DNA from: an uncultured bacterium
Lineage (GTDB): Bacteria > Omnitrophota > Omnitrophia > Omnitrophales > Abzuiibacteriaceae
Length of the DNA stretch: 64,000 bases
Direction: 5' to 3'
Assembly: GCA_964387845.1 (NCBI GenBank)
Contig: CAYLXA010000001.1
Coordinates: 290,627 to 354,626 of the forward strand
Shown: positions 1 to 64,000 of the stretch, in pieces
Numbering within the stretch: position 1 is the first letter of the stretch
How the letters are laid out: each line of letters starts with the position of its first letter
Position numbers and translations under genes: made by a program
The notes under the pieces: model-generated
Database searches by the model: none
What the model was told of the DNA's origin: nothing
Seen by the model: only the letters and a program-made list of their open reading frames with translations

Positions 1-1144
1 GCTCATGGAAAGTGTCACATTCAGCGGCACTGTTTTATAGTGCCCGTCAAAATGCAGGAAACACCGCCAAAAAATTGCCGAATCATCGGAAATCATGTCT
101 ACAGGCCAATAATTCACATCAACCAGCGTTTGAAAATTCATACTGTGACTTGAAAATGTAACCAAATGGTCCGGATCCGCCGATTCAATCAGCTGGCCGA
201 ACGAAGAACCGGTATCCATCATGCGCGCAAACGCCGGGACTTCCCAGACATTGTTGTGATAAACCGGGATCGGCTGAAAACTGCACCGCATCCTGTCTTC
301 GCGGATTAGAAAATGATACGTAAGAGACGAAAAATATTCTTTTGTGACACAAGTATCCGCATCAAAACAGGAAATGAGGACATTTTGCAATGGGATTTTC
401 TGTTTTTCCAAAAACTCCTTTACCCTTTTCGCAGCCCAGCTCGCATTGGCACCTTTGACAGGCGTTTCACCGGGCAAACCATCCGGATGAAAGGTCACGA
501 GAAAATTAAAAAACACGCTGGTATAGGATTTATAAAGTTCTTCGGCCTTTAATTTCGCGCCTTCGCCTTCGCGATCTTCGAATGCCACCACCACAATCAT
601 CCGGTCAAGCGGATAGTTAGCATTCCGTATAGAATTTAAAGTATCTTTAAGGACACGCATATCTTCCCGAAACGCCGGCAGGATAACAGCGTGATAAATT
701 AAGCCGTAATCCGGAATTTCGGTTTTTGCCCGCACGAGCCGCTCGACACGGTGCAGGTATTCCGTCTGAGACCTGAATTTGCGGACTAGTTTGATTTTAT
801 TCTCGGAGCGGTGGAGTTTTTTGATTTCCTGATAAAGCCCGTTCAATCTTTCTTTAATCTTTGTTTCAAACTCACTCAAATTCATGAGTTCTTTGCACCG
901 CATTTGCCAATCCGTATCCCGCTCCTGGTCCAAAATCGAGTAAGACAACACGATTAACGTTGTCATATAAAATAAGCGGAACACCCAAAATAAATTAAAC
1001 AACAAAACCAGAATTGCGCCCGCGATGGGTTTGGCAGCAGCTGTGGCTATAAAAAGAATGAGCAGGCTCCAGCTGATAAGGCCTGGGACAATCTCGAAAA
1101 TGCGCCGAAAAAGGTAACTTTTTTTAGTAAGTGATTCTGTCATT
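1..1144 (-). CDS. Family 2 glycosyltransferase, membrane-anchored, partial (C-terminus lies beyond the window start). Not in the ORF track because no stop falls in the window.
   Basis: Manual minus-strand translation from the ATG at 1144: MTESLTKKSYLFRRIFEIVPGLISWSLLILFIATAAAKP..., an N-terminal TM, then DRMIVVVAFEDREGEGA and SCFDADTCVTKEYF (GT2 DxD-type motif). Open to position 1. The 313..552 plus-strand ORF on the opposite strand is spurious. Confidence 0.6.
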
Positions 1145-1156
1145 TTGTGGCCAACA

Positions 1157-2644
1157 CTAATCCAAAGAAATTTGAACCGGTGAATGATAGGGTTTTGTAA
1201 ATTTAATTGAAAACGGAAAAAGCGACGGCTCCAACAATTCGGCTTCGCAGATTTGCGTACGCTCATCGGAATCACAGCCGGTCCAATATATTCTGCCGCT
1301 TAGCTCGTCCAAATGAATGGACAGCTCATCACCCGCCCAATGTTCGGCGATTGTTTGGCTCGAAACCGAATTGCCGGTTGTAAAATTCATTTCGATCAGT
1401 TCGATCGTCTTAGCGGTTGCCATGACCGCATATTTTCCCTGCCGGATCATCTGCGCAAACAAGATCGGGCGGTCACTCTTCCAAATCAACCTTTTCTGCG
1501 GGCCCTCCTCAAAAAAACTGTCCCGCTTTCCCGCCGTTTGCAGGTCAAGCAGCCAAAGCTCTTTTGATTTCCAAAAGAGCAGCTGCTCGAGCCCGGGCAT
1601 CAACCTGACCGATTTGACATCCTCATCAATAAAATAAGGCAGCCGGTTCATGAGAAGCTTGCCATCCTCCGAAAGCCAAAACATGGTGCCTTTCTCGGTC
1701 ATGAAAACCCGGTACGGTTCAAAATCCTCGTCTCCGAAAAAAAACCTTTTGAATCCTTGATTCGGAAATAAATTGACGATTTTCTTTCCCTCCAAGTCAG
1801 CGGAAAAAAGATCCTGTCCGGAATCAAATCCGTAAATTTTGTCGCCGATCACTTCAAAAGAAAGAACCTTGCTGATGAGCCCCGTTTTGTGGGAGCGGCT
1901 CCCGAGATCGATTAGATCAATCCGATCTCCGTTCAGGCAAAATAACTTTTCGGAATCATTCGGATGAAAGCGCGCGTTGGAAACCGGATCCTGAGTAAAT
2001 TTTGATAGAAAAACCGGCAAGGCGTCCTCCGAAACCGTGCTGGCGACATACTCTGTCCGGGAACCGCTTTGAAACCCGATCAATACCCTTTTTTCATCTG
2101 CTGACGAACTAATTTCGACTGAATTTACTTTTGAATCCTTTTCTTCAAACTCAACAACCGGAAAGGACTTTTTCTTTTTAACGTCATGCGCCAGAATCGT
2201 TACTTTATTGCGAGCTTGGTGAACAAGAAATAAATACTTGTCGTCGTCTGAGGGCAGAAAAGCGTTGACAGGAAAAATGGTGGATTTTGATTGATGTAAC
2301 TCTTTTGGTATCAATAAGATATGCTCAATCCGAGTTACCTCCTCCTGCCGCACTTCGAGATCGCGGCTCCAAGATTGATAATCTTTACGCACAACTTCAA
2401 CATGATACCGTCCGGGCCTTAAACCCGAAATTGCCGCGGGGCTTTTCCCACGATAATGGTGGTCAACTAAAATATCCGAAGATTTAGGCTCCGACACAAC
2501 CGAGATGATTCCTGTTTTCACAAAATTTTTTGAAACAGGATCAAACACAAAACCGAGCGAATAAAGAGCGAGGACGGGCGCAGTAAGAAAATAAAGAATG
2601 ATAAACAGCCAAAAAATGACTTTGCGTAGTGTGCTGAGTCTCAT
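1157..2644 (-). CDS. PEGA-domain membrane/secreted protein with a beta-propeller-like repeat region
   Basis: N-terminal TM (VIFWLFIILYFLTAPVLALY). PEGA-like segment YRGKSPAAISGLRPGRYHVEVVRKDYQSWSRDLEV. Twelve bp downstream of the GT2 gene on the same strand. Confidence 0.5.
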   Translation of the reverse strand: MRLSTLRKVIFWLFIILYFLTAPVLALYSLGFVFDPVSKNFVKTGIISVVSEPKSSDILVDHHYRGKSPAAISGLRPGRYHVEVVRKDYQSWSRDLEVRQEEVTRIEHILLIPKELHQSKSTIFPVNAFLPSDDDKYLFLVHQARNKVTILAHDVKKKKSFPVVEFEEKDSKVNSVEISSSADEKRVLIGFQSGSRTEYVASTVSEDALPVFLSKFTQDPVSNARFHPNDSEKLFCLNGDRIDLIDLGSRSHKTGLISKVLSFEVIGDKIYGFDSGQDLFSADLEGKKIVNLFPNQGFKRFFFGDEDFEPYRVFMTEKGTMFWLSEDGKLLMNRLPYFIDEDVKSVRLMPGLEQLLFWKSKELWLLDLQTAGKRDSFFEEGPQKRLIWKSDRPILFAQMIRQGKYAVMATAKTIELIEMNFTTGNSVSSQTIAEHWAGDELSIHLDELSGRIYWTGCDSDERTQICEAELLEPSLFPFSIKFTKPYHSPVQISLD

Positions 2645-2659
2645 ATCTTAGGAAAATCT

Positions 2660-3373
2660 TTACGATTTTTTCTCAAGCCAACGGAACAATTGGGAAAAAA
2701 ACTGCACGTACCGGTGACCGACTTCCATCGCCGACTGCTTCGTCACTTGCTGCTTAATGCGTTTCTCGCCCCAATCCACCATTCCTCCGCACCAATGCGG
2801 CGCAATGTCGCTTGTCCATGCTCCGGTTTTTCCCTTCCCGAAACTTCCGAACACAAGAAGCGGCGCTTTCTTTCCGGACACTTTCTCAACAAGCTGTAGA
2901 ATGATTTTCACATTTTTTTTCGGAATCACTTGATTATAGCCAATAATCACCGGACTGACTTTGAGCGGAATATTTTTTAAAACTGCGTGGGCGTTGACTT
3001 TTCTAAAATAAGCGCCGCTTGCAAGCTGGCGCCGGTCATCTCCCCTTTTGCAGAAAACGGGCAGCGCTTTTTCAATGGGCGTTTTCCGGTAACCGCCATC
3101 CAAACCCGTAAAAGACCCCCACCCGCCAATCATGAGCAATCCGGTACCGCGCGAAACTTGGCTTACGATTTTCTTCATAACAGCCGGCGACAGGTTCTTT
3201 CGCGAATAATCACTGATGATAATCAGAGAAAAAGTTCTGGCGAGTACGGCGGCTGATACTTTTTTGCCGGGCGGAACATGAATGACGGAACGCTTCATGC
3301 GTTTTGCAATACCCAACAAATAACGTGCGTTGTGCTCAGCAGGGCCGTCGCCCAAATAAAGATACGGTTTCAT
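2660..3373 (-). CDS. Hypothetical protein, possibly class I glutamine-amidotransferase-like/ThuA-fold; function unknown
   Basis: 237-aa ORF tightly packed in the same operon-like arrangement. Motif LLMIGGWGSFTGLDGG. No confident family assignment. Confidence 0.45.
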   Translation of the reverse strand: MKPYLYLGDGPAEHNARYLLGIAKRMKRSVIHVPPGKKVSAAVLARTFSLIIISDYSRKNLSPAVMKKIVSQVSRGTGLLMIGGWGSFTGLDGGYRKTPIEKALPVFCKRGDDRRQLASGAYFRKVNAHAVLKNIPLKVSPVIIGYNQVIPKKNVKIILQLVEKVSGKKAPLLVFGSFGKGKTGAWTSDIAPHWCGGMVDWGEKRIKQQVTKQSAMEVGHRYVQFFSQLFRWLEKKS

Positions 3374-4176
3374 TATTTATCGTATCCCAATTTTTTAAAT
3401 GAAAGTTTCAGGATTTGTATCACGGTAGAGCGAGGAACTAATTTCTCAACATAATAAAGCGCCCGATTCCACAAACCGGTGATGACACTGGCCGTACGGC
3501 GGCGTGCAATCGCGCGAAACGCTTCCTCCACAACCTCCTCGGCAGTCTGTGACGGCCGTTTATCAAGCGGATGATGCTCGTAACCGGCTGCCTCTCCAAA
3601 ATTGGTTTCGGTCCTGCCGGGGCATACATTAATAATTTGAATGCCCTTTTCCGAAAATTCGGACGCAACGGCTTCTGAAAACGACGTCACAAAAGCCTTT
3701 GATGCTGCATAAACTGAAAAGTAAGGCATCGGTTGAAAACCGGCCGTTGAAGAGACGTTGATGATCATTCCGTGCTTTTGACTCACCATGCCGGGTAAAA
3801 ACAAATGCGTGAGCGCCACGAGCGCTTTGACGTTCACATCCACCATCTCTAACTGGCGCTCGAGATCTAGTCTTGTAAAACTACCGATTGCGCCAAAGCC
3901 GGCATTGTTGACGAGGCAGTCAATCACGATTCCGCCGCCTCGGATTTCTTCATAAATCTTGCGGTACAAATTGTCATGAGACAGATCGGCGGGCAAAACA
4001 ACGGTTTTGATCTGATGTTTTTGTTCGAGGACACGCGCAATGGCCGTTAACTTGTCTTCAGAACGAGCCAGCAAAACGATGTTCCAACCTTCTTTGGCAA
4101 ACCGCTCGGCAAACGCCTTTCCGATTCCGGATGATGCACCGGTGATCAGAGCCCATTTATTCTGTTTGGTGATCAT
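3373..4176 (-). CDS. Short-chain dehydrogenase/reductase (SDR) family oxidoreductase
   Basis: ALITGASSGIGKAFA (TGxxxGxG), NNAG, and the YAASKAF catalytic YxxxK. Start trimmed to MITKQNKWALITG (ATG at 4176); the longer ORF-track N-terminus overlaps a terminator hairpin. Confidence 0.8.
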   Translation of the reverse strand: MITKQNKWALITGASSGIGKAFAERFAKEGWNIVLLARSEDKLTAIARVLEQKHQIKTVVLPADLSHDNLYRKIYEEIRGGGIVIDCLVNNAGFGAIGSFTRLDLERQLEMVDVNVKALVALTHLFLPGMVSQKHGMIINVSSTAGFQPMPYFSVYAASKAFVTSFSEAVASEFSEKGIQIINVCPGRTETNFGEAAGYEHHPLDKRPSQTAEEVVEEAFRAIARRRTASVITGLWNRALYYVEKLVPRSTVIQILKLSFKKLGYDK

Positions 4177-4195
4177 AGCCGGTATTATAACACTT

Positions 4196-4236
4196 AAAAA
4201 AGCAAAAACCCTTGGCAATTTCTCGCCAAGGGTTTG
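4196..4236 (-). terminator. Rho-independent terminator downstream of nrdJ
   Basis: On the minus strand: AAACCCTTGGCgagaaattGCCAAGGGTTT (perfect 11-bp stem) followed by TTTTGCTTTTTT. Confidence 0.6.
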
Positions 4237-4342
4237 TGAATCAAATGGAAAAACAGGGTCAGGTGCCAAGGGTCATGGGTCAAGGCACAAATGAACGGTT
4301 ACTCTTGCCTTGACCCTTGCTACTTGCCCCTTGACCCTAAGA

Positions 4343-7300
4343 TCAGGAACAACCGATGCTATTGCCGCAGTTCAAACATTTATAGCAGGAGCCGTTGCGG
4401 ACAGTAATATGGCCGCAACCGTTGCAAACCGGTGCATCTCCCATCATGTGCGCCAAATGGTCGCTTAATACGGACACGCCCCCTTTGGCTTCTGCTTCTT
4501 CCTGCACGCCACCGCCGGTTGACGTATGTGCTACCGACACAGCCGCAACTGCGGTTTGTTTCGCCGAAGAAACCGGCTCTTGCGGAATCTTTTTTGCTTC
4601 AGCGGCTTTTGCCTTTTCGATTTTTTTCTGCTTCGGCGCCTCCGTAATGGCTTCAGCATCCGTCGGGCGGTGGATGAAATCGGTACGGCCGAGATATTCC
4701 ATGCCAAGCACGCGGAACACATAGTCGATCACGGAAGTCGAGAACTTAATATTCGGATGATCCACAGGCCCTTGCGGCTCAAAGCGCGTGAAGGTAAACA
4801 CATCCACGAACTCTTTCAGCGGAACTCCGTATTGAAGCCCGAGTGAAATTGAAATCGCAAAGCAGTTCATGAGACTTCTGAACGCCGCACCTTCTTTGTG
4901 CATATCGATAAAGATTTCGCCCAACGCACCATCCTCATATTCCCCGGTGCGCAGATAAACTTTGTGGCCGGCAACTTTGGCTTCCTGCGTAAATCCGGCG
5001 CGCTTTTTCGGCAAACGGCGCCTTGAGGGAGCTGCCACCACCGCTTCAACTTCTGCTTTCTTATCGGAATCTTTGGAATCACCGGTATTGGAACTTAAAG
5101 GCTGAGACGCTTTGCAGCCGTCGCGGTAAAGCGCGATGGCCTTCAAACCCAGCTTCCAACCTTCCATATAAATGTTGTAAATATCCTGTTCGGTTGATTC
5201 GTTCGGGATATTGACCGTCTTCGAGATCGCGCCCGAAATAAACGGCTGCGCGGCGGCCATCATGCGGATATGAGCCATCGGAGCAATAAAACGTTGGCCG
5301 TACTTGCCGCACTTATTGGCGCAATCAAACACCGCAAGATGTTCATTCTTCAAATGCGGTGCGCCTTCAACCGTCATGGTTCCGCAAACCACACGGCCGG
5401 CTTCTTCGATCTCAGCTTTCGAGAAACCAAACGCTTCAAGGAGACTAAATCCCGGCGTTTGATATTGCTCCGGCTTAAATCCAAGGCGTTTCAAAGTATC
5501 TTCTCCGAGAATCCAGGAAGCAAACCCATCTTTAAGTTCGAAAATAAACGGAAGCGCGTTTTCTACCTTTTCCAAATCTTCTTTGGTCAGGCCCTTATTC
5601 AAAAGCGCGGATTCGTTCACCCACGGCGAGGTTTTGAGTGAATTGGTTCCGAGCACATATTCAATGATTTCCTTAGACTCCACTTCGTTGTAGCCAAGAT
5701 GCTTGAGCGCGGACGGCACGGATTGATTGACGATTTTGAAATAACCGCCGCCTGCGAGCTTTTTGAATTTCACCAGCGCGAAATCAGGCTCAATGCCGGT
5801 TGTGTCGCAATCCATCAAAAGGCCGATGGTGCCGGTCGGCGCAATCACAGTGGCTTGCGCGTTGCGGTAACCATAACGCTTTCCGAAATTCACCGCATCG
5901 TTCCAATCTTCTTCCGCGGCTTTGAGTAGATAGGAAGGACACTTTTCAGCGCTAATGGCTTTCACGGCAGCGCGGTGTTTTTCCATCACACGCAAAGTCG
6001 GTTCCTGATTTTTTGCGTAACCGGGGAAAGCACCTTTGTGTTGTGCGATTTCGGCGGATACACGGTAACCATGGCCGGTCAAAATCGCCGTGAGCGCTCC
6101 GCAGATCGCAAAACCTTCTTCGCTGTCATACGGAATGCCGTTGACCATCAAAAGCGTTCCGAGATTCGCATAACCAAGGCCGAGCGGGCGGTAATCATGG
6201 CTGTTCTGGGCAATCTTTTGTGTCGGATAAGATGAGAAATCCACCAGGATTTCCTGCGCGGTAATCAAAATGCGGATGGCGTGGCGATAACTTTCCACAT
6301 CCACTGAACCATCTTCATTCAAGAATTTCATCAAGTTGATGGACGACAGGTTGCAGGCTGTATCATCCAAAAACATGTATTCCGAACAAGGATTGGAAGC
6401 GTTGATTTTGTCCGTGTTAGACGATGTGTGCCAATCATTGATCGTGGTATCAAATTGAACACCCGGATCCGCGCATTCCCAAGCTGAATGGCAGATTTGG
6501 TTAAAAAGCTTGCGGGCATCTAGACTTTCGCAAACTTCGCCGGTCGTGCGGAAACGTGTTTCCCATTTTCCGCCTTCGACAACGGCTTTCATAAACTCAT
6601 CCGGAACGCGGACGGAATTATTAGAATTTTGGCCGGAAACCGTACGATACGCTTCTCCGTTGAAATCAGCCGGGTAACCTGCGGCAATTAAAGCGCGGAC
6701 TTTTCTTTCTTCCTTTTCCTTCCAATTAATGAAGTCGACAATTTCGGGATGGTCCATATCGAGGCAAACCATCTTGGCCGCACGGCGTGTGGTACCGCCG
6801 GATTTCGTGGCGCCCGCGCCGCGATCAAGGACTTCTAAAAATGACATGAGGCCGGATGAAGTACCGCCGCCTGAAAGTTTTTCCTGACGGCCGCGGAGTT
6901 TTGAAAAGTTGGTTCCCGTTCCGGAGCCGTATTTGAAAAGGCGCGCTTCGGCTTTCACCAAATCAAAAATGGACATCAAATCATCGCCGACAGATTGGAT
7001 AAAGCAAGCGGAGCATTGCGGATGAGAATAAGCGTCTGTGGTCCTTTCAACTGTTCCTGTTTTCGGATTCCAGAACCAATTGCCGCCGCTTCCTTTAATA
7101 CCATATTCATGGTAGAGGCCGCAGTTGAACCATACGGGAGAATTGAAGGCCGCTTTTTGCGTCACGAGGAGATGGGTAAGCTCCATTTCAAATGCTTCGG
7201 CATCTTCCGGAGTGGCAAAATAATTTCCGAGCTCTTCACCTGCGCGGCGGATTGTGTGCGCAATACGCTTCACCACTTGCCGAACGCTGGTTTCGCCGCC

Positions 7301-7612
7301 GACGCTCGTAACACCGGCCTTCCGGAAATATTTTGAAACCACAATGTCCGTCGCAAGCTGCGTCCAAGACTTTGGAATTTCGGCGTCTTCCATTTTAAAC
7401 ACAACAGAACCATCGGGATTGCTGATCACAGATTTGCGGCGGTCCCACTCAATCTGATCGAAAGGATGAACGCCTTCTTGCGTGAATCTGCGCGCAATAT
7501 GAATCCCTTCACGCGAACTAACACCGGCACCGGCAGAAAAATGTGCTTTTCCGTTTGATCCTGCTTCAGCCGATTTATTCGCTTGTTTGGTTTTTTGTGT
7601 TTTTGCTGACAT
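4343..7612 (-). CDS. nrdJ: Class II (adenosylcobalamin-dependent) ribonucleotide reductase NrdJ
   Basis: 1089 aa. [21 protein letters not shown] active-site region, a long RNR fold, and a C-terminal Cys-rich tail [23 protein letters not shown] typical of NrdJ. SD AACGGAGG about 9 nt before the ATG. Confidence 0.9.
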
Positions 7613-7674
7613 TATGAATTCCTCCGTTATCGAATCCTTAAGCTACCTTACTAAGCCGCTTAGGAGCTTTATTG

Positions 7675-7720
7675 TAGCATATATAGTGTTCTTTTAGAAC
7701 TTCTCTACCATATCTAGTGC
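7675..7720 (-). promoter_or_regulatory. Two candidate NrdR-box-like operator half-sites in the nrdJ promoter region
   Basis: tagcATATATAGTGTt (7675-7690) and ctaccATATcTAGTGc (7705-7720), about 30 bp apart. Right halves match the NrdR-box consensus ..TATAGTGT; left halves are poor. They overlap TATAAT-like -10 candidates on the nrdJ strand. Confidence 0.3.
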
Positions 7721-7878
7721 CCGTAATGGACAATTCGGCACTCTTGGATTTTACTTAAGCTTATTTTTCTCCCTTTTTCGCTATCTGAATTAGTTGTTCT
7801 TTAGGCTAGATGTATTTGGACCTGGTTGACCCACAAAATTCACGATGGACTTTGTAAATAAACTGACAGGAAGTCAGG

Positions 7879-7925
7879 AAAAAAAACGACTGAACCGGGC
7901 TCTCTTTAAGAGCCTGGTTCAGTCG
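7879..7925 (-). terminator. Rho-independent terminator downstream of mnmE
   Basis: CGACTGAACCGGGCTC / GAGCCTGGTTCAGTCG 16-bp stem (one mismatch). On the minus strand it is followed by T8 (plus-strand A-run 7879-7886). Confidence 0.6.
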
Positions 7926-8134
7926 CTTCATTTCACTGTTGGATGTTTCGAACAAGCATTAATTATGATTCCGTTACTTTCATCCGCGACTCTGCGATTT
8001 TGATCGCTCATCGCTTCCAATCGTTCATTGAATTTTTCATCAAAGAACTTTAACTGCCGAGTGAAGAGAATTTTATGCGAGAAATAATTCAGTGTCAACA
8101 ACAAAAATATTTTTTTTTAAAATCTCGCACAAAA

Positions 8135-9511
8135 TTATTTTCCGATACAAAATTCCTTGAAAATGACATCCAAAAGGTCTTCACTGTAGATCTCGCCGAT
8201 GATCTCACGCAATGCATCCAGCGCAAGTTTTAAGTCCATCGTAACAATTTCGAGAGATTCCTGCCTTCCGAATGATTCCCTGCTCTTTTCCAGCGCTTCC
8301 AGAGACGTTTCAAGTGAACGTTTATGACGAAGCCGTATCAAAGAAGCCGATTCTTTGGCAACGCCGTTCTGCCACACCGCTGATACGACACTTTTCTCCA
8401 GTTCTTCGAAGCCAAATTTTGTTTTTGCCGAAACCAGGCATGCTTTTTGACCCTTTACAAAGTTCTTTTCTAATGTTTTTTCTAAAAGATCGGCTTTATT
8501 GATGACATGAATGACGGATTTTCCCTCCAACTCGGAGCGAATCTTCTGATCTTCCGAAGTGACGCCGGCCGGTGCATCGGTGACAAACAAAAAGAGGTCG
8601 CCAGCTTCTATATATTGGCGCGATCTTTGAAGCGCAGCTTGCTGCAAGGGATCACTGCTTTCCCAAAAACCAGCCGTATCAACCAGGCGGATAGGAATTC
8701 CGTCTAGTTCGATCATTTCTTCAAGCGTATCACGCGTTGTGCCCGGAATATCAGACACAATGGCCCGGTCACGGTCGAGAAACGCATTCAGGAGCGACGA
8801 CTTACCCACGTTCGGCCTTCCTATAATTACCGCCAGGACGCCTTCCCGCAGGATTTCGCCCTTCGTAAAGGACCCAATGAGTGATTTCATCCGGTTTGCG
8901 GTTGATTCGTAAAGATCGAGAAAGGCTTTGTTCTCATAAATCTCCAAATTTTCATCCGGAAAGTCGAGATAAGCCTCCATATGCGCGTACATTTTCATTA
9001 GGCCGTCTTTGATCCCATGAATTTCTCGGGAAAGCGAGCCTCCGAGCTGATCCATGGCGGCCTTCAACGCACGATCCGTCTTGGCTTGAATCGCATCCAG
9101 CACGGCTTCAGCTTGCGTAAGGTCAAGCCGGCCGTTCAAGAACGCGCGCTTTGTGAATTCGCCGCGCTCAGCCATGCGCGCACCGGCTTTGAGTACCGCA
9201 TCCAGAATCCGGTGCAAAGATACCGCGCCGCCGTGCGCGCTAATCTCGACCACATCTTCCTTGGTGTATGAATTCGGCGCCCGAAAAACACTCGCCAGCA
9301 CCTCATCCAGCGTTTCGTGATTTGAATCCGTGATCACGCCGTGCCGGATGGTGTGCGTTTTGGCGGAAGCAAGCGGCCGGCCGTGTTTGGATCTAAAAAT
9401 TTTATCCGCGATTTGGATTGCGTCTTTTCCGCTGAGGCGGATCATGCCGATTCCGCCTTCACCGGCCGGTGTTGAAATCGCTGCAATCGTATCTTCTGAA
9501 TTGATTATCAT
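8135..9511 (-). CDS. mnmE: tRNA modification GTPase MnmE (TrmE)
   Basis: N-terminal MIINSEDTIAAISTPAGEGGIGMIRLSG, G-domain GRPNVGKSSLLN, C-terminal CIGK motif. Confidence 0.9.
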   Translation of the reverse strand: MIINSEDTIAAISTPAGEGGIGMIRLSGKDAIQIADKIFRSKHGRPLASAKTHTIRHGVITDSNHETLDEVLASVFRAPNSYTKEDVVEISAHGGAVSLHRILDAVLKAGARMAERGEFTKRAFLNGRLDLTQAEAVLDAIQAKTDRALKAAMDQLGGSLSREIHGIKDGLMKMYAHMEAYLDFPDENLEIYENKAFLDLYESTANRMKSLIGSFTKGEILREGVLAVIIGRPNVGKSSLLNAFLDRDRAIVSDIPGTTRDTLEEMIELDGIPIRLVDTAGFWESSDPLQQAALQRSRQYIEAGDLFLFVTDAPAGVTSEDQKIRSELEGKSVIHVINKADLLEKTLEKNFVKGQKACLVSAKTKFGFEELEKSVVSAVWQNGVAKESASLIRLRHKRSLETSLEALEKSRESFGRQESLEIVTMDLKLALDALREIIGEIYSEDLLDVIFKEFCIGK

Positions 9512-9574
9512 AGTTTTAAGTCGTAAGTGGTAAGGGCTAAGTTATTCGATCGCTTAACACTTACCACTTATCAC
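9512..9574. repeat. Heptad-repeat palindrome (NNTAAGT)n ... (ACTTANN)n, copy 1, directly abutting the mnmE start codon
   Basis: TTAAGT CGTAAGT GGTAAGG GCTAAGT ... ACTTACC ACTTATC ACTTATC. Same architecture at 43396-43478 and 47192-47276. Confidence 0.55.
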
Positions 9575-10903
9575 TTATCCCTTCTTCAATTGTTCGCTCG
9601 CTTCTGCGACAAGAAATAACGATCCGGTAATCACCGTGATTGCATTCCGGTCACTGAGCCGCTTTGAATATTCCAAGGCTTCTTTTATATTTTCAGCCGG
9701 GATCATCAAATCAAAATATGCTTTGCCGGCTTCCATCATGACTTTCAAATCCTGCGCTCTCGGCTGATCAGCTTTTGTGAGAATGACTAGCTGCGCAACA
9801 CCGGCCAAAGCACCGAGCATTGATTTTAAATCTTTTTCCCGTGAGGCGCCAAAGATAACCTGGATTTTCTTTCTTGGCAATAAGCGCCTGATGTTTCGGG
9901 CTAATGCGCTCATGGAAGCATCGTTATGAGCGCCATCCAAGATAAACATGCGGCCCTTCTTATTAATCACTTCAAAACGGCCGGGCCATTTAGCCGATAA
10001 AAGACCTGTTTTTATCTGAGATTGGGATATTCCGAGACCCATTTGACGGTTTAAAACATGAATACCGGCTAAAGCCGTTGCAGCGTTTTCTGTTTGAATA
10101 TCGCCGATCAAGTGTATTCGGCAACGTGCCAGCTTGATTTTCTTCATACTGAAATCAAACACAGAGCCATTAATATCCATCCGGCGAATTCGAGCTTGGA
10201 AATCCGTGCCCGAAAAGATACCCTTCACGCCAAGCGTGCGGCATCTTTTTTGAAGTACTGATTTTGCTTCAGATGTTTGTTTCGACGATACAAACGGCGT
10301 GTTGCGCCGGATGATCATGGATTTGTCTTTCGCGATTTTGGCAATGGTGCTGCCCAGATGCTCCTGATGATCCAAACTGATCGGCATCATCACCGACAAA
10401 TTCGGATGAACGATGGTCGTTGCGTCAAGCCGTCCGCCCATTCCGACCTCGAGAACCGCCCAATCAATTTTTTGCTCCGCAAAATATAAAAAAGCAATCA
10501 GTGTTGAAATTTCAAAAAATGTGATGGGTTCAAGCAATTTAATCTCGCGGCGTCTTTTCTCGATGGTCCTTTTTACTTTCGATACCAGCTTCGCGAGTTC
10601 CGATTTTGATATCATTTTCCCGTTAACGCGGATCCGCTCGCGAAAATCAATCAAGTGCGGCGATGTGTACATCCCGGCTTTGAATCCGGCAGATTGGAGA
10701 ATCGATTGAAAAAAGACAGCGGCCGAACCTTTTCCCTTTGTTCCGCCGATTAAAATGGACGGATACTTTTTCTCGGGATTGCCGAACCAGCGCGCAAGCA
10801 CACGCATCCGCTCGATGTTGAGCTCGCGTTTGTATTCGAAATGCGACACTTTCTCGAGGTTAAAGAAGGAATAAAGATACTGAAGCGCCGAAGCGTAGGT
10901 CAT
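9575..10903 (-). CDS. folC: Folylpolyglutamate synthase/dihydrofolate synthase (Mur-ligase family)
   Basis: LIGGTKGKGS P-loop of Mur ligases and overall FolC architecture. Confidence 0.8.
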   Translation of the reverse strand: MTYASALQYLYSFFNLEKVSHFEYKRELNIERMRVLARWFGNPEKKYPSILIGGTKGKGSAAVFFQSILQSAGFKAGMYTSPHLIDFRERIRVNGKMISKSELAKLVSKVKRTIEKRRREIKLLEPITFFEISTLIAFLYFAEQKIDWAVLEVGMGGRLDATTIVHPNLSVMMPISLDHQEHLGSTIAKIAKDKSMIIRRNTPFVSSKQTSEAKSVLQKRCRTLGVKGIFSGTDFQARIRRMDINGSVFDFSMKKIKLARCRIHLIGDIQTENAATALAGIHVLNRQMGLGISQSQIKTGLLSAKWPGRFEVINKKGRMFILDGAHNDASMSALARNIRRLLPRKKIQVIFGASREKDLKSMLGALAGVAQLVILTKADQPRAQDLKVMMEAGKAYFDLMIPAENIKEALEYSKRLSDRNAITVITGSLFLVAEASEQLKKG

Positions 10904-10915
10904 GGAAAGCGGGGT

Positions 10916-12478
10916 TTAATGTTTGAAATGACGTTCGCCGGTAAAAACCATGGCAATGCCGTAATGATCGCAGGCCGCGATAACTTCCGAATCTTTAATC
11001 GAGCCGCCCGGCTGAATGATGGCACGGATACCGTTCTGATGGGCGACTTCGATATTATCCGGCATCGGGAAAAACGCATCACTCGCAAGCATGCTTCCGC
11101 GCGACCATGATTTTGCTTTTTCGCAGGCCAATTTGACGGCATCGACCCGGGACGTCAAGCCGCCGCCGATTCCCACGGTCTGCGTTCCGCGCACAAGCAC
11201 AATCGCGTTTGACTTCGTGACTTTGACGCAGCGCCAAGCAAAAAGCAGAGATGCCAATTCTTCTTTCGACGGCTTTGATTTCGTAACGGTTTTCAAATTT
11301 TTATTCAGCCTGGCTAAATGATGGTCAATCGGGTCGTCTCGGTCCTGCAGCAAAACGCCGCTTTTCACGTACCTCAAATCATACGGCCCGATGTGGCGAA
11401 ACTCTGGCACTTCAATAACGCGGAGATTTTTACGCTCCTGGAATATTTTGAGTGCTTCTTTTGAAATTTTAGGCGCAACAACGACTTCGAAGAAAGTAAG
11501 TTTGGCAAAAAGCATCCGCGCAGCAGCGGCCGTCACTGGCTGATTGACGCCCACAATACCGCCGAACGCCGAAAGCGGATCGCAATCGACAGCCTGCGCA
11601 ATCGCAGTTTCCAGATCCTGATTCACGGAAATGCCGGAAGGATTGTTGTGCTTCACCACACACGCCGCGGTTTCTTTGAATTCGCGCATGATGTCGACCG
11701 TTGCATCGATATCAAGAATATTGTTATATGAAAGTTCTTTGCCCTGAAATTGAGTAAACGAAAATTTGGGCGCCGAATCAAGCCGCGTGTAAAGCGCCGC
11801 GCGCTGGTGCGGATTTTCGCCGTACCTGAGCGTGGCGGATTTCTTAAACGGAACGCTCAAAAATTCAGGCAGGCCTTCTTCTTTCACAAATTGCTTTTCA
11901 AGATAATGCGCAATGGCATGATCATAAGCCGATGTATGCTGAAACGCTTTCAGAGCAAGTTTCTCTAGCGTTTCTGCCGATAATTTTCCGCCGTTCTTCT
12001 GCAATTCTTCAGCCAACACTGTGTAATCCGCTGCATCGGTAACGACCGCAACCGATTCGTGATTCTTCGCCGCCGAACGGATCATCGCCGGGCCGCCGAT
12101 GTCGATATTTTCAATAGCTTCGGCCAGTTTCACCTTCGGATTTTTGACCGTTTCCTGGAACGGATAAAGATTGATGACCACCATATCGATCGGCTGAATG
12201 CCGTGCTGTTTGGCTTGTTTGGCGTGCGATTTAAGGGAACGCCGGAATAAAATGCCGCCGTGAACTTTGGGGTGAAGGGTTTTGACGCGCCCGTCCATCA
12301 TTTCAGGAAAGCCGGTAAGATCCGAGATATTTTTAACCTTGAGACGCGCTTTCTTGAGCGCCGCCTCCGTACCGCCGGTTGAAATCAACTCAACGCCTAA
12401 TTTGGCAAGCGTTTTTGCGAAATCCACGACGCCGGTTTTATCGGATACGCTGATGAGTGCGCGTTTAATTTTTGCCAT
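10916..12478 (-). CDS. purH: Bifunctional AICAR transformylase/IMP cyclohydrolase PurH
   Basis: MAKIKRALISVSDKTGVVDFAKTLAKLGVELISTGGT (MGS-like IMPCH domain) followed by the AICARFT domain. Confidence 0.9.
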   Translation of the reverse strand: MAKIKRALISVSDKTGVVDFAKTLAKLGVELISTGGTEAALKKARLKVKNISDLTGFPEMMDGRVKTLHPKVHGGILFRRSLKSHAKQAKQHGIQPIDMVVINLYPFQETVKNPKVKLAEAIENIDIGGPAMIRSAAKNHESVAVVTDAADYTVLAEELQKNGGKLSAETLEKLALKAFQHTSAYDHAIAHYLEKQFVKEEGLPEFLSVPFKKSATLRYGENPHQRAALYTRLDSAPKFSFTQFQGKELSYNNILDIDATVDIMREFKETAACVVKHNNPSGISVNQDLETAIAQAVDCDPLSAFGGIVGVNQPVTAAAARMLFAKLTFFEVVVAPKISKEALKIFQERKNLRVIEVPEFRHIGPYDLRYVKSGVLLQDRDDPIDHHLARLNKNLKTVTKSKPSKEELASLLFAWRCVKVTKSNAIVLVRGTQTVGIGGGLTSRVDAVKLACEKAKSWSRGSMLASDAFFPMPDNIEVAHQNGIRAIIQPGGSIKDSEVIAACDHYGIAMVFTGERHFKH

Positions 12479-12493
12479 TTTTGTTTCCTAATT

Positions 12494-12584
12494 CCCTCTC
12501 CCTTTGGGAGAGGGCTAGGGTGAGGGATTTCTATAAATCCCACCACCCTCATCCTAACCTTCTCCCTCTAAAGAGGGAGAAGGG
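12494..12584. repeat. REP-like nested-hairpin element (family 1: CCCTCTCCC-N3/4-GGGAGAGGG plus GGGTGAGGG arms), copy 1
   Basis: CCCTCTCCCTTTGGGAGAGGG, GGGTGAGGGATTT..AAATCCCACCACCC, CTCCCTCTAAAGAGGGAG. It overlaps the last 9 codons (IPSPSLEGEG*) of the class IV aminotransferase gene. Confidence 0.6.
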
Positions 12585-13381
12585 ATAAATCGTTTCATTA
12601 ACCTGCTTGTTATAACGCCCGGAATTTCCGTGCCGATTTGACGGCCATCGAGCGACCGCACCGGCACGATGATACCTGTTGAATTGGTTAAAAAGGCTTC
12701 ATCCGCATTAAATACATCGTGACGCGTTAAGAAGGATTCTTCCGCCGAAATACCCAATTCGAGCGCATATTTTAACACAAAACGGCGGACGACTCCATTC
12801 AGGATTCCGGCTGTGGGAGGCGTTTTCAACGCGCCTTCCTTCACCATGAAGAAGTTCCAGACTCCGGCCTCGCGTACATACCCGTCTGGCCCCAGATAAA
12901 TCCGGTCAAACGAATCGGTACAATCTAAAAAAGCAAGCAGCCCATTGACCAGATCGCCTGATTTTGCTTCCGGCGGAACGCTGTTTGAGAGGTTGCGCCT
13001 CACAGCGGAAGTTTTAAGATCAACGCCTTCCCGATAAATCTTTTCGGGATAAGAGCGCACGGATACGATCGTGAAAATATTTTTCTCCGAAACAGCCAGA
13101 CGAATTGAATGGTTTGGATTTTCTTTGGCGATTTCGGCAAGTTCTTTTTCAATCCGTTCACGTTCGGTGGGAACTTCAATCCCTGAAGTTTTTGCGGATT
13201 CAAACAAACGGTCCAAATGTTCATTCAAATGCAGAATTTTACCGCTCCGGGATTGCATGGTTTCGAAAACGTTTAATCCAAGCTCCGCCGGCGATATTAT
13301 AGGAAGCTCTGCCGGTTTTATCTGTTTTCCGTTGATAAAGAGAAGCATATCCGTAAGTGACATGGGAAAAGTATAAAGCAA
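12554..13381 (-). CDS. Class IV aminotransferase family protein (PabC aminodeoxychorismate lyase / IlvE-like)
   Basis: 275 aa, fold-type IV PLP enzyme length. Its C-terminal 9 aa are encoded by the REP element. Lies 24 bp downstream of the giant ORF. Confidence 0.65.
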   Translation of the reverse strand: MLYTFPMSLTDMLLFINGKQIKPAELPIISPAELGLNVFETMQSRSGKILHLNEHLDRLFESAKTSGIEVPTERERIEKELAEIAKENPNHSIRLAVSEKNIFTIVSVRSYPEKIYREGVDLKTSAVRRNLSNSVPPEAKSGDLVNGLLAFLDCTDSFDRIYLGPDGYVREAGVWNFFMVKEGALKTPPTAGILNGVVRRFVLKYALELGISAEESFLTRHDVFNADEAFLTNSTGIIVPVRSLDGRQIGTEIPGVITSRLMKRFIPSPSLEGEG

Positions 13382-13404
13382 AAAAACAGGGCTGACTATT
13401 CGGA

Positions 13405-16400
13405 TTATGCGGAGTAGAAAACCTGCATTTGCGCGCGGAACTTGCCGACCAAATATGCCGCGGCTGATAATACATGGTCCACAAACGCTTGGTTCCAGAT
13501 TATGACCTTGTCTGCGATTTTTTCAAGAAATGGAACGGCAACCGCGTCATCTGAAACACCGATAATGGCCATGGAAAGACCGAGATTTCTAAGTTCGGCG
13601 CGCGCCTTGTGGTAATCCTCAACGGGAACAATCCTATTTTTTGGATTTGCAATGGTTGCATTAATCTCGTCGATGACGCGAAGCTCTGCGCGGTTTGTCA
13701 CGATCACCATGTAAGAACCGTAAACATCCGAAAGATTCCGGCCAACCACAGCCAGACTTCCCTTTTCGCCGAAGAAAGCGTTACGCGTAAACACTTTCCC
13801 TTCCCGCATCTCTGATCGATTTTGAAGTGCTGTAACAATCTGATTGTCAAAACTGCGAGCGTTTGACACAATCCGGCGCATTTCGCTTCTCGCTACCGGT
13901 GCAATCTCAGTTTGCAAATCTCGGAATAACGGATTTTCTTTGACTTCAACTCTTCCTTTAGCAATGGTTTTTTCAGTCTTTGCAATGACGCGGAAATTAA
14001 AAACTGTTTCACCCGAAACTTCGGACTGCACCTTGGCCATAATTAGCGGGAGCCCCAAAACTTCGCTTTGCACCTTGTCTCCGATTTCAGTATTATTGAA
14101 AGCATCTGCTTGATTTAGAATCGACTTTTCAATCGCGCTTTGAAAATCGATTGGTTTGATTTTTTGAAGGCTTTCCGGCAGCAATTCCTTGTTAATTTCG
14201 CCTTCCAAATGAATACTGACATCATAACGGCTTCCAATTGTCTTTTGAGCGATTGTAAAATTCCGGTGTTCGCTTGTTAGCGATTTGACGCCCGCCTGCT
14301 CATAAAATTGAGCATCAATAACGGGAACCTCGCGGTCTGCGATCTCTTCTAAAATCCGGACCGCGCGATGAATATATTTAGCGTGCCGGAAACTTCTTCG
14401 CTCATTTTCGCTCAGAGTCAAACTCCTGTTTTTCATCTGCAATTCCGAATACCAGCGCCGGAATAACTTCATAATTTGAATCAGCGAAAGCGGCTGGTTA
14501 GCGCCGAGCGGATTGGATGAATTTTGTTCGTAAATTCTATTAATATCTGTCTCGCTTTGAGCTGTCCAGCTTGATTTTTCCTGATTTAAAACCGCTTTAA
14601 GTACCGGAATATAAAAACCTGTGTCACGCTCAATCCACCAATTAAGCACATAAAGAGCGGCGAAGCGCGCAGATTGGCGCAGCATATCCGGATTAAAGTT
14701 TTTAGGCGCTACTTCAATGAGCGGTTTCCATTCATCAACCGGAATAACCGGTTCAGCTAAGTATTGAAGCAGTGTTTCGAGGCCAACCTCATTTCCTTTT
14801 CCAAGCTCATCGGCTCTTGTCTTCCGGATTGTAAAATTAGGATGCGACAAATTTCTAAGAAGTTTTTGCACCGAACGCAGTTCTGATTTTTGGCTGCCGG
14901 CATCAGGCCCAGGCATCGGCTCTGTCAATTTTTGGAAACGTTCGGCCAATTCGGTTTCTGAGATTTTAAACATTTCGTCAACAAACGCTTCGGAACCGCC
15001 AAGCTCCCCTCCGTCTTCTCCGAATAAACGGACTTCGACTAACTCATGAAACGCAACGGCAAATCTTTCGGCCGATATCCTTTCTTCATCCGTTTTGAAT
15101 TCAAACTGAAAAGCGAGACGCGTATCCTTAACCGCTTCAAGCGTCATCAAGGCCATCGGATTATCCGCTTCGATCCATTCAGCACTCCCTTTGTTCAGAT
15201 TTTTGATCTTAACAGAAACATTTTTTGCTAGGGCGGCTTGCGCCATTTCGACAATGAACATCGCTGGACTCGCATGGACACCTTGCCGGTTCTTGACCGT
15301 AACATTGATCTCAATGCTGTTACTTTCCCCTTCCCGCAATTCCGACATGTTTCTATCAGTCGGCGTTACGGACTTTTTATATTCATTAATCTGATGATCG
15401 AGAAAAGCTTCGTAACTATCAATGGCCTGGCTTGTTTGCGCCAACCACTCTTCTTCTTCTTTCAATAATAGGCCATGTTCTTCTTTCATTCCCTTCAAAG
15501 CAGACTTTGCTTTTCGAAGCTCTGGTAATATTCTGAGATAATAATCGTTCGCTTCCGCGGCTAGAGAATTGCCTCGATCCGAAACTGACAAAATAAAGCT
15601 GCTGAAACGATTCAACAAAACTTCCGTGCGGCTCAATAAAATCTTAATTCTGAGCTGCTGTTCATCCAAAGCGATTCGCCTCGGTTTGATAAGAGAATAA
15701 TAAAGGAGCGCTCCGACTCCTATGCCTATCGCGCCCGCTGAAATACCGATAACGGTATAATTTCGTAATTCAGAACGATGTTTAGGCGGACGGGGAAAAC
15801 TTTGAAAAGGCCCCCTGCGCGCAGCGCGGACAGCCTGAATTCTCGCCGTCACTTCTTCAATAGTATCTAAGTCACCGGCTAATTCTGCGTTATGAAGCTC
15901 GACTTCCAATCTTGCCAAATCCGTCGAGTGATGCGATTGGTCTACAGCAAACGGAAGCTCGATCGGCTCCTCATTTTCCAAATCATTGCGCAGTTCCGAA
16001 CGGACACCGGATTTTTCGCGAGGCGGCTGTTCAGATTTCGGCGGAACCGGGATCCATCCTTCCCACCGGCGGTAAACATGCGTAGGCCGCGTCCCTACTT
16101 CATTGGAAATATTTTTACCGCGCACGCCATGAACCTGATGGGCTTCATCACGCCGTAAAACTTCGGCTCTTTGTGCACGAAAATAATCATCCGTAAAATG
16201 AGTGATTTCGCCGGTTTTTAAGCCCGCGCGGCGCCAGTCAATGTGCCCTTCGGGATGAACAACACGCATATCTTTCTTCAGTACCTGCAAAGCTCCGGAA
16301 AATGCGGCGTGATTAAACAAAATAACTGTTTTCCCGCGATACTGCTCGTTCATGCGTTTCCAAAAAGCGGCGGCGCGGATGATTAAATGGGCAAAACTTT

Positions 16401-19400
16401 CGCCATGCTCAGGTTTCGCCAAAACACTCCACTTTTGATAACTTCGCGCGGCCTTGAATTGTTCCCGGCCAAACTGCGCCTTAATTTGCTCATTGGTGAG
16501 CCCTTCCCATTCGCCTTGAAAAATTTCTTTTGTATCGGGATCAATCATCACTTTCAGTTCAATTCCTAATTTTTCACGTACCAACCGGATAAATGGTTCT
16601 GCCGTATCCCGCACACGCCCAAGCGGATTAATGATCACCACAAACTGATCCGGATTTGCTGTGATTTGGTCTTTAAACTTTTCAAATAATTTTTCAGCGT
16701 CAGCTTGCGCTTGCACGCGCCCTTTTGGCGTCAACTGCGCGCCTTCGTTATCCATACCGCTTCCCTGAAACCTCTTTCTCCCTGTTCTTAGCCCTTCCGC
16801 AATGATGTGAGTTTCTCCGTGGCGGATAACGTAAAGATCCAGATCAAGCGCCGGTGGGAAATAAGGCTCTTTATAAAAAAGCTGCCCGGTCGATTGATTG
16901 ACCCAAAAACCCATTTGTTGCAATGTTTCGGAAACATTTTTTCGCAATTCCACCCTCGCCTTCATTAATAAATCCGGCTGTATTGCACTGGTCGGAACCA
17001 CAAGTTTGCCGTTTTCCCAATAGACCAGCGCACTCAAAAACTGGAACATGACCGGATCATGTTTTCTCACAAAATCAGGGTCAAGCCAGTAAAGAGACTG
17101 GGCTTCAAAGAAAAACTCTCGCGCAGAAACAATGCTGTATCGGCTCAAAAACTGCGTTTCAATTTCTTCTTGAGAATAATCAAGCACCTGCTTCTTTTTC
17201 CCAAATTGCCTTTCAAGTGCCTGCAGCCTAGTCTCATAAATCCGTTTTGCAATCTGATAAACTGCTGTTTTATCGTGTGGAATGTTCACAATAGAGAGTG
17301 GTAAATTTTTATTCGCAAAATGCTCTAAGCGCTCAAAGTTAATCGGCAGCGCATACTGATTATGCTCAACGAGCGTTTCCGCAAGTTCGTGAGTCAGGAG
17401 CCGTTCTAAATAAGTAAAGTCCTTATCCCTCACCTTCAAAAATTCATCGCTCACTGGCCCGTCATAGGAGATCGGATGATCGCCCGCATAAAGTGAAAGA
17501 AAGATCGATTTAACATTGGACAGCACAGGATGAAGGGAGTGATAGGTAACGCCTCCCAAATGATCTCCGTTGCGTCTTACGATAGAACGCGCAATAAATA
17601 CTTGGGCATTGAGCATTTTAAAAAGCGGTGCAATTGCAATGCCGGCCCTATGGCTTTCAAGGAAATGATTGAGCTGGCCATATAACTTACGCGCTAATCT
17701 CCAGTCGGTTTCACTGTTTAATCCATGCAATACATCAGTCCGAATATGTGCAGAAGAGCCTTGTAGATAACCCAAAACAATTTGACGCAATTCCGCCCTT
17801 GCCCCCTTTGAAGAAACATTTTCATGATCCGCTGGGGCCGAGGGGCTTTCTTGTAGTTCTTGCAAAATTAATATCACTTCGTCCGGAAGTCCTAATGCGC
17901 TTAAAGCATCCTTGGCGCTTTCGAGCTGATGAAAACTGAAATGATCCGCAAATCTTTCTGCGCGAGACTTATTTCCCAGCAACCCTGTCAAAAATGGGAT
18001 AGCCAACTCACGAAAATGAATGCACCATGGCTCCGCTTGAAGAATCCGGTTGGTCAGATAAAGCAGTTTTTTAAGCTGTTTAAACGATAAATCGCTATCT
18101 TGAAGCGCGGCACGGATTGCGTCATGGCCTGCATCCAACAACATAGTCTTAGGGGCAGCACTTTCCGCTTCGGAATTCCTGAGCTCGGAACGTATGGCTC
18201 TAGATTTAATAGCAACGCTGCCGAGATACACATTGCCGCTCTGGTGATAAAGAAGCGGGTTTTCGTGGCCATCCATGCTGATAACGTCTCCATCCGCGAT
18301 ATCACGGCCGGCGATGAGCCAAAGATGCTTTTCCGGCTGGAACACCATGTCCGGAACGCCATAAACGGCCGAAATGCCTTCTTTCTGCGCCAGCGTTTCC
18401 GCATGCACTGAAATGGTCTTCGCTAAAATATGAACCCCTTTTGGAATCCGGTTAATCATTTCGGGATTCACTCTGTCCAAGATCAAAATAACGCCGTCAA
18501 CATCCGCTCGGGGATGAGAAACAAGTTCGCCCAAAAGCTTTTCCGCTGCTTCTATCGAATTAGCCGCCAAACCGCGAATCGCACCGCCGCTCACGCCATG
18601 GCCGCGCGCAATCGGCTGATTGTCAGTCGAGTCGGCAAATTCCGGATATTGATCCGTCACAAAATCATCATTGCTTTGGACAATCCATATCTTTCCGCGC
18701 TCAATCGTGAATTCAAACTGCTGGTTGTAACGGAAAATGTTCTTGAGCTTACGCGCGTACTCGAACACTTGTGCGTAAAGCTCCGGCTGCAATGCTTCAA
18801 ATGTTTGTTCATCCGGCCGGATTCGCTCACCATTTCCGATTAAAATGTAATTTTGGCCGGCACGGCTCATCAATTGATCGCCGATCGAGTGAAACCGAAA
18901 TTTACCTTGGAGCACGTCATGGCCGTCCGGAAGTGTTCTCAAAACTGCGTGCCCCGCGCCTGAAATTTTCCCGTCATCAGTCGGCTTTAAATTTCCGAAA
19001 ACGCCTTTCTGCAGAATAACGACCGTTCCCCACTCTTGCGAAATCTGATGCCGTGTACGATACGCGCGTGCCTCTTCGGAGTCCCACGATGCATAAACCG
19101 CTTCGACTGCCATCATGACCTGATCCATCATGTCGTTTGGAATTATTTTGCCGTGCCGCGCCACGATTGCTTTGCACTGTTCCACCACTGCCTTCATGCC
19201 GTCTGCCGACAAATCTTCCTTTTCTTTAACATTCAAAACCTGCTCAAATTCCGCCTCAGGAATACCGAGCACATTGATCGAAAATGACCGGATAAATTCC
19301 GCGTAGGTGTCATACGCAAACCACGCATCGCCGCTTTTTTGGGCAAGCGCTTCGGCTTCCGCGTCGTTCATGCCCACATTCGACACAGTAGCCAAAAGGC

Positions 19401-22400
19401 CGGGCAGCATGAAAGCAGAACCGCTTCGCGCGTACAAAATAAGCTTGAGGTCGGGATACTCGGAGTAGCGTTTGAGCCGTTCGATTTCGGCTGCGATTTT
19501 TTGACGGAATTCGTCCGACCTGAAAATGTCGGGTTTCGTCACTAACTTGGCGCTCAAGATGACACCCGGCGGTACGGGAATCCTCTCGTGCGTCATGCGG
19601 ATCAAGTTCAGGCCCTTTTTGCTCCAAAGCGAGAGAAGTTCCGGCCGTTCATCCGTTTCATTTTCGCCAAACCGGTACAAATGTTGCTCGAAATCATCCG
19701 GCCTTTCCGCGCCGGCATCCTCACGGATGGCTTCGTCCTGGCCTTGCGAAAGCGCAGAAGCGAGAACAGCATCAAATTTCATGAGCGCGCGGTCAAATGC
19801 CGTCGCGCCGGAATTCCGGATCAGCTCATCAATCACCGCGGCTTCAAGTCTCTCTTTTCCTTCAGGCGGAAAGTCATAAATTTGATAAGTCTGATCATCC
19901 TCTGTTTTGGTTTTGATTTTAAAGAGGCTGGTATGTTCGCGCCATAATTTTGCCAGATCGTGATAACCAACTTCATCCAAGCTGTATTGCATGGCCGCGC
20001 GCATGGTGTTATTTAGTTGCCGGGTAATTTTGTGGACTTCGGCCTCAAGCGTGTGGACCAAATCGTAGAGCTGCGACGCCTTAATGCTGCCCGAATCAAG
20101 CTCAACCATCAATTGATCAAAATCGACACCACCCAGCCCTGAAGCCTGAATAAACCGGCCGAGCGCAATGAGATTGGGCAATTCGCGCCGCAAATCGTCT
20201 ACAGAATTTATTTTTTCAATCTTTTCCTGGACGTGAGCAATCTTTTCCGAAGCTAAAATCGATAATTTCTCGCTCATTTCAACCAACGTGCGTAAATCAT
20301 ATAGATAATCACCTTCTTCATGCATATCGTTCCACTCCTGGTCTATATCATCCGCATCCTCATCGGCCGAATCTTCGCCGTCCCGCCCAATGCTCTTCTC
20401 TGCCTGTCCCAATACTTTTTTCTGATTTTCCTCTCCGGAAAGCAAAAACTCTTTAAGATCATTTTGCACTTTCACGATGGCGGAGAAAATGGCCGCATGA
20501 TCATCAGAATCGATCAACATAAGCAGCCGATCGTAATCCTCCCGCATAAACCGGGTAATGGCCGTCATTTTCTTTTTCAAGTACCCACCGTCACGCAGAT
20601 CTTCAGTTTCTCCTTTTAAGAAAGGAACGATCGTCGCGACGCGAGTTCCGAAATGATCCGCAAAAGCCAAATAAAGTTGAGTCATTAATTGAACGCGTTC
20701 ATAGTCAATCTCGGACACATCTTCATCCCGGTTCGCTTCTTCATAAATCGCGACTACTTCACGCTCCGGAATGTCCAGGATTTCATCCAGAAAAGCCTCC
20801 GGATCGCTTTTGCTGATTTTCCCTTTGGCCGCAAGCGCTTTGACAAAACGGTTCAAGAGTTTTGAATAAGTTTGAAGAGTCGCTGGATTGAAATCTTTTG
20901 TCATATCATCCCGCAGCAGAGTCCAGTTGCTTTCCTTTAAAATAGACTCATCAAGCGTCAACCAATAAGCAAGAACTCTTCTCGTATTCTCAAAGTCACT
21001 TCTATTCAAGTTTCGATGAATACCGTCTCTAAAATGGCTGAACCATCCGCGGCCAAACTCGCCGGGATAAGAGGCATTATTATCAAGCCGTCTTGAATAG
21101 CTGATAATACGGTCCTGCGAATTATCCGTAGAGACGCCGCCCTTGCGTTCGGCTTCGATGACTTTCATTAAATAAAAATAGGCCGCTCGGGCGTTTGGTT
21201 GATGGAGCAAATACAAGGACATCTGCGGATACTCTATGCGCTTTCTGCCTTCGCTTGGAATATCACGCACAAGGCCTTGGGCTGCCACAAAAGCAGCGGC
21301 AAGCGGATCCGCCGGTGAAACGCTCAGCAAGATAGAAATCAGTTCCCTGAAAAATTCGTGGCCTATGGTTCGGAGGTGCAGCAGAAGGTGAATCAGTTTA
21401 CCCAAGTCGTCAGGACTTGCTTGGCGGAAAGTTGCTTCTAAATCATGGTGGATATCAGCTTTGATGTAATGCTCATTAAAGTAAGCGGCTGCCAACTCAA
21501 GAAAAATCCGGTTCTCTTCCGGCGAATTTGTTTTAGAGAGGTAAATCGGAATCAAATGCTCTTTAAAGAAAGCATCCGTCATTCTATAGCGGTCGGGCGA
21601 CATCGCGCTCGACACGTACCACAAGTAGCTCTGTTTCTTATCCAGCGGTAAATCTGCTTTTAAAATAAACTCGCGAATCAAATTCTGCAGATGCTCTTTA
21701 GAATTTTTTTTAAGTAGGTCGATAATCGCCTCTTTCCTCGCCCCGACGGCTTGATTTTGCTCAAACGACAGGTGCTTGCCGCCTCTTCCAAAACTTAGTT
21801 TCATGAGTGTTTGGTAATCGCGCAGCGCTTTTTCGAATTCTTTATAAGACATTGGGTTTGTACGACCGTCCGACCTGAGCTCGGAACGTTTTTGGGCAGT
21901 AAGTGTTTTTAAATTCGGAAAAAGTGTGCGGAACGGTTCGCCGAAAAAGAGGCGGCGTCGGACAGCCTCTTTGCGGCGATGAATAAATGCGGCTTGAGTC
22001 GGAAAAATAAGATGCCTCGGCAGAGGAGCGTATTTTAAATAAACAGGAGCTGATGTATTGATACCAACATTTAATTCCGGGTCTTGCAAATTCGGCAGCG
22101 GAAGCGTGAGCACCGCATCCCGCAGAGGATTTTTACTGCGGTCACCGATTGTGCGAATCAGCATGCTGGCTTGAACCTCGCTTACATCCCACGGTGAACG
22201 GAATCCCAGCCGAACCCAGTCAGATTCATTACGCGATAAAACTTCCGCGACCAGTTTTTCTATTTTTTCATTCGAAATTTTTCGGCCCGTTTCAACACCG
22301 TTCTGATCCAGTTCGGGAACATCGGTCAGCATCCGGCTTAGATATTCCGTCATGGATTGTTTTCCGGTGCGGCGTTTTGTATCGTCCGGCCAAAATCTGG

Positions 22401-25400
22401 CGCCATACTTCAGTGAGAATATTTTTACGCCCAGATCTGTGGATCTGTAACCAAACTTCCAATCATGAACGTCTTGATCCAGCATGACCGATAAGGCCCA
22501 TAGCATCAAATTTCGATACGTGAAACCCGGATAAGACTGCGAGAATTTTCGTGTAGACGGCGGTATATCGGCCAAACGTTCTTCGGGCCATGCCGATACA
22601 ACACTAATGAACCGCTTGACATAATCGGCCAGCAGCTCGTTGTCCGAGGGTTTCTTGATTTCTTTCCCGTCAAATTCCTCAATATGAAGACCGGTCGGAC
22701 GCAGATGTATGACTTGCGTCAAGCCCAATGTCCAGTAAGCGTAAAATAAATCCTCTAAACCACCCGCAAGCAGATGATCCAGACGGCCTGCAAATTTTTC
22801 AAATTCGTCCAGGTCTTTGAAATAGGGATCGATTAACGTTGCCAAAAATTGGTTGAGGTTGCCGAATTTCTTGTCAAGGCCCCGGTTTTCCCATTCCCGG
22901 CGCAATTCGACGCCGAGCTCGCGTAATTCCCTATTCGAAAATCCTTCGGGCAATACCTTGCTCCAATAAATGCGCCTGTCCTCTGAGCCGCTTCTGGGCC
23001 AAAACCGATTGGAGTCGTGCGGGCTCAATAGAAACGTCAGAGCTTCAAGGATATCGCCTTCCGTCAGACTGTCATAAATCTTATTCGGAGAGCCCGCTTG
23101 ATCCATCAAATCGCGAATCACATCCATAACTTGATCGACTTTTGAACGTTGGGTGACCGCGGCAGTTTGCCTAAGTTCCGAACGGTTTTTCAGAATTTGC
23201 CGCCGTTCTTCGAGCGTAAAAAATTGTTTTTCGTAAGCTCTTTTTGCGGCTTCCCGGATTTTTCTATTAAACCGGTCTAAATCAGTTATTTCCTTCTTTA
23301 AAAAATCAAGCCACTGTTTTGGTTCAATGGTCATTTCCCCGAAAAATTCGTCGCTCAAAAGCATCAACAGCTGCACAAATGCGACTTTGTACAAAGGATC
23401 TTCCTGATCCAAGGCAGCCCGCATCGCATCTGATACCGGAAGTACCGGATTCAGATAAGGGAACAGGATTTGAGCCGGATAGGACGACCGGATTAATTCA
23501 TTCAATTTAGCTTCTACTTCAAAGTAAGCATGGGCCAACAACCCCTGCTGATCGCCTTCATACCCGCCCAGCGCATGAGCCAGCAAACTTCCGGGACGCA
23601 GGATAGCTTTCATCACATTAATCCAATAGAGCGATGTTGAGTAATCGTTTTCTCCCTTATAAAATTCGTTTGCAAACACATAGGCATCGGAATGGCTAAG
23701 TTCCTCCTCTAAAACTCCGCTCCGGTATAATTGTGCGACATACCCATAATCGCCCAAACTATAAAAATGCATTTGAATCCAATCTCGTAAGTAAGCGACG
23801 GGTGATTGATCAAAATTGGGAAATTGATACTGGCCCGTTTCATATAACTTTTTCAAATTTTGGTAATAATCAAAATTTTCTATCGAAGGAACGTCGGTGC
23901 CTTCAATAATGACAATATGCCTGTCTTTCGCAAATGCACTTAGGTAACTGTCGCTCTTTCCGTCTCTCGATTTGAGGCGAACGGTGTAAACCGGAACAAA
24001 CCGGCCTGCCGCAGAGCGCTGAGATTCCCTTTTGATAATTTTACCGACCAAGAGTCCGCTGCCGTTCACTATGTCCACGATCAGGCCACGTGGAATTAAA
24101 ATATCGTCCGCGATTTTTGTTCCTATTTTTCCGATATCATAAATAGAAATCAAATCTTTGTGGCCAAATGAAAAAGCGGCATCAAAATCCGGTGAAAGAG
24201 GCCTGAGAACCTGGTTGAATGTTTCAACGGCCTCAAGACGGTTTAAGTCATTTAGACTGGCTTTTTCGACTAGGTACTTTAGCTTCGGCCAATAGCTCAC
24301 CCAAAACCATTCCACAACATCAAAGCTGGGGCTATCCGGATTTAGGAGCCTAAACTCTCTGATTAAGTTGAGAATTTGATTCGCCTGGCTGGTGTTGAGC
24401 GTGATCTTTCCGCGCAAAGCTTTGATAATGCCTTGCGCATTTAAATTTTGAGTTTCCAAAAATTCTTTCAGAACATCTACGGTAAAAAAGCGTTTAATAT
24501 TTTTTACGCTTAATTTCGAAATGATGAGAGCATGCAGCGTTTGAACCGGATCCGTATTTACTGCTTGTGCCGTCTGATTGCGCAATTCAGAGCGGAGTAG
24601 CTCAGACTGCGGGGCAGCGGTTTGACCTTGCAACGGGATTTCCCAGAAATTGCGGGCGTTGCGGGCAGAATCGAAGAATGCTCTGGCTTTCGCACGGTTG
24701 CCTTTGGTTAACTCGAATAATCCAAAAATAATTGCGTAAGCTCTTTCCGTAAAGCTACGCGACTTTTTTAGCACAAAGTCACGGGCCAGCCACCGGTAAC
24801 GGAATGCGTCAAAATGATACTGAAAACCGGCTTCCGGATCGTGAATCTTTTTAATTGTATTGCGCGAGGCTCCCTGAGAGTAGTGCTGATCTAAATAATC
24901 GCGGCCGTAGTTGGTAATCCCTGCATAGATCTTCTTAAAGCCCGAACGCCGCGCGACATCTTGAAGAATCTGAATCGCTTCCGGCATCAGTTCATCGAAA
25001 TATTTTGCACCGTCATTGTTAAACTCGAAACTGTTGACCGTTAGTACCGGATCTCCATTGTCTTCCGATGCAATCATCCACATCTGTGCCCGATGCTGAT
25101 AGGCATCGCCTGAACCCTTGTGATCGATGTCCGCCAGGATAATTCCGTCGTCACTCAGGAGAGAGGGCAAAATCCAGGAGACAAAATGCTGCAGAGAAAT
25201 ACAATTTCCGATGGCTTCACTTGAAGTGAGAAAATCTATCGCGCCTTTCAGGGTCTTTTTGTCGTGAATTCTTATTCGAATTCCCTTTTCTTTATTTTCG
25301 TAAACCCTGCCCTTCTCAAATTCAGAAACATTGATGCCGATTGCCTGCATTTTTTTCTCAATGGCTGAAACATGGCCTGTTTTGCGAAGTCTTTCTGACA

Positions 25401-28400
25401 AATAATCACGCAATCTTTTGTAATACAAAATTCCGGGCGCAATATTGAGCCGCGTGCTGATCAAAAAAGTTCCTGGCGCGATAATTCCCATCAAAATAAA
25501 AAACAAGGCAGCATTTGAAATGAGAGGATAAATGGTAAAAACGCCGAACCCGACCAGAAACGCGAAAGCGGTCGGCGCCACCCAAGCATAAATGGGCCTT
25601 GGCGGCTTTCTAAGGCCTTTCAAAATGCGTGGATTCATCGTGACAATGTCGAGAGCATCTGCAATGCTGATCCCGAGTGCGCGCCGCACTTTGGCAATTT
25701 CGGAAATTTTCATGCGGCTCAGGCGCGTGGCTTTCATAAATTTCTGAACCGCCATGAGTTTGTCAAAAGCGTCTTTTTTAAGACTGTCCCGCACCGCTTT
25801 GTCTTCGGAAAGCCTGCGCATAGCTTCTTGATTTGAGGCTGACCAGACTACGGCAATAACTTCTTCCGTTTTTTTCCGCTGGTCAGGCGAAAGTTTATCC
25901 AAAAACTTAAGCACATTGACGAGATCGCCGTCTTTAACGGACACGTTGTACAGAATTTCTTCAAAAAAGTACCGCAAATTCCGGTTTGGACTTGGAAAAT
26001 ATTCGAGCAACTTTTCAAGTTTCGCGATTGCGCGCGGAGGATAGCTCATTTTCTGCGCAACGGGATTTTCATTAATTTCAGCGAGAATGGTTTCGATAAA
26101 TTTTGGATATGCGCGGAGCTCGGATCGCTGCTCATCGGTTTTTTTTGCGATTGCCCTCCTTTCAGACTTATGCTGAAACCACCACATTCCTCCAAAAAGA
26201 AGCAGAAGCGGCGGGATCAAGGAAGCATTGTCCGTAAGCCAGGCAACGGGCCCGGTCACAACAAGAACAAGCGAGGCTGTAATTGCCTTAAGAAAATATT
26301 GTTTCCGGAACTTAAACCACCACGTTTTATACTGAGTCGGAAAAATCTTAACGCGGTTCGATGGTTGAATTAAATCCGTTACATAACCAATCACTTCACC
26401 TTTTGGGAAAGCATACTCCAAAGGCTCGACCGGATACCCATAAACGTCTAAATATTGTTTTTGGGAAGGATCGGCATATTCGATCGATACAAGCTCGGGC
26501 TGTTTGCCGGATTTCTTAACATAATCGACAAGCCTCTTAGGCCCTTGATTGAGCGGATAAGCAAAATAAAGAACTGATTTAAATCCGCATGCCCGGGCAT
26601 AGTTCTCGATGATTTTTTGAATTCCCTTCGCCTTTGCATCAAAAATTCGCCCCTCCACACCGTCCACAAATAAAATCGGCTGTTCTTTTCCGTCTTGATC
26701 CTTATAAATCGCGGCGGCGATTCTGGCCCGTACCCGGCGGCCTTCGCGCGTACGGAAATCAATCGCTGAAATACTTTTGTTGTGCAAATAATTAAACGGG
26801 CCCAGCGCACCTTTTGTTCTCCGGTTTAATTTGTCAAGCCACGTGTTGCCGCGAAGCGACGCCGAAGAAAAGAAATCCTTTTGATTGGTTAAATCAAACC
26901 ACGGATCGCGCCGCCAAATCCGGGCTTCTACAATTGAGTCCGGTAAATTTCCCCAATCGTCAATCTTGGAGATACTTTTCTGAAGGTATTGATTGGCCTT
27001 CGCGGCATTGGGGTTTACATATTGGCCCAGCTCTTGCAGCAACTTTTTTCCTTCCTCGACAGGCAATTCACCTCTTTTATTCCTGGCCAATTCTTCTTTG
27101 TGCGCATTGAAAAATTGAGTGACCGACTTCTTACCCTCCTTTAAATTGGGCGTGTACTGTCCGGGCTTAAACTGGCGGTCTTCGGTTGAACCCAAAAAAT
27201 CCCTGAGTATTTTCTGGATAAACTCGGGGATGGTTTGATTTTCCGCGTCTTCGAATTCCCCTGCCGGTACTTTTTCAATATTATCCCCGCGAATTTGATA
27301 ATAGACTTTGTAATCCGGATTATCCCAATTTTCGTTGATGCCGACCGATTTGAGACGCTCCATGGTTTGAATCGCTGCCTCGGTCTGGTCAAACCATTGC
27401 CGGTAACTTCGCCGCTTAAGCATGGAGGCCAGATCCAACGCGGAAATTGTTTTCCACGAAAAAATGAACATTCGTTTCGCAAATACCGCCAAAATGTAAA
27501 CCAAGGCTGTGAAACCTGACGCCACAAACAAGCTTTCAATCCATCCTGCGGGATCAGAATTGTTGATCATTTCCCTAATATTTAAGCTTGCTAAATTTCC
27601 ATCCATCCAAAAAGAAATAGCGGAATAGAAAATTGTGAGCGCTGCGCGTTGAACCGAAGCATAGAAATATCCAATAACGCCAGTGAAGGAAACCGCGAGA
27701 AGATGCAGCCACGGGTTCTGAATGAGCGCCGTACGGGCGTGCGCAATCCGTGCGCGTTCTAATTTTTCTTCGTTAATTTTGTTCAAGTCAATCTTTAAAC
27801 TTTTAAACTTTTTCCACAAAAATTTCAGCTCCGGGAAACCGTCTTTCTCCATCCGCTCGTCGATTTCGGCAATGGTGAGATCTGAATTCTCACGCAGTTC
27901 ACTGGCTGCCTTTGGATTTTTGCTTTTTCCGTTTCCGGAAAAAGCGTTGCGCGTCAGAACACCGATCGTTTTAAACACCAGCGCGGTGTTATAAAGTGCC
28001 GACCGGTCCCGGATATCGTTTAACTCCAGCTCTATGTCATGCGTGTCCATGCCAAACTTTCCGGTTCCGATACCCCGCTTTAGAGCGCTTGAGCTGAGAA
28101 AACCCGGCTTGGTGTGATGTAAAACACTTTCGATATAATTTTGATCAACTTCCAAAGGTAAGCGCGGCCTTGGCCCAAACCATTGCATGTCACCGCGGAC
28201 AATCGACAAGAGCTGCGGAAGCTCATCAAGCCCCGTTCTGCGCAAAAACCATTCGTAAGGCGTAATGCTTTCATCTGAAATGTTGAAATCAAGTTTCATG
28301 GTTTTAATTTTTCGTATCACAATCGTCTTGCCCTGAAAACCGATTCGCTCTTGAATAAAAAACATGGGGCCGCTTGTGATAATTTTCCGGATAAAGGCAA

Positions 28401-31332
28401 GCAAATAAACCAGCGGAAGAGTTAAAACCCACAAAACGAGCGCTGTGATTCTCCCTGCCGCCTCGGACAGATCAGGTTTCTTTGCCGCGGGAAGCGATAA
28501 AGCATTGGTTTCCTTCAAGCGCAATTCCGAGCGCGCTTTATCGATGTCGTTCGATTGAGAAGCCGAAGTCGGTATTTCTCCGGTTGGGTGATTGCTGCTT
28601 ACCGCATTTGCTTTTCCTTTTGAATGCAAATAAAAGGTGCCGACGGCGGATGTTAAATGTCCCAATCCGGCCAGAAGCACAACCTCGTTTGAATCTTTTC
28701 TGGATCCAAGATACGCGGTTTCTGCCATAAAAGATCCTCTGTCTTTTGCTTTGTCGTTGGGATGTGTCAAATAATCAGGGGCGAATAACTGGTGCGACTC
28801 GATAGATTTCAACCATTTGGTAAAAAGCAGAATGAGAGAAACCACAAGAAACCACGGTGCAAAAAATGCAGCTATTAAACTATCCCGAAGCGAATCCCCA
28901 TGATCAAATATTTCACTGCCAACCTGCAATTTGTAAAGCAGGCGAAAATTTCGCTCGTGAAAAAATGGGATGCCTTCTCTCGCTAAGAAATAAGATAACT
29001 CCCGTACTTTTTTCTTGTTTAGCAGCATAAATTCAGAACCATGCACAATGCCAATCACATGAAAAGTACGCCCGCCGATTTTGACCATCTTACCGGAAAA
29101 ACCAAAGCGTTCCGCAATCGGCGAATCTTGAAATTGCGCCATGGTTTCAGAAGCCGCCTTTCGCCAAATTGGAGTAGCGAAGTCTGAAAATACTCGGCGG
29201 TGATAACCGATATTTTTGCCTAAAAGACCGGCTTTTTTAAATTTCTGAAACAATTCGATGGGTTTTGATGATTCAATCATCCAAGTTCCGATAGTCCTTT
29301 CTGAAATTTTTAATTCACCCGCTCGATCCCAAAATTGTTTCTCAGACGGGTAACGTAAAACATTGATCAATAGCGGGAGGATAAACTTTTGAACAAAATC
29401 AGCGTAGGTAAAATTGAAACTTAAGAGAACCACATTCGCCAAAAGCCACGTGATAAAAATACTAATGGGAAAGCCAAACCGTGAAAGACTTAGCTGCATA
29501 AGTGCCTGTTTAATGCTTGATAAAAAATGAGCTGCGAGTGGATAGGTTTTGGGGAATAGAAGCATTAAAATCAAGGATCCCGACATTGCGGCTATCCCGT
29601 AAAATAAAAATGGAATAGCTTTCATCCCGATTTTTAATAGATGCTTCCGCTTTGCATCCGGGCTCCCGTTCTTGAGTCTAGATTCAGCATGAATGACATC
29701 CCCGGTTACCCGCAATTCCGACCGAGGCGCGGTTGGCGACAAGTGCAATTCCGAGCGCGGCTCTGCGCTTGCGGCAAACTCGTCAGGAATGACCGGCGAT
29801 TCCAATAAGATATCCGATACATAATCGGCAGCAGTGCGGCGAACAACCGGGTCGGAATCACCAGCAGCAATAGCCATAACGGAAACAGCGCGCCAGTCGT
29901 GGTGGCGCGTTTGGTACAAGTAATCAAGTAAATTCAGAAGTTTGATTTTAAATTTTTGGAGATGCGGGTTTGGGGTGCTTGATCCCGATTGAAGTTCCAG
30001 AGCTTCTGAAAATGTGGCAAACAAAATATCGGGCGATACTTCATACAAAGAAAATTTTGAGTCGTAAGCCAGCAAATGTTCAATTCGGTCGATGATTGCA
30101 AAATTTCCACTTTGATATGCATTATAGAAATTGATCATGATTTGGCCCGCAACAATTCGCTGAACTAATTTTGAAACTTCCCCGCCCGTTACTTTAAAAT
30201 AATATTTTTTTCTGGCTTTGAGCCCATCCAATTCGAATAACTCCCGCAGATTTTCTTCCACTTCCCTCTTGATTCTTTCAAATTCTATCCTTTTTTCAGA
30301 AAGAACATCTTCGAGCGGTTTTTGAGCGGCTTCCAAATTTTCCGTGGCTGGTATTTTCAGCTTTGGTTCTTTTTGGCCGGGCTGAGTAGAAAACTGAGAA
30401 CACCCGACCGAAGCTAGTCCGATTAAAGAGAACAACTGAATCAATTTCAATATTTTGAATGCGCGCAGCTCTGAGGATTGAGATATTTTTGTGTAAACTT
30501 GAAAACTGGAGGAGCTATCCGGATGGATCTTGACTGTAACGCGTGAAAAATCGGGAGATGAAAAATAAGGCATCAATTCATGCTCAACGCCATAGTTGAC
30601 CAATTTTCCGCCGGCTTTGAGATTTCTTTTGATCGTACTGGCTAGCCGCGCACGATTAGCTGTGCCATAACTATAATAATAGACAATATCAGCTTGCTGC
30701 AAAAGCGCGGTCCAGCGCGTGTCATTAAAATCTCCGCGCAAAAATTCTACTTGGCCTTTTTTGATAATCCCGCGCTCCTCGGCCACAGAAAGTAACCGGA
30801 GACTGTCTGCGTAGAGATCCGGATCATATTCGATGCCGGTGATTTTTAAATTCGGATAACGGTGAGCAAGCATCAATGCATAAGCGCCCTGGCCATGGCC
30901 CAAGTCCACCATGGTAACCGGCTGGTCATGCGGGATCGGAAATTTTTCGACCGTTGCATTTATCGAATCAAGCCGGGTCTGTAGGTGAACGCCTTTTTCC
31001 GTGCGCCGGAGCTGAGCTGAGCTAAAATCAACTCCGGAATTTCGGAACAAAAGGCCGAGCACTTCCCTTGGATCCCTGGCCAATTCGACTGCTCGCAATT
31101 CCGAGCGCGGCTGAGTGTTTAATTTAACTGTGCCGCGGGCGATGGTGGGTAAATCCAGATCCAGAATACCGCCATGCTGATTGGCTAAGCGATGGACTCC
31201 GACGGTGGTGAAATTATTTTTGAAGGATTCCGCGATCACAGACGAATCGCCGTAAGCGATCGTGCTGGTAACTGAAAAGGTAAGGACAAGTGTCAGAGCA
31301 ACACTTTTTAAAAGATATGAGTTTAACTTCAC
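13405..31332 (-). CDS. Giant 5975-aa multi-module protein. In order: signal peptide, SAM-dependent methyltransferase, lipoprotein-like signal, TM-rich regions, PglC/WbaP-type bacterial sugar transferase, PPDK/PEP-synthase-like ATP-grasp plus phosphohistidine module, histidine phosphatase (RHG), HPr-like domain. Modules are separated by recurring RSELR motifs.
   Basis: One uninterrupted 17,928-nt ORF, GTG start at 31332, N-terminus MKLNSYLLKSVALTLVLTFSVTSTIAYG. MTase motif I MVDLGHGQGAYAL ... LRGDF. Sugar transferase SGPMFFIQERIGFQGKTIVIRKIKTM ... DELPQLLSIVRGDMQWFGPRP. PPDK_N-like RSGSAFMLPGLLATVSNVGMND and mobile-His region GHGVSGGAIRG ... TISVHAETLAQKEG. Histidine phosphatase LYVIRHGETH ... 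EIFQGEWEG. HPr-like NRQGVHASPAMFIVEMA. Confidence 0.7.
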   Translation of the reverse strand: MKLNSYLLKSVALTLVLTFSVTSTIAYGDSSVIAESFKNNFTTVGVHRLANQHGGILDLDLPTIARGTVKLNTQPRSELRAVELARDPREVLGLLFRNSGVDFSSAQLRRTEKGVHLQTRLDSINATVEKFPIPHDQPVTMVDLGHGQGAYALMLAHRYPNLKITGIEYDPDLYADSLRLLSVAEERGIIKKGQVEFLRGDFNDTRWTALLQQADIVYYYSYGTANRARLASTIKRNLKAGGKLVNYGVEHELMPYFSSPDFSRVTVKIHPDSSSSFQVYTKISQSSELRAFKILKLIQLFSLIGLASVGCSQFSTQPGQKEPKLKIPATENLEAAQKPLEDVLSEKRIEFERIKREVEENLRELFELDGLKARKKYYFKVTGGEVSKLVQRIVAGQIMINFYNAYQSGNFAIIDRIEHLLAYDSKFSLYEVSPDILFATFSEALELQSGSSTPNPHLQKFKIKLLNLLDYLYQTRHHDWRAVSVMAIAAGDSDPVVRRTAADYVSDILLESPVIPDEFAASAEPRSELHLSPTAPRSELRVTGDVIHAESRLKNGSPDAKRKHLLKIGMKAIPFLFYGIAAMSGSLILMLLFPKTYPLAAHFLSSIKQALMQLSLSRFGFPISIFITWLLANVVLLSFNFTYADFVQKFILPLLINVLRYPSEKQFWDRAGELKISERTIGTWMIESSKPIELFQKFKKAGLLGKNIGYHRRVFSDFATPIWRKAASETMAQFQDSPIAERFGFSGKMVKIGGRTFHVIGIVHGSEFMLLNKKKVRELSYFLAREGIPFFHERNFRLLYKLQVGSEIFDHGDSLRDSLIAAFFAPWFLVVSLILLFTKWLKSIESHQLFAPDYLTHPNDKAKDRGSFMAETAYLGSRKDSNEVVLLAGLGHLTSAVGTFYLHSKGKANAVSSNHPTGEIPTSASQSNDIDKARSELRLKETNALSLPAAKKPDLSEAAGRITALVLWVLTLPLVYLLAFIRKIITSGPMFFIQERIGFQGKTIVIRKIKTMKLDFNISDESITPYEWFLRRTGLDELPQLLSIVRGDMQWFGPRPRLPLEVDQNYIESVLHHTKPGFLSSSALKRGIGTGKFGMDTHDIELELNDIRDRSALYNTALVFKTIGVLTRNAFSGNGKSKNPKAASELRENSDLTIAEIDERMEKDGFPELKFLWKKFKSLKIDLNKINEEKLERARIAHARTALIQNPWLHLLAVSFTGVIGYFYASVQRAALTIFYSAISFWMDGNLASLNIREMINNSDPAGWIESLFVASGFTALVYILAVFAKRMFIFSWKTISALDLASMLKRRSYRQWFDQTEAAIQTMERLKSVGINENWDNPDYKVYYQIRGDNIEKVPAGEFEDAENQTIPEFIQKILRDFLGSTEDRQFKPGQYTPNLKEGKKSVTQFFNAHKEELARNKRGELPVEEGKKLLQELGQYVNPNAAKANQYLQKSISKIDDWGNLPDSIVEARIWRRDPWFDLTNQKDFFSSASLRGNTWLDKLNRRTKGALGPFNYLHNKSISAIDFRTREGRRVRARIAAAIYKDQDGKEQPILFVDGVEGRIFDAKAKGIQKIIENYARACGFKSVLYFAYPLNQGPKRLVDYVKKSGKQPELVSIEYADPSQKQYLDVYGYPVEPLEYAFPKGEVIGYVTDLIQPSNRVKIFPTQYKTWWFKFRKQYFLKAITASLVLVVTGPVAWLTDNASLIPPLLLLFGGMWWFQHKSERRAIAKKTDEQRSELRAYPKFIETILAEINENPVAQKMSYPPRAIAKLEKLLEYFPSPNRNLRYFFEEILYNVSVKDGDLVNVLKFLDKLSPDQRKKTEEVIAVVWSASNQEAMRRLSEDKAVRDSLKKDAFDKLMAVQKFMKATRLSRMKISEIAKVRRALGISIADALDIVTMNPRILKGLRKPPRPIYAWVAPTAFAFLVGFGVFTIYPLISNAALFFILMGIIAPGTFLISTRLNIAPGILYYKRLRDYLSERLRKTGHVSAIEKKMQAIGINVSEFEKGRVYENKEKGIRIRIHDKKTLKGAIDFLTSSEAIGNCISLQHFVSWILPSLLSDDGIILADIDHKGSGDAYQHRAQMWMIASEDNGDPVLTVNSFEFNNDGAKYFDELMPEAIQILQDVARRSGFKKIYAGITNYGRDYLDQHYSQGASRNTIKKIHDPEAGFQYHFDAFRYRWLARDFVLKKSRSFTERAYAIIFGLFELTKGNRAKARAFFDSARNARNFWEIPLQGQTAAPQSELLRSELRNQTAQAVNTDPVQTLHALIISKLSVKNIKRFFTVDVLKEFLETQNLNAQGIIKALRGKITLNTSQANQILNLIREFRLLNPDSPSFDVVEWFWVSYWPKLKYLVEKASLNDLNRLEAVETFNQVLRPLSPDFDAAFSFGHKDLISIYDIGKIGTKIADDILIPRGLIVDIVNGSGLLVGKIIKRESQRSAAGRFVPVYTVRLKSRDGKSDSYLSAFAKDRHIVIIEGTDVPSIENFDYYQNLKKLYETGQYQFPNFDQSPVAYLRDWIQMHFYSLGDYGYVAQLYRSGVLEEELSHSDAYVFANEFYKGENDYSTSLYWINVMKAILRPGSLLAHALGGYEGDQQGLLAHAYFEVEAKLNELIRSSYPAQILFPYLNPVLPVSDAMRAALDQEDPLYKVAFVQLLMLLSDEFFGEMTIEPKQWLDFLKKEITDLDRFNRKIREAAKRAYEKQFFTLEERRQILKNRSELRQTAAVTQRSKVDQVMDVIRDLMDQAGSPNKIYDSLTEGDILEALTFLLSPHDSNRFWPRSGSEDRRIYWSKVLPEGFSNRELRELGVELRREWENRGLDKKFGNLNQFLATLIDPYFKDLDEFEKFAGRLDHLLAGGLEDLFYAYWTLGLTQVIHLRPTGLHIEEFDGKEIKKPSDNELLADYVKRFISVVSAWPEERLADIPPSTRKFSQSYPGFTYRNLMLWALSVMLDQDVHDWKFGYRSTDLGVKIFSLKYGARFWPDDTKRRTGKQSMTEYLSRMLTDVPELDQNGVETGRKISNEKIEKLVAEVLSRNESDWVRLGFRSPWDVSEVQASMLIRTIGDRSKNPLRDAVLTLPLPNLQDPELNVGINTSAPVYLKYAPLPRHLIFPTQAAFIHRRKEAVRRRLFFGEPFRTLFPNLKTLTAQKRSELRSDGRTNPMSYKEFEKALRDYQTLMKLSFGRGGKHLSFEQNQAVGARKEAIIDLLKKNSKEHLQNLIREFILKADLPLDKKQSYLWYVSSAMSPDRYRMTDAFFKEHLIPIYLSKTNSPEENRIFLELAAAYFNEHYIKADIHHDLEATFRQASPDDLGKLIHLLLHLRTIGHEFFRELISILLSVSPADPLAAAFVAAQGLVRDIPSEGRKRIEYPQMSLYLLHQPNARAAYFYLMKVIEAERKGGVSTDNSQDRIISYSRRLDNNASYPGEFGRGWFSHFRDGIHRNLNRSDFENTRRVLAYWLTLDESILKESNWTLLRDDMTKDFNPATLQTYSKLLNRFVKALAAKGKISKSDPEAFLDEILDIPEREVVAIYEEANRDEDVSEIDYERVQLMTQLYLAFADHFGTRVATIVPFLKGETEDLRDGGYLKKKMTAITRFMREDYDRLLMLIDSDDHAAIFSAIVKVQNDLKEFLLSGEENQKKVLGQAEKSIGRDGEDSADEDADDIDQEWNDMHEEGDYLYDLRTLVEMSEKLSILASEKIAHVQEKIEKINSVDDLRRELPNLIALGRFIQASGLGGVDFDQLMVELDSGSIKASQLYDLVHTLEAEVHKITRQLNNTMRAAMQYSLDEVGYHDLAKLWREHTSLFKIKTKTEDDQTYQIYDFPPEGKERLEAAVIDELIRNSGATAFDRALMKFDAVLASALSQGQDEAIREDAGAERPDDFEQHLYRFGENETDERPELLSLWSKKGLNLIRMTHERIPVPPGVILSAKLVTKPDIFRSDEFRQKIAAEIERLKRYSEYPDLKLILYARSGSAFMLPGLLATVSNVGMNDAEAEALAQKSGDAWFAYDTYAEFIRSFSINVLGIPEAEFEQVLNVKEKEDLSADGMKAVVEQCKAIVARHGKIIPNDMMDQVMMAVEAVYASWDSEEARAYRTRHQISQEWGTVVILQKGVFGNLKPTDDGKISGAGHAVLRTLPDGHDVLQGKFRFHSIGDQLMSRAGQNYILIGNGERIRPDEQTFEALQPELYAQVFEYARKLKNIFRYNQQFEFTIERGKIWIVQSNDDFVTDQYPEFADSTDNQPIARGHGVSGGAIRGLAANSIEAAEKLLGELVSHPRADVDGVILILDRVNPEMINRIPKGVHILAKTISVHAETLAQKEGISAVYGVPDMVFQPEKHLWLIAGRDIADGDVISMDGHENPLLYHQSGNVYLGSVAIKSRAIRSELRNSEAESAAPKTMLLDAGHDAIRAALQDSDLSFKQLKKLLYLTNRILQAEPWCIHFRELAIPFLTGLLGNKSRAERFADHFSFHQLESAKDALSALGLPDEVILILQELQESPSAPADHENVSSKGARAELRQIVLGYLQGSSAHIRTDVLHGLNSETDWRLARKLYGQLNHFLESHRAGIAIAPLFKMLNAQVFIARSIVRRNGDHLGGVTYHSLHPVLSNVKSIFLSLYAGDHPISYDGPVSDEFLKVRDKDFTYLERLLTHELAETLVEHNQYALPINFERLEHFANKNLPLSIVNIPHDKTAVYQIAKRIYETRLQALERQFGKKKQVLDYSQEEIETQFLSRYSIVSAREFFFEAQSLYWLDPDFVRKHDPVMFQFLSALVYWENGKLVVPTSAIQPDLLMKARVELRKNVSETLQQMGFWVNQSTGQLFYKEPYFPPALDLDLYVIRHGETHIIAEGLRTGRKRFQGSGMDNEGAQLTPKGRVQAQADAEKLFEKFKDQITANPDQFVVIINPLGRVRDTAEPFIRLVREKLGIELKVMIDPDTKEIFQGEWEGLTNEQIKAQFGREQFKAARSYQKWSVLAKPEHGESFAHLIIRAAAFWKRMNEQYRGKTVILFNHAAFSGALQVLKKDMRVVHPEGHIDWRRAGLKTGEITHFTDDYFRAQRAEVLRRDEAHQVHGVRGKNISNEVGTRPTHVYRRWEGWIPVPPKSEQPPREKSGVRSELRNDLENEEPIELPFAVDQSHHSTDLARLEVELHNAELAGDLDTIEEVTARIQAVRAARRGPFQSFPRPPKHRSELRNYTVIGISAGAIGIGVGALLYYSLIKPRRIALDEQQLRIKILLSRTEVLLNRFSSFILSVSDRGNSLAAEANDYYLRILPELRKAKSALKGMKEEHGLLLKEEEEWLAQTSQAIDSYEAFLDHQINEYKKSVTPTDRNMSELREGESNSIEINVTVKNRQGVHASPAMFIVEMAQAALAKNVSVKIKNLNKGSAEWIEADNPMALMTLEAVKDTRLAFQFEFKTDEERISAERFAVAFHELVEVRLFGEDGGELGGSEAFVDEMFKISETELAERFQKLTEPMPGPDAGSQKSELRSVQKLLRNLSHPNFTIRKTRADELGKGNEVGLETLLQYLAEPVIPVDEWKPLIEVAPKNFNPDMLRQSARFAALYVLNWWIERDTGFYIPVLKAVLNQEKSSWTAQSETDINRIYEQNSSNPLGANQPLSLIQIMKLFRRWYSELQMKNRSLTLSENERRSFRHAKYIHRAVRILEEIADREVPVIDAQFYEQAGVKSLTSEHRNFTIAQKTIGSRYDVSIHLEGEINKELLPESLQKIKPIDFQSAIEKSILNQADAFNNTEIGDKVQSEVLGLPLIMAKVQSEVSGETVFNFRVIAKTEKTIAKGRVEVKENPLFRDLQTEIAPVARSEMRRIVSNARSFDNQIVTALQNRSEMREGKVFTRNAFFGEKGSLAVVGRNLSDVYGSYMVIVTNRAELRVIDEINATIANPKNRIVPVEDYHKARAELRNLGLSMAIIGVSDDAVAVPFLEKIADKVIIWNQAFVDHVLSAAAYLVGKFRAQMQVFYSA

Positions 31333-31458
31333 AGTTTGAGCGAGCTGCCTTTCAAAATCGGGAATGGATAGATAATATCACAGATAAACTGATTTTCAAG
31401 TATAAGAGGGTTTTAATATAAAATAAGAAGATATATATAGAACTAATAAGTTCTATTA

Positions 31459-32952
31459 TTATCTGTTGGAAAGGGCTTCGACAAGCGCTTTTCCCTTGTG
31501 AAGCGTCTCTTGATACTCTGCGGCGGGTTTTGAATCATGCACAATACCGGCGCCGACTTGGAAGTAACCCTTTTGCTGATTAATCACGATTGTGCGGATC
31601 ACAATGTTGAGATCCAGATCACCATCAAAACCAAAATAGCCAATGGAGCCGGTATAAATCCCGCGTTTGAAAGGTTCCAGCTCTTCGATAATTTCCATAC
31701 AGCGAATCTTTGGGCATCCCGTGATAGTTCCGCCCGGGAACATCGCGCGTACCAAATCAAATTGATCCGCATCATCACGAAGCTCGCCCTTTACGTTTGA
31801 GACAATGTGCACAACGTGTGAATATTCCTCAAGCGCCATCATCTCGCTCACGCGCACCGTGTGCGGCTTGCACACGCGCCCCAAATCATTGCGTTCCAGA
31901 TCTACTAGCATAATGTGCTCGGCGCGCTCTTTATCATTTGAGATAAGTTCACTGCGCAGTTTCTGATTTTGCACTGCCGTTTTCCCGCGCGGCCGGGTCC
32001 CTGCAATCGGGCGCGTTTCGCACGCACTTCCCCGCTTTTTGATGAGGCGCTCCGGCGAAGAGCTAATCACCTGCAAATCGCCGAGACGAAAGAAACTGGA
32101 AAAAGGTGACGGATTGATATCCCGCAAACGTTCATAGAGTTTCTCAGAACTTCCTGAGAAATCAAACGAGAACCGCTGTGAAAGATTGGCTTGATAAATA
32201 TCGCCTGCCTCTATGTAATCTTTGCCTTTTTTGACAATCGCTTCGAATTTTGATTTTTGAATATCAGATTTAAAATTCTGAATTTGTATTTGTCCATTTT
32301 GATAAAGCGTTTGATTGAGTTTCGAGAGAGTCTCTTGAATCCAATTTTGACTTTCACTTAGCTGATCCTCAAAACTCTTTCTCTCGGAAGGCATTAAATT
32401 GCTGATGAGATAAATCGCTTTCTTTGATTCATCGTAAGCGATCAAATTTCGGATGAATAGGAAAACAGCTTCATCCAGTTTTTGGTCATTCTTCGCCCGG
32501 TTGGGCAGGCGTTCAAAATCCCACGCCAAATCATAGGAAAAATAACCAACCGCGCCGCCTAAAAATTCAGGGCCGGCGTTCCATTTTCTTCCGCGATAAG
32601 TTTTAAAGAGCTTGCGCATTTCCAGAAGAAAATCACCGCGTTTTTTTACGACCCTCACCCTGCCCTCTCCCTCAGGGAGAGGGAAACGCGAAGCGTGGGT
32701 GAGGGATTTTTCGATCGAAATATTTTTACCCTGCTTTCGCAAGATTAAAAACGGGTCGCTGGCCATATAGGAAAATGTACCGGTTTTCTGGTGAAAGCGC
32801 GCGCTATCCAGGATAAACGAATTTTCGGAAGACTGGATCCTGCGGAAAGTTTCCCAGGAACTCAACGAAGCGGGGATTTTTTGGATCAGCGGAACAATGA
32901 AGCCTTTTTGGAAATATTTTCGAAGTGTCGTGATGGGCAGAACGTTATTCAT
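31459..32952 (-). CDS. Chorismate-utilising enzyme, anthranilate/para-aminobenzoate synthase component I family (PabB/TrpE-like), carrying an in-frame REP insertion
   Basis: GDIYQANLSQRFSF, PERLIKKRGSACETRPIAGTRPRG, PGGTITGCPKIRCMEIIEELEP, GAGIVHDSKPAAEYQETLHKGKAL. No trpG/trpD adjacent. The PabC-like gene and folC are nearby. Confidence 0.8.
   Translation of the reverse strand: MNNVLPITTLRKYFQKGFIVPLIQKIPASLSSWETFRRIQSSENSFILDSARFHQKTGTFSYMASDPFLILRKQGKNISIEKSLTHASRFPLPEGEGRVRVVKKRGDFLLEMRKLFKTYRGRKWNAGPEFLGGAVGYFSYDLAWDFERLPNRAKNDQKLDEAVFLFIRNLIAYDESKKAIYLISNLMPSERKSFEDQLSESQNWIQETLSKLNQTLYQNGQIQIQNFKSDIQKSKFEAIVKKGKDYIEAGDIYQANLSQRFSFDFSGSSEKLYERLRDINPSPFSSFFRLGDLQVISSSPERLIKKRGSACETRPIAGTRPRGKTAVQNQKLRSELISNDKERAEHIMLVDLERNDLGRVCKPHTVRVSEMMALEEYSHVVHIVSNVKGELRDDADQFDLVRAMFPGGTITGCPKIRCMEIIEELEPFKRGIYTGSIGYFGFDGDLDLNIVIRTIVINQQKGYFQVGAGIVHDSKPAAEYQETLHKGKALVEALSNR
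32650..32705. repeat. REP-like family 1, copy 2, translated in-frame inside the PabB-like gene
   Basis: CCCTCACCCTGCCCTCTCCCTCAGGGAGAGGGAAACGCGAAGCGTGGGTGAGGG encodes ...SRFPLPEGEGRVRVVKKRG... within the ORF. Confidence 0.6.
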
Positions 32953-34261
32953 GCCGGTACATCAAAAACCCTGAGCCCAACTTCGGGTAAAAATAAGTAG
33001 ACTTTTGCGGCATCAATTCTCCCGAAGCGCAAATAGCCTGCATCACTTTGGCTTCAATCGGCGGCACAATCACAGCCGCGTCAAACTTCTTGGAGCGTAC
33101 GCCTTCGAGTGCCTCATCCGAAAAGCGCGTGTATTCGAGAAAATGCTCGAGATTTTTATCATCAACACCAAGATGTTTCAAAACCAAATGTGAAACCTGC
33201 GCGACTTCAAGCCGGTACCAAATGTCGGGTTTTCCGGCCGGCATCTCCGCGCGTGCTTTTTGAATGTCTTTGATTTTAAATAAAATCGATTCACCGGGAA
33301 AACAAACCGCGAAAGCGTCCCTGATTTTTCCCTGCGCGAGTTCTTTTACTTCCGTCTCGGAAATTTTTCTCGAGTCAAATAAGGGCGAAAGGATTTGCGA
33401 CAATTCTGACGCGCTTACTTTTTTGATGTTCTTGAGCTGCCGATGGATGGGAAAAATTAAAAGCCCTTCATCTTCCAATTCCACAAGCCCCATTAAGCAA
33501 TAATCGGAAGGCTGCAAGCTGCCAGCTTCAGGCTTCAAGCTTGAAGTTTGCAATTTGGAGCCTGCAGCTTGAAGCTTGCGGCTTGCGGCTTGTTCTTGGC
33601 TATAGCGCAAAGCGGTTTCATAACGGTGATGGCCATCCGCGATTAAAACCTGCTTATCGGAAAACATTTTTGAAATCTGCGTTTTGTCGGATGAATCCGA
33701 AACCGCCCAAAGTTTGTGCGCTTCACCGTCAGAAAATTTAAATTCGTATAACGGTTTTTGTTTCTCAAATTTCTTTCTCAGTTCCTGGGCGGTTCTTTCA
33801 GAATCTTGATAAAGCCCATAAACCGGCGAAATGTTGGTTTTGATTGCTGAGAGCAGCTTGAACCGATCTTCCTTCGGGCCGGAATGCGTTTTTTCGTGCG
33901 GCAAAATCACTTTTGATTCAAAAGGCTCCACTTGAAACAGACCAAAAATCACGACGCGCGTCTTGATGCGGCCCGATTCTGGGTCTTTGAAGATGGTTTC
34001 GTAAAGATAAAAACTCTCTTTTGTGTCTTTTTCGAGAATTTGCTTCCTCAGCCATTCGTTCAGAAATTCAGAAGCTTTTTGATATTTCACACTCGCATCT
34101 TCTTTACCGTATTCGATACGAATGATGTTGTAGGGACTTTTACCGTAAAGCGCTTCCTGCTCGGCAGGTGAAATAATATCGTAAGGCGGAGCAACCACTT
34201 GATCCATTTTGACGGACCCGGAATTGTAACGCAGTGCGCGGAAAGGTTTGATAATAGCCAT
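32945..34261 (-). CDS. Conserved uncharacterised protein, DUF1015-like (family name from memory, unverified), with an in-frame low-complexity insert
   Basis: 438 aa, ADGHHRYETALRYS motif. Insert LQAAGSKLQTSSLKPEAGSLQPSDY is encoded by palindromic AAGCTT/CAGCTG-type repeats at 33511-33600. Confidence 0.5.
   Translation of the reverse strand: MAIIKPFRALRYNSGSVKMDQVVAPPYDIISPAEQEALYGKSPYNIIRIEYGKEDASVKYQKASEFLNEWLRKQILEKDTKESFYLYETIFKDPESGRIKTRVVIFGLFQVEPFESKVILPHEKTHSGPKEDRFKLLSAIKTNISPVYGLYQDSERTAQELRKKFEKQKPLYEFKFSDGEAHKLWAVSDSSDKTQISKMFSDKQVLIADGHHRYETALRYSQEQAASRKLQAAGSKLQTSSLKPEAGSLQPSDYCLMGLVELEDEGLLIFPIHRQLKNIKKVSASELSQILSPLFDSRKISETEVKELAQGKIRDAFAVCFPGESILFKIKDIQKARAEMPAGKPDIWYRLEVAQVSHLVLKHLGVDDKNLEHFLEYTRFSDEALEGVRSKKFDAAVIVPPIEAKVMQAICASGELMPQKSTYFYPKLGSGFLMYRHE
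33511..33600. repeat. Low-complexity palindromic DNA (CAAGCTG / AAGCTTGAAG / GCGGCTTGCGGCTTG units) inserted in-frame in the DUF1015-like gene
   Basis: gctgcaagctgccagcttcaggcttcaagcttgaagtttgcaatttggagcctgcagcttgaagcttgcggcttgcggcttg. Contains a perfect 14-bp palindrome CTTCAAGCTTGAAG. Confidence 0.5.
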
Positions 34262-34350
34262 ATTAACGTAAATTCAAATCTCAAATTTCAAAATAATTTT
34301 GATATTTGAAATTTGAATTTGTTTTGAGATTTGATATTTGAATTTTGAAA

Positions 34351-34695
34351 TTACTTAACAATTGCTCCAGACGGTAAATCTTTTTCGGGAGTTAGAAATG
34401 CGAGACTTGAATCCGTGCTTGCGGCCAGCAGCATGCCTTGTGATTCAACGCCGCGGATCACGGCCGGAGCCAGATTTTTCACCACCACGATTTTTTTACC
34501 GACCAGCTCTTCAGGTTTATAGAATTGTTTAATACCGGCCACGATGGTCCGTTGCTCATCGGCAATCTTAATCCTCAAAACCCACAAACGGTCGGCGTTG
34601 GGATGCGGCTCCACTGCCAGGATTTCGGCCACCCGCAGCTCCAGCTTCTTAAAATCATCGTATGTAATGGTTTCAGTCGTCATTTGAGCCGCCAT
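34351..34695 (-). CDS. tRNA-binding protein (CsaA / EMAP-like OB-fold, MetRS C-terminal-domain-like)
   Basis: MAAQMTTETITYDDFKKLELRVAEILAVEPHPNADRLWVLRIKIADEQRTIVAGIKQFYKPEELVGKKIVVVKNLAPAVIRGVESQGMLLAA. Start trimmed to the Met at 34695. The longer ORF-track N-terminus runs through a palindromic repeat. Confidence 0.65.
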   Translation of the reverse strand: MAAQMTTETITYDDFKKLELRVAEILAVEPHPNADRLWVLRIKIADEQRTIVAGIKQFYKPEELVGKKIVVVKNLAPAVIRGVESQGMLLAASTDSSLAFLTPEKDLPSGAIVK

Positions 34696-34735
34696 TCTAT
34701 CACTAACCAAATAACGGTGGCAAGAAGGCTTCTCT

Positions 34736-34889
34736 AGCAGTATGGGATATCTCTTCCGGCACCAGCAGTTCGCAAGCTCCTGCGGCTTGCGCCTGCCTGC
34801 GCGCTCGCCCGTTGAACCCGCCGAAAAGCATGGCGGGGCCAAGCTTCAACGGGCTCCGCGAGCTGCCTTTAGAGATATCCCATACTGCT
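34736..34889. repeat. MITE-like palindromic element with perfect 19-bp terminal inverted repeats
   Basis: AGCAGTATGGGATATCTCT (34736-34754) and its exact reverse complement AGAGATATCCCATACTGCT (34871-34889) flank 116 bp containing further imperfect inverted repeats (GCTCGCCCGTTGAACCCGCC / GGCGGGGCCAAGCTTCAACGGGCTCCGCGAGC). Confidence 0.5.
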
Positions 34890-34949
34890 TTACTTTAATA
34901 GCGGAAAACAGAAAATCGTTAAAGCTTACCTTCGGAGGGAATAATTTGC

Positions 34950-35050
34950 CGAATGCGGCTCACGGAACCACGAGGAGCTAGGCCCCCCGACTCTATTTCG
35001 CAAAGCGAGACAGCGGGGGTCCGAGTGGTGAGTGCGCAGGCGGCTTGACG
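34950..35050. repeat. GC-rich roughly 90-bp element, copy A (second copy at 38320-38405, same orientation)
   Basis: gagctaggccccccgactctatttcgcaaagcgagacagcgggggtccgagtggtgagtgcgcaggcgg versus gagcttggtcccccaccgttttgtttcgcaaagcgaggcagcgggggtctgaaggatgagagcgcaggcgg; about 80-85 % identity by eye. Potential stems GGCCCCCCG/CGGGGGTCC and CGCAAAGCG. Confidence 0.5.
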
Positions 35051-35361
35051 CCGCAGCCCGTCACCTACATTGAATTTCCTATTGAAGGTGAGGGCTGTCC
35101 CAATTCACCTATGAATAAACGTCTTAAGGCTTTAATGATAATTGGGACTGGAACGGCCGAAGTGCCGGTGCCGGCAGACAATCCTTGCCGGTGCTTAATA
35201 AAGATGGAAAACTAGTTTATTGTTGTAAGTTATTATAAATAAATGACTTATGGAATATAGTTTTTCTTGTCAGGTAGCGAAAAAATGATAGAATATCGGT
35301 CTCATTTTTGACTTTGTATCCGCGAATGTGGCCCTCAGTAAGCGTCTAAAGGGAGAGAAAA

Positions 35362-36471
35362 TTGGGAAAGATTAAAATAGCAGTCGTCGGTGTCGGGAAT
35401 TGCTGCGCTTCCCTGGTCCAGGGAATCGAGTTCTACCGCCATCAAAACGGCACCATTGCCAAGAGCCGTGAGCATCTGGGTTTGATGCATTATAACCTAG
35501 GCGGCTACTTACCGGAAGACATCGAAATCGTCGCTGCGTTTGATATCGATAAACGTAAGGTCGGTGAACGCCTTGATGTCGCGCTAAAAGCCAAGCCCAA
35601 TAATGTGCTCGAGCTTTTCGGCGATATTCCCCGCAGCCGTGTCGTGGTTCAAATGGGAACCGTGTTGGATGGGTATTCGGAACACATGTCAGAATATCCT
35701 GTTGATCGCACATTTGTCCTCGCGAAACAAAAACCTGCCAATGTAGAACGCGTTCTGAAAGAGAGCGGCGCTGAAATTCTTTTGAATTATTTACCGGTTG
35801 GATCCGAGGAAGCCACACAATTCTACGCGGAAGCTTGCCTCAAAACGGGCGTGAGCTTCATTAATTGCATGCCTTCCTTTATTGTTTCAGATCCCAAATG
35901 GTCAAAGCGTTTTGAAGATAAGCGAATTCCCGTGATTGGCGATGATATTAAGGCTCAGCTGGGTGCTACAATTGTTCACCGCACGCTTGCGAAATTGTTT
36001 GCAGACCGCGGCGTCAAGATTGACCGCACCTATCAATTAAATACCGGCGGCAACACTGACTTTTTGAATATGCTCAACCGCAAACGCCTGGCATCCAAGC
36101 GCATTTCAAAGACGGAAGCCGTCCAAAGCCAGCTCGAAATTCCGCTGGATGAGGAAAATATTCACATCGGGCCTTCGGATTATGTCGCGTGGCAGAACGA
36201 CAACAAAGTTTGTTATTTGCGCATGGAAGGCCGCGGATTTGCCGGTTTCCCGGTGAATGTCGAACTCAGGCTTTCTGTGGAAGATTCCCCCAATAGCGCC
36301 GGTGTCGCGATCGATGCGATCCGCTGCTGCAAGCTCGCGCGTGAACGCAATATCGGCGGGCCGCTCGTTTCAATTTCAGCTTACGCGATGAAACATCCGC
36401 CGAAACAACTTCCCGATACCCAAGCCCGTGAACTCGTCGAAAAGTTCATCCAAGGCACTTGCCAGCGCTAA
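35362..36471 (+). CDS. myo-Inositol-1-phosphate synthase (inositol-3-phosphate synthase), bacterial/archaeal short type
   Basis: N-terminus (M)GKIKIAVVGVGNCCASLVQGIEFY matches the characteristic MIPS Rossmann start. 369 aa. TTG start with GGGAGAG SD-like 5 nt upstream. Only sizeable plus-strand gene in the window. Confidence 0.75.
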   Translation: MGKIKIAVVGVGNCCASLVQGIEFYRHQNGTIAKSREHLGLMHYNLGGYLPEDIEIVAAFDIDKRKVGERLDVALKAKPNNVLELFGDIPRSRVVVQMGTVLDGYSEHMSEYPVDRTFVLAKQKPANVERVLKESGAEILLNYLPVGSEEATQFYAEACLKTGVSFINCMPSFIVSDPKWSKRFEDKRIPVIGDDIKAQLGATIVHRTLAKLFADRGVKIDRTYQLNTGGNTDFLNMLNRKRLASKRISKTEAVQSQLEIPLDEENIHIGPSDYVAWQNDNKVCYLRMEGRGFAGFPVNVELRLSVEDSPNSAGVAIDAIRCCKLARERNIGGPLVSISAYAMKHPPKQLPDTQARELVEKFIQGTCQR

Positions 36472-36476
36472 CCCGT

Positions 36477-36518
36477 CATTGCGAGGCGCTTAAATTGTCG
36501 CCGAAGCAATCTACGTTT
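36477..36518. repeat. Repeat family 2 (TCATTGCGAG..GAAGCAATCTACGTT), copy 1; second copy at 43991-44074
   Basis: tcattgcgaggcgcttaaattgtcgccgaagcaatctacgtt versus tcattgcgagacatagtgattggtgtcgaagcaatctacgtt. Confidence 0.5.
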
Positions 36519-36519
36519 T

Positions 36520-36699
36520 AAGCTTTGAAGAAGCCCTTCGCTCAGTGAATTCAACGTGAGAAATCTATTTGCTTAGGCATTGGAACACCTTCCACCGTTC
36601 CTACAATACTTAACGCTGTAGGCCGTCGGCTTTCCAACGCCTTCACACATGATTTCTCTCTCACGAATTCAATTCGCTTCGGCGCTTCTTCAAAGCTTT
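36520..36699. repeat. MITE-like element with about 45-bp imperfect terminal inverted repeats (outer 15 bp perfect)
   Basis: AAGCTTTGAAGAAGC (36520-36534) versus GCTTCTTCAAAGCTT (36684-36698). Inner arms ...TCAGTGAATTCAACGTGAGAAATC / GATTTCTCTCTCACGAATTCAATTCG. Confidence 0.45.
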
Positions 36700-36751
36700 C
36701 CGCGCCACCCGCATCTAAATCCTAAGGCCGCAAATTGCGACCTTAGAATTT

Positions 36752-37291
36752 CTACCCAATCTTCCCGGGCCGATGCGGATCCATCTCAAAACCAATCGCA
36801 TCCGTAGTCGGCGGCGCCAAAAGCGGCCTAATCATTTTGAACAATCTCTGCAAAGCTCTGTCGTGATCGAGCAGAACCTTCTCAATTTCATCCAATCGTC
36901 CGTGCAGAATTTGATTCAGGTTGAAAACTTCTCTCAATCTCACAAAAGCACGGATCACGTAAACGCTCATACGGACAGCTCGGTCACTGTTTAAAATGTT
37001 GGCTGCCATTAACGCCCCGTGTTCTGTGAAAGCAAAAGGAAGATACCGATCGCCACCCCGACCCTCTTTCTTTGAGGTCACAATCTGTGACCTCAAAAAT
37101 TCTGCTTCCTCCAGAGTAAGCTGAAACATGAAATCTGCCGGAAAACGGCTTCGGTTACGTTTGACAGCTTGATTGAATGCTTTTGTGCTCACCCCATAAA
37201 GCTCCGCTAAGTCACGGTCAAGAATAACGCTCTGACTCCGGATGATGAGAACACGATTTTCTACAGCTAATTTAGGACCTCTTTTAGACAT
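36752..37291 (-). CDS. ORF6N / KilA-N-family DNA-binding-domain protein (family seen on phages and mobile elements)
   Basis: MSKRGPKLAVENRVLIIRSQSVILDRDLAELYGVSTKAFNQAVKRNRSRFPADFMFQLTLEEAEFLRSQIVTSKKEGRGGDRYLPFAFTEHGALMAANILNSDRAV is the typical ORF6N-domain signature (from memory). Confidence 0.55.
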   Translation of the reverse strand: MSKRGPKLAVENRVLIIRSQSVILDRDLAELYGVSTKAFNQAVKRNRSRFPADFMFQLTLEEAEFLRSQIVTSKKEGRGGDRYLPFAFTEHGALMAANILNSDRAVRMSVYVIRAFVRLREVFNLNQILHGRLDEIEKVLLDHDRALQRLFKMIRPLLAPPTTDAIGFEMDPHRPGKIG

Positions 37292-37444
37292 GAAACACCC
37301 CTCTTATTGGTTTTAAATGGAGGGGGGATTTTAATTTTGTTTTTTACTGCGGGAGATATGGAATTATATATAACTTTTACGATTAATCAACACTCAACTT
37401 CTAGCCTGTCCCCTTAGAAGGTGCCTGGCACTTTTTTTATGAGA

Positions 37445-38113
37445 TCAAATGACCCCTTTCATTAATGTTTCTTTAACTTTCTTGGCATTTTTTAGTCCTT
37501 CGTCAATCAAAGAAATAAAATACTCAATTTCTCCATTTAAAGTACTAGGATAAAAATCTCCAACCCGACAGCATCCTTCACAAATTCCATCCATAGCTTG
37601 AACGTAAGCGGTTTCAGCAAATGTAAGCCATTCACGCGTTTCATTCCATGTTTCCTTCCCATCATGAGTACGCCAGGGGAAATTATGAACACGTTGAATA
37701 TTCCGATGAGGATTTATCTTGTCACTAATATCTTTTATTTTTTCCTCGTACTCATCAAAATGAGATAAAAACTCTTTTCGTTGTTGTTTTAACCTATCTT
37801 TTGAGAAAGTCTGTCTTTCTAATTTTAGTTCAATATTTTCTTCTGAAACTTCTTTGCTTTTTTGCATTAAATTCCATAAACTAGCTTCACTAGAACGACC
37901 AAAAATCTTTCCTAAAGCGAGAATGTACTTTGTTTCCAAAGCATCTCGAATAAAGCTGAATAAGCCACCAAATTCTCGTTCAAATCCTTCTGATTGAACA
38001 AGCCCGTTATTCCATTTGAATAATAAAGCATGGAAAATGTTAGCCTCGCAAAGATCTCTGCTTACACAGGTTTCTATTACCTTCAGTGAATCTTGAACTT
38101 CATCCATCATCAA
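37445..38113 (-). CDS. Hypothetical protein encoded by a markedly AT-rich gene; contains a possible HEPN-like Rx4-6H motif (RNIQRVH)
   Basis: 222-aa ORF. Local GC visibly lower than flanks (long A/T runs). No recognisable family. Lies between the ORF6N gene and a GC-rich repeat cluster. Confidence 0.45.
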   Translation of the reverse strand: MMMDEVQDSLKVIETCVSRDLCEANIFHALLFKWNNGLVQSEGFEREFGGLFSFIRDALETKYILALGKIFGRSSEASLWNLMQKSKEVSEENIELKLERQTFSKDRLKQQRKEFLSHFDEYEEKIKDISDKINPHRNIQRVHNFPWRTHDGKETWNETREWLTFAETAYVQAMDGICEGCCRVGDFYPSTLNGEIEYFISLIDEGLKNAKKVKETLMKGVI

Positions 38114-38195
38114 CCTCCAATAAATTCATGATTCTGTACCAATTATAAAAGCATTCATATTTTATGCCCCCAATTCGCAGAAGACAACCTGGTTC

Positions 38196-38290
38196 TCGAA
38201 ATAGAACGCCCTCACCCCCTCCGGGCCTAAGGCCCGATAGGGCCGGAGGCTCACCCTACCCCTCTCCCAAAGGGAGAGGGAAAAACAAAG
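38196..38290. repeat. REP-like family 1, copy 3, plus extra GC hairpins
   Basis: CCCTCTCCCAAAGGGAGAGGG and CCTCCGGGCCTAAGGCCCGATAGGGCCGGAGG. The 38164..38448 plus-strand ORF in the track is a spurious translation of this repeat DNA. Confidence 0.55.
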
Positions 38291-38319
38291 GAAGAATCTG
38301 GCTTTGTGGAGGCGGCTCT

Positions 38320-38405
38320 CGGAATCCTTCAGAGCTTGGTCCCCCACCGTTTTGTTTCGCAAAGCGAGGCAGCGGGGGTCTGAAGGATGAGAGCGCAGGC
38401 GGTCG
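38320..38405. repeat. GC-rich roughly 90-bp element, copy B (see 34950-35050)
   Basis: Direct-orientation duplicate. Together the two copies bracket the ino1, ORF6N and AT-rich gene segment. Confidence 0.5.
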
Positions 38406-38455
38406 AGCCCGCGGGAGGCGAGAACCGCCGGCGCCGGAACAAAGCTAGATTCTGA

Positions 38456-39337
38456 CTAAATTAGTGCTAATCCGATTAATTTGTAAATAAGGCGCGCGAC
38501 GAGGAAATTGGGGGCGTGAAGCTTTTCTATCGGTGATAATTCCATGACATCAAAACCAACAATTTTTCGTGACTTGGCGATTTCCCTAAAAAGCGCCATG
38601 GCTTCATGCCACAAAAGACCGTTGGGTTCCGGTGTTCCGGTTGCGGGCATAATCGAAGGGTCAAAACCATCTACATCGATCGTAATATAAACTTCATCCG
38701 TTAAATTGGTCAGCGCGGTGTGAATCCAATCTTGAATTGCCATCTTTTTGATTTCGTGCGCGTATAAAATGTTTACGTTTTGCTTCTTGGCGACCCTGAT
38801 TTGATCCGGTGAAATGCTGCGGATACCGACTTGCGAAAGCGGGCACTTTCCTGCAATGCGCGCCGCAATTGAGGCGTGCGAATAAGGCGTTCCCTCATAA
38901 GAATCGCGCAAATCCGCGTGAGCGTCGATCTGCAGAACGGACATTTTGGGATATTTCTTCAAGTGTGATTTGATTAACGCGCTTGAAATAGAATGTTCAC
39001 CGCCGATTCCGACCAGGAATTTATTTTCCGAGAGAATTTCATCCGATCGCTTTTCCAATCTTTCGATAAATTGCTTCGGGTCTTTTTCCTTTGCGGCAGG
39101 TTTGAAGCTTGGAAGTGTCGCAATCGATACCTTTTTACATGTTTCAACACCCAATTCCTCATCGTAATACTCCACATAACGAGAAGCATCAATAACAGCT
39201 TTGGGGCCGCGGGATGTGCCTTTTCCGTAAGAGACCGTTCCTTCATAAGGAACCGGCAAAACAGCAACTTTGGATTTGGTGTAAGCGGGTTCGGGATCCT
39301 GGCCTAAAAAGTTAAATGGGGCTTTTTCGTGCTGCAT
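38456..39337 (-). CDS. speB: Agmatinase (ureohydrolase / arginase family)
   Basis: GGEHSIS, DAHADLRDSYEG, ITIDVDGFDPS Mn-binding motifs of the arginase fold. Adjacent to the pyruvoyl arginine decarboxylase. Confidence 0.7.
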   Translation of the reverse strand: MQHEKAPFNFLGQDPEPAYTKSKVAVLPVPYEGTVSYGKGTSRGPKAVIDASRYVEYYDEELGVETCKKVSIATLPSFKPAAKEKDPKQFIERLEKRSDEILSENKFLVGIGGEHSISSALIKSHLKKYPKMSVLQIDAHADLRDSYEGTPYSHASIAARIAGKCPLSQVGIRSISPDQIRVAKKQNVNILYAHEIKKMAIQDWIHTALTNLTDEVYITIDVDGFDPSIMPATGTPEPNGLLWHEAMALFREIAKSRKIVGFDVMELSPIEKLHAPNFLVARLIYKLIGLALI

Positions 39338-39387
39338 AGGTAATCCTTCGAGAAACTCAGGATGAGTGGGTCAGCAAGCTGACCTCC

Positions 39388-39933
39388 TCACACGATAAAA
39401 ACGCAGGAAGCGAGAACGGTGGTCCAGCGGCCGTCTTTATCGCCTTCGGCGCTTTGCGTCACTTCCGTGGTACGGACGATTTGATTTGAAATTTTCCAGA
39501 TTTCGCGCTTAGCGTCGTAACTAGAATCCGGATCAAACTTCACACCGGAGACCGTTGCCAACATTTCAGCCGCCAAGTCTTCGGCATAATCGCCCGTTTT
39601 TTTATCCGTCCAGCCGTAAGCGTGATGTTCTGACAAATAGCCGTGCTGGTTCGAGTCTTTTGGAATCGCAATGCCGACACTGGCTGAAATCAACCTGTTG
39701 GGCTCGTTCGTTGCATTGTCGCTCATCACGCAAAACACGATTTGGCCGGCTGAAAGATACTTCAAACCTTCTTTGCTCGGAATGATTTTGCAGTTGGGTG
39801 GGAAAATGCTCGATACTTTTACCAAATTATAGTTCGCAATACCGGCATCGCGCAGCGCAAGCTCAAAGCTGGCCAATTTTTCAAGATGAATGCCGACGCC
39901 TTTCGTCATAAAACATTTTTTGGGTAGAATCAC
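39388..39933 (-). CDS. pdaD: Pyruvoyl-dependent arginine decarboxylase (PdaD)
   Basis: MILPKKCFMTKGVGIHLEKLASFELALRDAGIANYNLVKVSSIFPP with the self-processing VSSI serinolysis site. About 180 aa. Confidence 0.75.
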   Translation of the reverse strand: MILPKKCFMTKGVGIHLEKLASFELALRDAGIANYNLVKVSSIFPPNCKIIPSKEGLKYLSAGQIVFCVMSDNATNEPNRLISASVGIAIPKDSNQHGYLSEHHAYGWTDKKTGDYAEDLAAEMLATVSGVKFDPDSSYDAKREIWKISNQIVRTTEVTQSAEGDKDGRWTTVLASCVFIV

Positions 39934-39949
39934 GTTCGAGTCTCCTTAA

Positions 39950-41329
39950 TTAACGGTCCACAATATCGTCTGAAGCAACAATCGGAATCAAGCCGCCGTT
40001 CTGCATAATGTTAATCACAGTTTCATCGCCAAGTTTTGAAATACCGCCTGCGTATTTCCAATCAAACACAAAAGCGCCGACGCTCACGCGGCGATAAACC
40101 ATCTCGAGTTTGTTATTCACGATGGCCGGAACGGTCATTTTGGGAACGCTCACATATTCCTGAATGATCCAATTGTTCTTGAGCGCCTTGTCGATCGCGG
40201 CGTTCCAATCTTCATCGCGTGTTTCGGCGCCGATCACGACATCGCCCCGGTTTCCGTAGCCGATGGTGGGTTTTAAAACCAAAGAATCCTTTTCATCTTT
40301 CAAAAAATCAATCAAATAGCTTTTCCGCCTGCCGTAAAAACGTTCGGCATCCGACACCTGGCGCGTCCACGGCAGATGATTTTGCTTAAACTCATTTTCT
40401 TTGTCCGTGAAATAACGGTCGTAATCGGGATTCGTTAAAATAGATATCAAGGCACGGCTCGAGGCGAGGCGCGACCTTAAAGGATTAACCATGCACACCG
40501 CACGTTCACGGTAAGCCTTCAGAAAATCTTGGATTTCATCGGCTTTTTCGGCGAGCTCATGACAAACGACGCGGCGGTATACCAAATCAACCCTGAAATT
40601 ACCATGATAAAGCTTTCCGGTCTTGAATTTAAGCTCTCTGGGGTCTGCAATGGTTGCCTTGTAGCCTTTGGACTCAAAAAATGCCTTTAGGATCTCAAAT
40701 TCGGGGCGCGTGCGGACCGATTTCCAATCCACAATCGCAATATTGGGCGTCTCAAATCCGCCGAATTCCTCATAAGCGCTTAAAAGTGCCGAGAGAAGTC
40801 TCTCGAAGCGCTCTTCTTTCTTAAAATGAAACTCGGCAAAAAAATCTTTCAAATCCGGTGTTTCAAAAATGATTTTCTCAAGCTCATTGGCATAAGCCGT
40901 ACCGGCCGGCGCATCGCAGTTGAGCTGAATAAACTTGAGTGCTTCGCCTTCTAAGAATCCATCCAGACGCATCATCACGACATTGCGTGAATAACCGGGA
41001 TCGATTTTGATTAATTCCTGGATTTCCGGCGTGTAGCGAAAGTGCTCCGCCACCACGGGATCCGTAAAATAAAGGTTGGTTGCTTTGTTGACAATGGAAA
41101 GAAAACTATCGGAAACCGTCCGAAGAATTTTTTCCTGCTTGGCCGTAATAAAATGCGGCTTCAGGAAAGCCGGAACGATGAAGCGGCCGTACTTGATATT
41201 CTGCTTTTTGAGCTCTTCCTGGAAATGATTGATGGCTTTCGGGAAACTCTTTTCATGCGCCATCACGAATTGATCGAAGGCGTAATCGATGCTTTTATTG
41301 GAATCAATGGATGAAGGTGTCCACGCCAT
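39950..41329 (-). CDS. Circularly permuted ATP-grasp type 2 family protein (glutathionylspermidine-synthase-like / YgiC-like)
   Basis: 459 aa. Architecture and linkage to the polyamine genes. Assignment from general resemblance only. Confidence 0.4.
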   Translation of the reverse strand: MAWTPSSIDSNKSIDYAFDQFVMAHEKSFPKAINHFQEELKKQNIKYGRFIVPAFLKPHFITAKQEKILRTVSDSFLSIVNKATNLYFTDPVVAEHFRYTPEIQELIKIDPGYSRNVVMMRLDGFLEGEALKFIQLNCDAPAGTAYANELEKIIFETPDLKDFFAEFHFKKEERFERLLSALLSAYEEFGGFETPNIAIVDWKSVRTRPEFEILKAFFESKGYKATIADPRELKFKTGKLYHGNFRVDLVYRRVVCHELAEKADEIQDFLKAYRERAVCMVNPLRSRLASSRALISILTNPDYDRYFTDKENEFKQNHLPWTRQVSDAERFYGRRKSYLIDFLKDEKDSLVLKPTIGYGNRGDVVIGAETRDEDWNAAIDKALKNNWIIQEYVSVPKMTVPAIVNNKLEMVYRRVSVGAFVFDWKYAGGISKLGDETVINIMQNGGLIPIVASDDIVDR

Positions 41330-41332
41330 AGG

Positions 41333-42226
41333 TTATTTCTTTACCAGAATACCCGCTTCCTCAAGACGTTTCTGCATTGTATTGCCGATTTCGGCCGGGC
41401 TGTCTGCAACCGGAATTCCGAGTCCGCGCAACGTCTTGATTTTGTCAGCCGCAGTGCCGCTTCCTCCTGAAATAATAGCACCTGCGTGGCCCATCCGCTT
41501 TCCGGGCGGTGCCGTTTGACCGGCTATAAAGGCAACGACCGGTTTTTTCATCTTTTTATTAATAAATTCTGCGGCCTTCTCCTCCGCCTCACCGCCGATT
41601 TCACCGATCATGAGCACGGCCTGCGTGCCGGGATCTTTCTCGAAAAGTTCGAGGCAATCAATAAAATTGGTTCCCAAAACAGGGTCTCCGCCGATTCCGA
41701 TACAAGTCGATTGCCCAATACCGAGATTCGTGAGCTGCCAAACTGCTTCATAAGTGAGCGTTCCGCTGCGCGAAACAACGCCGACAGCCCCGGCTTTATG
41801 AATATAGCCCGGCATAATGCCGATTTTGCAAGCACCCGGCGTGATGACACCCGGACAATTCGGTCCGATTAAACGTACAGGCTTGCCCGCGAGTTTCTTT
41901 TTGACTTCGATCATATCTAATGTCGGAATGCCTTCTGTGATACACACCACAAGGCGAATTCCGCCGTCGGCAGCTTCTAAAATCGCGTCTTTGGCAAATT
42001 TTGCGGGAACATAAATAACACTCGCATCGGCTTTGGTGGCTTGAACGGCGTCTTTGACGGAATTAAAAACAGGAATTTCATCAACCTTCTGGCCGCCTTT
42101 TCCGGGCGTGACGCCGCCGACAACTTTGGTGCCGTATTCCACCATCTGCTTAGCATGAAACGCGCCGTGCGTACCGGTAATGCCCTGCACAATCACGCGC
42201 GTTTCGGAATTGACTAAAATAGACAT
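41333..42226 (-). CDS. sucD: Succinyl-CoA synthetase alpha subunit
   Basis: [45 protein letters not shown], and the catalytic His region SRSGTLTYE. Confidence 0.9.
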
Positions 42227-43395
42227 TACTTCTTCCCTTGTGACGCCGCGACCACTTTTTTGGCAGCGTCCGTTAAATTTTCTGCGAGTGAAATATTGAG
42301 GCCCGAGCTCTTTAAAATCGCGAGGCCTTCTTTAACATTGGTGCCTTCGAGGCGAACGACAAGCGGCACTTTGATCTGCACTTGCTTCGCCGCAGCCACG
42401 ATTCCTTGCGCCACCACATCGCATTTCATGATCCCGCCAAAAATATTGACCAAAATGGCTTTTACATTCGGGTCCTGCAGGATGATTTTAAAAGCGGCCG
42501 ATACTTTATCAACGCTCGCGCCGCCGCCCACGTCTAAAAAATTTGCCGGCTCTCCGCCGTGCAGCTTGATAAGATCCATCGTCGCCATCGCAAGCCCGGC
42601 GCCGTTCACCATGCAGCCGATATTGCCGTCGAGGCCGACATAACTAAGATCAAATTTTTTAGCTTCCACTTCCCGTGCATCTTCTTGAGATGTGTCGCGC
42701 ATTTCGGCAATTTCCGGATGCCGGAAAAGCGCATTATCATCGAAAACTGCTTTCGAATCGACGATAAACACATCGCCGCTTTCTAAAACGCCGAGCGGAT
42801 TAATTTCCAGAAGAGAAATGTCCTTTTTAACAAACACCTGCGACAAAACCGAAATGATTTTGGCGATCTGCTTTTTCTGTGCTTCCGTTAGAGATGCTTT
42901 TTGAATCAGCTTCAAAGCATCGGCTTCCTTAACACCCGCCGCCGGATCAAAATGAAGCTTCATGATTTTATCCGGATGCGTTTTGGCGACTTCTTCTATG
43001 TCCATACCGCCCATTTCCGAAAAAACCACACACGGAAGTTCTTTTTCGCGATCCATCACGGCCGCCAAATAAAGTTCTTTTTTAAGAATACTCGCAGATT
43101 CTAATAATACAGAATTGATTGGCTGGCCCTTTCCGGCAGTCTGATATGTCACCAGCGATTTTCCGATAAGAGACTGGGAAAACTCGAAAGCTTCTTTCAC
43201 AGTCTTCACGATTTTAACGCCGCCGGCTTTTCCGCGGCCGCCGGCATGGACTTGGGCCTTCACAACCAGCGGCAATTTGCCGATCGCGGCAATGTCGTTT
43301 TCCGACAAAGTGTCTTTGGTAAACACTTTCCCGGTCGGGACCGGAAGCCCTTCGGCTCTAAAAATTTCTTTGGCTTGATATTCGTGTACTTTCAT
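42226..43395 (-). CDS. sucC: Succinyl-CoA synthetase beta subunit
   Basis: [25 protein letters not shown]-grasp N-terminus. Overlaps the sucD start. Confidence 0.9.
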
Positions 43396-43478
43396 TTTTT
43401 ATCCAGTGTTAAGTTGTAAGTGATAAGTTTTAAGTTATTCAATTACTTACCACTTATAACTTATCACTTACCACTATG
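43396..43478. repeat. Heptad-repeat palindrome, copy 2, beginning right after the sucC ATG (in its 5' leader)
   Basis: GTTAAGT TGTAAGT GATAAGT TTTAAGT ... ACTTACC ACTTATA ACTTATC ACTTACC. Confidence 0.55.
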
Positions 43479-43994
43479 TTACAAACTTACAAAACGTCCC
43501 CGCGCGTGTTCCGCTGCAAGCTGAGCGTACCGCTTGGCCCATTCGATCTGGCCTTTGACTTCTTTCTTGGTCAATTTCCGCTTAAATTTAGCCGGCATTC
43601 CAAGATATAAACTCTCAGGTTTTACCTTCATCCCTTCCGTCACAAGCGCTCCGGCGCCCACGAGTGCGCCTTCGCCAATCACCGCGTCATTTAAAATAAT
43701 CGCGCCCATTCCGATCAAGGCGCCCGATTTTACCGTACACGCATGCAAAATCACATTGTGCCCAACCACGCAATAATCACCCACGTAACAGCCGCGCTCG
43801 CGCTCTAAATGTACGAGCGAGAGATCCTGAATGTTTGTGTATTTACCGATCACAATTTCATTAATGTCGCCGCGCAGCACCACGCCGGGCCAGATATTGG
43901 CATAATCCTTGAGCGTCACGCGCCCGATCACTTGCGCAGACGGATGAACCCAGACATTCTTCCCGAGTTTCGGCTTATAAGTAAAAGTCGTCAT
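43479..43994 (-). CDS. Gamma-carbonic-anhydrase-like / hexapeptide-repeat (LbH) family protein
   Basis: MTTFTYKPKLGKNVWVHPSAQVIGRVTLKDYANIWPGVVLRGDINEIVIGKYTNIQDLSLVH. Start trimmed to the Met at 43994. Confidence 0.65.
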   Translation of the reverse strand: MTTFTYKPKLGKNVWVHPSAQVIGRVTLKDYANIWPGVVLRGDINEIVIGKYTNIQDLSLVHLERERGCYVGDYCVVGHNVILHACTVKSGALIGMGAIILNDAVIGEGALVGAGALVTEGMKVKPESLYLGMPAKFKRKLTKKEVKGQIEWAKRYAQLAAEHARGRFVSL

Positions 43995-44074
43995 TGCGAG
44001 ACATAGTGATTGGTGTCGAAGCAATCTACGTTCTGAGATTGCTTCGGCGAAGTTTTCAAAGCGCCTCGCAATGA
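43991..44074. repeat. Repeat family 2, copy 2, with internal hairpin GTCGAAGCAATC..GATTGCTTCGGC and outer TCATTGCGAG/CTCGCAATGA arms
   Basis: Intergenic between sdhB and the LbH gene. See copy 1 at 36477. Confidence 0.5.
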
Positions 44075-44085
44075 CGGTATTTGCA

Positions 44086-44835
44086 TTATTTCTTCAAAAA
44101 ATCCAATAGATTGACCGTGATCTGGCGGTTGACTTCGGCAATCGAAGTGACGAGCGGAATCTGCTTTGGGCAGGCCTTCACACAATTCTGCGCATTCCCA
44201 CAATCTTCAATGCCGCCTTTTTCCATCAAAGCTTCTAAACGTTCTTTTTTCAGCACGGCGCCGGTCGGATGCGCATTGAACAGCCTGACTTGGCTGATCA
44301 CGGCAGCACCGACAAAATCCGAGCGGTCGTTAATCTGCGGACAAACTTCCATGCAGCAGCCGCAGGCAATACAGCGCGACAGTTCATAATTTTCGAGCGC
44401 TTGCTCGGGCTGAATCCGGGGCCCCGGCCCAAGCGCATAAGTTCCGTCAATCGGAACCCAGGTTTTTGTGCGTTTCAAACTTTTAAAAATGCGGCTTCGG
44501 TCGACCGCCAAATCACGCACGACCGGGAATTTGGTCATCGGTTCAATTGTGATTTCATCGCCCAAATGATCGACGAGCGTTGAGCACGCCTGCCTGACTT
44601 TTCCGTTAATCACCATCGTGCACGTGCCGCACACTTCTTCAAGGCAGCTGGCTTCCCAGGTAATGACCGATGTTGCGCGGCCGTCAAAAGTTTTTGGATT
44701 TTTACGCAGATCCTGGAGGCACGTGATGATATTCATGTACGGGCGGTACTTGATTTTATACTCTTCCCAATACGGTTTCGTATTCGGCCCGTCCTGGCGC
44801 TTGATTTTGATTTTAATCGAATCAAATTTTGCCAT
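44086..44835 (-). CDS. sdhB: Succinate dehydrogenase / fumarate reductase iron-sulfur subunit
   Basis: 2Fe-2S CxxxxCxxC..C (CLEEVCGTCTMVINGKVRQAC) and 4Fe-4S CIACGCCMEVCPQ plus CGNAQNCVKACP clusters. Confidence 0.85.
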   Translation of the reverse strand: MAKFDSIKIKIKRQDGPNTKPYWEEYKIKYRPYMNIITCLQDLRKNPKTFDGRATSVITWEASCLEEVCGTCTMVINGKVRQACSTLVDHLGDEITIEPMTKFPVVRDLAVDRSRIFKSLKRTKTWVPIDGTYALGPGPRIQPEQALENYELSRCIACGCCMEVCPQINDRSDFVGAAVISQVRLFNAHPTGAVLKKERLEALMEKGGIEDCGNAQNCVKACPKQIPLVTSIAEVNRQITVNLLDFLKK

Positions 44836-46574
44836 TAATATTTCCGCTCTCGCGGCTCATAAAGTGATGTGTCTACTTTTTCGTAACTTAATTCCGGAGC
44901 GTCCAGTTTATATTTTGCGATCGTGGTCTTGAGAAAATCTTTGTCGTTCCGGTCCGGAAATTCCGGCTTGTAATGCGCGCCGCGGCTTTCATTGCGCTTT
45001 AAAGCGCCGATCGTGATCACGCGCGCAAGCTGAAGCATGTTGATCAGTTCCCGTGTAAACACAAGCGGCTGATTGGCCCAGTTTGACATGTCATGAATAT
45101 TAACGTCATTTGTACGCTCAATCAGTTCAACTAATTTTTTATCCGTTTCCTCAAGCGTTTTGTTGACCCGGACAACCGTCACATTATCCGTCATCACCTT
45201 TGCCATTTCTTCCCACAGCTGGTAAGGATTTTCTTTGCCGCGCGAGCGCATGACTTTTTCATTTAAATCTTTTTGCCTACTGACTTCCTCATCAAAAATT
45301 TTCTGGCTCGACGATTCAGAACTTTGCTCGAGCCCGCCCACATATTTCACAGCTGTTGTGGCCGCCACCGCGCCGCCATAAATGCACGACAACAAGGAAT
45401 TTGCTCCGAGCCGGTTAGCGCCGTGATATTGATAATCGCACTCACCCGCCGCCAAAATACCTTTTACGTTTGTCATGTGCTCGTCGTCGATATACATGCC
45501 GCCCATCGTGTAATGAACTGAGGGAAACACGCGCATCGGAACTTTGCGCGGATCGTCACCGACAAATTTTTCATAAATTTCAATCACGCCGCCCAGTTTC
45601 GCTTCCAATGATTTGCGATCGAGATGCGAAATATCGAGATAGACGACATCTTTTCCGTCTAATCCGAGTTTCTGCTCACGGCAAACTTTGAAAATGGCGC
45701 GGCTTGCAATGTCGCGCGGCACGAGATTGCCGTATTTGGGATACATTTCTTCGAGAAAATACCAGGGTTTTCCATTTTTATAAGTCCACACGCGCCCGCC
45801 TTCGCCGCGGATCGCCTCCGACATCAACCGGTTTTTATCTTCACCCGGAATCGCGGTCGGATGAACTTGAATGAATTCGCCGTTTGCGTACCAAACACCT
45901 TGCTCAAAGAGCGCGCCCGCCGCGGAACCTGTGCAGATTGTAGAGTTGGTGCTGCGCCCATAAATCATCCCCACGCCGCCCGTGGCCATCACAACCGCAT
46001 CCGCGCGGAAAGCTTTGAGTTCGAGTGAAGCGAGATTGATCGCCGTAATTCCGCGCGCTACTTTTTGATCATCCAGAACAGCCGATAGAAATTCCCAGCC
46101 TTCATAGCGCGTGATAAGTCCGTCGGATTCAAAACGGCGGGTTTGTTCGTCGAGCGCGTAAAGCAGCTGTTGTCCTGTGGTGGCGCCTGCAAAAGCCGTC
46201 CGGTGAAACCGTGTGCCGCCGAAACGGCGGAAATCCAGCATGCCTTCGGCCGTCCGGTTAAACGGAACACCCATCCGGTCAAACATGTGAACAATGCCGG
46301 GCGCTGCTTCGCACATGCCGAGCACAAGTTTTTGGTTTGCCAAAAAGTCGCCGCCGAAAATGGTTTCCTCAAAATGAATGCGCGGCGAGTCGCCTTCACC
46401 TTTTGTATTGATAGAAGCATTGATGCCGCCTTGCGCGCATACAGAATGCGATCTTCGGCACGGAATAATGGAAAAAATATCAACCGCGAGGCCTTGCTCG
46501 GCCAGCTTTACGGCCGTCATCAGTCCCGCAAGACCGCCGCCAACTACGATGTATTTACCTTTCGCAACGCCCAT
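44835..46574 (-). CDS. sdhA: Succinate dehydrogenase / fumarate reductase flavoprotein subunit
   Basis: FAD-binding MGVAKGKYIVVGGGLAGLMTAVKLAEQG; HYTMGG; 579 aa. Confidence 0.9.
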   Translation of the reverse strand: MGVAKGKYIVVGGGLAGLMTAVKLAEQGLAVDIFSIIPCRRSHSVCAQGGINASINTKGEGDSPRIHFEETIFGGDFLANQKLVLGMCEAAPGIVHMFDRMGVPFNRTAEGMLDFRRFGGTRFHRTAFAGATTGQQLLYALDEQTRRFESDGLITRYEGWEFLSAVLDDQKVARGITAINLASLELKAFRADAVVMATGGVGMIYGRSTNSTICTGSAAGALFEQGVWYANGEFIQVHPTAIPGEDKNRLMSEAIRGEGGRVWTYKNGKPWYFLEEMYPKYGNLVPRDIASRAIFKVCREQKLGLDGKDVVYLDISHLDRKSLEAKLGGVIEIYEKFVGDDPRKVPMRVFPSVHYTMGGMYIDDEHMTNVKGILAAGECDYQYHGANRLGANSLLSCIYGGAVAATTAVKYVGGLEQSSESSSQKIFDEEVSRQKDLNEKVMRSRGKENPYQLWEEMAKVMTDNVTVVRVNKTLEETDKKLVELIERTNDVNIHDMSNWANQPLVFTRELINMLQLARVITIGALKRNESRGAHYKPEFPDRNDKDFLKTTIAKYKLDAPELSYEKVDTSLYEPRERKY

Positions 46575-47189
46575 TTAGACTCTCACTAAGTGAATCAGCG
46601 AACTGAGGCCCATCGTGAAAACAATTACGCCAAGAAGCGCGGAAAACACGGCTGAGACTCTTTGTGATTTTGGCCCGACCGTAATGCCCCAGCTGATTGC
46701 AAATCCCCAAAGGCCGTTTGCAAAATGGAAACACACGGCAGCAAGACCAACGATGTAAAACCAAAATGTAAACGGATTCGCCATAAGTTCCTGCATCCGC
46801 GCAAAACTCACTTCCGTTCCGTAAAGCGCGTGCATAATGCGTGTTTCATAAACGTGGTACAAAATATAGGCAAACGTAATCAAGCCCGTCCAGCGCTGAA
46901 GTACATAGAGAAAATTTTTTGTGTTCGGATAAGACGACAGGTTGGATTTTCCGCTAAACCAGACGTAGAAACCGTAACCGGCATGATACAAAATCGGAAG
47001 CGCGATAAAGATGATTTCAAGTGCAACCACAAACGGCAAACTTTGCAGGAATTCGATTTTTTCGTTGTAAGCTTCCGGGCCTTGTGTAATGAAGGAATTC
47101 GTGAACATGTGCTCCAGCAAAAAAGCGCCGATCGGAAATACGCCGGAAAGCGAGTGGAGCCTTCTAAGCCAGAATGAGGATTTAGACAT
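46575..47189 (-). CDS. Succinate dehydrogenase / fumarate reductase cytochrome b membrane subunit
   Basis: 204 aa, 5 predicted TM helices with conserved His. Immediately upstream of sdhA-sdhB. Confidence 0.6.
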   Translation of the reverse strand: MSKSSFWLRRLHSLSGVFPIGAFLLEHMFTNSFITQGPEAYNEKIEFLQSLPFVVALEIIFIALPILYHAGYGFYVWFSGKSNLSSYPNTKNFLYVLQRWTGLITFAYILYHVYETRIMHALYGTEVSFARMQELMANPFTFWFYIVGLAAVCFHFANGLWGFAISWGITVGPKSQRVSAVFSALLGVIVFTMGLSSLIHLVRV

Positions 47190-47191
47190 TT

Positions 47192-47276
47192 TTCAGTCGT
47201 AAGTTGTAAGTGGTAAGTCGTAAGTTAATAAAATGGTAAGTTTTTGCTTCTTACTTACCACTTATCACTTACGACT
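47192..47276. repeat. Heptad-repeat palindrome, copy 3, between the mdh stop and the sdh cytochrome b start
   Basis: CGTAAGT TGTAAGT GGTAAGT CGTAAGT ... ACTTACC ACTTATC ACTTACG ACTTACA. Confidence 0.55.
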
Positions 47277-48205
47277 TACAACTGGAGTTTACCGATACTT
47301 TCTTTCACATGCGCAACCGACTTTTGAAGCGCTGCTTGATCAGCGGCAGAAATTTTAAGCTCGATCACTTTTCGGACGCCGCTTTTATCCAAACTCACCG
47401 GAACACCGCAATAAGTACCGGAAATTCCGTATTCACCGTTCAAAAGTACGCAGCACGGCAAAATTCGGCCTGAGTCATTCAAAATTGCTTCGACCATTGC
47501 AACTGCCGAACTTGACGGCGCATAATACGCGCTGCCTGTTTTAAGCAAATTCACAATTTCGATTCCGCCGTCGCGCGTGCGCTGATTAATTGCATCGATT
47601 CTTTCTTTCTTGATGAGCTGTGTAATCGGAACGCCGTTCACGGTCGAGAAATCAGGGACCGGAACCATCGAATCGCCGTGGCCGCCCAACACCATCGCGC
47701 GAACGTCTTTCGGTGATACTTTGAGTTCTTCGGCAATAAAATACGCATAACGCGAGGAATCCAGAACGCCCGCCATACCGATCACGCGCTTTGAATCAAA
47801 CCCTGATTTCTTCCACGCCAGATAAGCCATGACATCCAGCGGGTTTGTGACAATAACGAGAATTGCTTTTGGAGAATATTTGACAATTTCGGTGACGATA
47901 CCGCCCACGATTTCGGCGTTTTTGGCCTGCAAATCATCACGGCTCATGCCGGGCTTTCGGGCGAGGCCTGCTGTGATCACAACGACGTCAGAATCTTTTG
48001 TATCAGCGTAGGAATTGGTGCCGACGATTTTGGTATCGAATTGCTCGAATGAGGAAGATTCCATCATATCAAGCGCTTTTCCCTGCGGCATTCCTTCAAC
48101 CACATCGACTAAAACGACATCCGCCAATTCTTTTTCAAGGATTCTTTGAGCGCAAGTGGCTCCGACGAAACCTGCTCCGACTACGGTCACTTTTGAACGA
48201 TTCAT
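47276..48205 (-). CDS. mdh: Malate dehydrogenase (LDH-like, NAD-dependent)
   Basis: KVTVVGAGFVGATCA Rossmann motif; VVITAGLARKPGMSRDDL; catalytic GGHGDSMVP. Confidence 0.85.
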   Translation of the reverse strand: MNRSKVTVVGAGFVGATCAQRILEKELADVVLVDVVEGMPQGKALDMMESSSFEQFDTKIVGTNSYADTKDSDVVVITAGLARKPGMSRDDLQAKNAEIVGGIVTEIVKYSPKAILVIVTNPLDVMAYLAWKKSGFDSKRVIGMAGVLDSSRYAYFIAEELKVSPKDVRAMVLGGHGDSMVPVPDFSTVNGVPITQLIKKERIDAINQRTRDGGIEIVNLLKTGSAYYAPSSSAVAMVEAILNDSGRILPCCVLLNGEYGISGTYCGVPVSLDKSGVRKVIELKISAADQAALQKSVAHVKESIGKLQL

Positions 48206-48324
48206 ATAGACTCCAAGCTTAAAAGATGAGAAGAAACGCGTAAGCCAATATTATCTGTTATTTTGAAAAACATGCAAGAAGTTTTAGGTGTAGTAATTAC
48301 GAGAAACAAAAGCAGAAATACAAA

Positions 48325-49524
48325 TTAACGGCCGGCGGCGAGAAGTAAATATCTTTGAAGATCGATCGGGTGCTGGCTGATGAGATTGTCCCACTGGCGG
48401 TGCGCGATTTCAAACTGTGCGCGGGCATCTTTCATTTTCTGGTGCGCCATTTCGTGAAAATCGTGCGAACGTTTATCCCACTCATTGCGAATTACTTTTT
48501 GATATTCCATCGCGGCGCGCTCCCAAGTCACCAAACTGTGACGCAAATCTTCATAACGCTGCCGGAACACTTCGAAAACCGGCACCAACCCGTGATGATG
48601 CTCCGCGGTTTTTAAAAGATCGTGGGTTCTCTGATGTTCCGCCGCCAAACGCGCATGCAAAATCTGAAACCGAGAAACCGTTCTTAAATCATGCGTCAGC
48701 CCGACACGGCTTAAAAACGCGATCACCCATTTGCTCGGATCCCATTGATACCAACGAACGCCGTTGCGGTAATCCGACGGAAAACGGTGATGAAAATTGT
48801 GATAGCCTTCTCCGTAAGTCATCATCGCCACAAACCAATGGTCCTTCGCGGTTGCGTAAATATCGTACGTCGCCTTTCCGAACATGTGGCAGACAGAATT
48901 AATGCAGAACGTTGAATGATAAACAATTGTGATTCTGGCGCAAACCGCGAAAATAAACGCGCCGAGCGCGTGTCCTGTCATGGCGCCGATTGCAATGGGT
49001 AGTAAAATTCCGGATGTAAACGCCCAAAGTAAGAAATATTTGTGCTGATGCATCACGAGCTTGGATTTCTGAAGGTCTTTGACGTTATCAAAATTGTATT
49101 GGTGATGCCAGAAAATCAGCCAGCCGATGTGCGCGTAGAAAAAACCTTTTTTAATGCTGTAAGGGTCGTCATCCGTGTCCACATATTGATGATGATCGCG
49201 GTGCTGAGAAGCCCATTTGAGTGCCGATTGCTCGAAAGCGGCGGAACCAAAGAAGAGAAGTAAAAACTGAATAATCGGATTTGCTTTGTAAGTCACATGG
49301 GCGAAAAGCCGGTGATAGCCAACCGTAATGCCTAAACCGCTGACCACCATATAAAAGGCAAACAGCCAAATTTCGGGCGCTGAAATACCATACTTATAGA
49401 TGTAAATCGGTGCACCAATTAAGGTTACAAGCATCGTAATGGCGAAGAATATAATATTCTCCCAGACGTAACCCTTGGTGAGTTTGGCTTTCGGTGTCTC
49501 TTGCTTCATAGGATAAGTAGCCAT
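48325..49524 (-). CDS. Membrane fatty-acid desaturase (Delta-9 acyl-CoA/acyl-lipid desaturase-like)
   Basis: Three His boxes: HRLFAH, HRDHH, HNFHHRF. N-terminal TM helices. Confidence 0.8.
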   Translation of the reverse strand: MATYPMKQETPKAKLTKGYVWENIIFFAITMLVTLIGAPIYIYKYGISAPEIWLFAFYMVVSGLGITVGYHRLFAHVTYKANPIIQFLLLFFGSAAFEQSALKWASQHRDHHQYVDTDDDPYSIKKGFFYAHIGWLIFWHHQYNFDNVKDLQKSKLVMHQHKYFLLWAFTSGILLPIAIGAMTGHALGAFIFAVCARITIVYHSTFCINSVCHMFGKATYDIYATAKDHWFVAMMTYGEGYHNFHHRFPSDYRNGVRWYQWDPSKWVIAFLSRVGLTHDLRTVSRFQILHARLAAEHQRTHDLLKTAEHHHGLVPVFEVFRQRYEDLRHSLVTWERAAMEYQKVIRNEWDKRSHDFHEMAHQKMKDARAQFEIAHRQWDNLISQHPIDLQRYLLLAAGR

Positions 49525-49576
49525 ATTATCCAGTTTATCGGTCAGGATTGCAAGTTTTTTAGAAAAAAGACGGTTT

Positions 49577-52312
49577 TTAACCTGTGCTTTTCATGCCAAA
49601 AGCAATGCCATTTAGGGCTAATAAAAGCACGTCTTTTATCTGATTCTGGCGGACAGCACTTTGGTTTGTGCTCTTTTTTGATTCTTCTAAAAACCGGACT
49701 TGAAGAAAATTCAAGGGATCAACGTACGGATTCCGCAAACGAATTGACTCTTTGAGAACCGGATGAAACCCCAATAAGTCGTCTTGCCCGGTAATTTCAA
49801 GAATTTGATCACAGCTCCGCGCATACTCTTCTTTGATCCGGCCGAAAATCTCAGACCGCACGGCCTCGGAATCCACCAAAGCAGAATACCGTTCGGCAAT
49901 ATACATATCCGCTTTTGCGAGAGATACGCGCGCATTGTCAATCAACATATGAAAAAAGGGCCATTTTTGGTACATTTCGCGAAGTTCGGCCAAACCTTTT
50001 TTGCCTGACTGCTTGATCTCCGCTTCAAGTGCATAGCCGATCCCATACCAGGCCGGTAAAATAAACCTCGACTGAACCCAGCTGAATACCCACGGAATCG
50101 CGCGCAGATCTTGAAATTCCCGCGAACGCTTGCGCGATGCCGGCCGTGAGCCGATCTGCGCAATCCCAAAAAGCTGAATAGGTGTTGCGGAATAAAAGAA
50201 TTCTTTAAAACCGGGCGAATCAAAAACCAAATCGCGATAAAATCTGAGCGATGTTTGGCATAGTTCTTCCATCTTTTTCTCCCATTCGGCAATTTTACGG
50301 CTTCTTGCCCATTCATGCTTGCCGACTAAATTGGTCCAAATGACGGCAGTCGCCAGCTGCTCCAAATTTCTTTGCGCAATCATCAGGTTGGCATACTTCT
50401 GCGAAACGACTTCGCCCTGCTCCGTAATCCTGATCTTTCCGCCCACCGCCGCATACGGCTGCGCCAAAATGGCTTTATGCGACTGTCCGCCTCCGCGGTC
50501 GATGGTGCCGCCTTTGCCGTGGAAAAACCGGACGGCGACATTAAATTTCTCGGCCATTTCGACCATCCGCTTCTGTGCAAGGTACAACTTCCAATTCGCC
50601 GCAAAATATCCGCCGTCTTTGTTGCTATCCGAATAGCCGAACATGATTTCCTGCAAATTGCCTTGGCTTTGCACATAGGAACGGTAAAGCGGAAGTGAAA
50701 AAAGTTTTTGCATAATCAAATGAGCTTCTGCTAGCGATTCGATTTTTTCAAAAAGCGGCACAATCGCCAGACAGCTTTCAACGACTTTTTTGCCTTTAAC
50801 TTTGATTAAGCCCGCACGAACCGCCAAATACATAAACCCAAGAATATCTTCGGGCTTTTCAGCCATGCTTAATAAATAATTCTTCACATAAGAGCGGCCC
50901 ATTTTTTCCTGAATTTCTTTGATGAGCTCAAGCTGCCGGATGATATCTTTGGATTCGGCGGATAGCCGGCGCGCTTTTTTAAACTGCGCGTTTTTCTTCG
51001 TGATTGCGCCAATCAATTGCCCGGCGGTTGGTTCAAATCCGAAAAGCTCCTTGACCGCATGCATGATTTTCCGGCTGTCGTCCCGGAAATCCAAAGCGGC
51101 CAAATGAAAACCGAATACGCGCACCTGGCAAATTAAATTTTCTAAATCACCCGCCACCGCAAACCGGCCTTTGTTCTTCTGCAGACTTTCTTGAATAATC
51201 AAAAGATCCGCCAAGAATTCATCCGGCGATTGATACTGAACGGATTTTTGCTGATACGTGTTTGAAAGTTTTCGGTGAATAAAAGAAAGTTTTTTTCGAT
51301 AGAGTTCGCTCGACTCATATTTGTCGAGTTCGGAAGCCAACTTGGGCATCAAGCGGCGGTCGTTGGCAAGCGAAGCCAAAAAGGAACGCCCGGCGCCGAT
51401 CATTTGGTCTGATTGGCTGAATTTCAGCATCAGCGCTTCGCAAGCGTTCAGGTAGAGCGTAAAAATAAGCTCTCGGTGGCGCCTTGCGGTTTCTTCGGTC
51501 ACCTGGCAAGTCACATTGGGATTACCGTCGCGGTCGGCACCGACCCAGGAGCCAAAACGCACCAGCGGCAAATCGCTGATTTTTCCCGTTGATTCATAAA
51601 ATTCATCATGACTTTTTTGAACGATTCGATGAAAAGCCGGAATCAGGGGGAAAATGGTTTTCTCAAAGAAAAAGAGAGTTTGGTCCACTTCATCCAAAAC
51701 CGAAACTTTTTTCGTGCGGGTTGGTTTTGTCTGCCATAAAATTTCGAGCAATTCCTTGATCTTTAATGTATGAGTTTCCTTTTCGAAATTGGTAGCGTCC
51801 GGGTGATTGATTTGAGACAAGCTCGACGCGATTTCTAGAATATGGCTCAGAATGGTCCGCCGTTTGACTTCGGTCGGGTGCGCCGTTAAAACCAATTCGA
51901 TATCCAAGCGATTGACAAGCCGGCTGACTTTTCGCTCGGAAATTTTTCGCTTAGACAAATCATGAAATAGTTTCCGGACCGACATATGCTGCAGCTGATT
52001 GTGCTTATCATATGCGCGTAGGCGGCGGATTCTTTCTGCTTCTTCGGCGATATTCGCGAGCTGAAAATAAATGGTGAATGCGCGCGCGATTTTGTACGCT
52101 TCCGGCACACTGAGTGATTGAATCAGCCGCCTTTTTTTGGCAATGAACGCCGGCGCATGGCTCTTCCGGATTTGCTTCGCAAAATGCCGGATTTTCTCGA
52201 TCTTATTTAATAACGCAACCCCCTCCTGATCCCGGATCACATCGCCCAGAATTTTTCCGAGAAACCGGACATCCTGCCGCAATAGACTGTTTGACATGTT
52301 TTTATTTCTCAT
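49577..52312 (-). CDS. ppc: Phosphoenolpyruvate carboxylase
   Basis: VLTAHPTE, FHGKGGTIDRGGG, and the C-terminal ...MKSTG ending typical of PEPC. 911 aa. Confidence 0.9.
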   Translation of the reverse strand: MRNKNMSNSLLRQDVRFLGKILGDVIRDQEGVALLNKIEKIRHFAKQIRKSHAPAFIAKKRRLIQSLSVPEAYKIARAFTIYFQLANIAEEAERIRRLRAYDKHNQLQHMSVRKLFHDLSKRKISERKVSRLVNRLDIELVLTAHPTEVKRRTILSHILEIASSLSQINHPDATNFEKETHTLKIKELLEILWQTKPTRTKKVSVLDEVDQTLFFFEKTIFPLIPAFHRIVQKSHDEFYESTGKISDLPLVRFGSWVGADRDGNPNVTCQVTEETARRHRELIFTLYLNACEALMLKFSQSDQMIGAGRSFLASLANDRRLMPKLASELDKYESSELYRKKLSFIHRKLSNTYQQKSVQYQSPDEFLADLLIIQESLQKNKGRFAVAGDLENLICQVRVFGFHLAALDFRDDSRKIMHAVKELFGFEPTAGQLIGAITKKNAQFKKARRLSAESKDIIRQLELIKEIQEKMGRSYVKNYLLSMAEKPEDILGFMYLAVRAGLIKVKGKKVVESCLAIVPLFEKIESLAEAHLIMQKLFSLPLYRSYVQSQGNLQEIMFGYSDSNKDGGYFAANWKLYLAQKRMVEMAEKFNVAVRFFHGKGGTIDRGGGQSHKAILAQPYAAVGGKIRITEQGEVVSQKYANLMIAQRNLEQLATAVIWTNLVGKHEWARSRKIAEWEKKMEELCQTSLRFYRDLVFDSPGFKEFFYSATPIQLFGIAQIGSRPASRKRSREFQDLRAIPWVFSWVQSRFILPAWYGIGYALEAEIKQSGKKGLAELREMYQKWPFFHMLIDNARVSLAKADMYIAERYSALVDSEAVRSEIFGRIKEEYARSCDQILEITGQDDLLGFHPVLKESIRLRNPYVDPLNFLQVRFLEESKKSTNQSAVRQNQIKDVLLLALNGIAFGMKSTG

Positions 52313-53409
52313 AGATTAATCTTTGAACTTGGCTTGATTGAACGAATAAACAAAATGAAGATCGTCACGACTGTAATGGGTATTATAAATGCAAACATGA
52401 TAGAACTAAAGATCGGCAGAGCGTCGTGTTGTGTCGATTGAAAAAGCAAATAACAAACATACGACACATAATAGCCGAAGAAAAGAGTCCCTTCCCATCT
52501 GGCAATCAAATGACCCGTAAAAAAAATGGGAAAGCAAGCAACAGATACTGCCACCATGACAGGTATGTCAAAATTAAGCGCTGCTTTCGAAACTTGAATC
52601 CCCTCCGGAGCGAGCACAGCGGTTAAACCCACGACGGCAAGGATGTTATAAATATTCGAACCAACGATATTTCCTACCGCGATGTCACGCTCACCCCGCA
52701 ATGTAGCAACAATAGATGTAGCGATTTCAGGCAAGCCGGTGCCAATCGCGACAACCGTGAGGCCTATCACGAGCTCGCTGATTCCAAAAAGTCTGGCAAT
52801 CTGAACCGAACCATCCACAAACCATTTCGCCCCTAAAATTACGGCCAACAAACTTACAGCAATCCAGAGCAGCTTGGAAAAAATTATGGCTTTCTTGCTG
52901 TGGCTTGATGCTCTTTTTCCAAATTCCTTTTCATATTCCTCTTTGACTTGCCCAGCTTCTTTCTTGCTCATTTTTACGACAAACCAGGTATACAAAAAGA
53001 TACCAGAAATCAGCAAAATACCGTCGAAACGGCCGATCGTTCCGTCCCATGCGGCAGCAAACAAAACACAAGACACCAGAATCATAACGGGAACATCCCA
53101 GCGCACAATCTGCTGAGCTACAAATAACGGAGCAATCATGGCGCAAGTCCCTAGAATTAGCAGCACATTCGATATATTGCTTCCCACTACATTGCCGAGC
53201 GAAATATCAGATTGGCCGGAAAACCCGGTTTGAAGGCTCACAATGAGTTCGGGTGTGCTAGTTCCGTAAGCAACCACCGTTAAACCAACCAACAAAGGCG
53301 AGATTCCCAATCGAACGGCAAGTTGCGATGAATGACGAACCAAAAGCTCAGCCCCTACAATGAGCAATCCAAGTCCGCCGCTTAAATAAAACCATGTTAC
53401 GGCATTCAT
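52309..53409 (-). CDS. Ca2+/Na+ antiporter (CaCA family, YrbG-like)
   Basis: Two alpha-repeat motifs, GNVVGSNISNVLLILG and GNIVGSNIYNILAVVG. 366 aa polytopic. Confidence 0.75.
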   Translation of the reverse strand: MNAVTWFYLSGGLGLLIVGAELLVRHSSQLAVRLGISPLLVGLTVVAYGTSTPELIVSLQTGFSGQSDISLGNVVGSNISNVLLILGTCAMIAPLFVAQQIVRWDVPVMILVSCVLFAAAWDGTIGRFDGILLISGIFLYTWFVVKMSKKEAGQVKEEYEKEFGKRASSHSKKAIIFSKLLWIAVSLLAVILGAKWFVDGSVQIARLFGISELVIGLTVVAIGTGLPEIATSIVATLRGERDIAVGNIVGSNIYNILAVVGLTAVLAPEGIQVSKAALNFDIPVMVAVSVACFPIFFTGHLIARWEGTLFFGYYVSYVCYLLFQSTQHDALPIFSSIMFAFIIPITVVTIFILFIRSIKPSSKINL

Positions 53410-53412
53410 TAT

Positions 53413-54531
53413 TTATTTGCTCAATTTCGCGGCGGGAGGAGAAGAAGAAAGCCAGATAACAGCCGCAATGAAGAACCCGGTCAAGAGCAAATTCAAGGCA
53501 AGGCTCATGCCGGCCAGTGCAATGGCAGAGCCGCTAATCCCGTAGCTTAAAGCAACCAATAAAACACCTGCACCGACTTCGCCGCGAGGGAACATCGCAA
53601 CGCTTACCGCGATTCGCTCGCGGAGAGTTGCTTCTTTGCCGTAACAAAATATCGGAAAACATTTGCCCACATTTGAGAGCACCGTTAAAAGCAGGACATG
53701 GATCACGGCCATTCCGATTGTGATTTCTCCAAGCTGAACTTTGGGAAGCGAACACCCGACCAAAAACATGAAACCCGCTTTAATCGTCGGATCCACCATC
53801 GATTCTATTTGCTGAGGCAAAGTTTGGCGCGAAGCAGCTTGCGGCGCATGATGATGGCCTGCATGAGGATGATACAAAACACAACCCAGCACGAATGCCG
53901 GCAAAAGCACCTCAAGATGAACTCCGGCTACAATTTCTACAAGAGAGCAAATGGCTACTATAATGATCGAATACAACAAAATCCAAAGATTGCCCACCGG
54001 GAATTTCAAACTATGCAAATACCGGTAAGCCAGAACCAAAAGAATGACAATAACGACTATGATCGCACCGAGTTCGGGTTTTGCGCCGACAATCATGATT
54101 TTCAGCGGAATCATTAACAAAATAGTATCTAAGTCATCAAAAATTGCCAATATTCGGACTTTTCGGAAGATCCAAGTCGCACCAAGACCTGCAGCTAATA
54201 ACATCGTAAACAAAACGCCGGCTGAAGTTGGTGCCGCAAAACGCCCCGCCAGTAGAGATTCTTGCCAATCCATTCCAAAAATATATACAAAATATGCCGC
54301 GCAAAAAATCCATGGAAAAGCAGCGGCCGTGGCGGCAACCAAATAATCTGTGGCGTAGGATTTGAGATTATTTTTATCAATTGTAAATTCAAGCCCTACT
54401 TGAATCATGATGTAGGCCAGACAGGTCATCGTTACCGCGTATAACAGCCCCTGAACTTTGGCCAAATCAAGGAATTGAGATATGCCCATCCCTAATACAA
54501 GTAATAGGCTGAAAATAAAAACTTTCTTCAT
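53413..54531 (-). CDS. Cation:proton antiporter family membrane protein (Na+/H+ exchanger-like)
   Basis: 372-aa polytopic protein with FAAPTSAGV and MFPRGEVG segments. Family assignment tentative. Confidence 0.5.
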   Translation of the reverse strand: MKKVFIFSLLLVLGMGISQFLDLAKVQGLLYAVTMTCLAYIMIQVGLEFTIDKNNLKSYATDYLVAATAAAFPWIFCAAYFVYIFGMDWQESLLAGRFAAPTSAGVLFTMLLAAGLGATWIFRKVRILAIFDDLDTILLMIPLKIMIVGAKPELGAIIVVIVILLVLAYRYLHSLKFPVGNLWILLYSIIIVAICSLVEIVAGVHLEVLLPAFVLGCVLYHPHAGHHHAPQAASRQTLPQQIESMVDPTIKAGFMFLVGCSLPKVQLGEITIGMAVIHVLLLTVLSNVGKCFPIFCYGKEATLRERIAVSVAMFPRGEVGAGVLLVALSYGISGSAIALAGMSLALNLLLTGFFIAAVIWLSSSPPAAKLSK

Positions 54532-54627
54532 TGTTACCCTGTCATGATTTTTAGATTACCACGGCACAAGCCGCACAATTTATCAAATGCGCGGCGCGTC
54601 GTTACTAAAGCAAGCTTCTCAAAAAAT

Positions 54628-56412
54628 CTACGAACGAACTTTATGATAGCGGCTTCTTAATAGCAAGAGAAAAGCAACATCTGCCGCTACCACGGCGGAA
54701 ACATACCCCACACCACCGCCGCCAAAACCATAACTATGAAGCCCGGCCGCTAAGACAAAATTCACGCCGTACCAGGCCATGATCACCGTCAAAAAGCAGA
54801 CCGCGCACCAAAACGCGGTCGCGAATGAATCCAGCCAGCCGGCAGTTCGCCCATGCATAACCGCCAAATACGCAAGTAACGCAATCAAAGCCCAGGTTTC
54901 CTTCGGATCCCAGCCCCAAAACCGGCCCCATGAATAATTCGCCCAAACGCCGCCCAGGATTGTTCCGGCAGCGAGCAAAATAAGCCCAATTTGAAGCGAA
55001 CGATAAAGAAAAGTAATAAGCTCATCTAACGTTTTATTATTTTTTTTCTTAAAAGCATAGTGAAACACAACCACATGCGCGACACCCCAATTGAGCAAAA
55101 ACGCACCATAGCCGAGCGTAATCGTCAGCACATGAACTGTGAGCCAAAAATTGCTGCGCAAAACGGGAACCAAAGGCGAAATCGACTGGTCCAAAACCGC
55201 CGGTAAATTTTCGCTGATCAAGAGCGCCAGAATGGATACGGACGCTGCGATCATCGGAATCAAATAGGACCTGTAAAAAGCAAAAAGAATGAGCGAGAAA
55301 AGCACAACACTCCACGACACCCAAATGACTGACTCATACATGTTCGTCACGGGCGGACGCCCGGCGATTAAACAACGCAGCACAAAACCCAACGTATGAA
55401 CCGCAAAAGCCGCGGTAAAAAATGAGAAAGCGATTTTATTGGCGCGTTTTTTATTTCTCAGTGTCAGCCAGATCAGAAGGCTGCCTAAATAAATTGCCCA
55501 TGCCGTATGAAACGGGCGAAATTTGAGATAGAAAAGCTCGTAATGAATCAACGTCCGGTCGATGATGATGTCGCGCGATTCCAGTAATTTTGTAAGCGCA
55601 TTGGCGAAAAATGAAGCAGATACGCCGGCCATTTCGATTTTTTCATCCCGCAAGCGGCCGAGGAGAAATGAAAGTGAGTTACTCGCTTCCTTCACATTCG
55701 CCGCGGGATACATGGTTTCCAAAATGGAAATACCGTGATCGCTCGCAAGCCCCTCAAGCGGAACCCACCCCGCCTGTGGATCATCGGGATGCGGAATAAA
55801 GCCCGGCATTTCTCCGCGCCCGATAGCCTGAAACAGACGCGCTCTGCTTCCGAGTTCAATCATTGCCTTTTCGTATTCGTTTAGTTTTTCTTTTCTGTCC
55901 TGCTTAGCCCTTACTTCACCTGTTCTTGCCGTAAAATTCAAATCGGCGAGAACAAGAGAAGGTGCGATTCTATTGTTTTCCAGATCCGCGGAGAAATCCT
56001 TTCGTAACTCGGGATTTGAAACAGGTAAAATAGCCTTCGCGCTCCAAATATCGGGGGCCGCAATCCATCGCCACACCAGTTCGGTTGGCTCCATTTTTTG
56101 AAAATGTGTTTTGCCGGTCATATAGAGGACGATTTCTTTCGCGAAACTCTCAAACGGCTTGACGCGGCCGCCCTGCTGAACCGGAATTCCACCCAAAACT
56201 TCGTGCGCATTACCTTCGGATTGATTGGCAAAGGATTGGGGCGAGAAAAACATCGCCAAGAGAATGACTAAAGAAAGACTGACAATAAATTTACAATACA
56301 CCCCCTCACCCTTTCCCTCTCCCTGAGGGAGAGGGGAATTGTTTAACTCACTCCCTCTCCCGCTTGCGGGAGAGGGCTGGGGTGAGGGTTGATTATTTAG
56401 AAATTGTCTCAT
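54628..56412 (-). CDS. ccsA: Cytochrome c biogenesis protein CcsA/ResC (System II haem-handling, W-rich domain); the N-terminal 40 codons are REP-encoded and the start is ambiguous
   Basis: WGRFWGWDPKETWALIALLAYLAVMHG (WWD domain). The ATG at 56412 overlaps the ccsB stop as TAATG, suggesting translational coupling. Alternative start near GTG at 56292 or M54. Confidence 0.75.
   Translation of the reverse strand: MRQFLNNQPSPQPSPASGRGSELNNSPLPQGEGKGEGVYCKFIVSLSLVILLAMFFSPQSFANQSEGNAHEVLGGIPVQQGGRVKPFESFAKEIVLYMTGKTHFQKMEPTELVWRWIAAPDIWSAKAILPVSNPELRKDFSADLENNRIAPSLVLADLNFTARTGEVRAKQDRKEKLNEYEKAMIELGSRARLFQAIGRGEMPGFIPHPDDPQAGWVPLEGLASDHGISILETMYPAANVKEASNSLSFLLGRLRDEKIEMAGVSASFFANALTKLLESRDIIIDRTLIHYELFYLKFRPFHTAWAIYLGSLLIWLTLRNKKRANKIAFSFFTAAFAVHTLGFVLRCLIAGRPPVTNMYESVIWVSWSVVLFSLILFAFYRSYLIPMIAASVSILALLISENLPAVLDQSISPLVPVLRSNFWLTVHVLTITLGYGAFLLNWGVAHVVVFHYAFKKKNNKTLDELITFLYRSLQIGLILLAAGTILGGVWANYSWGRFWGWDPKETWALIALLAYLAVMHGRTAGWLDSFATAFWCAVCFLTVIMAWYGVNFVLAAGLHSYGFGGGGVGYVSAVVAADVAFLLLLRSRYHKVRS
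56300..56390. repeat. REP-like family 1, copy 4 (two inner hairpins inside a CCCTCACCC/GGGTGAGGG outer stem), lying in the 5' end of the ccsA ORF
   Basis: CCCTCTCCCTGAGGGAGAGGG and CCCTCTCCCGCTTGCGGGAGAGGG. Translated as ...PSPQPSPASGRGSELNNSPLPQGEGKGEG... Confidence 0.6.
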
Positions 56413-58172
56413 TAGATTTTCCTCATTTTGGGGTCACTGGTCTTAAGCGTCGAATATTGTTTTAAATAGAATAACAAAATAATTCCGACTATCATCACAA
56501 TCGAACCCGCATATTTAACCGGGATACCGGGGTCGCGCGCAACTGTAAAGACGGAAATATCCGGCTCGCCGGGCGTCACTTGATACGCAGATTGATACAC
56601 TTTGAAACTACGATGAACGAGCGGTTCATTCATCTGAATCAATTGATCGCGGCTGATTCCCTTCGCTACGTCTTTCAAAGTGACCTGGCTTTTGAAACTG
56701 GCGGGCCGGTTGGTGCCGGGATCCGTATCCATTAAAAAATCATTCAATTGAATCGTGAAGCCCAGCGGTTGCGTCTCAAGCCCATAAACAAAGTGCCAAT
56801 CATGGCCGCCTAACTGAGTCCGTTCAACCTGGCCCTGCCGAAGCCATAAATTTTGAGATTCATTTCCGTCCGATAGTTCGATTTGAATGACGCGAGTTGC
56901 GCCTGTGCGCTCTGAAGCGAGAGGAATCGGAGAAAATGAACGTTCTACTTCGGCATGATGATAAAAAGCATCAACACTGAATTTAAAATCCATCCATCCG
57001 GTTTCAATTTGTTTGCCGATTTCGACAATGCCGTCCGTAAGCAAATCGCCCTTTTTAACTTGATAGCGCGGTAAACCGTCCGGATTATAAATGAACCGAA
57101 GTTCGTTCTTTGAAGCCGCTTGATCCGCTTGGCCGGCCATTTTCATCGCAATCCGCATTCCGGAAGCGCTTGGCGCCATGCCATGCACAGTCGGAAAATC
57201 GGGAAAATTCGCGAAAATGGTATGCTGTTCGTTCAATCCATCGCCTTCCAAGATCAATTCCACCGCGGGGTTCCGCCACTCCTTGGAACGGTCAATCAAT
57301 TTGTTTTGATCTACAATCGCATCACGCAAAATACGGTTGAGCTTAGCGCGGATTTTAGTGCCTTGAAGCGTAAATGATTTTGGTTTGTCGGATTCCTTGA
57401 TCGGAACCTGAATGATTTTACCCGATTTGAGCATAAATTCTAAATGCGCAAATTCATCTCCCGATTTTTTCTTCGGTTTCTCGATGTCAATCGGTTGGCG
57501 CGCAAAATGAATGACGGCGGCACCCATGGCTAGCTGATTTTTTTCGGGATTATCCAAGAAAAGCCAATCGTTGGTTTGCGCCATCGATCCGGATAGTGAA
57601 AATTGAATGGCGGGAGACCCTTTGGCGGATTCTTTGACAGATTCTCCCAAAACCGCTTTCGGGAAATCCTGCAAAACATGGATCTGAACGGAGCTTTTCG
57701 GCTTCAATTCCAATTTCCGGCGCCCGGACCACGGAAACACGCTTGGTTTATAATGCATGACAAAATGTTCTTTCAAATCGGGAGAGAAAATTTCAAGTAT
57801 CGGATTCGCCAAAGTCATACGGCTTTCGGAATCGCCTTCCTGAATCGACACCTGCCCTTCAATCCCGAAACGCTGCGTGATCAAAGAACCAATGAGAATC
57901 AAGATGATTCCGAGATGGGTCAAAAGAAAACCGATGTGCTGCTTGCGCCACGGCCAACGGCTGATTGCGGATGCGGCTAAATTAATCGCCAGTAAAACCA
58001 AAACAATCGAAAACCAAGGAGTATAATAAATCAAGCGCTGGGCGGCTTCCGCACCGTGATACGACTCGATGAAGGTGCCGGCAGCCACAATAATCGCGAC
58101 AGTTACAATAAGCAGAACCGCGCACCAAAGCGAAGCAAAAAATTTGAATAGGTCGGACAATAGATGATTCAT
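56412..58172 (-). CDS. ccsB: Cytochrome c biogenesis protein CcsB/ResB
   Basis: N-terminal TM MNHLLSDLFKFFASLWCAVLLIVTVAIIVAAG, a large periplasmic domain, then a C-terminal TM. Immediately upstream of ccsA. Confidence 0.7.
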   Translation of the reverse strand: MNHLLSDLFKFFASLWCAVLLIVTVAIIVAAGTFIESYHGAEAAQRLIYYTPWFSIVLVLLAINLAASAISRWPWRKQHIGFLLTHLGIILILIGSLITQRFGIEGQVSIQEGDSESRMTLANPILEIFSPDLKEHFVMHYKPSVFPWSGRRKLELKPKSSVQIHVLQDFPKAVLGESVKESAKGSPAIQFSLSGSMAQTNDWLFLDNPEKNQLAMGAAVIHFARQPIDIEKPKKKSGDEFAHLEFMLKSGKIIQVPIKESDKPKSFTLQGTKIRAKLNRILRDAIVDQNKLIDRSKEWRNPAVELILEGDGLNEQHTIFANFPDFPTVHGMAPSASGMRIAMKMAGQADQAASKNELRFIYNPDGLPRYQVKKGDLLTDGIVEIGKQIETGWMDFKFSVDAFYHHAEVERSFSPIPLASERTGATRVIQIELSDGNESQNLWLRQGQVERTQLGGHDWHFVYGLETQPLGFTIQLNDFLMDTDPGTNRPASFKSQVTLKDVAKGISRDQLIQMNEPLVHRSFKVYQSAYQVTPGEPDISVFTVARDPGIPVKYAGSIVMIVGIILLFYLKQYSTLKTSDPKMRKI

Positions 58173-58272
58173 AACAGTTTAAGATAAGGGGTAATTATAC
58201 ATGATTGGCATAGCACACGTCATTAGAAACCGAAATTAGTTTAAGCGGGAATTAATTAGACTGATTGAAGAA

Positions 58273-60360
58273 TCAGCCCCAAGCCAAGCTGATTTCGCAG
58301 GAAATTAAATGCGCAATGTAATCGCCAAATTCGGCGTTGGAATTGGCAAGATAGTAATAAAGTCCGTATTTTGGCTCAACAGTTACTTTTTCATTCACAT
58401 TCCATTTCAAGCCCGCTTCCAAATCCAGTTTCCGATAATCAGATCCGATCGGCAAGCCTCTGGCAGTAAAATCATTAAAATTATCAGCACGGGCATATTG
58501 CACCGATTGAATAAACGAAACATTTTCTTTCGGCATGTAGCTCGTACTCAATGTCCACGTATCCACATTCGCGTTAAAACCCGGCAGGTTACCGCTTAAT
58601 GCGCCGGCGGCCGGAGTATTGGTGTTTGACATAAGCTTTGAATAGGAGCCCAGAATCATTACATTTTCAACGGGTTGCGATGTAAAATCAAAAATAAAAT
58701 TATTTGAGGTTGTTTCCGTATCAACGCCTGCTAAATTTTCAATGTTCGTCCTGTAATTTGTATCGCGCCCGATAAACCGAAAAGACGGCTGAAGATATTT
58801 GGTTAATGTCAATGCCAACCTCATCATGAATTCATTAATATAGGTGTGCTGGCTGTCAAAAAATGCAGATTTTGAAACTCCTGATGAAACAGTTTCGTAA
58901 ATATCATCGTAATCCGTCATTTTAAGAGTCCTTCGAAAATGCGAAGTAATCCGCACAAATGAAAACGGCGCTGCGTGCCCGCCTAAAGTCATCACGCCAC
59001 GCTGGATGTTTGTAATCGTTTCGCGAATAAAAACTTCACTTGCACTCGCCCCCGACTGTCCGCCAACGCTATCCCGATTTTCAGACATCGGTAACCGGTC
59101 TTGTTCTAATTCCAATTCTGTATAAATAGCCGTCCGCGGAATCGCCGTAAATCTGGCCGTAATCCCTTGTCCCCACCTGAAACCGCTCATACGCGTATCG
59201 CTGACGTCAAATCGGTTAATGCGATTATCGGGCGGATCTGTGGTCTCAACGTTATAAGTAGACTCTCCGCGGCGATTTAAAAATTCTGACTTAACCTTTG
59301 CGCCGATATTGAACCATTTTGTGACCAGGGCCATCATATTAGCAACCCAGGTGTTGGAATGAAAATGGTTGGTTGCGATATTGCCAAAACGGTTTTCAGC
59401 ATTTGCAAATGAACGCGGATTACCATTTTCGTCAAACTCTCGGATATCTTCCCATTCTTTGTTATGGATTTGTGCATATCGATACCCAGCCGAAGTGTAC
59501 ACTTTGTCCTTTAAAAACCACTTCGCGATTCCAAATATTGAGCTGAAAGTGTGTGCTTCCGGCTTTTGCTGCTGCTTTCTAATTAATTTATTACCAGCCG
59601 TAGCATCAGAGTCAGCGCCAAAATATTTCTCGACGCGTGTGTTATCGGATTTCACAATTTCAAATTTTTGCTCGCTTTTAAGTTCATAACCTTTAACGGT
59701 ATGGTCGACTTTCAAGCCAAACGTATCCGCCACTTCGCTCACATCCTGATAGGAAGGCGCTATTTTCCGCGTCACACCGCTCTGAACCACGTCTCCCCAT
59801 GTTAATCTGGATTTTGCACCATTTTTAAATTCGCGCTCATACCCAATCATTACTTTTGGAAAATCCGGTATATCCAGCTCCGCTTCAACGCCGAAATGGC
59901 CGATGTCCAGTTCTAAATCTTTAACCGCGTCGCCAACCCGGAGTGTGTAGTCGCCCCGCGTTAGATTAAACGGATGATAAACACCGCCCGTCCGGTCATA
60001 ATATTTCCGGAACTCTTGGTAATCAAATTTGATTTGTCCCACTTCTTTTTTCTTGATGATGACAACGCCTTCGTAATCATTGTCCGCGGGGATTGCCTTG
60101 CCTTCCATTTTTACCGTAATATCATTCGGAAGCCTGTAAAAAGAATAAAATTCCTCAACGCCTGCGGCGTAATTGTTGCTCTTCCAATGATGCGCTCTGA
60201 ATTTATCGGCTTCCCCGTCCACAAAAATATAACGGACCGGAAGAGGTGTGATATCAAGATGATTTTCTGAATTATTTTCCGAAGCTGCGTATAGAGATTG
60301 AGTGACGGCCAAAGAGACATACGCTAAAACGAATATTAACTTCCAATATGAGCGTCTCAT
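58273..60360 (-). CDS. Outer-membrane beta-barrel (porin-like) protein, candidate porin partner of the adjacent multihaem cytochromes
   Basis: Start trimmed to MRRSYWKLIFVLAYVSLAVTQSLYAASE (signal peptide; TAAGGAGG SD 7 nt upstream). Alternating amphipathic beta-strand-like composition. C-terminus ...ISLAWG with an aromatic-rich end. Confidence 0.5.
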   Translation of the reverse strand: MRRSYWKLIFVLAYVSLAVTQSLYAASENNSENHLDITPLPVRYIFVDGEADKFRAHHWKSNNYAAGVEEFYSFYRLPNDITVKMEGKAIPADNDYEGVVIIKKKEVGQIKFDYQEFRKYYDRTGGVYHPFNLTRGDYTLRVGDAVKDLELDIGHFGVEAELDIPDFPKVMIGYEREFKNGAKSRLTWGDVVQSGVTRKIAPSYQDVSEVADTFGLKVDHTVKGYELKSEQKFEIVKSDNTRVEKYFGADSDATAGNKLIRKQQQKPEAHTFSSIFGIAKWFLKDKVYTSAGYRYAQIHNKEWEDIREFDENGNPRSFANAENRFGNIATNHFHSNTWVANMMALVTKWFNIGAKVKSEFLNRRGESTYNVETTDPPDNRINRFDVSDTRMSGFRWGQGITARFTAIPRTAIYTELELEQDRLPMSENRDSVGGQSGASASEVFIRETITNIQRGVMTLGGHAAPFSFVRITSHFRRTLKMTDYDDIYETVSSGVSKSAFFDSQHTYINEFMMRLALTLTKYLQPSFRFIGRDTNYRTNIENLAGVDTETTSNNFIFDFTSQPVENVMILGSYSKLMSNTNTPAAGALSGNLPGFNANVDTWTLSTSYMPKENVSFIQSVQYARADNFNDFTARGLPIGSDYRKLDLEAGLKWNVNEKVTVEPKYGLYYYLANSNAEFGDYIAHLISCEISLAWG

Positions 60361-60370
60361 GACGGCCTCC

Positions 60371-61153
60371 TTAATATCGAAGATGATCGTCAAAATTGGA
60401 ACCATGAACCGCCGTGTGGCACTTCGCGCTGAAGCAAGTGCCTTGCGCAAGGCGCGTAGCATGATTAGAACTTCCGATGAACGGAAAATTATCTTGTGTA
60501 TGACAACGTAAACATAAATTACTGTCGCGGGCAATCAGCATTTTGTCAGTAATCGAGCCATGAACTTGATGACATGTCGTGCAGCCTTCGCGCAGCGCTT
60601 CATGCTCCCACACAAACGGGCCGCGTTGTTCTTTATGACATTTAAAGCATGCTTCGTTGACATCTTCCATGGTTGTGGATGACCATGGCCTGACTTCCGG
60701 TCCGTGCGGACTATGGCAGTCCGAACAACTCATCTTTCCTTCGAGCACGGGATGGTGGTGCGGAAGATTAAATTCTACTTTTTTATCGGTATGACACGCA
60801 AAACAGACGGACGGATCTTTTCTGGGATTAATGATTTTCTTATCTTGGCTGGATTCTTTTAACTTATCATCCATATCGACATGTAGACTTCCGGGGCCAT
60901 GACAAAGCTCGCAGCCTTGTACCGCCATATCTTTTCCGGGAATGCTGATACGGGAATGGGTCGAAAGTTCAAACTCTTTGACTTCTTTTTCATGGCAAGC
61001 GGCGCAAGTATCCATACCGACATACTCCGCGCCTTCTATGTTATGAACTTCGAGAACTTTTTGGAGGGCTTCTTCGTCGTATTTGCAAGAAGTGACACTG
61101 AGAACGAGGGATAATACCGCAAAACTAACAAAAATGCTGGCTTTTTGATTCAT
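60371..61153 (-). CDS. Multihaem cytochrome c lipoprotein (7 CxxCH plus one CX4CH-like site)
   Basis: Lipoprotein signal MNQKASIFVSFAVLSLVLSVTSC. Haem motifs CAACH, CELCH, CFACH, CSDCH, CFKCH, CTTCH, CLRCH and CFSAKCH. Confidence 0.8.
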   Translation of the reverse strand: MNQKASIFVSFAVLSLVLSVTSCKYDEEALQKVLEVHNIEGAEYVGMDTCAACHEKEVKEFELSTHSRISIPGKDMAVQGCELCHGPGSLHVDMDDKLKESSQDKKIINPRKDPSVCFACHTDKKVEFNLPHHHPVLEGKMSCSDCHSPHGPEVRPWSSTTMEDVNEACFKCHKEQRGPFVWEHEALREGCTTCHQVHGSITDKMLIARDSNLCLRCHTQDNFPFIGSSNHATRLAQGTCFSAKCHTAVHGSNFDDHLRY

Positions 61154-61286
61154 GCTAGCGGTTTATGATTTGTGTTTGCGTACGAATTATATTGTTTTAT
61201 TAAGAAATGACAATCGCTTTTATGGCAGTGAAATTATCGACATTTCCTGAAAAACTTTATGTGACATCTGTCACTTAAATTGACGT

Positions 61287-62777
61287 TTATGCAGGGCCGC
61301 CGGTATGGCAATCCATGCACGATATTTCTTTCCATGATTCTTGATCGCCGTCGGGATGCTTAAATTCCAGCCCATCTACCGAACTTTCCATAGCGCCAAA
61401 TGGACCTTGAGCAATAATCCCGTGGCAAATTTTGCAATCATTTGAAATGATTTTACCCTGCGGGCTTTCATGCTTGCCGTCATGGCAACGGAAACAACCT
61501 GGCGCCATCATGTGCCCGATATTGTCCGGATACGCTTTCCAAGACACATTCATACCCGGGAAAAAGTTGGATTGATAAATTTCAACAATGGCTTGAATAG
61601 AACGGTCTAACTTGTTTTTCTGATTCTGGAAAACTTCCGGATAATTATCCTCGTAAAATTTTTCCAACCGCGACCGAATCTGAGCAGCCGCATCATCATG
61701 AGACTCGTATTTGCCGACCAAAACCTTGACGGCTTCGCGTTTCATATAAGGGAGCTCGGCGGCAATATCGCCTTTTCCCATTGCTTTATTGACAGACCTG
61801 GAAGGCGCTTCATATTGATGGCTGGGCCGATTGTGGCAATCGATGCAGTCCATTTTTCGGATTTCGCCTTGCGGCGGTTTGCTAGCAGAAAATTTTGACT
61901 CACTGTCTACAAAATATTCTTCGCGGCCATCCTCATAAACCACTTTGACCCATGGAATTATTTGACGTTTTTCGTCAGTTGAAACATAGTAAACTTTGTT
62001 CGCAGGGTTCACATGCCAATGGCTTCCATGCGCCTTTTCCCCGCCGCCCACATACATCAGCATGCGGGTGTTCCAAAGTGTGTTACTTTCGTCTGACATG
62101 AAATATTGATGATCCTTCTCAATGGCTCCAAAAAACTTCTCGGGCCAATGACAATGTTCGCATGTTTCTTGAGCGGGCCGTAAATTCTTGACCGGCGCCG
62201 GAATGGGTTTGGAATATTTCTTGAAAATAGATGAATAAATTTGATGGGCGCCGTTAATTTTAGACTTCAAATAATAATCAGGCCCTGGGCCGACATGGCA
62301 TTCAACGCAGGAAACGCGGGCATGCGGCGATTTGTGATACGCGGTAAATTCCGGATGCATGACTTGATGGCAGGTTTTTCCGCAAAATGTCACGGATTCC
62401 GAAAATTGATAAGCCTTGTAAGTTCCAAACATAGAAAAAATCAAGAAAACCGTGAAAAACCCAATGCCGATTAACGCCCAGCGTTGATGGGCCGGATTAT
62501 TAAAATCAATCTGCGGAAACTTGCGGACATAACCTCTTTTCCGGCGCGCCGAACGTTCCCGCCAAGCGCCAAAAAAAATTAAAAAAAGAGTGAGTATAAG
62601 GAAGGCCGGAAGCCCGACATAAGTGATGGATTGCGTGTAGGGATTAATTTCTTTTGAAAGGAATTCGAGGACAATTAAAACTAAGATAGCAGAGAAAATG
62701 ACAATGGAAAGAATTGCGCCGATAATGCTGAGCCAATTTTGAAAAAGGCTTTTGTTTGAATTTGGCAATTCAGACAT
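61287..62777 (-). CDS. Membrane-anchored multihaem cytochrome c with NapC/NirT/NrfH-like N-terminal quinol-dehydrogenase region (6 CxxCH)
   Basis: N-terminal TM, then CGKTCHQVMHPEFTAYHKSPHARVSCVECH, CEHCH, CIDCH, CFRCH, CKICH, CMDCH. Confidence 0.75.
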   Translation of the reverse strand: MSELPNSNKSLFQNWLSIIGAILSIVIFSAILVLIVLEFLSKEINPYTQSITYVGLPAFLILTLFLIFFGAWRERSARRKRGYVRKFPQIDFNNPAHQRWALIGIGFFTVFLIFSMFGTYKAYQFSESVTFCGKTCHQVMHPEFTAYHKSPHARVSCVECHVGPGPDYYLKSKINGAHQIYSSIFKKYSKPIPAPVKNLRPAQETCEHCHWPEKFFGAIEKDHQYFMSDESNTLWNTRMLMYVGGGEKAHGSHWHVNPANKVYYVSTDEKRQIIPWVKVVYEDGREEYFVDSESKFSASKPPQGEIRKMDCIDCHNRPSHQYEAPSRSVNKAMGKGDIAAELPYMKREAVKVLVGKYESHDDAAAQIRSRLEKFYEDNYPEVFQNQKNKLDRSIQAIVEIYQSNFFPGMNVSWKAYPDNIGHMMAPGCFRCHDGKHESPQGKIISNDCKICHGIIAQGPFGAMESSVDGLEFKHPDGDQESWKEISCMDCHTGGPA

Positions 62778-62814
62778 TTTTTACTTTTTTCCCGTATCGA
62801 TACAGTGCCGACTG

Positions 62815-63378
62815 TTACGATTTCGGTTTTGGATGTGCAATCTTTGCTTGGCGCTCTTTGTAATCAAACGGCTTGTAGGTCGGGCTTTCCTGATTATGGC
62901 ACTTCACGCACGTACTTTCATCCGGTAACAACAAACCATTTTCAATCGATGCCTGGCGGTCTTCCATAACACTTTTCTTCATATAATCCTTACCGGGCCC
63001 GTGACAGCTTTCGCAGGAAACACCTTCCTCTACCGGAATCGCATCAGAAACTTTTGTTTCGCCAAACCAATAAGCCGTTGAGTGGCATTTTAAACACTTG
63101 CCGCTGGTTTGAGGATCGCTAATACCTAATTTGGCAGCCGCTTCTTTCGCGGCGGGTGTGCCGAGTGTTTCAAATGCTTTAGCATGCATGGATTCCTGCC
63201 AAATCCGGAATTGCTCACCTTCTTCCGGTTTTTTGTGGCACAGGGAACATTTTTTGGCTCCGATAAATTCATGTGCAGGCGCTGCTGCAAAAACAGGTTG
63301 ATGGCTGAGAAAAAATACGGAAATAACAGCTAGGAAATATTTGAGAAAAATACCGGAATGAAACGAGTGCTTTGACAT
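62815..63378 (-). CDS. Tetrahaem cytochrome c, periplasmic
   Basis: Start trimmed to MSKHSFHSGIFLKYFLAVISVFFLSHQPVFAAAPA (signal peptide). CSLCH, CLKCH, CESCH, CVKCH. Confidence 0.7.
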   Translation of the reverse strand: MSKHSFHSGIFLKYFLAVISVFFLSHQPVFAAAPAHEFIGAKKCSLCHKKPEEGEQFRIWQESMHAKAFETLGTPAAKEAAAKLGISDPQTSGKCLKCHSTAYWFGETKVSDAIPVEEGVSCESCHGPGKDYMKKSVMEDRQASIENGLLLPDESTCVKCHNQESPTYKPFDYKERQAKIAHPKPKS

Positions 63379-63652
63379 ATTTTGGTGGCTCCTGTTTAGC
63401 TTCCTACTTTGCACTCTTATATACGAAATGCCCGCTCGTGCATGTGACATTCATCACTGCCCCAGCGTAACTTTAAAACAAAAATCACACTCTAATTAGA
63501 ACGCTGGGACTGGACTCATTTCCTCTAGACTCACGCTTTTCTCAATGAAAATGAGTCCTGCACGAATTTTATCAATAAATGAAGATAGAAAGCAATTGCC
63601 AATAATTCTCACAAATTATCGTAATTTGCCGTCAATTTATGAAGAAAATAAT

Positions 63653-63686
63653 TGACCCATATCAGCGAAGTGCTAGAGTAAACAAA
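63653..63686 (+). promoter_or_regulatory. Putative sigma70-like promoter (TTGACC-N16-TAGAGT) for the right-edge small gene
   Basis: ttgacccatatcagcgaagtgctagagt, about 20 nt upstream of a GAGGAGG SD and the ATG at 63707. Sequence resemblance only. Confidence 0.25.
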
Positions 63687-63706
63687 AAGTTGAGGAGGTG
63701 CTCACA

Positions 63707-64000
63707 TGCAAAGCGTGTTACTATTAATTGCTCTCGGTTTTGGCTTTAAAATATTCGCGGAAGCCAGTGAAAAGCAGAAAAAACCCATTAAACAGCTCGG
63801 CCGGTTGGTCGGTATTATCATCATGATTGTCAGCCTTTGCGGCGTTTTGTGCAGCATTTTCGCCTGCATGAAAGGCAGCCCCTGTGGTCCGGCGACGGCC
63901 GGCTATTGCCCTACTCATGGATCCGAAAAAGGAATGATGGGTTTCGGCCATTACGGGATGAAAAAGGATAAGGCGATGTGCCCCTTGTTTGGTTCAGCCG
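63707..64000 (+). CDS. Small Cys-rich membrane protein, partial (runs off the window end). Not in the ORF track because there is no stop in the window.
   Basis: Strong SD GAGGAGGTG 7 nt before ATG. MQSVLLLIALGFGFKIFAEASEKQKKPIKQLGRLVGIIIMIVSLCGVLCSIFACMKGSPCGPATAGYCPTHGSEKGMMGFGHYGMKKDKAMCPLFGSA. The overlapping minus-strand ORF 63724..63951 is judged spurious. Confidence 0.45.

What the first reader, a model, noticed from the sequence alone, without database searches (positions are those of the whole stretch)
14872..31110. A pentapeptide R-S-E-L-R (with variants) recurs about 22 times in the giant protein, mostly at module boundaries
Seen directly: at least 14 exact SELR occurrences plus RSELH, SELL-RSELR (tandem), SEMR x2, RAELR x3, RVELR. 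Examples by minus-strand coding coordinates: 31094-31110 PRSELR; 29743-29760 PRSELH and 29710-29727 PRSELR (tandem pair); 28519-28536 ARSELR; 27889-27903 SELRE; 26111-26127; 24580-24611 SELLRSELR; 23171-23184; 21874-21888; 18178-18192; 15988-16002; 15762-15779; 15334-15348 MSELR; 14872-14889. Codons vary (CGC TCG GAA TTG CGG; CGT TCC GAG CTC AGG; CGT TCT GAA TTA CGA; AGT GAA CTG CGT), so conservation is at the peptide level, not from a DNA repeat. Chance recurrence of a 5-mer this many times in about 6000 aa is negligible. The motifs bracket recognisable units tightly. ARSELR sits about 25 aa before the sugar-transferase TM helix and ASELR about 10 aa after its C-terminal ...VLTRNAFSGNG end. 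MSELR sits just before the HPr-like domain and KSELR about 50 aa after it. This is what a polyprotein with a repeated protease-recognition or linker motif would look like. I know of no described bacterial system using an RSELR processing site.
Basis: partly seen in the sequence, partly recalled or inferred. Interest (0 to 1): 0.9.

Follow-up and report, generated by a model that had tools for sequence, protein, structure and literature searches.

The report
Junction motif in bacterial giant polyprotein
A 5,975-residue bacterial protein is built from about 17 unrelated protein-sized units joined by the five-residue signature R-S-E-L-R, and the same signature separates the units of dozens of giant multi-enzyme proteins in Omnitrophota bacteria, so these are probably polyproteins cut at defined sites, which has not been described for them.

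Summary
The ORF at 13405-31332 (minus strand, 5,975 aa) has 14 SELR (0.19 expected) and 21 sites fitting [R/x]-[S/A/V]-E-[L/M]-[R/H]. The other 34 ORFs of the window have no SELR. Codons vary as in the rest of the gene and the flanks are not conserved, so selection acts on the peptide.

The motif is not private to this gene. In 77 giant ORFs from Omnitrophota genomes, R-[S/A]-E-hydrophobic-R occurs 405 times (5.5 expected). Segments between sites have protein-like lengths (median 385 aa). Homology blocks start and stop at the sites. Hydrophobic helices sit just after sites and almost never just before. Residue 4 is genome-specific across separate giant genes, and a few relatives use other junction words (GASLG, GFGA).

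Best reading (confidence about 0.55): a polyprotein whose junctions are recognised, and probably cut after the second Arg, by a co-evolving factor. The candidate enzyme is a TraB/TIKI-fold module: residues 642-911 here, an N-terminal domain in most relatives. Cleavage itself is untested. I found no description of this motif in the searchable literature.

The parts
13405..31332 (-). Giant ORF, 5,975 aa plus stop: the putative polyprotein
   Evidence: The identical protein is present in an NCBI assembly on a 409-kb contig.
31249..31332 (-). N-terminal signal-peptide-like segment (aa 1-28, KLNSYLLKSVALTLVLTFSVTSTIAYG)
   Evidence: hydropathy scan; read from the sequence
31093..31107 (-). junction motif RSELR (aa 76-80)
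   Evidence: aligns with RSELR 2983 of P0004
30598..30909 (-). SAM methyltransferase domain (aa 142-245) inside unit aa 81-285
   Evidence: Pfam Methyltransf_25/11; homologous unit in P0004, also bracketed by RSELR
30463..30477 (-). junction motif SSELR (aa 286-290)
30397..30462 (-). internal lipoprotein-like signal sequence starting directly after the motif (aa 291-312, AFKILKLIQLFSLIGLASVGC)
29743..29757 (-). junction motif RSELH (aa 526-530), first of a tandem pair
29710..29724 (-). junction motif RSELR (aa 537-541), second of the tandem pair
28600..29409 (-). TraB/TIKI-fold module (aa 642-911) of unit aa 542-933, preceded by two hydrophobic helices. Candidate processing enzyme.
28519..28533 (-). 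junction motif RSELR (aa 934-938)
   Evidence: The 23 residues before it have pLDDT < 50. Positional counterpart of AASLG 5421 in P0003.
27955..28449 (-). small phosphoglycosyl (sugar) transferase, Bac_transf (aa 962-1126), in unit aa 939-1142
   Evidence: Pfam PF02397 1.1e-27, profile positions 7-177 of 179
27892..27906 (-). junction motif ASELR (aa 1143-1147)
26113..26127 (-). junction motif RSELR (aa 1736-1740)
24580..24594 (-). junction motif RSELR (aa 2247-2251), preceded by the degenerate copy SELL
23170..23184 (-). junction motif RSELR (aa 2717-2721)
   Evidence: The following unit is homologous to units of L066 and L067 that are also bounded by RSE[LM]R.
21874..21888 (-). junction motif RSELR (aa 3149-3153)
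18193..19686 (-). pyruvate-phosphate-dikinase-like N-terminal part (aa ~3883-4380), at the C-terminal end of unit aa 3154-4380
   Evidence: TIGR01828 and PF01326; homologous to P0002 2583-3040
18178..18192 (-). junction motif RSELR (aa 4381-4385)
   Evidence: aligned with RSEVR 3034 of P0002
17785..17799 (-). junction motif RAELR (aa 4512-4516)
16942..16956 (-). junction motif RVELR (aa 4793-4797)
16288..16836 (-). histidine phosphatase domain (aa 4833-5015) in unit aa 4798-5110
   Evidence: Pfam His_Phos_1 1.8e-20
15988..16002 (-). junction motif RSELR (aa 5111-5115)
15763..15777 (-). junction motif RSELR (aa 5186-5190), followed after 1 residue by a hydrophobic helix
15334..15348 (-). junction motif MSELR (aa 5329-5333)
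15088..15312 (-). HPr-like phosphocarrier domain (aa 5341-5415) in unit aa 5334-5481
   Evidence: Pfam PTS-HPr 5.5e-8, profile positions 2-68 of 81
14875..14889 (-). junction motif KSELR (aa 5482-5486)
13876..13890 (-). motif RSEMR (aa 5815-5819)
13804..13818 (-). motif RSEMR (aa 5839-5843)
13678..13692 (-). motif RAELR (aa 5881-5885); may lie inside a folded C-terminal domain
   Evidence: the alternation of hydrophobic and polar stretches is read from the sequence
13588..13602 (-). motif RAELR (aa 5911-5915); may lie inside a folded C-terminal domain
13408..13467 (-). family-typical C-terminal tail ending ...FRAQMQVFYSA-COOH
   Evidence: 23 of 25 complete relatives end in [S/A]-A, often with a motif copy 13-19 aa before the end

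Best explanation
The giant ORF encodes a polyprotein of about 17 protein-sized, mutually unrelated units. The identifiable ones are a methyltransferase, a lipoprotein-like unit, a membrane TraB/TIKI-fold unit, a PglC-type sugar-phosphate transferase, a pyruvate-phosphate-dikinase-like unit, a histidine phosphatase and an HPr. Many others match no known family. The units are joined by short, poorly ordered linkers that each carry R-[S/A]-E-[L/M]-R.

The pentapeptide is the recognition site of a dedicated factor that co-evolves with it. That factor is most likely an endopeptidase that cuts after the second Arg (P1 = Arg, P2 = hydrophobic, P3 = Glu, small P1'). Cutting would release the units, several of which then expose their own N-terminal signal or anchor helix.

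The candidate enzyme is the TraB/TIKI-fold module inside the protein (aa 642-911). In most relatives a different TIKI-superfamily domain heads the polyprotein.

Shown: the motif and its enrichment; selection on the peptide; its position at unit boundaries; its family-wide and genome-specific behaviour; the fold assignments.

Inferred: that the site is cut, which bond is cut, and which enzyme cuts it.
For: (1) Enrichment is about 70-fold, both in the window and in 77 Omnitrophota giant ORFs (405 sites against 5.5 expected).
(2) Synonymous codons are used freely and the DNA flanks are not conserved.
(3) Inter-site segments have protein-like lengths: median 385 aa, interquartile range 230-560. 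They fall into 316 BLAST clusters, so they are unrelated units.
(4) BLAST alignments between different giants start and end at the sites: starts 29 against about 5 expected, ends 22 against about 3. In the window, the methyltransferase, PPDK-like and sugar-transferase units carry junction motifs at the same places as their homologues.
(5) Hydrophobic helices are depleted in the 50 aa before a site (1 against 16) and enriched in the 100 aa after it (57 against 25). In the window, helices start 0, 1, 19 and 30 aa after a site.
(6) Residue 4 is genome-specific across separate giant genes: 25/25 Leu over five genes, 26/26 Leu over three, 16/21 Ala, or mostly Val (chi-square p = 3e-30). The same sugar-transferase unit follows RSELR here and AASLG in P0003. 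The word therefore follows the genome, not the unit, as expected for a trans-acting reader.
(7) There is a small-residue preference just after the motif (Ser 2.7x, Thr 3.1x, Ala 1.6x) and no other flank conservation. This is typical of a protease subsite pattern.
(8) Tandem sites are frequent: 50 of 360 gaps are under 40 aa.
(10) The 23 residues before RSELR 934 are predicted disordered.
Against: - There are no protein-level data, so no cleavage product has been seen.
- The TIKI superfamily also contains esterases and haem-binding proteins. Pfam's TraB model does not match either domain. Foldseek against the PDB is not significant for the window module.
- The near-universal presence of the N-terminal TIKI-like domain in the 77 ORFs follows from how they were retrieved. 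The independent sample is only 4 proteins plus the window.
- Most heads look like signal peptide plus exported domain, yet many units are enzymes that need cytoplasmic substrates, so where cutting would happen is unclear.
- Some giants in motif-rich genomes have few sites (L023, L036).
- The four C-terminal sites of the window protein may lie within a folded domain.
- No protease gene lies nearby in the window.
Confidence: 0.55

Rival explanations
1. The motif is an uncleaved linker signature. It would be a short linear docking site in the junctions of a giant protein that stays in one piece, bound by a co-evolving partner such as a chaperone, a membrane insertase, a scaffold or another part of the same protein.
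For: Everything that shows a trans-acting, co-evolving reader at unit boundaries fits this as well. A motif-like copy is embedded in the conserved C-terminal tail of the family, and four copies sit in what looks like a folded C-terminal domain of the window protein. This suggests binding rather than cutting at those places. A 2026 preprint treats these proteins as single membrane-anchored polypeptides.
Against: Signal- and anchor-like helices directly after sites (0-30 aa) only make sense with a free N-terminus or as many internal anchors. The protein-like segment lengths, the tandem sites 6-40 aa apart and the small-residue preference at the position after the motif fit a cleavage site better. 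Ser-to-Ala exchange is tolerated, so the Ser is not a modification site.
Confidence: 0.25
2. The motif is a peptide-encoded translational event, such as 2A-like skipping of a peptide bond or programmed ribosome stalling and release. Separate products would then arise with no protease.
For: One ORF, many protein-sized units and a short conserved junction peptide.
Against: The conserved element is only 5 residues with unconserved flanks, whereas known skipping and arrest peptides are longer. The word differs between genomes (Leu, Val or Ala at position 4; GASLG or GFGA in some relatives).
Confidence: 0.05
3. The motif is a DNA-level footprint: a scar or target site of a recombination system that inserts gene cassettes in frame.
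For: Units are shuffled between giants, and the same unit is found at different positions.
Against: Each motif position uses 5-6 synonymous codons, in proportions like the gene's general codon usage, and there is no similarity in the 30 nt on either side. All six Arg codons and all six Ser codons occur.
Confidence: 0.02
4. The recurrence is chance, a composition effect or part of one repeated structural unit.
For: None beyond the somewhat Arg-, Glu- and Leu-rich composition.
Against: Shuffles give 0.19 SELR against 14 observed. The neighbouring ORFs have none. The intervening segments belong to different families.
Confidence: 0.005

Closest known systems
Viral polyproteins with an embedded protease (picornavirus 3C, potyvirus NIa-Pro, coronavirus main protease). 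Named from my own knowledge.
   Same: One ORF encodes many unrelated mature proteins. A short, lineage-specific consensus sits at every junction, with a small residue after the scissile bond. Sites and reader co-evolve. Small spacer peptides lie between close sites.
   Different: This is a chromosomal bacterial gene among core-metabolism genes. The candidate enzyme has a TIKI/TraB fold rather than a chymotrypsin-like or papain-like fold. Cleavage is unproven.
MARTX toxins: giant bacterial toxins whose effector domains are released by an internal cysteine protease cutting after Leu between domains. Named from my own knowledge; RRSP is described in PMC6254334.
   Same: A giant bacterial protein, an array of unrelated functional domains, processing at short inter-domain sites, and a TIKI-fold domain (RRSP) in the same architecture.
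   Different: Pfam finds no RTX repeats and no C80 protease domain. The units are mostly metabolic or housekeeping-type enzymes. The motif differs. In MARTX the TIKI-fold domain is cargo, not the processing enzyme.
TIKI/TraB/PrgY/erythromycin-esterase/ChaN superfamily
   Different: There is no sequence-level match to Pfam or the PDB. No member is known to process a polyprotein. Activity is unknown.
Omnitrophota giant proteins of the 'multi-enzyme metabolic cluster' class (bioRxiv 10.64898/2026.06.07.730766), and the giant genes of West-Roberts et al. (bioRxiv 10.1101/2023.11.21.568195)
   Same: Many unrelated Pfam domains tile one very long polypeptide that has a signal peptide and many transmembrane helices. 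The window protein shares units, the junction motif and the C-terminal tail with Omnitrophota ORFs.
   Different: The 2026 preprint holds none of the words motif, cleav-, polyprotein, linker, junction or processing in its main text. West-Roberts et al. speculate about cleavage by C39 or S8 domains and state that information about cleavage points is absent. At 5,975 aa the window protein is below the 10,000-aa threshold of the 2026 survey.
Bacterial surface polyproteins with defined cleavage motifs (Mycoplasma hyopneumoniae P97/P102 adhesins, S/T-x-F|x-D/E; Porphyromonas gingipain precursors cut at Arg/Lys). Named from my own knowledge.
   Same: Cellular bacterial proteins cut at a recurring short motif.
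   Different: Those release a few related adhesin or protease fragments, not about 17 unrelated proteins, and they are not a genome-wide family with a common head and tail.

Membership tests
Omnitrophota multi-unit giant proteins with R-[S/A]-E-x-R junctions (family defined here) | Many unrelated protein-sized units in one ORF | tested here: met
   Five different Pfam families plus many segments with no match
Omnitrophota multi-unit giant proteins with R-[S/A]-E-x-R junctions (family defined here) | Recurrent R-[S/A]-E-hydrophobic-R at unit boundaries | tested here: met
   21 sites in the window protein; 405 in 77 relatives
Omnitrophota multi-unit giant proteins with R-[S/A]-E-x-R junctions (family defined here) | N-terminal IQDAH...EEG...AEYAH...GGFH domain | tested here: not met
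   A profile HMM built from 81 copies finds nothing in the window protein. hhalign against the aa 542-934 unit is negative.
Omnitrophota multi-unit giant proteins with R-[S/A]-E-x-R junctions (family defined here) | C-terminal tail ending in hydrophobic-x-x-[S/A]-A-COOH | tested here: met
   The window protein ends ...QVFYSA; 23 of 25 complete ORFs end in [S/A]-A
Omnitrophota multi-unit giant proteins with R-[S/A]-E-x-R junctions (family defined here) | Shared homologous units with other members | tested here: met
   Units aa 2722-3148, 685-910, 68-245 and 3964-4387 match L066/L067, L081, P0004 and P0002
Omnitrophota multi-unit giant proteins with R-[S/A]-E-x-R junctions (family defined here) | Host is a member of phylum Omnitrophota | tested here: inconclusive
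One neighbouring ORF is 58% identical to a gene of an Omnitrophota MAG.
TIKI/TraB/PrgY superfamily (for aa 642-911) | alpha/beta TIKI fold | tested here: inconclusive
TIKI/TraB/PrgY superfamily (for aa 642-911) | Conserved His/Glu catalytic-type residues (GxxH ... E ... GxxH) | tested here: met
   H117, G120, H123, G124, E152, D169, R224, G248 and H251 are invariant in 9 homologues
TIKI/TraB/PrgY superfamily (for aa 642-911) | Match to the curated family model (Pfam TraB_PrgY_gumN) | tested here: not met
   No Pfam hit at E <= 5 for the unit or at E <= 1 for its homologues
TIKI/TraB/PrgY superfamily (for aa 642-911) | Endopeptidase activity | not testable with these tools
   Needs biochemistry
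Protease-processed polyprotein (viral type) | Conserved short motif at every junction between independent proteins | tested here: met
Protease-processed polyprotein (viral type) | Junctions are actually cleaved | not testable with these tools
   No proteomic data available
MARTX toxin | RTX-type repeats and a C80 cysteine protease domain | tested here: not met
   No such Pfam or NCBIfam matches

The most novel reading that the evidence does not exclude
Omnitrophota express a sizeable part of their proteome as membrane-tethered polyproteins. A TIKI/TraB-fold endopeptidase carried by the polyprotein itself cuts them at a genome-specific pentapeptide (R-S-E-x-R, or GASLG or GFGA in some lineages). 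This would be a cellular counterpart of viral polyprotein expression, with site and enzyme co-evolving across dozens of genes per genome.
Probability: 0.3. Interest if true: 0.95.

Novelty: new variant of a known kind. Interest (0 to 1): 0.85.

Why it matters
Whether the giant proteins of Omnitrophota work as single chains or are cut into many products is an explicitly open question. [quoted passage not shown]

A five-residue junction signature under strong peptide-level selection, present hundreds of times and tuned genome by genome, gives concrete predicted cut sites. This makes the question directly testable by proteomics or a reporter assay. It lets giant ORFs be split into units for annotation and structure prediction. 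It also reinterprets internal signal-peptide calls, which the 2026 survey downgraded in its chunked analysis of the longest proteins.

If cleavage is confirmed, it would be the first large-scale polyprotein strategy for ordinary cellular enzymes in bacteria, and a new role for the TIKI/TraB fold.

Tried and rejected
- **DNA repeat or recombination scar:** rejected by codon spread and unconserved flanks.
- **Other frames or strands:** the motif exists in one frame only.
- **N-terminal family domain hidden in the window protein:** the HMM and hhalign are both negative.
- **Word-indexed homologue search with the aa 542-934 unit:** nothing found. The exhaustive HMMER scan found 16 proteins, mostly giants.
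- **Sequence searches of the PDB with both TIKI-like domains:** nothing relevant.
- **Foldseek against the PDB for the window module:** not significant. The AlphaFold-database library was unavailable.
- **Orthologue search in metagenome contigs with aa 4798-5490:** none, so position conservation could only be tested at unit level.
- **First attempt to scan genomes with the divergent 4-sequence alignment:** failed.
- **Lipobox regular expression after motifs:** too few hits to test.
- **Remnant start Met after the motif:** only weakly enriched, 3.2% against 1.9%.
- **Nearby protease gene in the window:** none found.
- **Organism name:** not retrievable.
- **Literature search for 'RSELR':** matched only the software name varSelRF and similar strings. 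One broad search was uninformative.
Full report
**1. The observation**

The window holds a single uninterrupted ORF at 13405-31332 on the minus strand, 5,975 aa. The identical protein is on record from an NCBI assembly, on a 409-kb contig.

SELR occurs 14 times and RSELR 10 times. In 1,000 residue shuffles the mean is 0.19 SELR (maximum 3) and 0.55 for [SA]E[LM]R, against 19 observed. With the variants RSELH, RSEMR x2, RAELR x3 and RVELR there are 21 credible sites (coordinates). GVELR at aa 2808 and EVELH at aa 5144 look like chance matches.

The other 34 ORFs of the window (13,771 aa) contain no SELR, and the motif exists in only one of the six frames. Each motif position uses 5-6 different synonymous codons, in proportions like the gene's general usage. 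The 30 nt on either side of the sites show no similarity. Selection is therefore on the peptide, not on DNA.

**2. What the protein is made of**

Pfam and NCBIfam recognise the following:

| Domain | Residues |
|---|---|
| SAM methyltransferase | 142-245 |
| small sugar-phosphate transferase (Bac_transf) | 962-1126 |
| pyruvate-phosphate-dikinase-like N-terminal part | ~3883-4221 |
| histidine phosphatase | 4833-5015 |
| HPr | 5341-5415 |

The remaining roughly 85% matches nothing. No motif falls inside any match.

- The sugar-transferase unit (aa 939-1142, 204 aa) contains almost the whole Bac_transf profile (positions 7-177 of 179). By my recollection of PglC-type enzymes, about 200 aa is the size of a complete small phosphoglycosyl transferase.
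- HPr starts 7 aa after MSELR.
- Hydrophobic helices begin 0, 1, 19 and 30 aa after four motifs. The one after SSELR (AFKILKLIQLFSLIGLASVGC) looks like a lipoprotein signal sequence in the middle of the chain.

The gene sits among ordinary core genes, all but one of them on the same strand. It lies between a pabB-like gene and a class IV aminotransferase gene. The rest of the window carries TCA-cycle, PEP carboxylase, cytochrome c maturation, ribonucleotide reductase, mnmE and purH genes. There is no protease gene nearby.

**3. Relatives**

A search with aa 1-5000 found only four other proteins, all giants of 3,395-7,365 aa from Omnitrophota or Elusimicrobia MAGs.

- P0004 has 12 RSELR between entirely different units.
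- P0002 has a few RSE[V/M]R.
- P0003 has 15 copies of a different word, [G/A][A/S/Q]SLG, instead.

All four begin with a shared domain of about 400 aa (IQDAH...EEG...GGFH). Scanning one genome per species with that domain returned 79 loci, nearly all from Candidatus Omnitrophota and often several per genome.

The ORFs headed by the domain are mostly so long that they run off the 10-kb flank. In 77 ORFs (216,422 aa), R-[S/A]-E-[LMVIFA]-R occurs 405 times against 5.5 expected from composition. The other 382 ORFs in the same loci have 33, mostly in other very long ORFs that are the tails of upstream giants.

The logo from 349 RSExR sites shows no flank conservation, apart from small residues just before the motif and Ser, Thr or Ala just after it. 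Position 4 is Leu 33%, Val 27%, Met 19%, Ala 15% and Ile 6%.

**4. Are the sites unit boundaries?**

- **Segment lengths.** Segments between sites have a median of 385 aa (interquartile range 230-560). The 484 segments fall into 316 BLAST clusters, so they are unrelated protein-sized units.
- **Alignment ends.** For alignments between different giants (<= 70% identity, head domain excluded, n = 119), starts fall within -20 to +3 aa of a site 29 times against about 5 expected. Ends fall within -3 to +10 aa 22 times against about 3 expected.
- **Hydrophobic helices.** They are almost absent in the 50 aa before a site (1 against 16 expected) and enriched in the 100 aa after it (57 against 25).
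- **Window-specific cases.** RSELR 76 aligns with RSELR 2983 of P0004, and both methyltransferase units end at the next RSELR (205 and 203 aa). RSELR 4381 aligns with RSEVR 3034 of P0002. The sugar-transferase homology starts 7 aa after RSELR 934 in the window and 9 aa after AASLG 5421 in P0003.
- **Other giants.** Pfam matches in four other giants also stay within inter-site segments; I checked this explicitly for L059.
- **Disorder.** In the structure model of the window's aa 642-934, the last 23 residues before RSELR have pLDDT < 50.

**5. Evidence for a trans-acting, co-evolving reader**

Residue 4 is genome-specific and uniform across separate giant genes of one genome:

| Genome (MAG) | Position 4 |
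|---|---|
| C24_metabat.bin.98 | 25/25 Leu in five genes |
| SRP342105_co1_457 | 26/26 Leu in three genes |
| ERP113451_co3_34 | 16/21 Ala |
| Ca. Taenariivivens | mostly Val |

The chi-square test gives p = 3e-30. Some relatives use RAEVR (L004, L079), [S/A]GFGA (L031, 11 copies) or GASLG (P0003). The word follows the genome, not the unit. That is what site-enzyme co-evolution produces in viral polyproteins, and it is hard to explain by inheritance with each unit.

**6. A candidate enzyme**

The window protein lacks this head. However, its unit aa 542-933 carries HVIGIVHG, FFHERNF and AGLGH signatures.

- An exhaustive HMMER scan finds homologues of this unit in only 16 proteins, mostly giants. 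Among them, P0060 (6,806 aa) has 21 motif matches (22 counting one KSEVR), P0061 has 7-9 and P0062 has 10-12.
- A 9-sequence alignment has invariant H117, H123, E152, D169, R224 and H251.

Weak points: Pfam's TraB model does not match. Foldseek against the PDB is not significant. The superfamily also contains non-proteases.

**7. Mechanism proposed, and its rivals**

Most likely (about 0.55), the ORF is a polyprotein and R-[S/A]-E-[L/M]-R is the cleavage signal of a dedicated endopeptidase. I place the cut after the second Arg because of the Ser/Thr/Ala preference at the next position, and because a cut there would free the signal- or anchor-like helices that follow several sites. The TIKI/TraB-fold unit is the best candidate enzyme (about 0.3). 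All of this is inference.

Rivals:
- An uncleaved docking motif for a co-evolving partner (about 0.25). It is favoured by motif-like copies inside the conserved C-terminal tail and in the probably folded last 160 aa of the window protein.
- A translational skipping or stalling peptide (about 0.05). It is disfavoured by the 5-residue size and the genome-specific variants.
- A DNA-level scar (about 0.02).
- Chance.

An unresolved problem for the cleavage model is topology. The heads look like signal peptides followed by an exported domain, whereas many units need cytoplasmic substrates.

**8. Comparison with what is known**

The closest functional analogues are viral polyproteins and MARTX toxins. 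The protein is not a MARTX toxin: it has no RTX repeats and no C80 domain.

It belongs to the class of Omnitrophota 'multi-enzyme' giant proteins surveyed in a 2026 preprint. That text holds no mention of a motif, cleavage, linker, junction or processing, and in its chunked analysis of the longest proteins it downgrades internal signal-peptide calls.

West-Roberts et al. [quoted passage not shown] Full-text searches for the motif and for Omnitrophota polyproteins found nothing else.

The giant proteins are known. The junction signature, its genome-specific variants and the TIKI-like head and unit appear to be undescribed.

**9. Verdict**

- Interest: 0.85.
- Novelty: a new variant of a known kind (polyprotein processing), in a cellular bacterial setting and possibly with a new class of processing enzyme.

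Noticed in passing
window 13408-13467 (aa 5956-5975); C-termini of L003-L062, P0002-P0004: 23 of 25 complete giant ORFs, including the window's, end in hydrophobic-x-x-[S/A]-A-COOH (...VFYSA, ...IQWSA, ...IESAA). Five further upstream giants whose tails are in the loci end the same way. Many carry a motif copy 13-19 aa before the end (for example RSEIRAFVEALLQNFVVVSTAA). This may be a C-terminal recognition tag of the kind read by PDZ-domain or ClpX-type proteases.
   Followed up: partly
L031 (ORF 3,467 aa); P0003; L004, L079: Some relatives use other recurring junction words in place of RSExR: [S/A]GFGA x11 in L031, [G/A][A/S/Q]SLG x15 in P0003, and RAEVR in L004 and L079.
   Followed up: partly
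L009, L014, L049, L076 (5' parts of the loci): Giant ORFs lie in tandem on one strand. One ends in ...[S/A]A and the next begins with the TIKI-like head domain.
   Followed up: partly
window 12554-13381 and 31459-32952: The giant gene sits exactly between a chorismate-binding (pabB/trpE-like) gene and a class IV aminotransferase (pabC-like) gene, which would normally be neighbours. This suggests insertion into that pair.
   Followed up: no
window 14890-19686 (aa ~3883-5481): A PPDK-like nucleotide-binding part that seems to be followed by a phosphohistidine-type segment, a histidine phosphatase and an HPr all lie in the C-terminal third of one polypeptide. This could be a PEP- or ATP-driven phosphotransfer set.
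   Followed up: no
window 31108-31240 (aa ~31-75): After the signal peptide, the short first unit (SSVIAESFKNNFTTVGVHRLANQH...) faintly resembles the start of the family head domain (IEESFQG.SGKTIIYIQDAH). It may be the remnant of a deleted head.
   Followed up: no
window 36752-38113: A small ORF6N-domain gene and a HEPN/AbiU2-like gene form a possible defence or toxin pair among the core genes. The adjacent myo-inositol-1-phosphate synthase gene (35362-36471) is the only sizeable non-overlapping ORF on the plus strand.
   Followed up: no
P0013, P0017, P0023 (about 430-446 aa): The head domain also exists as stand-alone proteins that end about where the first junction motif lies in the giants. 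P0013 ends in ...GKAA.
   Followed up: partly
P0059, P0064, P0066: Three highly repetitive proteins (20-45 copies of a unit) matched the window's aa 542-934 unit in many short stretches. Their nature was not examined.
   Followed up: no
P0065 (aa ~70-300): This homologue of the TraB-like unit lacks RSExR but repeats the stretch PGIRGHRR..SEVVDPFG twice. It ends in ...LAAAA.
   Followed up: no
window 61287-62777: A NapC/NirT-type multihaem cytochrome ORF is 58% identical to a gene in locus L058 from an Omnitrophota MAG. This is the only taxonomic hint obtained for the window.
   Followed up: partly

Follow-up and report, generated by a model that had tools for sequence, protein, structure and literature searches.

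Background

In MITEs the terminal inverted repeats are constant because they are read by the transposase, and REPs are single hairpins of 20-40 nt linked to RAYT genes. The bcr1 repeat of the Bacillus cereus group is a structured interspersed repeat of ~155 bp that encodes no protein, occurs in a single species group, has 5-bp direct repeats on both sides and folds into a cruciform-like structure, with an outer stem, two stem-loops and compensatory base changes; its genomic distribution is not conserved between close relatives (Delihas 2011, PMC3184786). As for defence genes, homologues of the AbiU2 family adjoin restriction-modification genes (Anantharaman et al. 2013, PMC3710099), and in E. 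coli one PDC-S05 representative lowered the plating of T7 and T5 by a factor of about 1000 (bioRxiv 10.1101/2024.09.26.614923).

Here we analysed a region of a Candidatus Omnitrophota chromosome that lies in a window of 64,000 nt (the window being the whole stretch of DNA considered). We regard it as probable that this region is a fast-changing junction with defence-type genes and independently inserted repeats, and not a single mobile island.

Gene order and break points

Every feature that the first-pass annotation had listed for the region is present where it had been placed, above chance. The features considered are the following (positions in the window, strand in brackets; bit scores of the repeat copies E1, E2 and E3 are those of the covariance model R2):

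34351-34689 (-): csaA-like tRNA-binding domain gene, conserved left flank (Pfam tRNA_bind, E = 7.5e-31)
34703-35225: window-specific insert of 523 bp between the divergent csaA and ino1 genes, with E1, E2 and smaller palindromes inside (blastn/alignment against L015 and L013)
34731-34887 (-): E1, canonical repeat copy, the 154-bp element with terminal inverted repeats (TIRs) of the first-pass annotation (141 bits, E = 8e-43)
34934-35082 (+): E2, degenerate repeat copy, previously GC-rich copy 1 (56 bits, E = 8e-16)
35097-35148: small palindrome, GTCCCAATT ... AATTGGGAC, within the window-specific insert
35362-36471 (+): ino1, myo-inositol-1-phosphate synthase (Pfam Inos-1-P_synth, E = 3e-36)
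36474-36525: family-2 hairpin repeat, CGTCATTGCGAG ... CGAAGCAATC, directly 3' of the ino1 stop codon
36520-36698: long hairpin of 179 bp (MITE-like), between the convergent ino1 and ORF6N
36752-37291 (-): stand-alone ORF6N-domain gene, PADLOC PDC-S05 family (Pfam ORF6N, E = 8e-32)
37372-38455: replaceable segment, with AbiU2, REP and E3 here and X369 in lineage B
37445-38113 (-): AT-rich HEPN/AbiU2-family gene, predicted RNase (Pfam HEPN_AbiU2)
38218-38280: two GC-rich hairpins, CCTCCGGGCC ... GGCCGGAGG and REP CCCTCTCCCAAAGGGAGAGGG
38291-38462 (+): E3, full repeat copy, previously GC-rich copy 2 (123 bits, E = 5e-37)
38456-39337 (-): agmatinase gene, conserved right flank (Pfam Arginase, E = 2e-65)

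The order DUF1015, csaA, ino1 is shared by four related configurations, and the only junction that varies is that between ino1 and agmatinase, whose content differs in each of four related genomes. Precisely, in the window it holds ORF6N and then the AT-rich HEPN/AbiU2 gene; in the sister lineage B (L013, L014, L020) the order is csaA, ino1, ORF6N, X369, agmatinase, X369 being an unrelated AT-rich gene of 369 aa (GC 0.32) in the same slot as AbiU2; in lineage C (L015, L016), the closest one with 85-90% nucleotide identity, it is csaA, ino1, a 177-bp spacer without any gene, agmatinase; and in the outgroup L080 ino1 is followed by glnE and a rluB-like pseudouridine synthase gene. The flanking products are 91-99% (csaA-like, at the same position) and 82-93% (agmatinase) identical in the relatives.

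The ino1 gene, which had been counted as island cargo, is a core Omnitrophota gene, since the top matches of its product are many Candidatus Omnitrophota proteins with 75-83% identity. It is syntenic in L013, L014, L015 and L080, and its product scores 426 bits against NCBIfam TIGR03450, under the cut-off of 638 bits.

Break points relative to the relatives, obtained by blastn and alignment, are at 34703/35225, 36473, 37371 and 38456, and no repeat copy begins or ends at any of them. Lineage C is homologous up to 36473, and lineage B up to 37371 and again from 38466. In place of the 523-bp insert the relatives have 51-56 bp.

The three-way-junction repeat

The 154-bp element, previously described as a separate thing, belongs with the two GC-rich elements to a single family, a three-way junction of ~155 nt. 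A covariance model produced from the two GC-rich copies detected, within the 154-bp element, a third copy that is inverted and more canonical, and the R2 scan of the window gave exactly 3 copies. A scan of 150 kb, taken from related and control loci, gave no copy; the three window copies are absent from related genomes and therefore are insertions and not att sites. They are members of a dispersed family that landed independently in permissive intergenic DNA.

In E1 the perfect 19-nt TIRs (34736-34754 and 34871-34889; 0.02 chance matches expected) form the outer stem P0, and the fold z-score of the 154-bp element is -7.05. E2 is head-to-head with E1, with 46 bp between them, and has an enlarged P3, a shortened P4 and a decayed outer stem. 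E3 has an outer stem of its own (38293-38307 and 38439-38453) and abuts the agmatinase stop codon. The GC-rich copies (34955-35046 and 38312-38405), which have the same orientation, are 80% identical over a 61-nt core and have at most 14 consecutive identical bases in common; their 26-nt core motif occurs at two sites only in 64 kb, with 0 expected. The fold consists of a long outer stem of copy-specific sequence, a first arm (GCUCUC, bulge GGA, variable 10-bp stem, AGCUUGG loop, hairpin) and a second arm (GGCGG ... CGCWGGAG loop ... GAACCGCC), with junction motifs conserved among copies and stems that are copy-specific.

No match to this repeat was found in Rfam 15. A motif scan of metagenome contigs gave 45 loci, about 38 of which are true family members, in hosts that include other Omnitrophota and Parcubacteria/Patescibacteria. 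The neighbours are housekeeping genes (tuf/fusA, secY, tkt, lpxB, murB, metH), in both orientations, and no transposase or RAYT gene was seen in the neighbourhood of any locus. RNAalifold showed compensatory changes in 39 of the 48 base pairs; 93.7% of the alignment cells are paired, versus 66% after shuffling and 33-43% when the register is slid, and the covariation score is 0.73 versus 0.20, with none of 500 shuffles as high. In the modelled orientation there are 40 G·U versus 20 A·C pairs, an excess that is a weak sign of constraint at the RNA level. The perfect outer stems, for their part, could come from templated quasi-palindrome correction instead of selection.

Copies whose outer stem is clean showed no flanking target-site duplication, and the analysis turned up no mobilising enzyme for the repeat; it is therefore on absence from the orthologous sites of relatives, together with multi-copy subfamilies, that its mobility rests. 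One such subfamily has many copies at unrelated sites, some of them interrupted by other small insertions.

Other hairpins and palindromes

The family-2 hairpin recurs at 43989-44040 with 75% identity and occurs also at the same site in lineage B. The 179-bp hairpin has perfect 15-nt arms (36520-36534 and 36684-36698) and a fold z-score of -5.3; it is old and not a recent insertion, and the intergenic stretch in which it lies aligns well with lineage B (mean column identity 91% over three sequences, two of them near-identical lineage-B copies). The REP (CCCTCTCCC-NNN-GGGAGAGGG) at 38260-38280 is one of 4 copies in the window.

The ORF6N and AbiU2 genes

The ORF6N protein matches the PDC-S05 profile PDLC04869 (E = 7e-49) and, over its full length, the 177-position PDC-S05 profile PDLC04856 (E = 3e-45). 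The protein has a DNA-binding domain at its N terminus and a long helix at its C terminus (103-158 in the structure model, pLDDT 80). The composition of the gene is native; it is 96% identical in lineage B and absent from lineage C and the outgroup. Under the phylogeny ((A,C),B) this gene needs a gain and a loss, or recombination between lineages.

The AT-rich gene, which had been taken for an orphan, is a member of HEPN_AbiU2 (30.7 bits, cut-off 26.8 bits; the public gene call is of 220 aa, with the start at 38107) and has 13 homologues at 44-63% identity; it carries an invariant RN-x-QR-x-H motif (invariant residues R137, N138, Q140, R141, H143, N144). Its suspected foreign composition was borne out: the GC content is 0.345 versus a window mean of 0.465 (sd 0.031), hence z = -3.9, the tetranucleotide divergence is in the top 0.6%, GC3 is 0.256 versus about 0.5 in the neighbour genes, and the gene is the sole stretch in the window with GC <= 0.37. 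The homologues are found in defence contexts: the neighbours are either an SNF2/PLD gene together with an MmeI-type methylase, or PIN and RHH genes. A fold search with the structure model gave no significant match (best HEPN match 3jrt, E = 1.3), and the motif-bearing loop has low confidence in this model.

Alternative interpretations

The first-pass annotation had favoured one integrated island, non-autonomous or decayed, in which ino1, ORF6N and AbiU2 would be cargo and the direct GC-rich copies att-like ends or recombination substrates. Two same-orientation copies, 3359 bp apart, do bracket three genes, one of them compositionally foreign; however, both copies are missing in relatives that keep the order csaA, ino1, ORF6N, ino1 is a core gene that keeps its synteny in every relative, the insertion/deletion boundaries do not match the copies, the longest exact run common to both is 14 nt, the third, inverted copy adjoins copy 1 (46 bp), and the region has no integrase, as had been stated from the start. 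At L027, moreover, a direct pair 3.6 kb apart brackets ordinary transporter genes. The island model is thus already largely refuted, and we consider it very improbable; gene order speaks against it for most of the region, and the variable ino1/agmatinase junction speaks for the other part of the earlier proposal, a defence-gene hotspot with compositionally foreign DNA, here with the AbiU2 and PDC-S05 families. Alternatively, ORF6N and AbiU2 could be a two-gene toxin-antitoxin or abortive-infection module, in which the DNA-binding ORF6N would regulate or neutralise the HEPN RNase. In favour, the two genes are neighbours on one strand, separated by 153 bp, each belongs to a defence-linked family, and in lineage B ORF6N again adjoins a foreign AT-rich gene. 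Against this stand the composition mismatch (GC3 0.47 versus 0.26), the replacement of the partner gene in lineage B while ORF6N is 96% conserved, the AbiU2 homologues in L011 and L012 without any ORF6N neighbour, the ORF6N homologues that stand alone, often among housekeeping genes, and a separate promoter-like site for each gene, so that we consider such a module improbable.

For the repeats, a reading that we judge unlikely, though with an appreciable chance of being correct, is that the ~155-nt elements are functional non-coding RNA genes or cis-acting RNA modules that benefit the host, and not selfish mobile DNA; possibly, they would act as a protein-binding RNA by means of the conserved GGA and AGGA loop motifs. 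Such a role agrees with the strong covariation in all variable helices and the conserved unpaired junction nucleotides, with a core conserved across two phylum-level groups, with the two-to-one ratio of G·U to A·C pairs in the modelled orientation and with a GC content consistently above that of the hosts. It agrees less with elements that are missing at orthologous sites in relatives of 75-90% identity, vary in orientation relative to neighbour genes, have no consistently adjacent gene, include a tolerated degenerate copy (E2) and form a subfamily scattered over unrelated sites, with some copies interrupted. We give little credit to the reading of the GC-rich hairpins as REP-like elements with which the host terminates or stabilises transcripts at the ends of genes. 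The cluster directly 3' of the agmatinase stop codon, formed by E3, the REP and one more hairpin, fits this reading, as do the family-2 and 179-bp hairpins, which separate convergent genes and are shared with lineage B. Against it, E1 and E2 occupy a divergent promoter region, E3 runs antisense to the transcript of agmatinase, none of the hairpins was called as a T-tract terminator and the relatives do without these elements.

Under the preferred reading of a fast-changing junction, DUF1015, csaA and ino1 are core genes inherited vertically, and the turnover of gene content is sited at the convergent junction 3' of ino1. ORF6N (PDC-S05-type), which lineage C lacks, has been resident there since before the split of lineages A and B, and between it and agmatinase lies a slot that has taken up differing AT-rich foreign genes, in the present genome the HEPN/AbiU2 gene, whose product may be an infection-triggered RNase acting in abortive infection. 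Three copies of one GC-rich element family of ~155 nt have landed in the non-coding DNA of the region. They are putative non-autonomous mobile elements that a factor encoded at another place would move in trans; they may be transcribed, and what selection keeps may be their fold, as RNA or as single-stranded DNA.

Comparison with known systems

As REP/REPIN and the classical bacterial MITEs (Correia/NEMIS, ERIC), the repeat family is short, non-coding, palindromic, intergenic and multi-copy, and its presence varies among relatives. Unlike in MITEs, the termini differ among copies and the interior junction is the conserved part, and the loci show no RAYT or transposase gene. By description, the family is similar to bcr1 in size, fold, compensatory changes, patchy distribution and lack of protein-coding capacity, but it spans Omnitrophota and Patescibacteria, shows no target duplication and is GC-rich, with strictly conserved junction motifs and copy-specific stems.

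The AT-rich gene is over the Pfam HEPN_AbiU2 cut-off, has an invariant Rx4-6H-type motif (R137-N-x-Q-R-x-H143) and has homologues beside restriction-modification genes, as described for the family (PMC3710099); with respect to AbiU of Lactococcus lactis (abortive infection) and the AbiU2 HEPN family, it is distant from the family profile (E = 3e-7) and has no AbiU1 partner. The ORF6N gene agrees with PADLOC PDC-S05, a single-gene phage-defence candidate, in its full-length profile match and in being a single gene. The representative tested in E. coli, however, had a Virulence_RhuM domain (bioRxiv 10.1101/2024.09.26.614923), whereas the window protein consists of ORF6N and a coiled-coil-like helix only, and its homologues are often among housekeeping genes.

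With respect to defence islands and hotspots, the present one is very small (one or two genes), has no integrase, tRNA gene or mobile-element backbone, and one of its occupants, ORF6N, is old and highly conserved; like them, it has variable content between fixed core flanks, with genes of defence families (HEPN/AbiU2 and PDC-S05), and takes in foreign genes of AT-rich composition.

Gene and repeat content of the region

For the region at about 34.5-38.7 kb, the first-pass annotation had suggested a small integrated island or a defence hotspot, bracketed by two direct copies of a GC-rich element of about 90 bp. Every feature that it had listed there was borne out with repeat-finding, folding and profile tools. 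What it observed is confirmed; its island reading is rejected and that of a defence hotspot is kept in a narrower form. The features are the following, where E1, E2 and E3 are the three window copies of a repeat of about 155 nt and R2 is the covariance model of that repeat.

Features of the region (window coordinates, strand, description)
34351-34689, minus: csaA-like gene, tRNA_bind (Pfam)
34731-34887, minus: E1 (R2, 141 bits)
34934-35082, plus: E2, with a shortened second arm (R2, 56 bits)
35362-36471, plus: ino1, Inos-1-P_synth (Pfam)
36752-37291, minus: ORF6N gene (Pfam PF10543, E = 8e-32)
37445-38113, minus: AT-rich gene, HEPN_AbiU2 (Pfam PF18734), hereafter AbiU2
38291-38462, plus: E3 (R2, 123 bits)
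38456-39337, minus: agmatinase gene, Arginase (Pfam)

Beyond the agmatinase gene there are PvlArgDC and then a circularly permuted ATP-grasp protein (Pfam). The AT-rich gene had been taken for an orphan, wrongly, being a member of the HEPN/AbiU2 family by Pfam. The 154-bp element has perfect 19-nt terminal inverted repeats (34736-34754 and 34871-34889) and its fold gave z = -7.05 relative to shuffled sequence. The two GC-rich copies (34955-35046; 38312-38405) are oriented alike, and their 26-nt core motif was found at these two window sites and at no others.

Other palindromes were also observed in the window. A REP copy, CCCTCTCCCTCAGGGAGAGGG, is located at 32663-32683, in frame inside pabB (31459-32952, minus strand; aminodeoxychorismate/anthranilate synthase), where it is translated as ...PLPEGEGRVRV..., and in this it resembles the Rickettsia palindromic elements inside genes; the blast blocks relative to two related contigs (L013 and L015) span it, hence the relatives appear to carry it too. 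A separate AT-rich repeat family, made of palindromic units of the GTAAGTGGTAAG / CTTACCACTTA type, is present at 9506-9582, 43399-43475 and 47189-47283, and at these three loci R2 gave chance-level scores only.

Gene order in related lineages

Related contigs were reached through the 90%-identity cluster mates of the proteins, and the outgroup (L080) through one more ino1 homologue; a genome scan based on the agmatinase gave only relatives of 44-50% identity, too distant for synteny. At the junction 3' of ino1 there are four content states among the window (lineage A), lineage B, lineage C and the outgroup.

Gene order in the window, in two related lineages and in the outgroup (repeats in parentheses)
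Window: pabB, DUF1015, csaA, (E1, E2), ino1, (family-2 hairpin and 179-bp hairpin), ORF6N, AbiU2, (REP, E3), agmatinase
Lineage B (L013, L014, L020; proteins 74-98% identical): as the window, without the E elements, and with an unrelated gene of 369-371 aa that replaces AbiU2 and abuts the agmatinase gene
Lineage C (L015, L016; the closest, 85-90% nucleotide identity, proteins 88-99%): csaA, ino1, a 177-bp palindromic spacer, agmatinase; without ORF6N, AbiU2 and E elements
Outgroup (L080): DUF1015, csaA, ino1, then glnE and a pseudouridine synthase gene

The E elements are absent from the related genomes, and R2 found no copy in the loci of the relatives or in the control loci. Precisely, both B and C have 51-56 bp where the window has 34703-35225 (523 bp; blastn and alignments). 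Homology with C ends at 36473, directly past the ino1 stop codon, and returns at 38457, at the stop codon of the agmatinase gene. With B, homology spans the family-2 hairpin, the 179-bp hairpin and ORF6N with 80 bp upstream of it, ends at 37371 and returns at 38466. The segment boundaries with the relatives are therefore 36473, 37371 and 38456, none of them at the repeats.

These comparisons are those that decide on the island. The block between the repeats is not gained or lost as a unit in the relatives: ino1 is retained in relatives without either GC-rich copy, and ORF6N is also retained in lineage B. The first-pass annotation had itself named, as the finding that would speak against an island, the same gene order without the flanking repeats, and since this is what the relatives show, the reading as one whole island fails that test. 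The deviating composition of 37445-38113 was confirmed as an observation. An integrase or recombinase is lacking, every gene at 31.4-41.3 kb carrying another assignment, and no tRNA or tmRNA gene was found within the 64 kb. As for the bracketing repeats, E2 and E3 are not near-identical target duplicates but members of a dispersed family: they have 80% identity over a 61-nt core, and no exact match between them exceeds 14 nt, a length below the usual need of efficient homologous recombination (RecA substrate requirements). Cargo bracketed by the repeat was rejected also as a general pattern: in L027, where two direct copies are 3.6 kb apart, the genes between them are ordinary transporter genes. 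The direct-repeat layout of E2 and E3 is incidental. The product of ino1 is 75-83% identical to dozens of NCBI Candidatus Omnitrophota/Omnitrophica proteins, so that the gene is conserved in that group and, by protein comparison, is a core gene of Omnitrophota; the same identities place the organism itself in Omnitrophota. Judged from gene order, the region is thus one core gene with a replaceable slot that holds one or two genes, not an island. It was by setting the region against three related lineages and an outgroup that the call was changed, and the lesson for annotation is that a pair of direct repeats around odd-looking genes is insufficient for calling an island.

The 177-bp spacer at the empty site of lineage C (L015 5646-5822) consists of nested palindromes, TCTCTGCCCCAG ... 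CTGGGGCAGGA and CATGACTT ... AAGTCATG, unrelated to any content of the window's slot. Adjoining pabB in lineage B, upstream (L013 1-6339, L014 1-6252), the gene calls include one for a protein of 3804 residues that has no Pfam match.

Genes of the replaceable slot

AbiU2 has a GC content of 0.345 (GC3 0.256; z = -3.9 relative to all the 669-bp windows) and is the sole stretch at <=0.37 GC in the 64 kb, with a tetranucleotide divergence in the top 0.6%; it is foreign in composition. Its protein matches PF18734 with 30.7 bits (curated cut-off 26.8; E = 2.7e-7), and in 13 homologous sequences of 44-63% identity the residues P135, R137, N138, Q140, R141, H143 and N144 are invariant, which in sequence terms is the Rx4-6H HEPN motif. 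Both of the homologues for which a context was available are in defence or toxin-antitoxin neighbourhoods, one with an SNF2/PLD helicase and an MmeI-type methylase, the other with a DUF4411 PIN protein, CoiA and an RHH protein. This fits the picture of the family as HEPN RNases adjoining restriction-modification operons (PMC3710099). The AlphaFold model is all-helical (pLDDT 78); Foldseek gave no PDB match with E < 0.3, the HEPN structure 3jrt ranking 11th (E = 1.3). The protein would be a HEPN RNase set off by infection.

The ORF6N protein matches the PADLOC PDC-S05 profiles with E = 7e-49 and 3e-45, the latter (PDLC04856) over positions 11-160 of 177, that is, as a full-length match. One PDC-S05 representative shielded E. 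coli from T7, T5 and T4 (bioRxiv 10.1101/2024.09.26.614923); that protein carried a RhuM domain, whereas the window protein is without it. The family is very large (at least 7953 matches at 55-72% identity) and its members are solitary genes, found either amid housekeeping genes or bordering a restriction-modification island. The model combines a helix at residues 103-158 with an alpha/beta domain of DNA-binding-like form at the N-terminus; PDB sequence and fold searches with the ORF6N and AbiU2 proteins gave nothing significant. The protein may be DNA-binding and oligomerising, with a role in defence or regulation. Inside the coding sequence, at 37071-37097, there is a perfect palindrome with a 12-bp stem, TTTGAGGTCACA-ATC-TGTGACCTCAAA, 100% conserved in lineage B, where the surrounding DNA is about 82% identical.

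In lineage B the place of AbiU2 is held by an AT-rich gene of 369 aa (L013 12202-13311, minus strand), here X369, with a GC content of 0.32 and a GC3 of 0.27 in a genome of 0.45 GC. No significant family match and no defence-profile match were found for it, and it is left unclassified; by eye there are hydrophobic stretches near the N-terminus and in mid-protein, together with a weak CBM_4_9-like stretch and a C-terminal, zinc-ribbon-like CxxC...CxxC stretch.

Two ways of tying AbiU2 to a neighbour were considered. A single module with ORF6N is opposed by the GC3 of the two genes (0.47 for ORF6N vs 0.26), by their separate promoter-like sites and by the replacement of the partner in lineage B; moreover, the pair was not found in the contexts of homologues of either gene. 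A type III toxin-antitoxin system, in which an RNA antitoxin lies beside an RNase, was rejected: E3 is antisense to AbiU2 and the repeat family is mostly near housekeeping genes. A replaceable slot accounts for the occupants in the form that follows: the genes vary between the same conserved flanks, and those of the window belong to defence-linked families (HEPN_AbiU2 and PDC-S05). Comparative gene content confirms that the slot between ORF6N and the agmatinase gene takes up foreign genes. Hence the defence hotspot proposed earlier holds as a variable slot of one or two genes, and not in its wider form. It would be a clean natural example of a minimal defence hotspot in Omnitrophota, in which the same few hundred bases by a highly conserved PDC-S05/ORF6N gene are held by differing AT-rich genes, either HEPN/AbiU2 or a putative zinc-ribbon membrane protein (X369).

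A family of structured repeats

A first covariance model was built from the two GC-rich copies, with 4 compensatory pairs in one stem, and it found a third full-length match at 34790-34866 (minus strand), within the 154-bp element. E1, E2 and E3 are one repeat family, and the 154-bp element is not a thing apart from the GC-rich copies, as had been supposed. The improved model, R2, run on the window with filters off, found exactly three copies.

The outer stem differs in sequence from copy to copy, being of 19 bp in E1, of 15 bp in E3 (38293-38307 with 38439-38453) and decayed in E2 (folds). The first arm consists of GCRGCUC, a GGA bulge, a variable 10-bp stem, an AGCUNGG loop and a hairpin; then come GCA, the second hairpin and GGA/GGU, after which the outer stem is closed by its other strand. 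Exact scans with a 25-nt core found no match in metagenome and viral contigs, and because the copies are too diverged for such a scan a gapped motif was derived from the three of them. It retrieved 45 metagenome stretches, about 38 of which are true members, the other 7 (L025, L040, L045, L047, L051, L053, L054) being rejected as chance matches in GC-rich coding DNA; the sole viral-contig match is among these.

RNAalifold on a MAFFT alignment of 29 sequences gave a three-way junction of 48 pairs, with compensatory double changes in 39 of them. Paired cells were 93.7%, vs 66% in shuffles and 33-43% in slid registers, and the covariation score was 0.73 vs 0.20, with none of 500 shuffles as high. 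Since the stems lie outside the search pattern, this signal does not depend on the way of retrieval, and the family has the conserved fold backed by covariation that is looked for in a structured RNA. The ratio of G·U to A·C in the pairs was 40 to 20, which hints weakly at selection at the RNA level on the strand modelled. Rfam 15 gave no match at gathering score in the window and in 12 loci, permissive matches (E <= 10) being at chance level only, and in a literature search the motif strings matched nothing but unrelated primer sequences.

By named cluster mates, the hosts are Candidatus Omnitrophota (L060, L067) and Parcubacteria/Patescibacteria (L049, L048); Omnitrophota and Patescibacteria are ultra-small, possibly host-dependent bacteria. 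The neighbours are housekeeping genes (fusA/tuf, secY, transketolase, lpxB, murB, metH, RNase D, glpD), and the elements lie in both orientations. In the Parcubacteria contig L049, the interval between fusA and tuf has copies at 4827-4971 (minus) and 5012-5168 (plus), head-to-head with 40 bp between them, mirroring the E1/E2 pair (46 bp); such pairs may derive from insertion beside an existing copy or may be functional. One Omnitrophota subfamily has at least 9 copies at unrelated sites, two of them on one 113-kb contig. In its aligned loci (L032, L039, L043, L050, L060, L061, L066, L067) the 155-nt element is at the centre of a conserved hairpin unit of about 330 nt, with ends AATCCCAATGCG ... 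CGCATTGGGATT, and the flanks just outside the unit ends are mutually complementary in several copies, by eye. Nested insertions of another small palindrome (...CCCCAATTTCCAC...GTGGAAATTGATGGGTATTGGGAC) are present in L036, L060 and L067. In the window-specific insert, at 35097-35148, there is a small palindrome, GTCCCAATT ... AATTGGGAC, whose termini CCCAAT/ATTGGG are reminiscent of these nested insertions and also of how the 330-nt unit ends.

The elements have a GC content of 0.53-0.71, always above that of the host contigs (0.40-0.60). They are multi-copy (3 in the window, 2 each in L027 and L049), non-coding and absent at orthologous sites, features that together fit a non-autonomous mobile structured element. 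A protein partner of the TnpB, IscB, transposase or reverse transcriptase kind was rejected: no such genes were seen near the family at the loci examined, where the neighbours are housekeeping genes instead. The E elements would be carried in trans in a folded form, either RNA or single-stranded DNA, and would pile up here because this intergenic DNA tolerates insertions.

In a short-read assembly of the source sample, L010 (Logan SRR15237813) corresponds to window 34777-38238 and L001 to 38219 onwards, so that the breaks are at 34777, inside E1, and at 38219-38238, in the hairpin adjoining the REP. Either 31-mers recurring elsewhere in the genome or a polymorphic population would account for them, and the break at 34777 hints at a live presence/absence polymorphism.

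Starting from three window repeats, a family was reached of which about 40 members are sampled and whose covariation is unusually clear. It occurs in two candidate phyla in which the non-coding repertoire has hardly been explored. This widespread, strongly covarying family, absent from Rfam 15, is the by-product of most interest, and R2 makes genome-wide surveys and searches for partner proteins directly possible. We propose, tentatively and as a doubtful reading, that the element is a previously undescribed structured RNA family of Omnitrophota and Patescibacteria, spreading within and between genomes without encoding protein, and that its loop motifs (bulge GGA, AGCUUGG, CGCWGGAG) are a putative site for a mobilising or partner protein. 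If so, it would be a new class of mobile element at the RNA or single-stranded-DNA level, or a new protein-binding RNA.

Comparison with known element classes

An integron cassette with an attC site was rejected, because R''/R' boxes (RYYYAAC / GTTRRRY) at the outer ends and a variable centre are expected there, whereas the repeat has the opposite; moreover, according to sequence and alignment, its copies are not placed after ORFs in a consistent orientation. The repeat is like MITEs in that it is non-coding, occurs in several copies and is variably present at orthologous sites. It differs from them in its outer stem, which varies by copy or subfamily where MITE members have terminal inverted repeats in common, and in target-site duplications, typical of MITEs and not found here at the copies with contiguous outer stems, in a crude check whose stem finder missed bulged stems. 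Among described elements the best analogue is the bcr1 repeat of the Bacillus cereus group, of about 155 bp, cruciform-like, with compensatory changes and a non-conserved distribution, and transcribed (PMC3184786). The window repeat differs from bcr1 in that its termini vary, its interior is conserved and its range extends across phyla.

Follow-up and report, generated by a model that had tools for sequence, protein, structure and literature searches.

A predicted stand-alone HEPN_AbiU2-family gene, a candidate phage-defence effector, in a variable slot of an Omnitrophota contig

On a contig of an uncultured Omnitrophota bacterium, a short AT-rich gene lies between an agmatinase/arginase-family gene and an ORF6N gene. 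The locus raises the question of whether this gene encodes a HEPN-type effector of phage defence or abortive infection, and whether such an effector would work with the gene beside it. The stretch of DNA that was analysed, 64,000 nucleotides long, is called the window, and coordinates refer to it unless another locus is named. Our preferred reading, which we consider reasonably probable, is that the gene was acquired horizontally and encodes a stand-alone HEPN_AbiU2 RNase of about 220 amino acids, a phage-defence or abortive-infection effector carried as a cassette without a fixed partner. Put more broadly, and judged by analogy, its product is most likely a conflict toxin. Three features describe the gene itself:

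37445..38113, minus strand: HEPN_AbiU2-family coding sequence, stand-alone (open reading frame, public protein P0001, PF18734, all-alpha AlphaFold model)
37682..37705, minus strand: codons of R137-N-I-Q-R-V-H143-N144, the predicted HEPN active-site motif (R-[NDH]-x4-H-N), placed by conservation and model position
38159..38187, minus strand: weak sigma-70-like promoter match 5' of the HEPN gene (TTGTCT-17-TAAAAT), 9/12 positions in a consensus scan

A first-pass annotation had read 37445-38113 as one AT-rich gene for a 222-aa protein rich in Lys, Glu and Asn. The single gene stands: the ORF list and the sequence give exactly one minus-strand open reading frame that fills the interval. Its length is 222 aa only when counted from the TTG at 38113. 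The start region reads GGAGG-TTGATG-ATG, with a 6-nt spacer between GGAGG and the ATG at 38107, and that ATG is the probable start, which gives 220 aa. The public protein P0001 (220 aa) is 100% identical to the product read from it. Residue numbering throughout follows the 222-aa open reading frame. The gene is indeed AT-rich, with a GC content of 0.345 against 0.465 for the window, and a GC3 of 0.256 against 0.47-0.56 in nine neighbours including ORF6N (neighbour GC 0.45-0.52). Of the three amino acids, Glu (11.7%) and Lys (8.6%) are enriched, and Asn is ordinary at 5%.

The same annotation had called the gene an orphan of no recognisable family, and neither description held. A single-sequence search returned 14 relatives among 5.8 billion cluster representatives, a profile search 29 at the 90%-identity cluster level, and an exhaustive HMMER search 45 among 1.84 billion 50%-identity cluster representatives. 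The sources named for them point to metagenome-assembled genomes of Candidatus Omnitrophota and Aminicenantes, and the known members come mostly from uncultured lineages. Pfam assigns the protein to PF18734, HEPN_AbiU2, with 30.7 bits and an E-value of 2.7e-7. This is marginal, about 4 bits over the gathering cut-off of 26.8. The first-pass annotation had itself named AbiU2-type proteins among the HEPN nucleases, and Pfam arrives at that family independently. The match joins residues 27-138 to profile positions 21-128 of 193, so that it covers the first two thirds of the profile and ends at N138, short of the motif His. PF18734 is also matched independently by 27 of the 44 aligned full-length relatives (E <= 0.01, best E 1.4e-11), and in the distant relatives P0055, P0069 and P0071 the match crosses the motif region and reaches profile positions 145-172. 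No NCBIfam or PADLOC model matched the protein, its PHROGs matches were noise only, and sequence and profile searches of solved structures gave no meaningful match. The AbiU2 family was described by Anantharaman et al. (2013, Biol Direct 8:15, PMC3710099) and was founded on AbiUii of Lactococcus lactis. Judged by these sequence matches, the window protein is a member of this known, poorly studied branch of HEPN proteins, whose members are predicted RNases of phage defence or toxins, and its subgroup is a rare and divergent one.

The short motif PHRNIQRVH, to which the first-pass annotation had pointed, is present and gives R137-x5-H143. An Rx4-6H string by itself carries no information, because about 0.8 of them are expected by chance in a protein of such composition and this one has two, the second being R112-x5-H118. 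What exceeds chance in the alignments is the conservation of R137 and H143, not the presence of the motif. Conservation of the Arg and His in homologues had been set beforehand as a refutation test, and both proved invariant in 44 of 44 homologues (down to 17% identity, with a mean column identity of 32%). The only invariant columns in that alignment are L79, R137 and H143, and of these R137 and H143 alone are polar. The residue at 138 is N in 41 sequences, D in two and H in one; position 144 is N in 42 of 44 and position 69 is K in 42 of 44. Position 60, which falls in the helix 44-70, is acidic in 35 of 44 (25 E, 10 D). In 43 sequences the motif is spaced Rx5H, and in the remaining one Rx6H. 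Among 14 closer sequences (39-63% identity) P135, R137, N138, Q140, R141, H143 and N144 are all invariant, and the subgroup signature reads P-x-R-N-x-x-R-A-H-N-x-P. The HEPN signature in the 2013 survey is Rx4-6H, with the Arg followed by N, D or H, and HEPN domains there have a second acidic residue in helix 2 and a variable insert between helices 2 and 3 (PMC3710099). As far as the alignments tell, the subgroup has all the sequence-level elements of this definition.

The predicted structure was the other check that had been proposed, namely a search for an all-alpha HEPN fold. An AlphaFold model built from a 35-sequence alignment has a pLDDT of 90.6 and a pTM of 0.86, and is all-alpha. Its helices span residues 2-39, 44-70, a helical insert at 79-117, 119-139, 156-176 and an extra C-terminal helix at 190-221. 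Helix 119-139 ends at R137-N138, and the loop 140-155 holds H143. Model confidence is lowest in this loop (pLDDT 62-83). An earlier model from the 14-sequence alignment was discarded, as its pLDDT was 67.3 and its Foldseek matches were meaningless. Foldseek of the better model against the PDB gave nothing at E <= 0.001. In the structural comparison its top HEPN matches are two HEPN-MNT toxins, 5yep and 8xdj, at a sequence identity of only 9-12%. Of these, 5yep is the Shewanella SO_3166 HEPN toxin and 8xdj an AMPylated HEPN toxin. The rows of that comparison, with their values in column order, are:

5yep_B (HEPN toxin): 9.2; 114 of 133; 8
8xdj_A (HEPN toxin): 9.0; 107 of 130; 11
3jrt_A (integron-cassette HEPN): 8.7; 127 of 166; 34

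In the model, the order of elements matches the HEPN description in PMC3710099, a correspondence of predicted secondary structure and element order. With the motif placed where a helix ends and a loop begins, the prediction gave no refutation of the HEPN assignment. It is extremely unlikely, in our estimate, that the protein has no HEPN domain and is a generic helical bundle whose Pfam match and short motif are coincidental. The marginal Pfam score and the lack of a significant Foldseek match would fit such a bundle. It would leave as coincidences the independent PF18734 matches of the 27 relatives, an alignment whose only invariant polar residues are the motif R and H with N, D or H after the R, and a motif placed at a helix end with a helical insert ahead of that helix, as in HEPN proteins.

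Given a HEPN domain, it may be asked what the protein does. By analogy with characterised HEPN enzymes we infer RNase activity, dimerisation, a trigger and a phenotype. Two protomers would dimerise, and their two Rx5H motifs would form a composite, metal-independent RNase site. H143 would activate the 2'-OH, R137 and N138 would stabilise the transition state or bind the backbone, and the conserved acidic E60 of helix 2 may assist. The enzyme would stay silent until a phage cue releases its activity, and the released enzyme would then cut host or phage RNA and phage production would stop. The outcome could be abortive infection or direct RNA targeting. The gene would need no fixed partner and act as a cassette of one gene; neither a partner nor a sensor that would keep a toxic RNase silent was identified at the window locus or among the contexts of its relatives. 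In the literature searched, no demonstration of RNase activity was found for any AbiU2-type protein.

A different possibility is that the HEPN protein is catalytically silent or regulatory, and binds RNA or modulates another system as AbiUii appears to do with AbiUi. In Lactococcus, AbiUi alone gives modest resistance and the addition of AbiUii (AbiU2) lowers it; AbiUii confers no resistance itself, and its HEPN identity is only predicted (PMC13064643). Many HEPN domains are moreover non-catalytic binding modules (PMC3710099). Inactive HEPN domains typically lack the Rx4-6H motif (PMC3710099), whereas here the R, the following N, D or H, and the H are kept across the subgroup, which argues for selection on catalysis. 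There is also no AbiUi-type partner at the window locus, where the adjacent genes are agmatinase and ORF6N, and neither the HEPN protein nor ORF6N matches a PADLOC AbiU model. We therefore think a silent protein quite unlikely and keep to the predicted RNase.

The surroundings of the gene bear on how it came to be there. Comparison with two syntenic relatives, contigs L026 and L027, defines a segment that contains it:

37372..38465, no strand: variable segment (cassette slot) between the agmatinase gene and the ORF6N promoter, with a GC-rich repeat spacer and the HEPN gene (blastn against L026 and L027)
38160..38450, no strand: GC-rich spacer (GC 0.56) between the agmatinase end and the HEPN gene start (REP-like hairpin, composition)

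To the left, past ORF6N, lies a myo-inositol-1-phosphate synthase gene (35362-36471, plus strand), and to the right lie genes for an agmatinase/arginase-family protein, a pyruvoyl arginine decarboxylase, an ATP-grasp protein and succinyl-CoA synthetase. The related contigs have the order sucCD, ATP-grasp, PvlArgDC, arginase, X, ORF6N, Ino1P synthase, tRNA_bind and DUF1015. In blastn, window positions 39331-38466 (75.6%) and 37371-35349 (83.2%) align with L026 and L027, and nothing in 37372-38465 does. The slot in the relatives is taken by X, an unrelated gene for a 369-371-aa protein (L026 4718-5827, L027 929-2044), with a GC of 0.32 and a GC3 of 0.27. The encoded protein combines hydrophobic segments with a weak CBM_4_9-like region and, at the C terminus, a zinc ribbon (CPFC...CPYC), and it matched no Pfam family over the gathering cut-off and no PADLOC family. 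Because its composition is foreign and the relatives have a different gene in the same slot, the HEPN gene is, by sequence comparison, AT-rich cargo in a replaceable slot, and it was most likely acquired horizontally. The homologues are likewise AT-richer than their own contigs in 7 of 10 loci.

No direct repeats or terminal inverted repeats were found bounding 37372-38465. There are no tRNA genes and no Rfam families anywhere in the 64-kb window, and so no tRNA-linked integration site. The idea of a phage- or plasmid-borne gene was rejected, since no relative of the HEPN protein was found in phage, plasmid and IMG/VR collections. A 45-aa open reading frame called upstream in L001 was also set aside as a contig-end artefact; in the corresponding frame the window contains no open reading frame of 40 aa or longer at that place. 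The spacer 5' of the HEPN gene holds a hairpin, CCCTCTCCC-AAA-GGGAGAGGG, at 38260-38280. It is one copy of a dispersed GC-rich hairpin, CCCTCTCCC-NNN-GGGAGAGGG, found at 12494-12514, 32663-32683, 38260-38280 and 56315-56335, four copies in the window where 0 are expected by chance. The hairpin is usually flanked by CCCTCACCC or GGGTGAGGG, and L026 has a further copy at 10186-10222. The hairpin resembles a REP-type intergenic repeat.

Two features elsewhere in the window may be recorded as well. A single giant open reading frame of 5,975 aa occupies 13405-31332 on the minus strand, and its counterpart gene in L026 and L027 encodes at least 3,804 aa. Separately, positions 53001-55000 have a positive AT skew of 0.24-0.27, far above the rest of the window; this stretch runs over the adjacent minus-strand genes 52309-53409 and 53413-54531.

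The nearest candidate for a partner is the ORF6N gene, which was correctly noted at the outset as adjacent. It lies 153 bp downstream of the HEPN gene on the same strand:

36752..37291, minus strand: ORF6N gene, 179 aa (PF10543 E 7.7e-32; PDC-S05 models)
37363..37390, minus strand: sigma-70-like promoter match (TTGATT-16-TATAAT) in the 153-bp gap before ORF6N, 10/12 positions in a consensus scan

Its protein matches three models of PADLOC PDC-S05, a candidate single-gene defence family, with E-values of 7.4e-49, 3e-45 and 1.6e-35. In E. coli, one PDC-S05 representative cut T7 and T5 plating by a factor of about 1000 and protected against T4 too. The HEPN and ORF6N genes could in principle form one two-gene system, with ORF6N (KilA-N-like, PDC-S05-type) as sensor or regulator and an exchangeable effector upstream. 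The shared strand, the short gap and the protection given by that representative are consistent with this, and the relatives, which keep ORF6N and swap the upstream gene for another AT-rich one, would fit a constant and a variable module. PDC-S05, however, is defined as a single-gene candidate, and no other AbiU2-like locus in about 11 contexts has an ORF6N neighbour. The promoter-like site before ORF6N is separate and is conserved in relatives (its TTGAT and TATATAAT blocks are kept in L026), which suggests that the two genes are transcribed separately. The sharp difference in GC3, 0.26 against 0.47, indicates that they were not acquired together. We give a two-gene system little credence.

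The ORF6N gene instead has the look of a resident. Its GC3 is host-like, and the relatives have an ORF6N protein at least 90% identical in the same position (83% nucleotide identity), with the HEPN gene absent there. For these reasons it is, on comparative sequence grounds, part of the conserved backbone, an older and independent resident and not a part of the cassette, and its link with the HEPN gene is probably local and coincidental. The first-pass annotation had said that such genes often lie in small variable islands with KilA-N/ORF6N-type genes beside them. For this family ORF6N is no general companion: it accompanies an AbiU2-like gene only here, and it belongs to the backbone, not to the variable segment. 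A stronger form of the partnership would make the agmatinase-ORF6N interval, in this lineage, a dedicated exchange site for AT-rich single-gene effectors with ORF6N as their common sensor or regulator, an idea we find very doubtful. If it were true, the locus would be a modular system of one constant gene (ORF6N) and one variable effector instead of unrelated neighbours, and the effectors in the slot would be the HEPN RNase here and the 369-aa membrane/zinc-ribbon protein in the relatives.

Within the ORF6N gene, positions 37071-37097 form an inverted repeat, TTTGAGGTCACA-ATC-TGTGACCTCAAA, with perfect 12-nt arms and a loop of 3 nt. It encodes the ORF6N peptide LRSQIVTSK and is 100% identical in L026, against 83% for its surroundings.

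The contexts of the homologues show what kind of company these genes keep. The first-pass annotation had asked whether gene neighbourhoods in other genomes contain defence systems, and R-M genes, nucleases and candidate defence genes do adjoin homologues on several independent contigs. Locus by locus, the adjacent genes are:

L007: PLD protein matching DrmC models, HTH gene, type I R-M HsdR/HsdM
L002: SNF2/PLD helicase, MmeI-type methyltransferase, T1RH-like_C protein
L004: DUF1016/SNase protein matching PADLOC PDC-S02
L012: DUF2971 protein matching PDC-S31
L017: MNT gene plus HSDR_N_2 gene, as an insertion within purine-synthesis genes
L020: NYN RNase gene and a gene for an unknown protein of 93 aa
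L003: DUF4411/PIN, CoiA_N, RHH gene, and a 254-aa protein with an RNAFAH motif whose gene overlaps the start
L010: housekeeping genes only in view
L014: LPS glycosyltransferase genes, beside an IS200-like transposase
L023: upstream, genes for unknown proteins of 162 and 184 aa; downstream, a gene for an HtrA-type protease

Beyond L014, a new context, scans of genome and metagenome contigs gave only three loci, all on contigs known before. Defence-type genes directly adjoin 6 of about 12 independent contexts, a small sample that includes the window: L007, L002, L004, L012, L017 and, in the window, the PDC-S05 match. No defence gene was in view among the housekeeping genes of L010 and L014. R-M operons had been recorded as an AbiU2 context in the 2013 survey (PMC3710099).

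Two of these loci deserve a description of their own. At L003 the 254-aa gene (1667-2431) overlaps the start of the AbiU2-like gene, and its product has RNAFAH (Rx4H) and a weak match to the HEPN region of Cas13b. By its sequence this is probably a second HEPN protein. The pair recalls the entry "Bxe_C0808 in operon with AbiU2" of the 2013 survey (PMC3710099). At L017 an islet at 6382-8304 among purine-biosynthesis genes holds the MNT gene, a 53-aa open reading frame, the AbiU2-like HEPN gene and the HSDR_N_2 nuclease-domain gene, and is another case of a family member in a mini-island within a housekeeping cluster.

The same contexts bear on whether the protein is instead the toxin of a toxin-antitoxin or addiction module with no dedicated role in phage defence. 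Its antitoxin would be, for example, a small protein, an RNA or the ORF6N DNA-binding protein, and the cassette would persist because its loss is harmful. HEPN RNases are well-known toxins of such modules, and the top structural HEPN matches of the model, 5yep and 8xdj, are of this kind. A related AbiU2-domain cassette of Vibrio mimicus was unclonable alone, which is consistent with toxicity, and one distant relative (L017) lies beside an MNT-type nucleotidyltransferase gene and another (L003) beside an RHH gene. In the window, on the other hand, the HEPN gene has no MNT, RHH or other antitoxin-type gene beside it, and across about 11 independent AbiU2-like contexts no neighbour gene is conserved. 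ORF6N keeps its place where the HEPN gene is absent. No ToxI-like tandem repeat was found nearby, and the only array is a trivial one of 11 nt x 2.6 inside the HEPN gene. An addiction module is thus unlikely, though less sharply so than a protein without a HEPN domain. From the Pfam assignment, the invariant R and H and the defence-type neighbours, we infer a defence or abortive-infection role, and the candidate effector proposed in the first-pass annotation is supported in that sense.

If this is right, a predicted HEPN RNase joins the known small defence or toxin genes, and its sharp signature P-x-R-N-x-x-R-A-H-N-x-P defines a rare, well-delimited AbiU2 subgroup. The locus also provides a natural comparison: the backbone is shared and the cargo differs, and single AT-rich genes are exchanged at a fixed site with no obvious integrase, tRNA gene or flanking repeats. 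To our knowledge, almost no defence gene has been tested in uncultured lineages such as Omnitrophota. A compact, partner-less member of 220 aa with a confident model would be a convenient test case for AbiU2 biochemistry.

Among the closest known systems is the HEPN_AbiU2 family (PF18734) itself. The window protein is like its members in being bacterial, small and all-alpha, with a conserved Rx4-6H and a polar residue after the R, and in having relatives in or beside R-M operons, here at L002 and L007. It differs in belonging to a subgroup that is rare (45 representatives among 1.84 billion clusters) and has a fixed Rx5H spacing within the extended signature, and in having no AbiUi-like, Sel1-repeat or Bxe_C0808-type partner at its locus. 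HEPN-MNT toxins are small helical RNases whose Rx4-6H site is formed in a dimer. The window protein exceeds them by about 90 residues, having both a helical insert and an additional C-terminal helix, and no MNT antitoxin (NTP_transf_2) gene lies beside its gene in the window; among the relatives only L017 has one nearby. The likeness to PDC-S05, an ORF6N/RhuM-type single gene, belongs to the neighbour at 36752-37291 and not to the HEPN gene, and the tested representative has a Virulence_RhuM domain, whereas the neighbour is ORF6N by Pfam. An experimental parallel comes from V. mimicus MB461, where the integron cassette HNPBCG_15845, with a HEPN AbiU2 domain, was enriched among phage survivors, being present in 94% (bioRxiv 10.64898/2026.03.17.712381). 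It was not clonable alone; cloned with two other cassettes it gave protection against T4 and T7 in E. coli, and an abortive-infection mechanism was proposed for it (bioRxiv 10.64898/2026.03.17.712381). That cassette differs from the window gene in that it is part of a sedentary, attC-bearing chromosomal integron and was tested only in the company of the two other cassettes. By description, the likeness is that each is a single small AbiU2-type HEPN gene carried as a mobile cassette.
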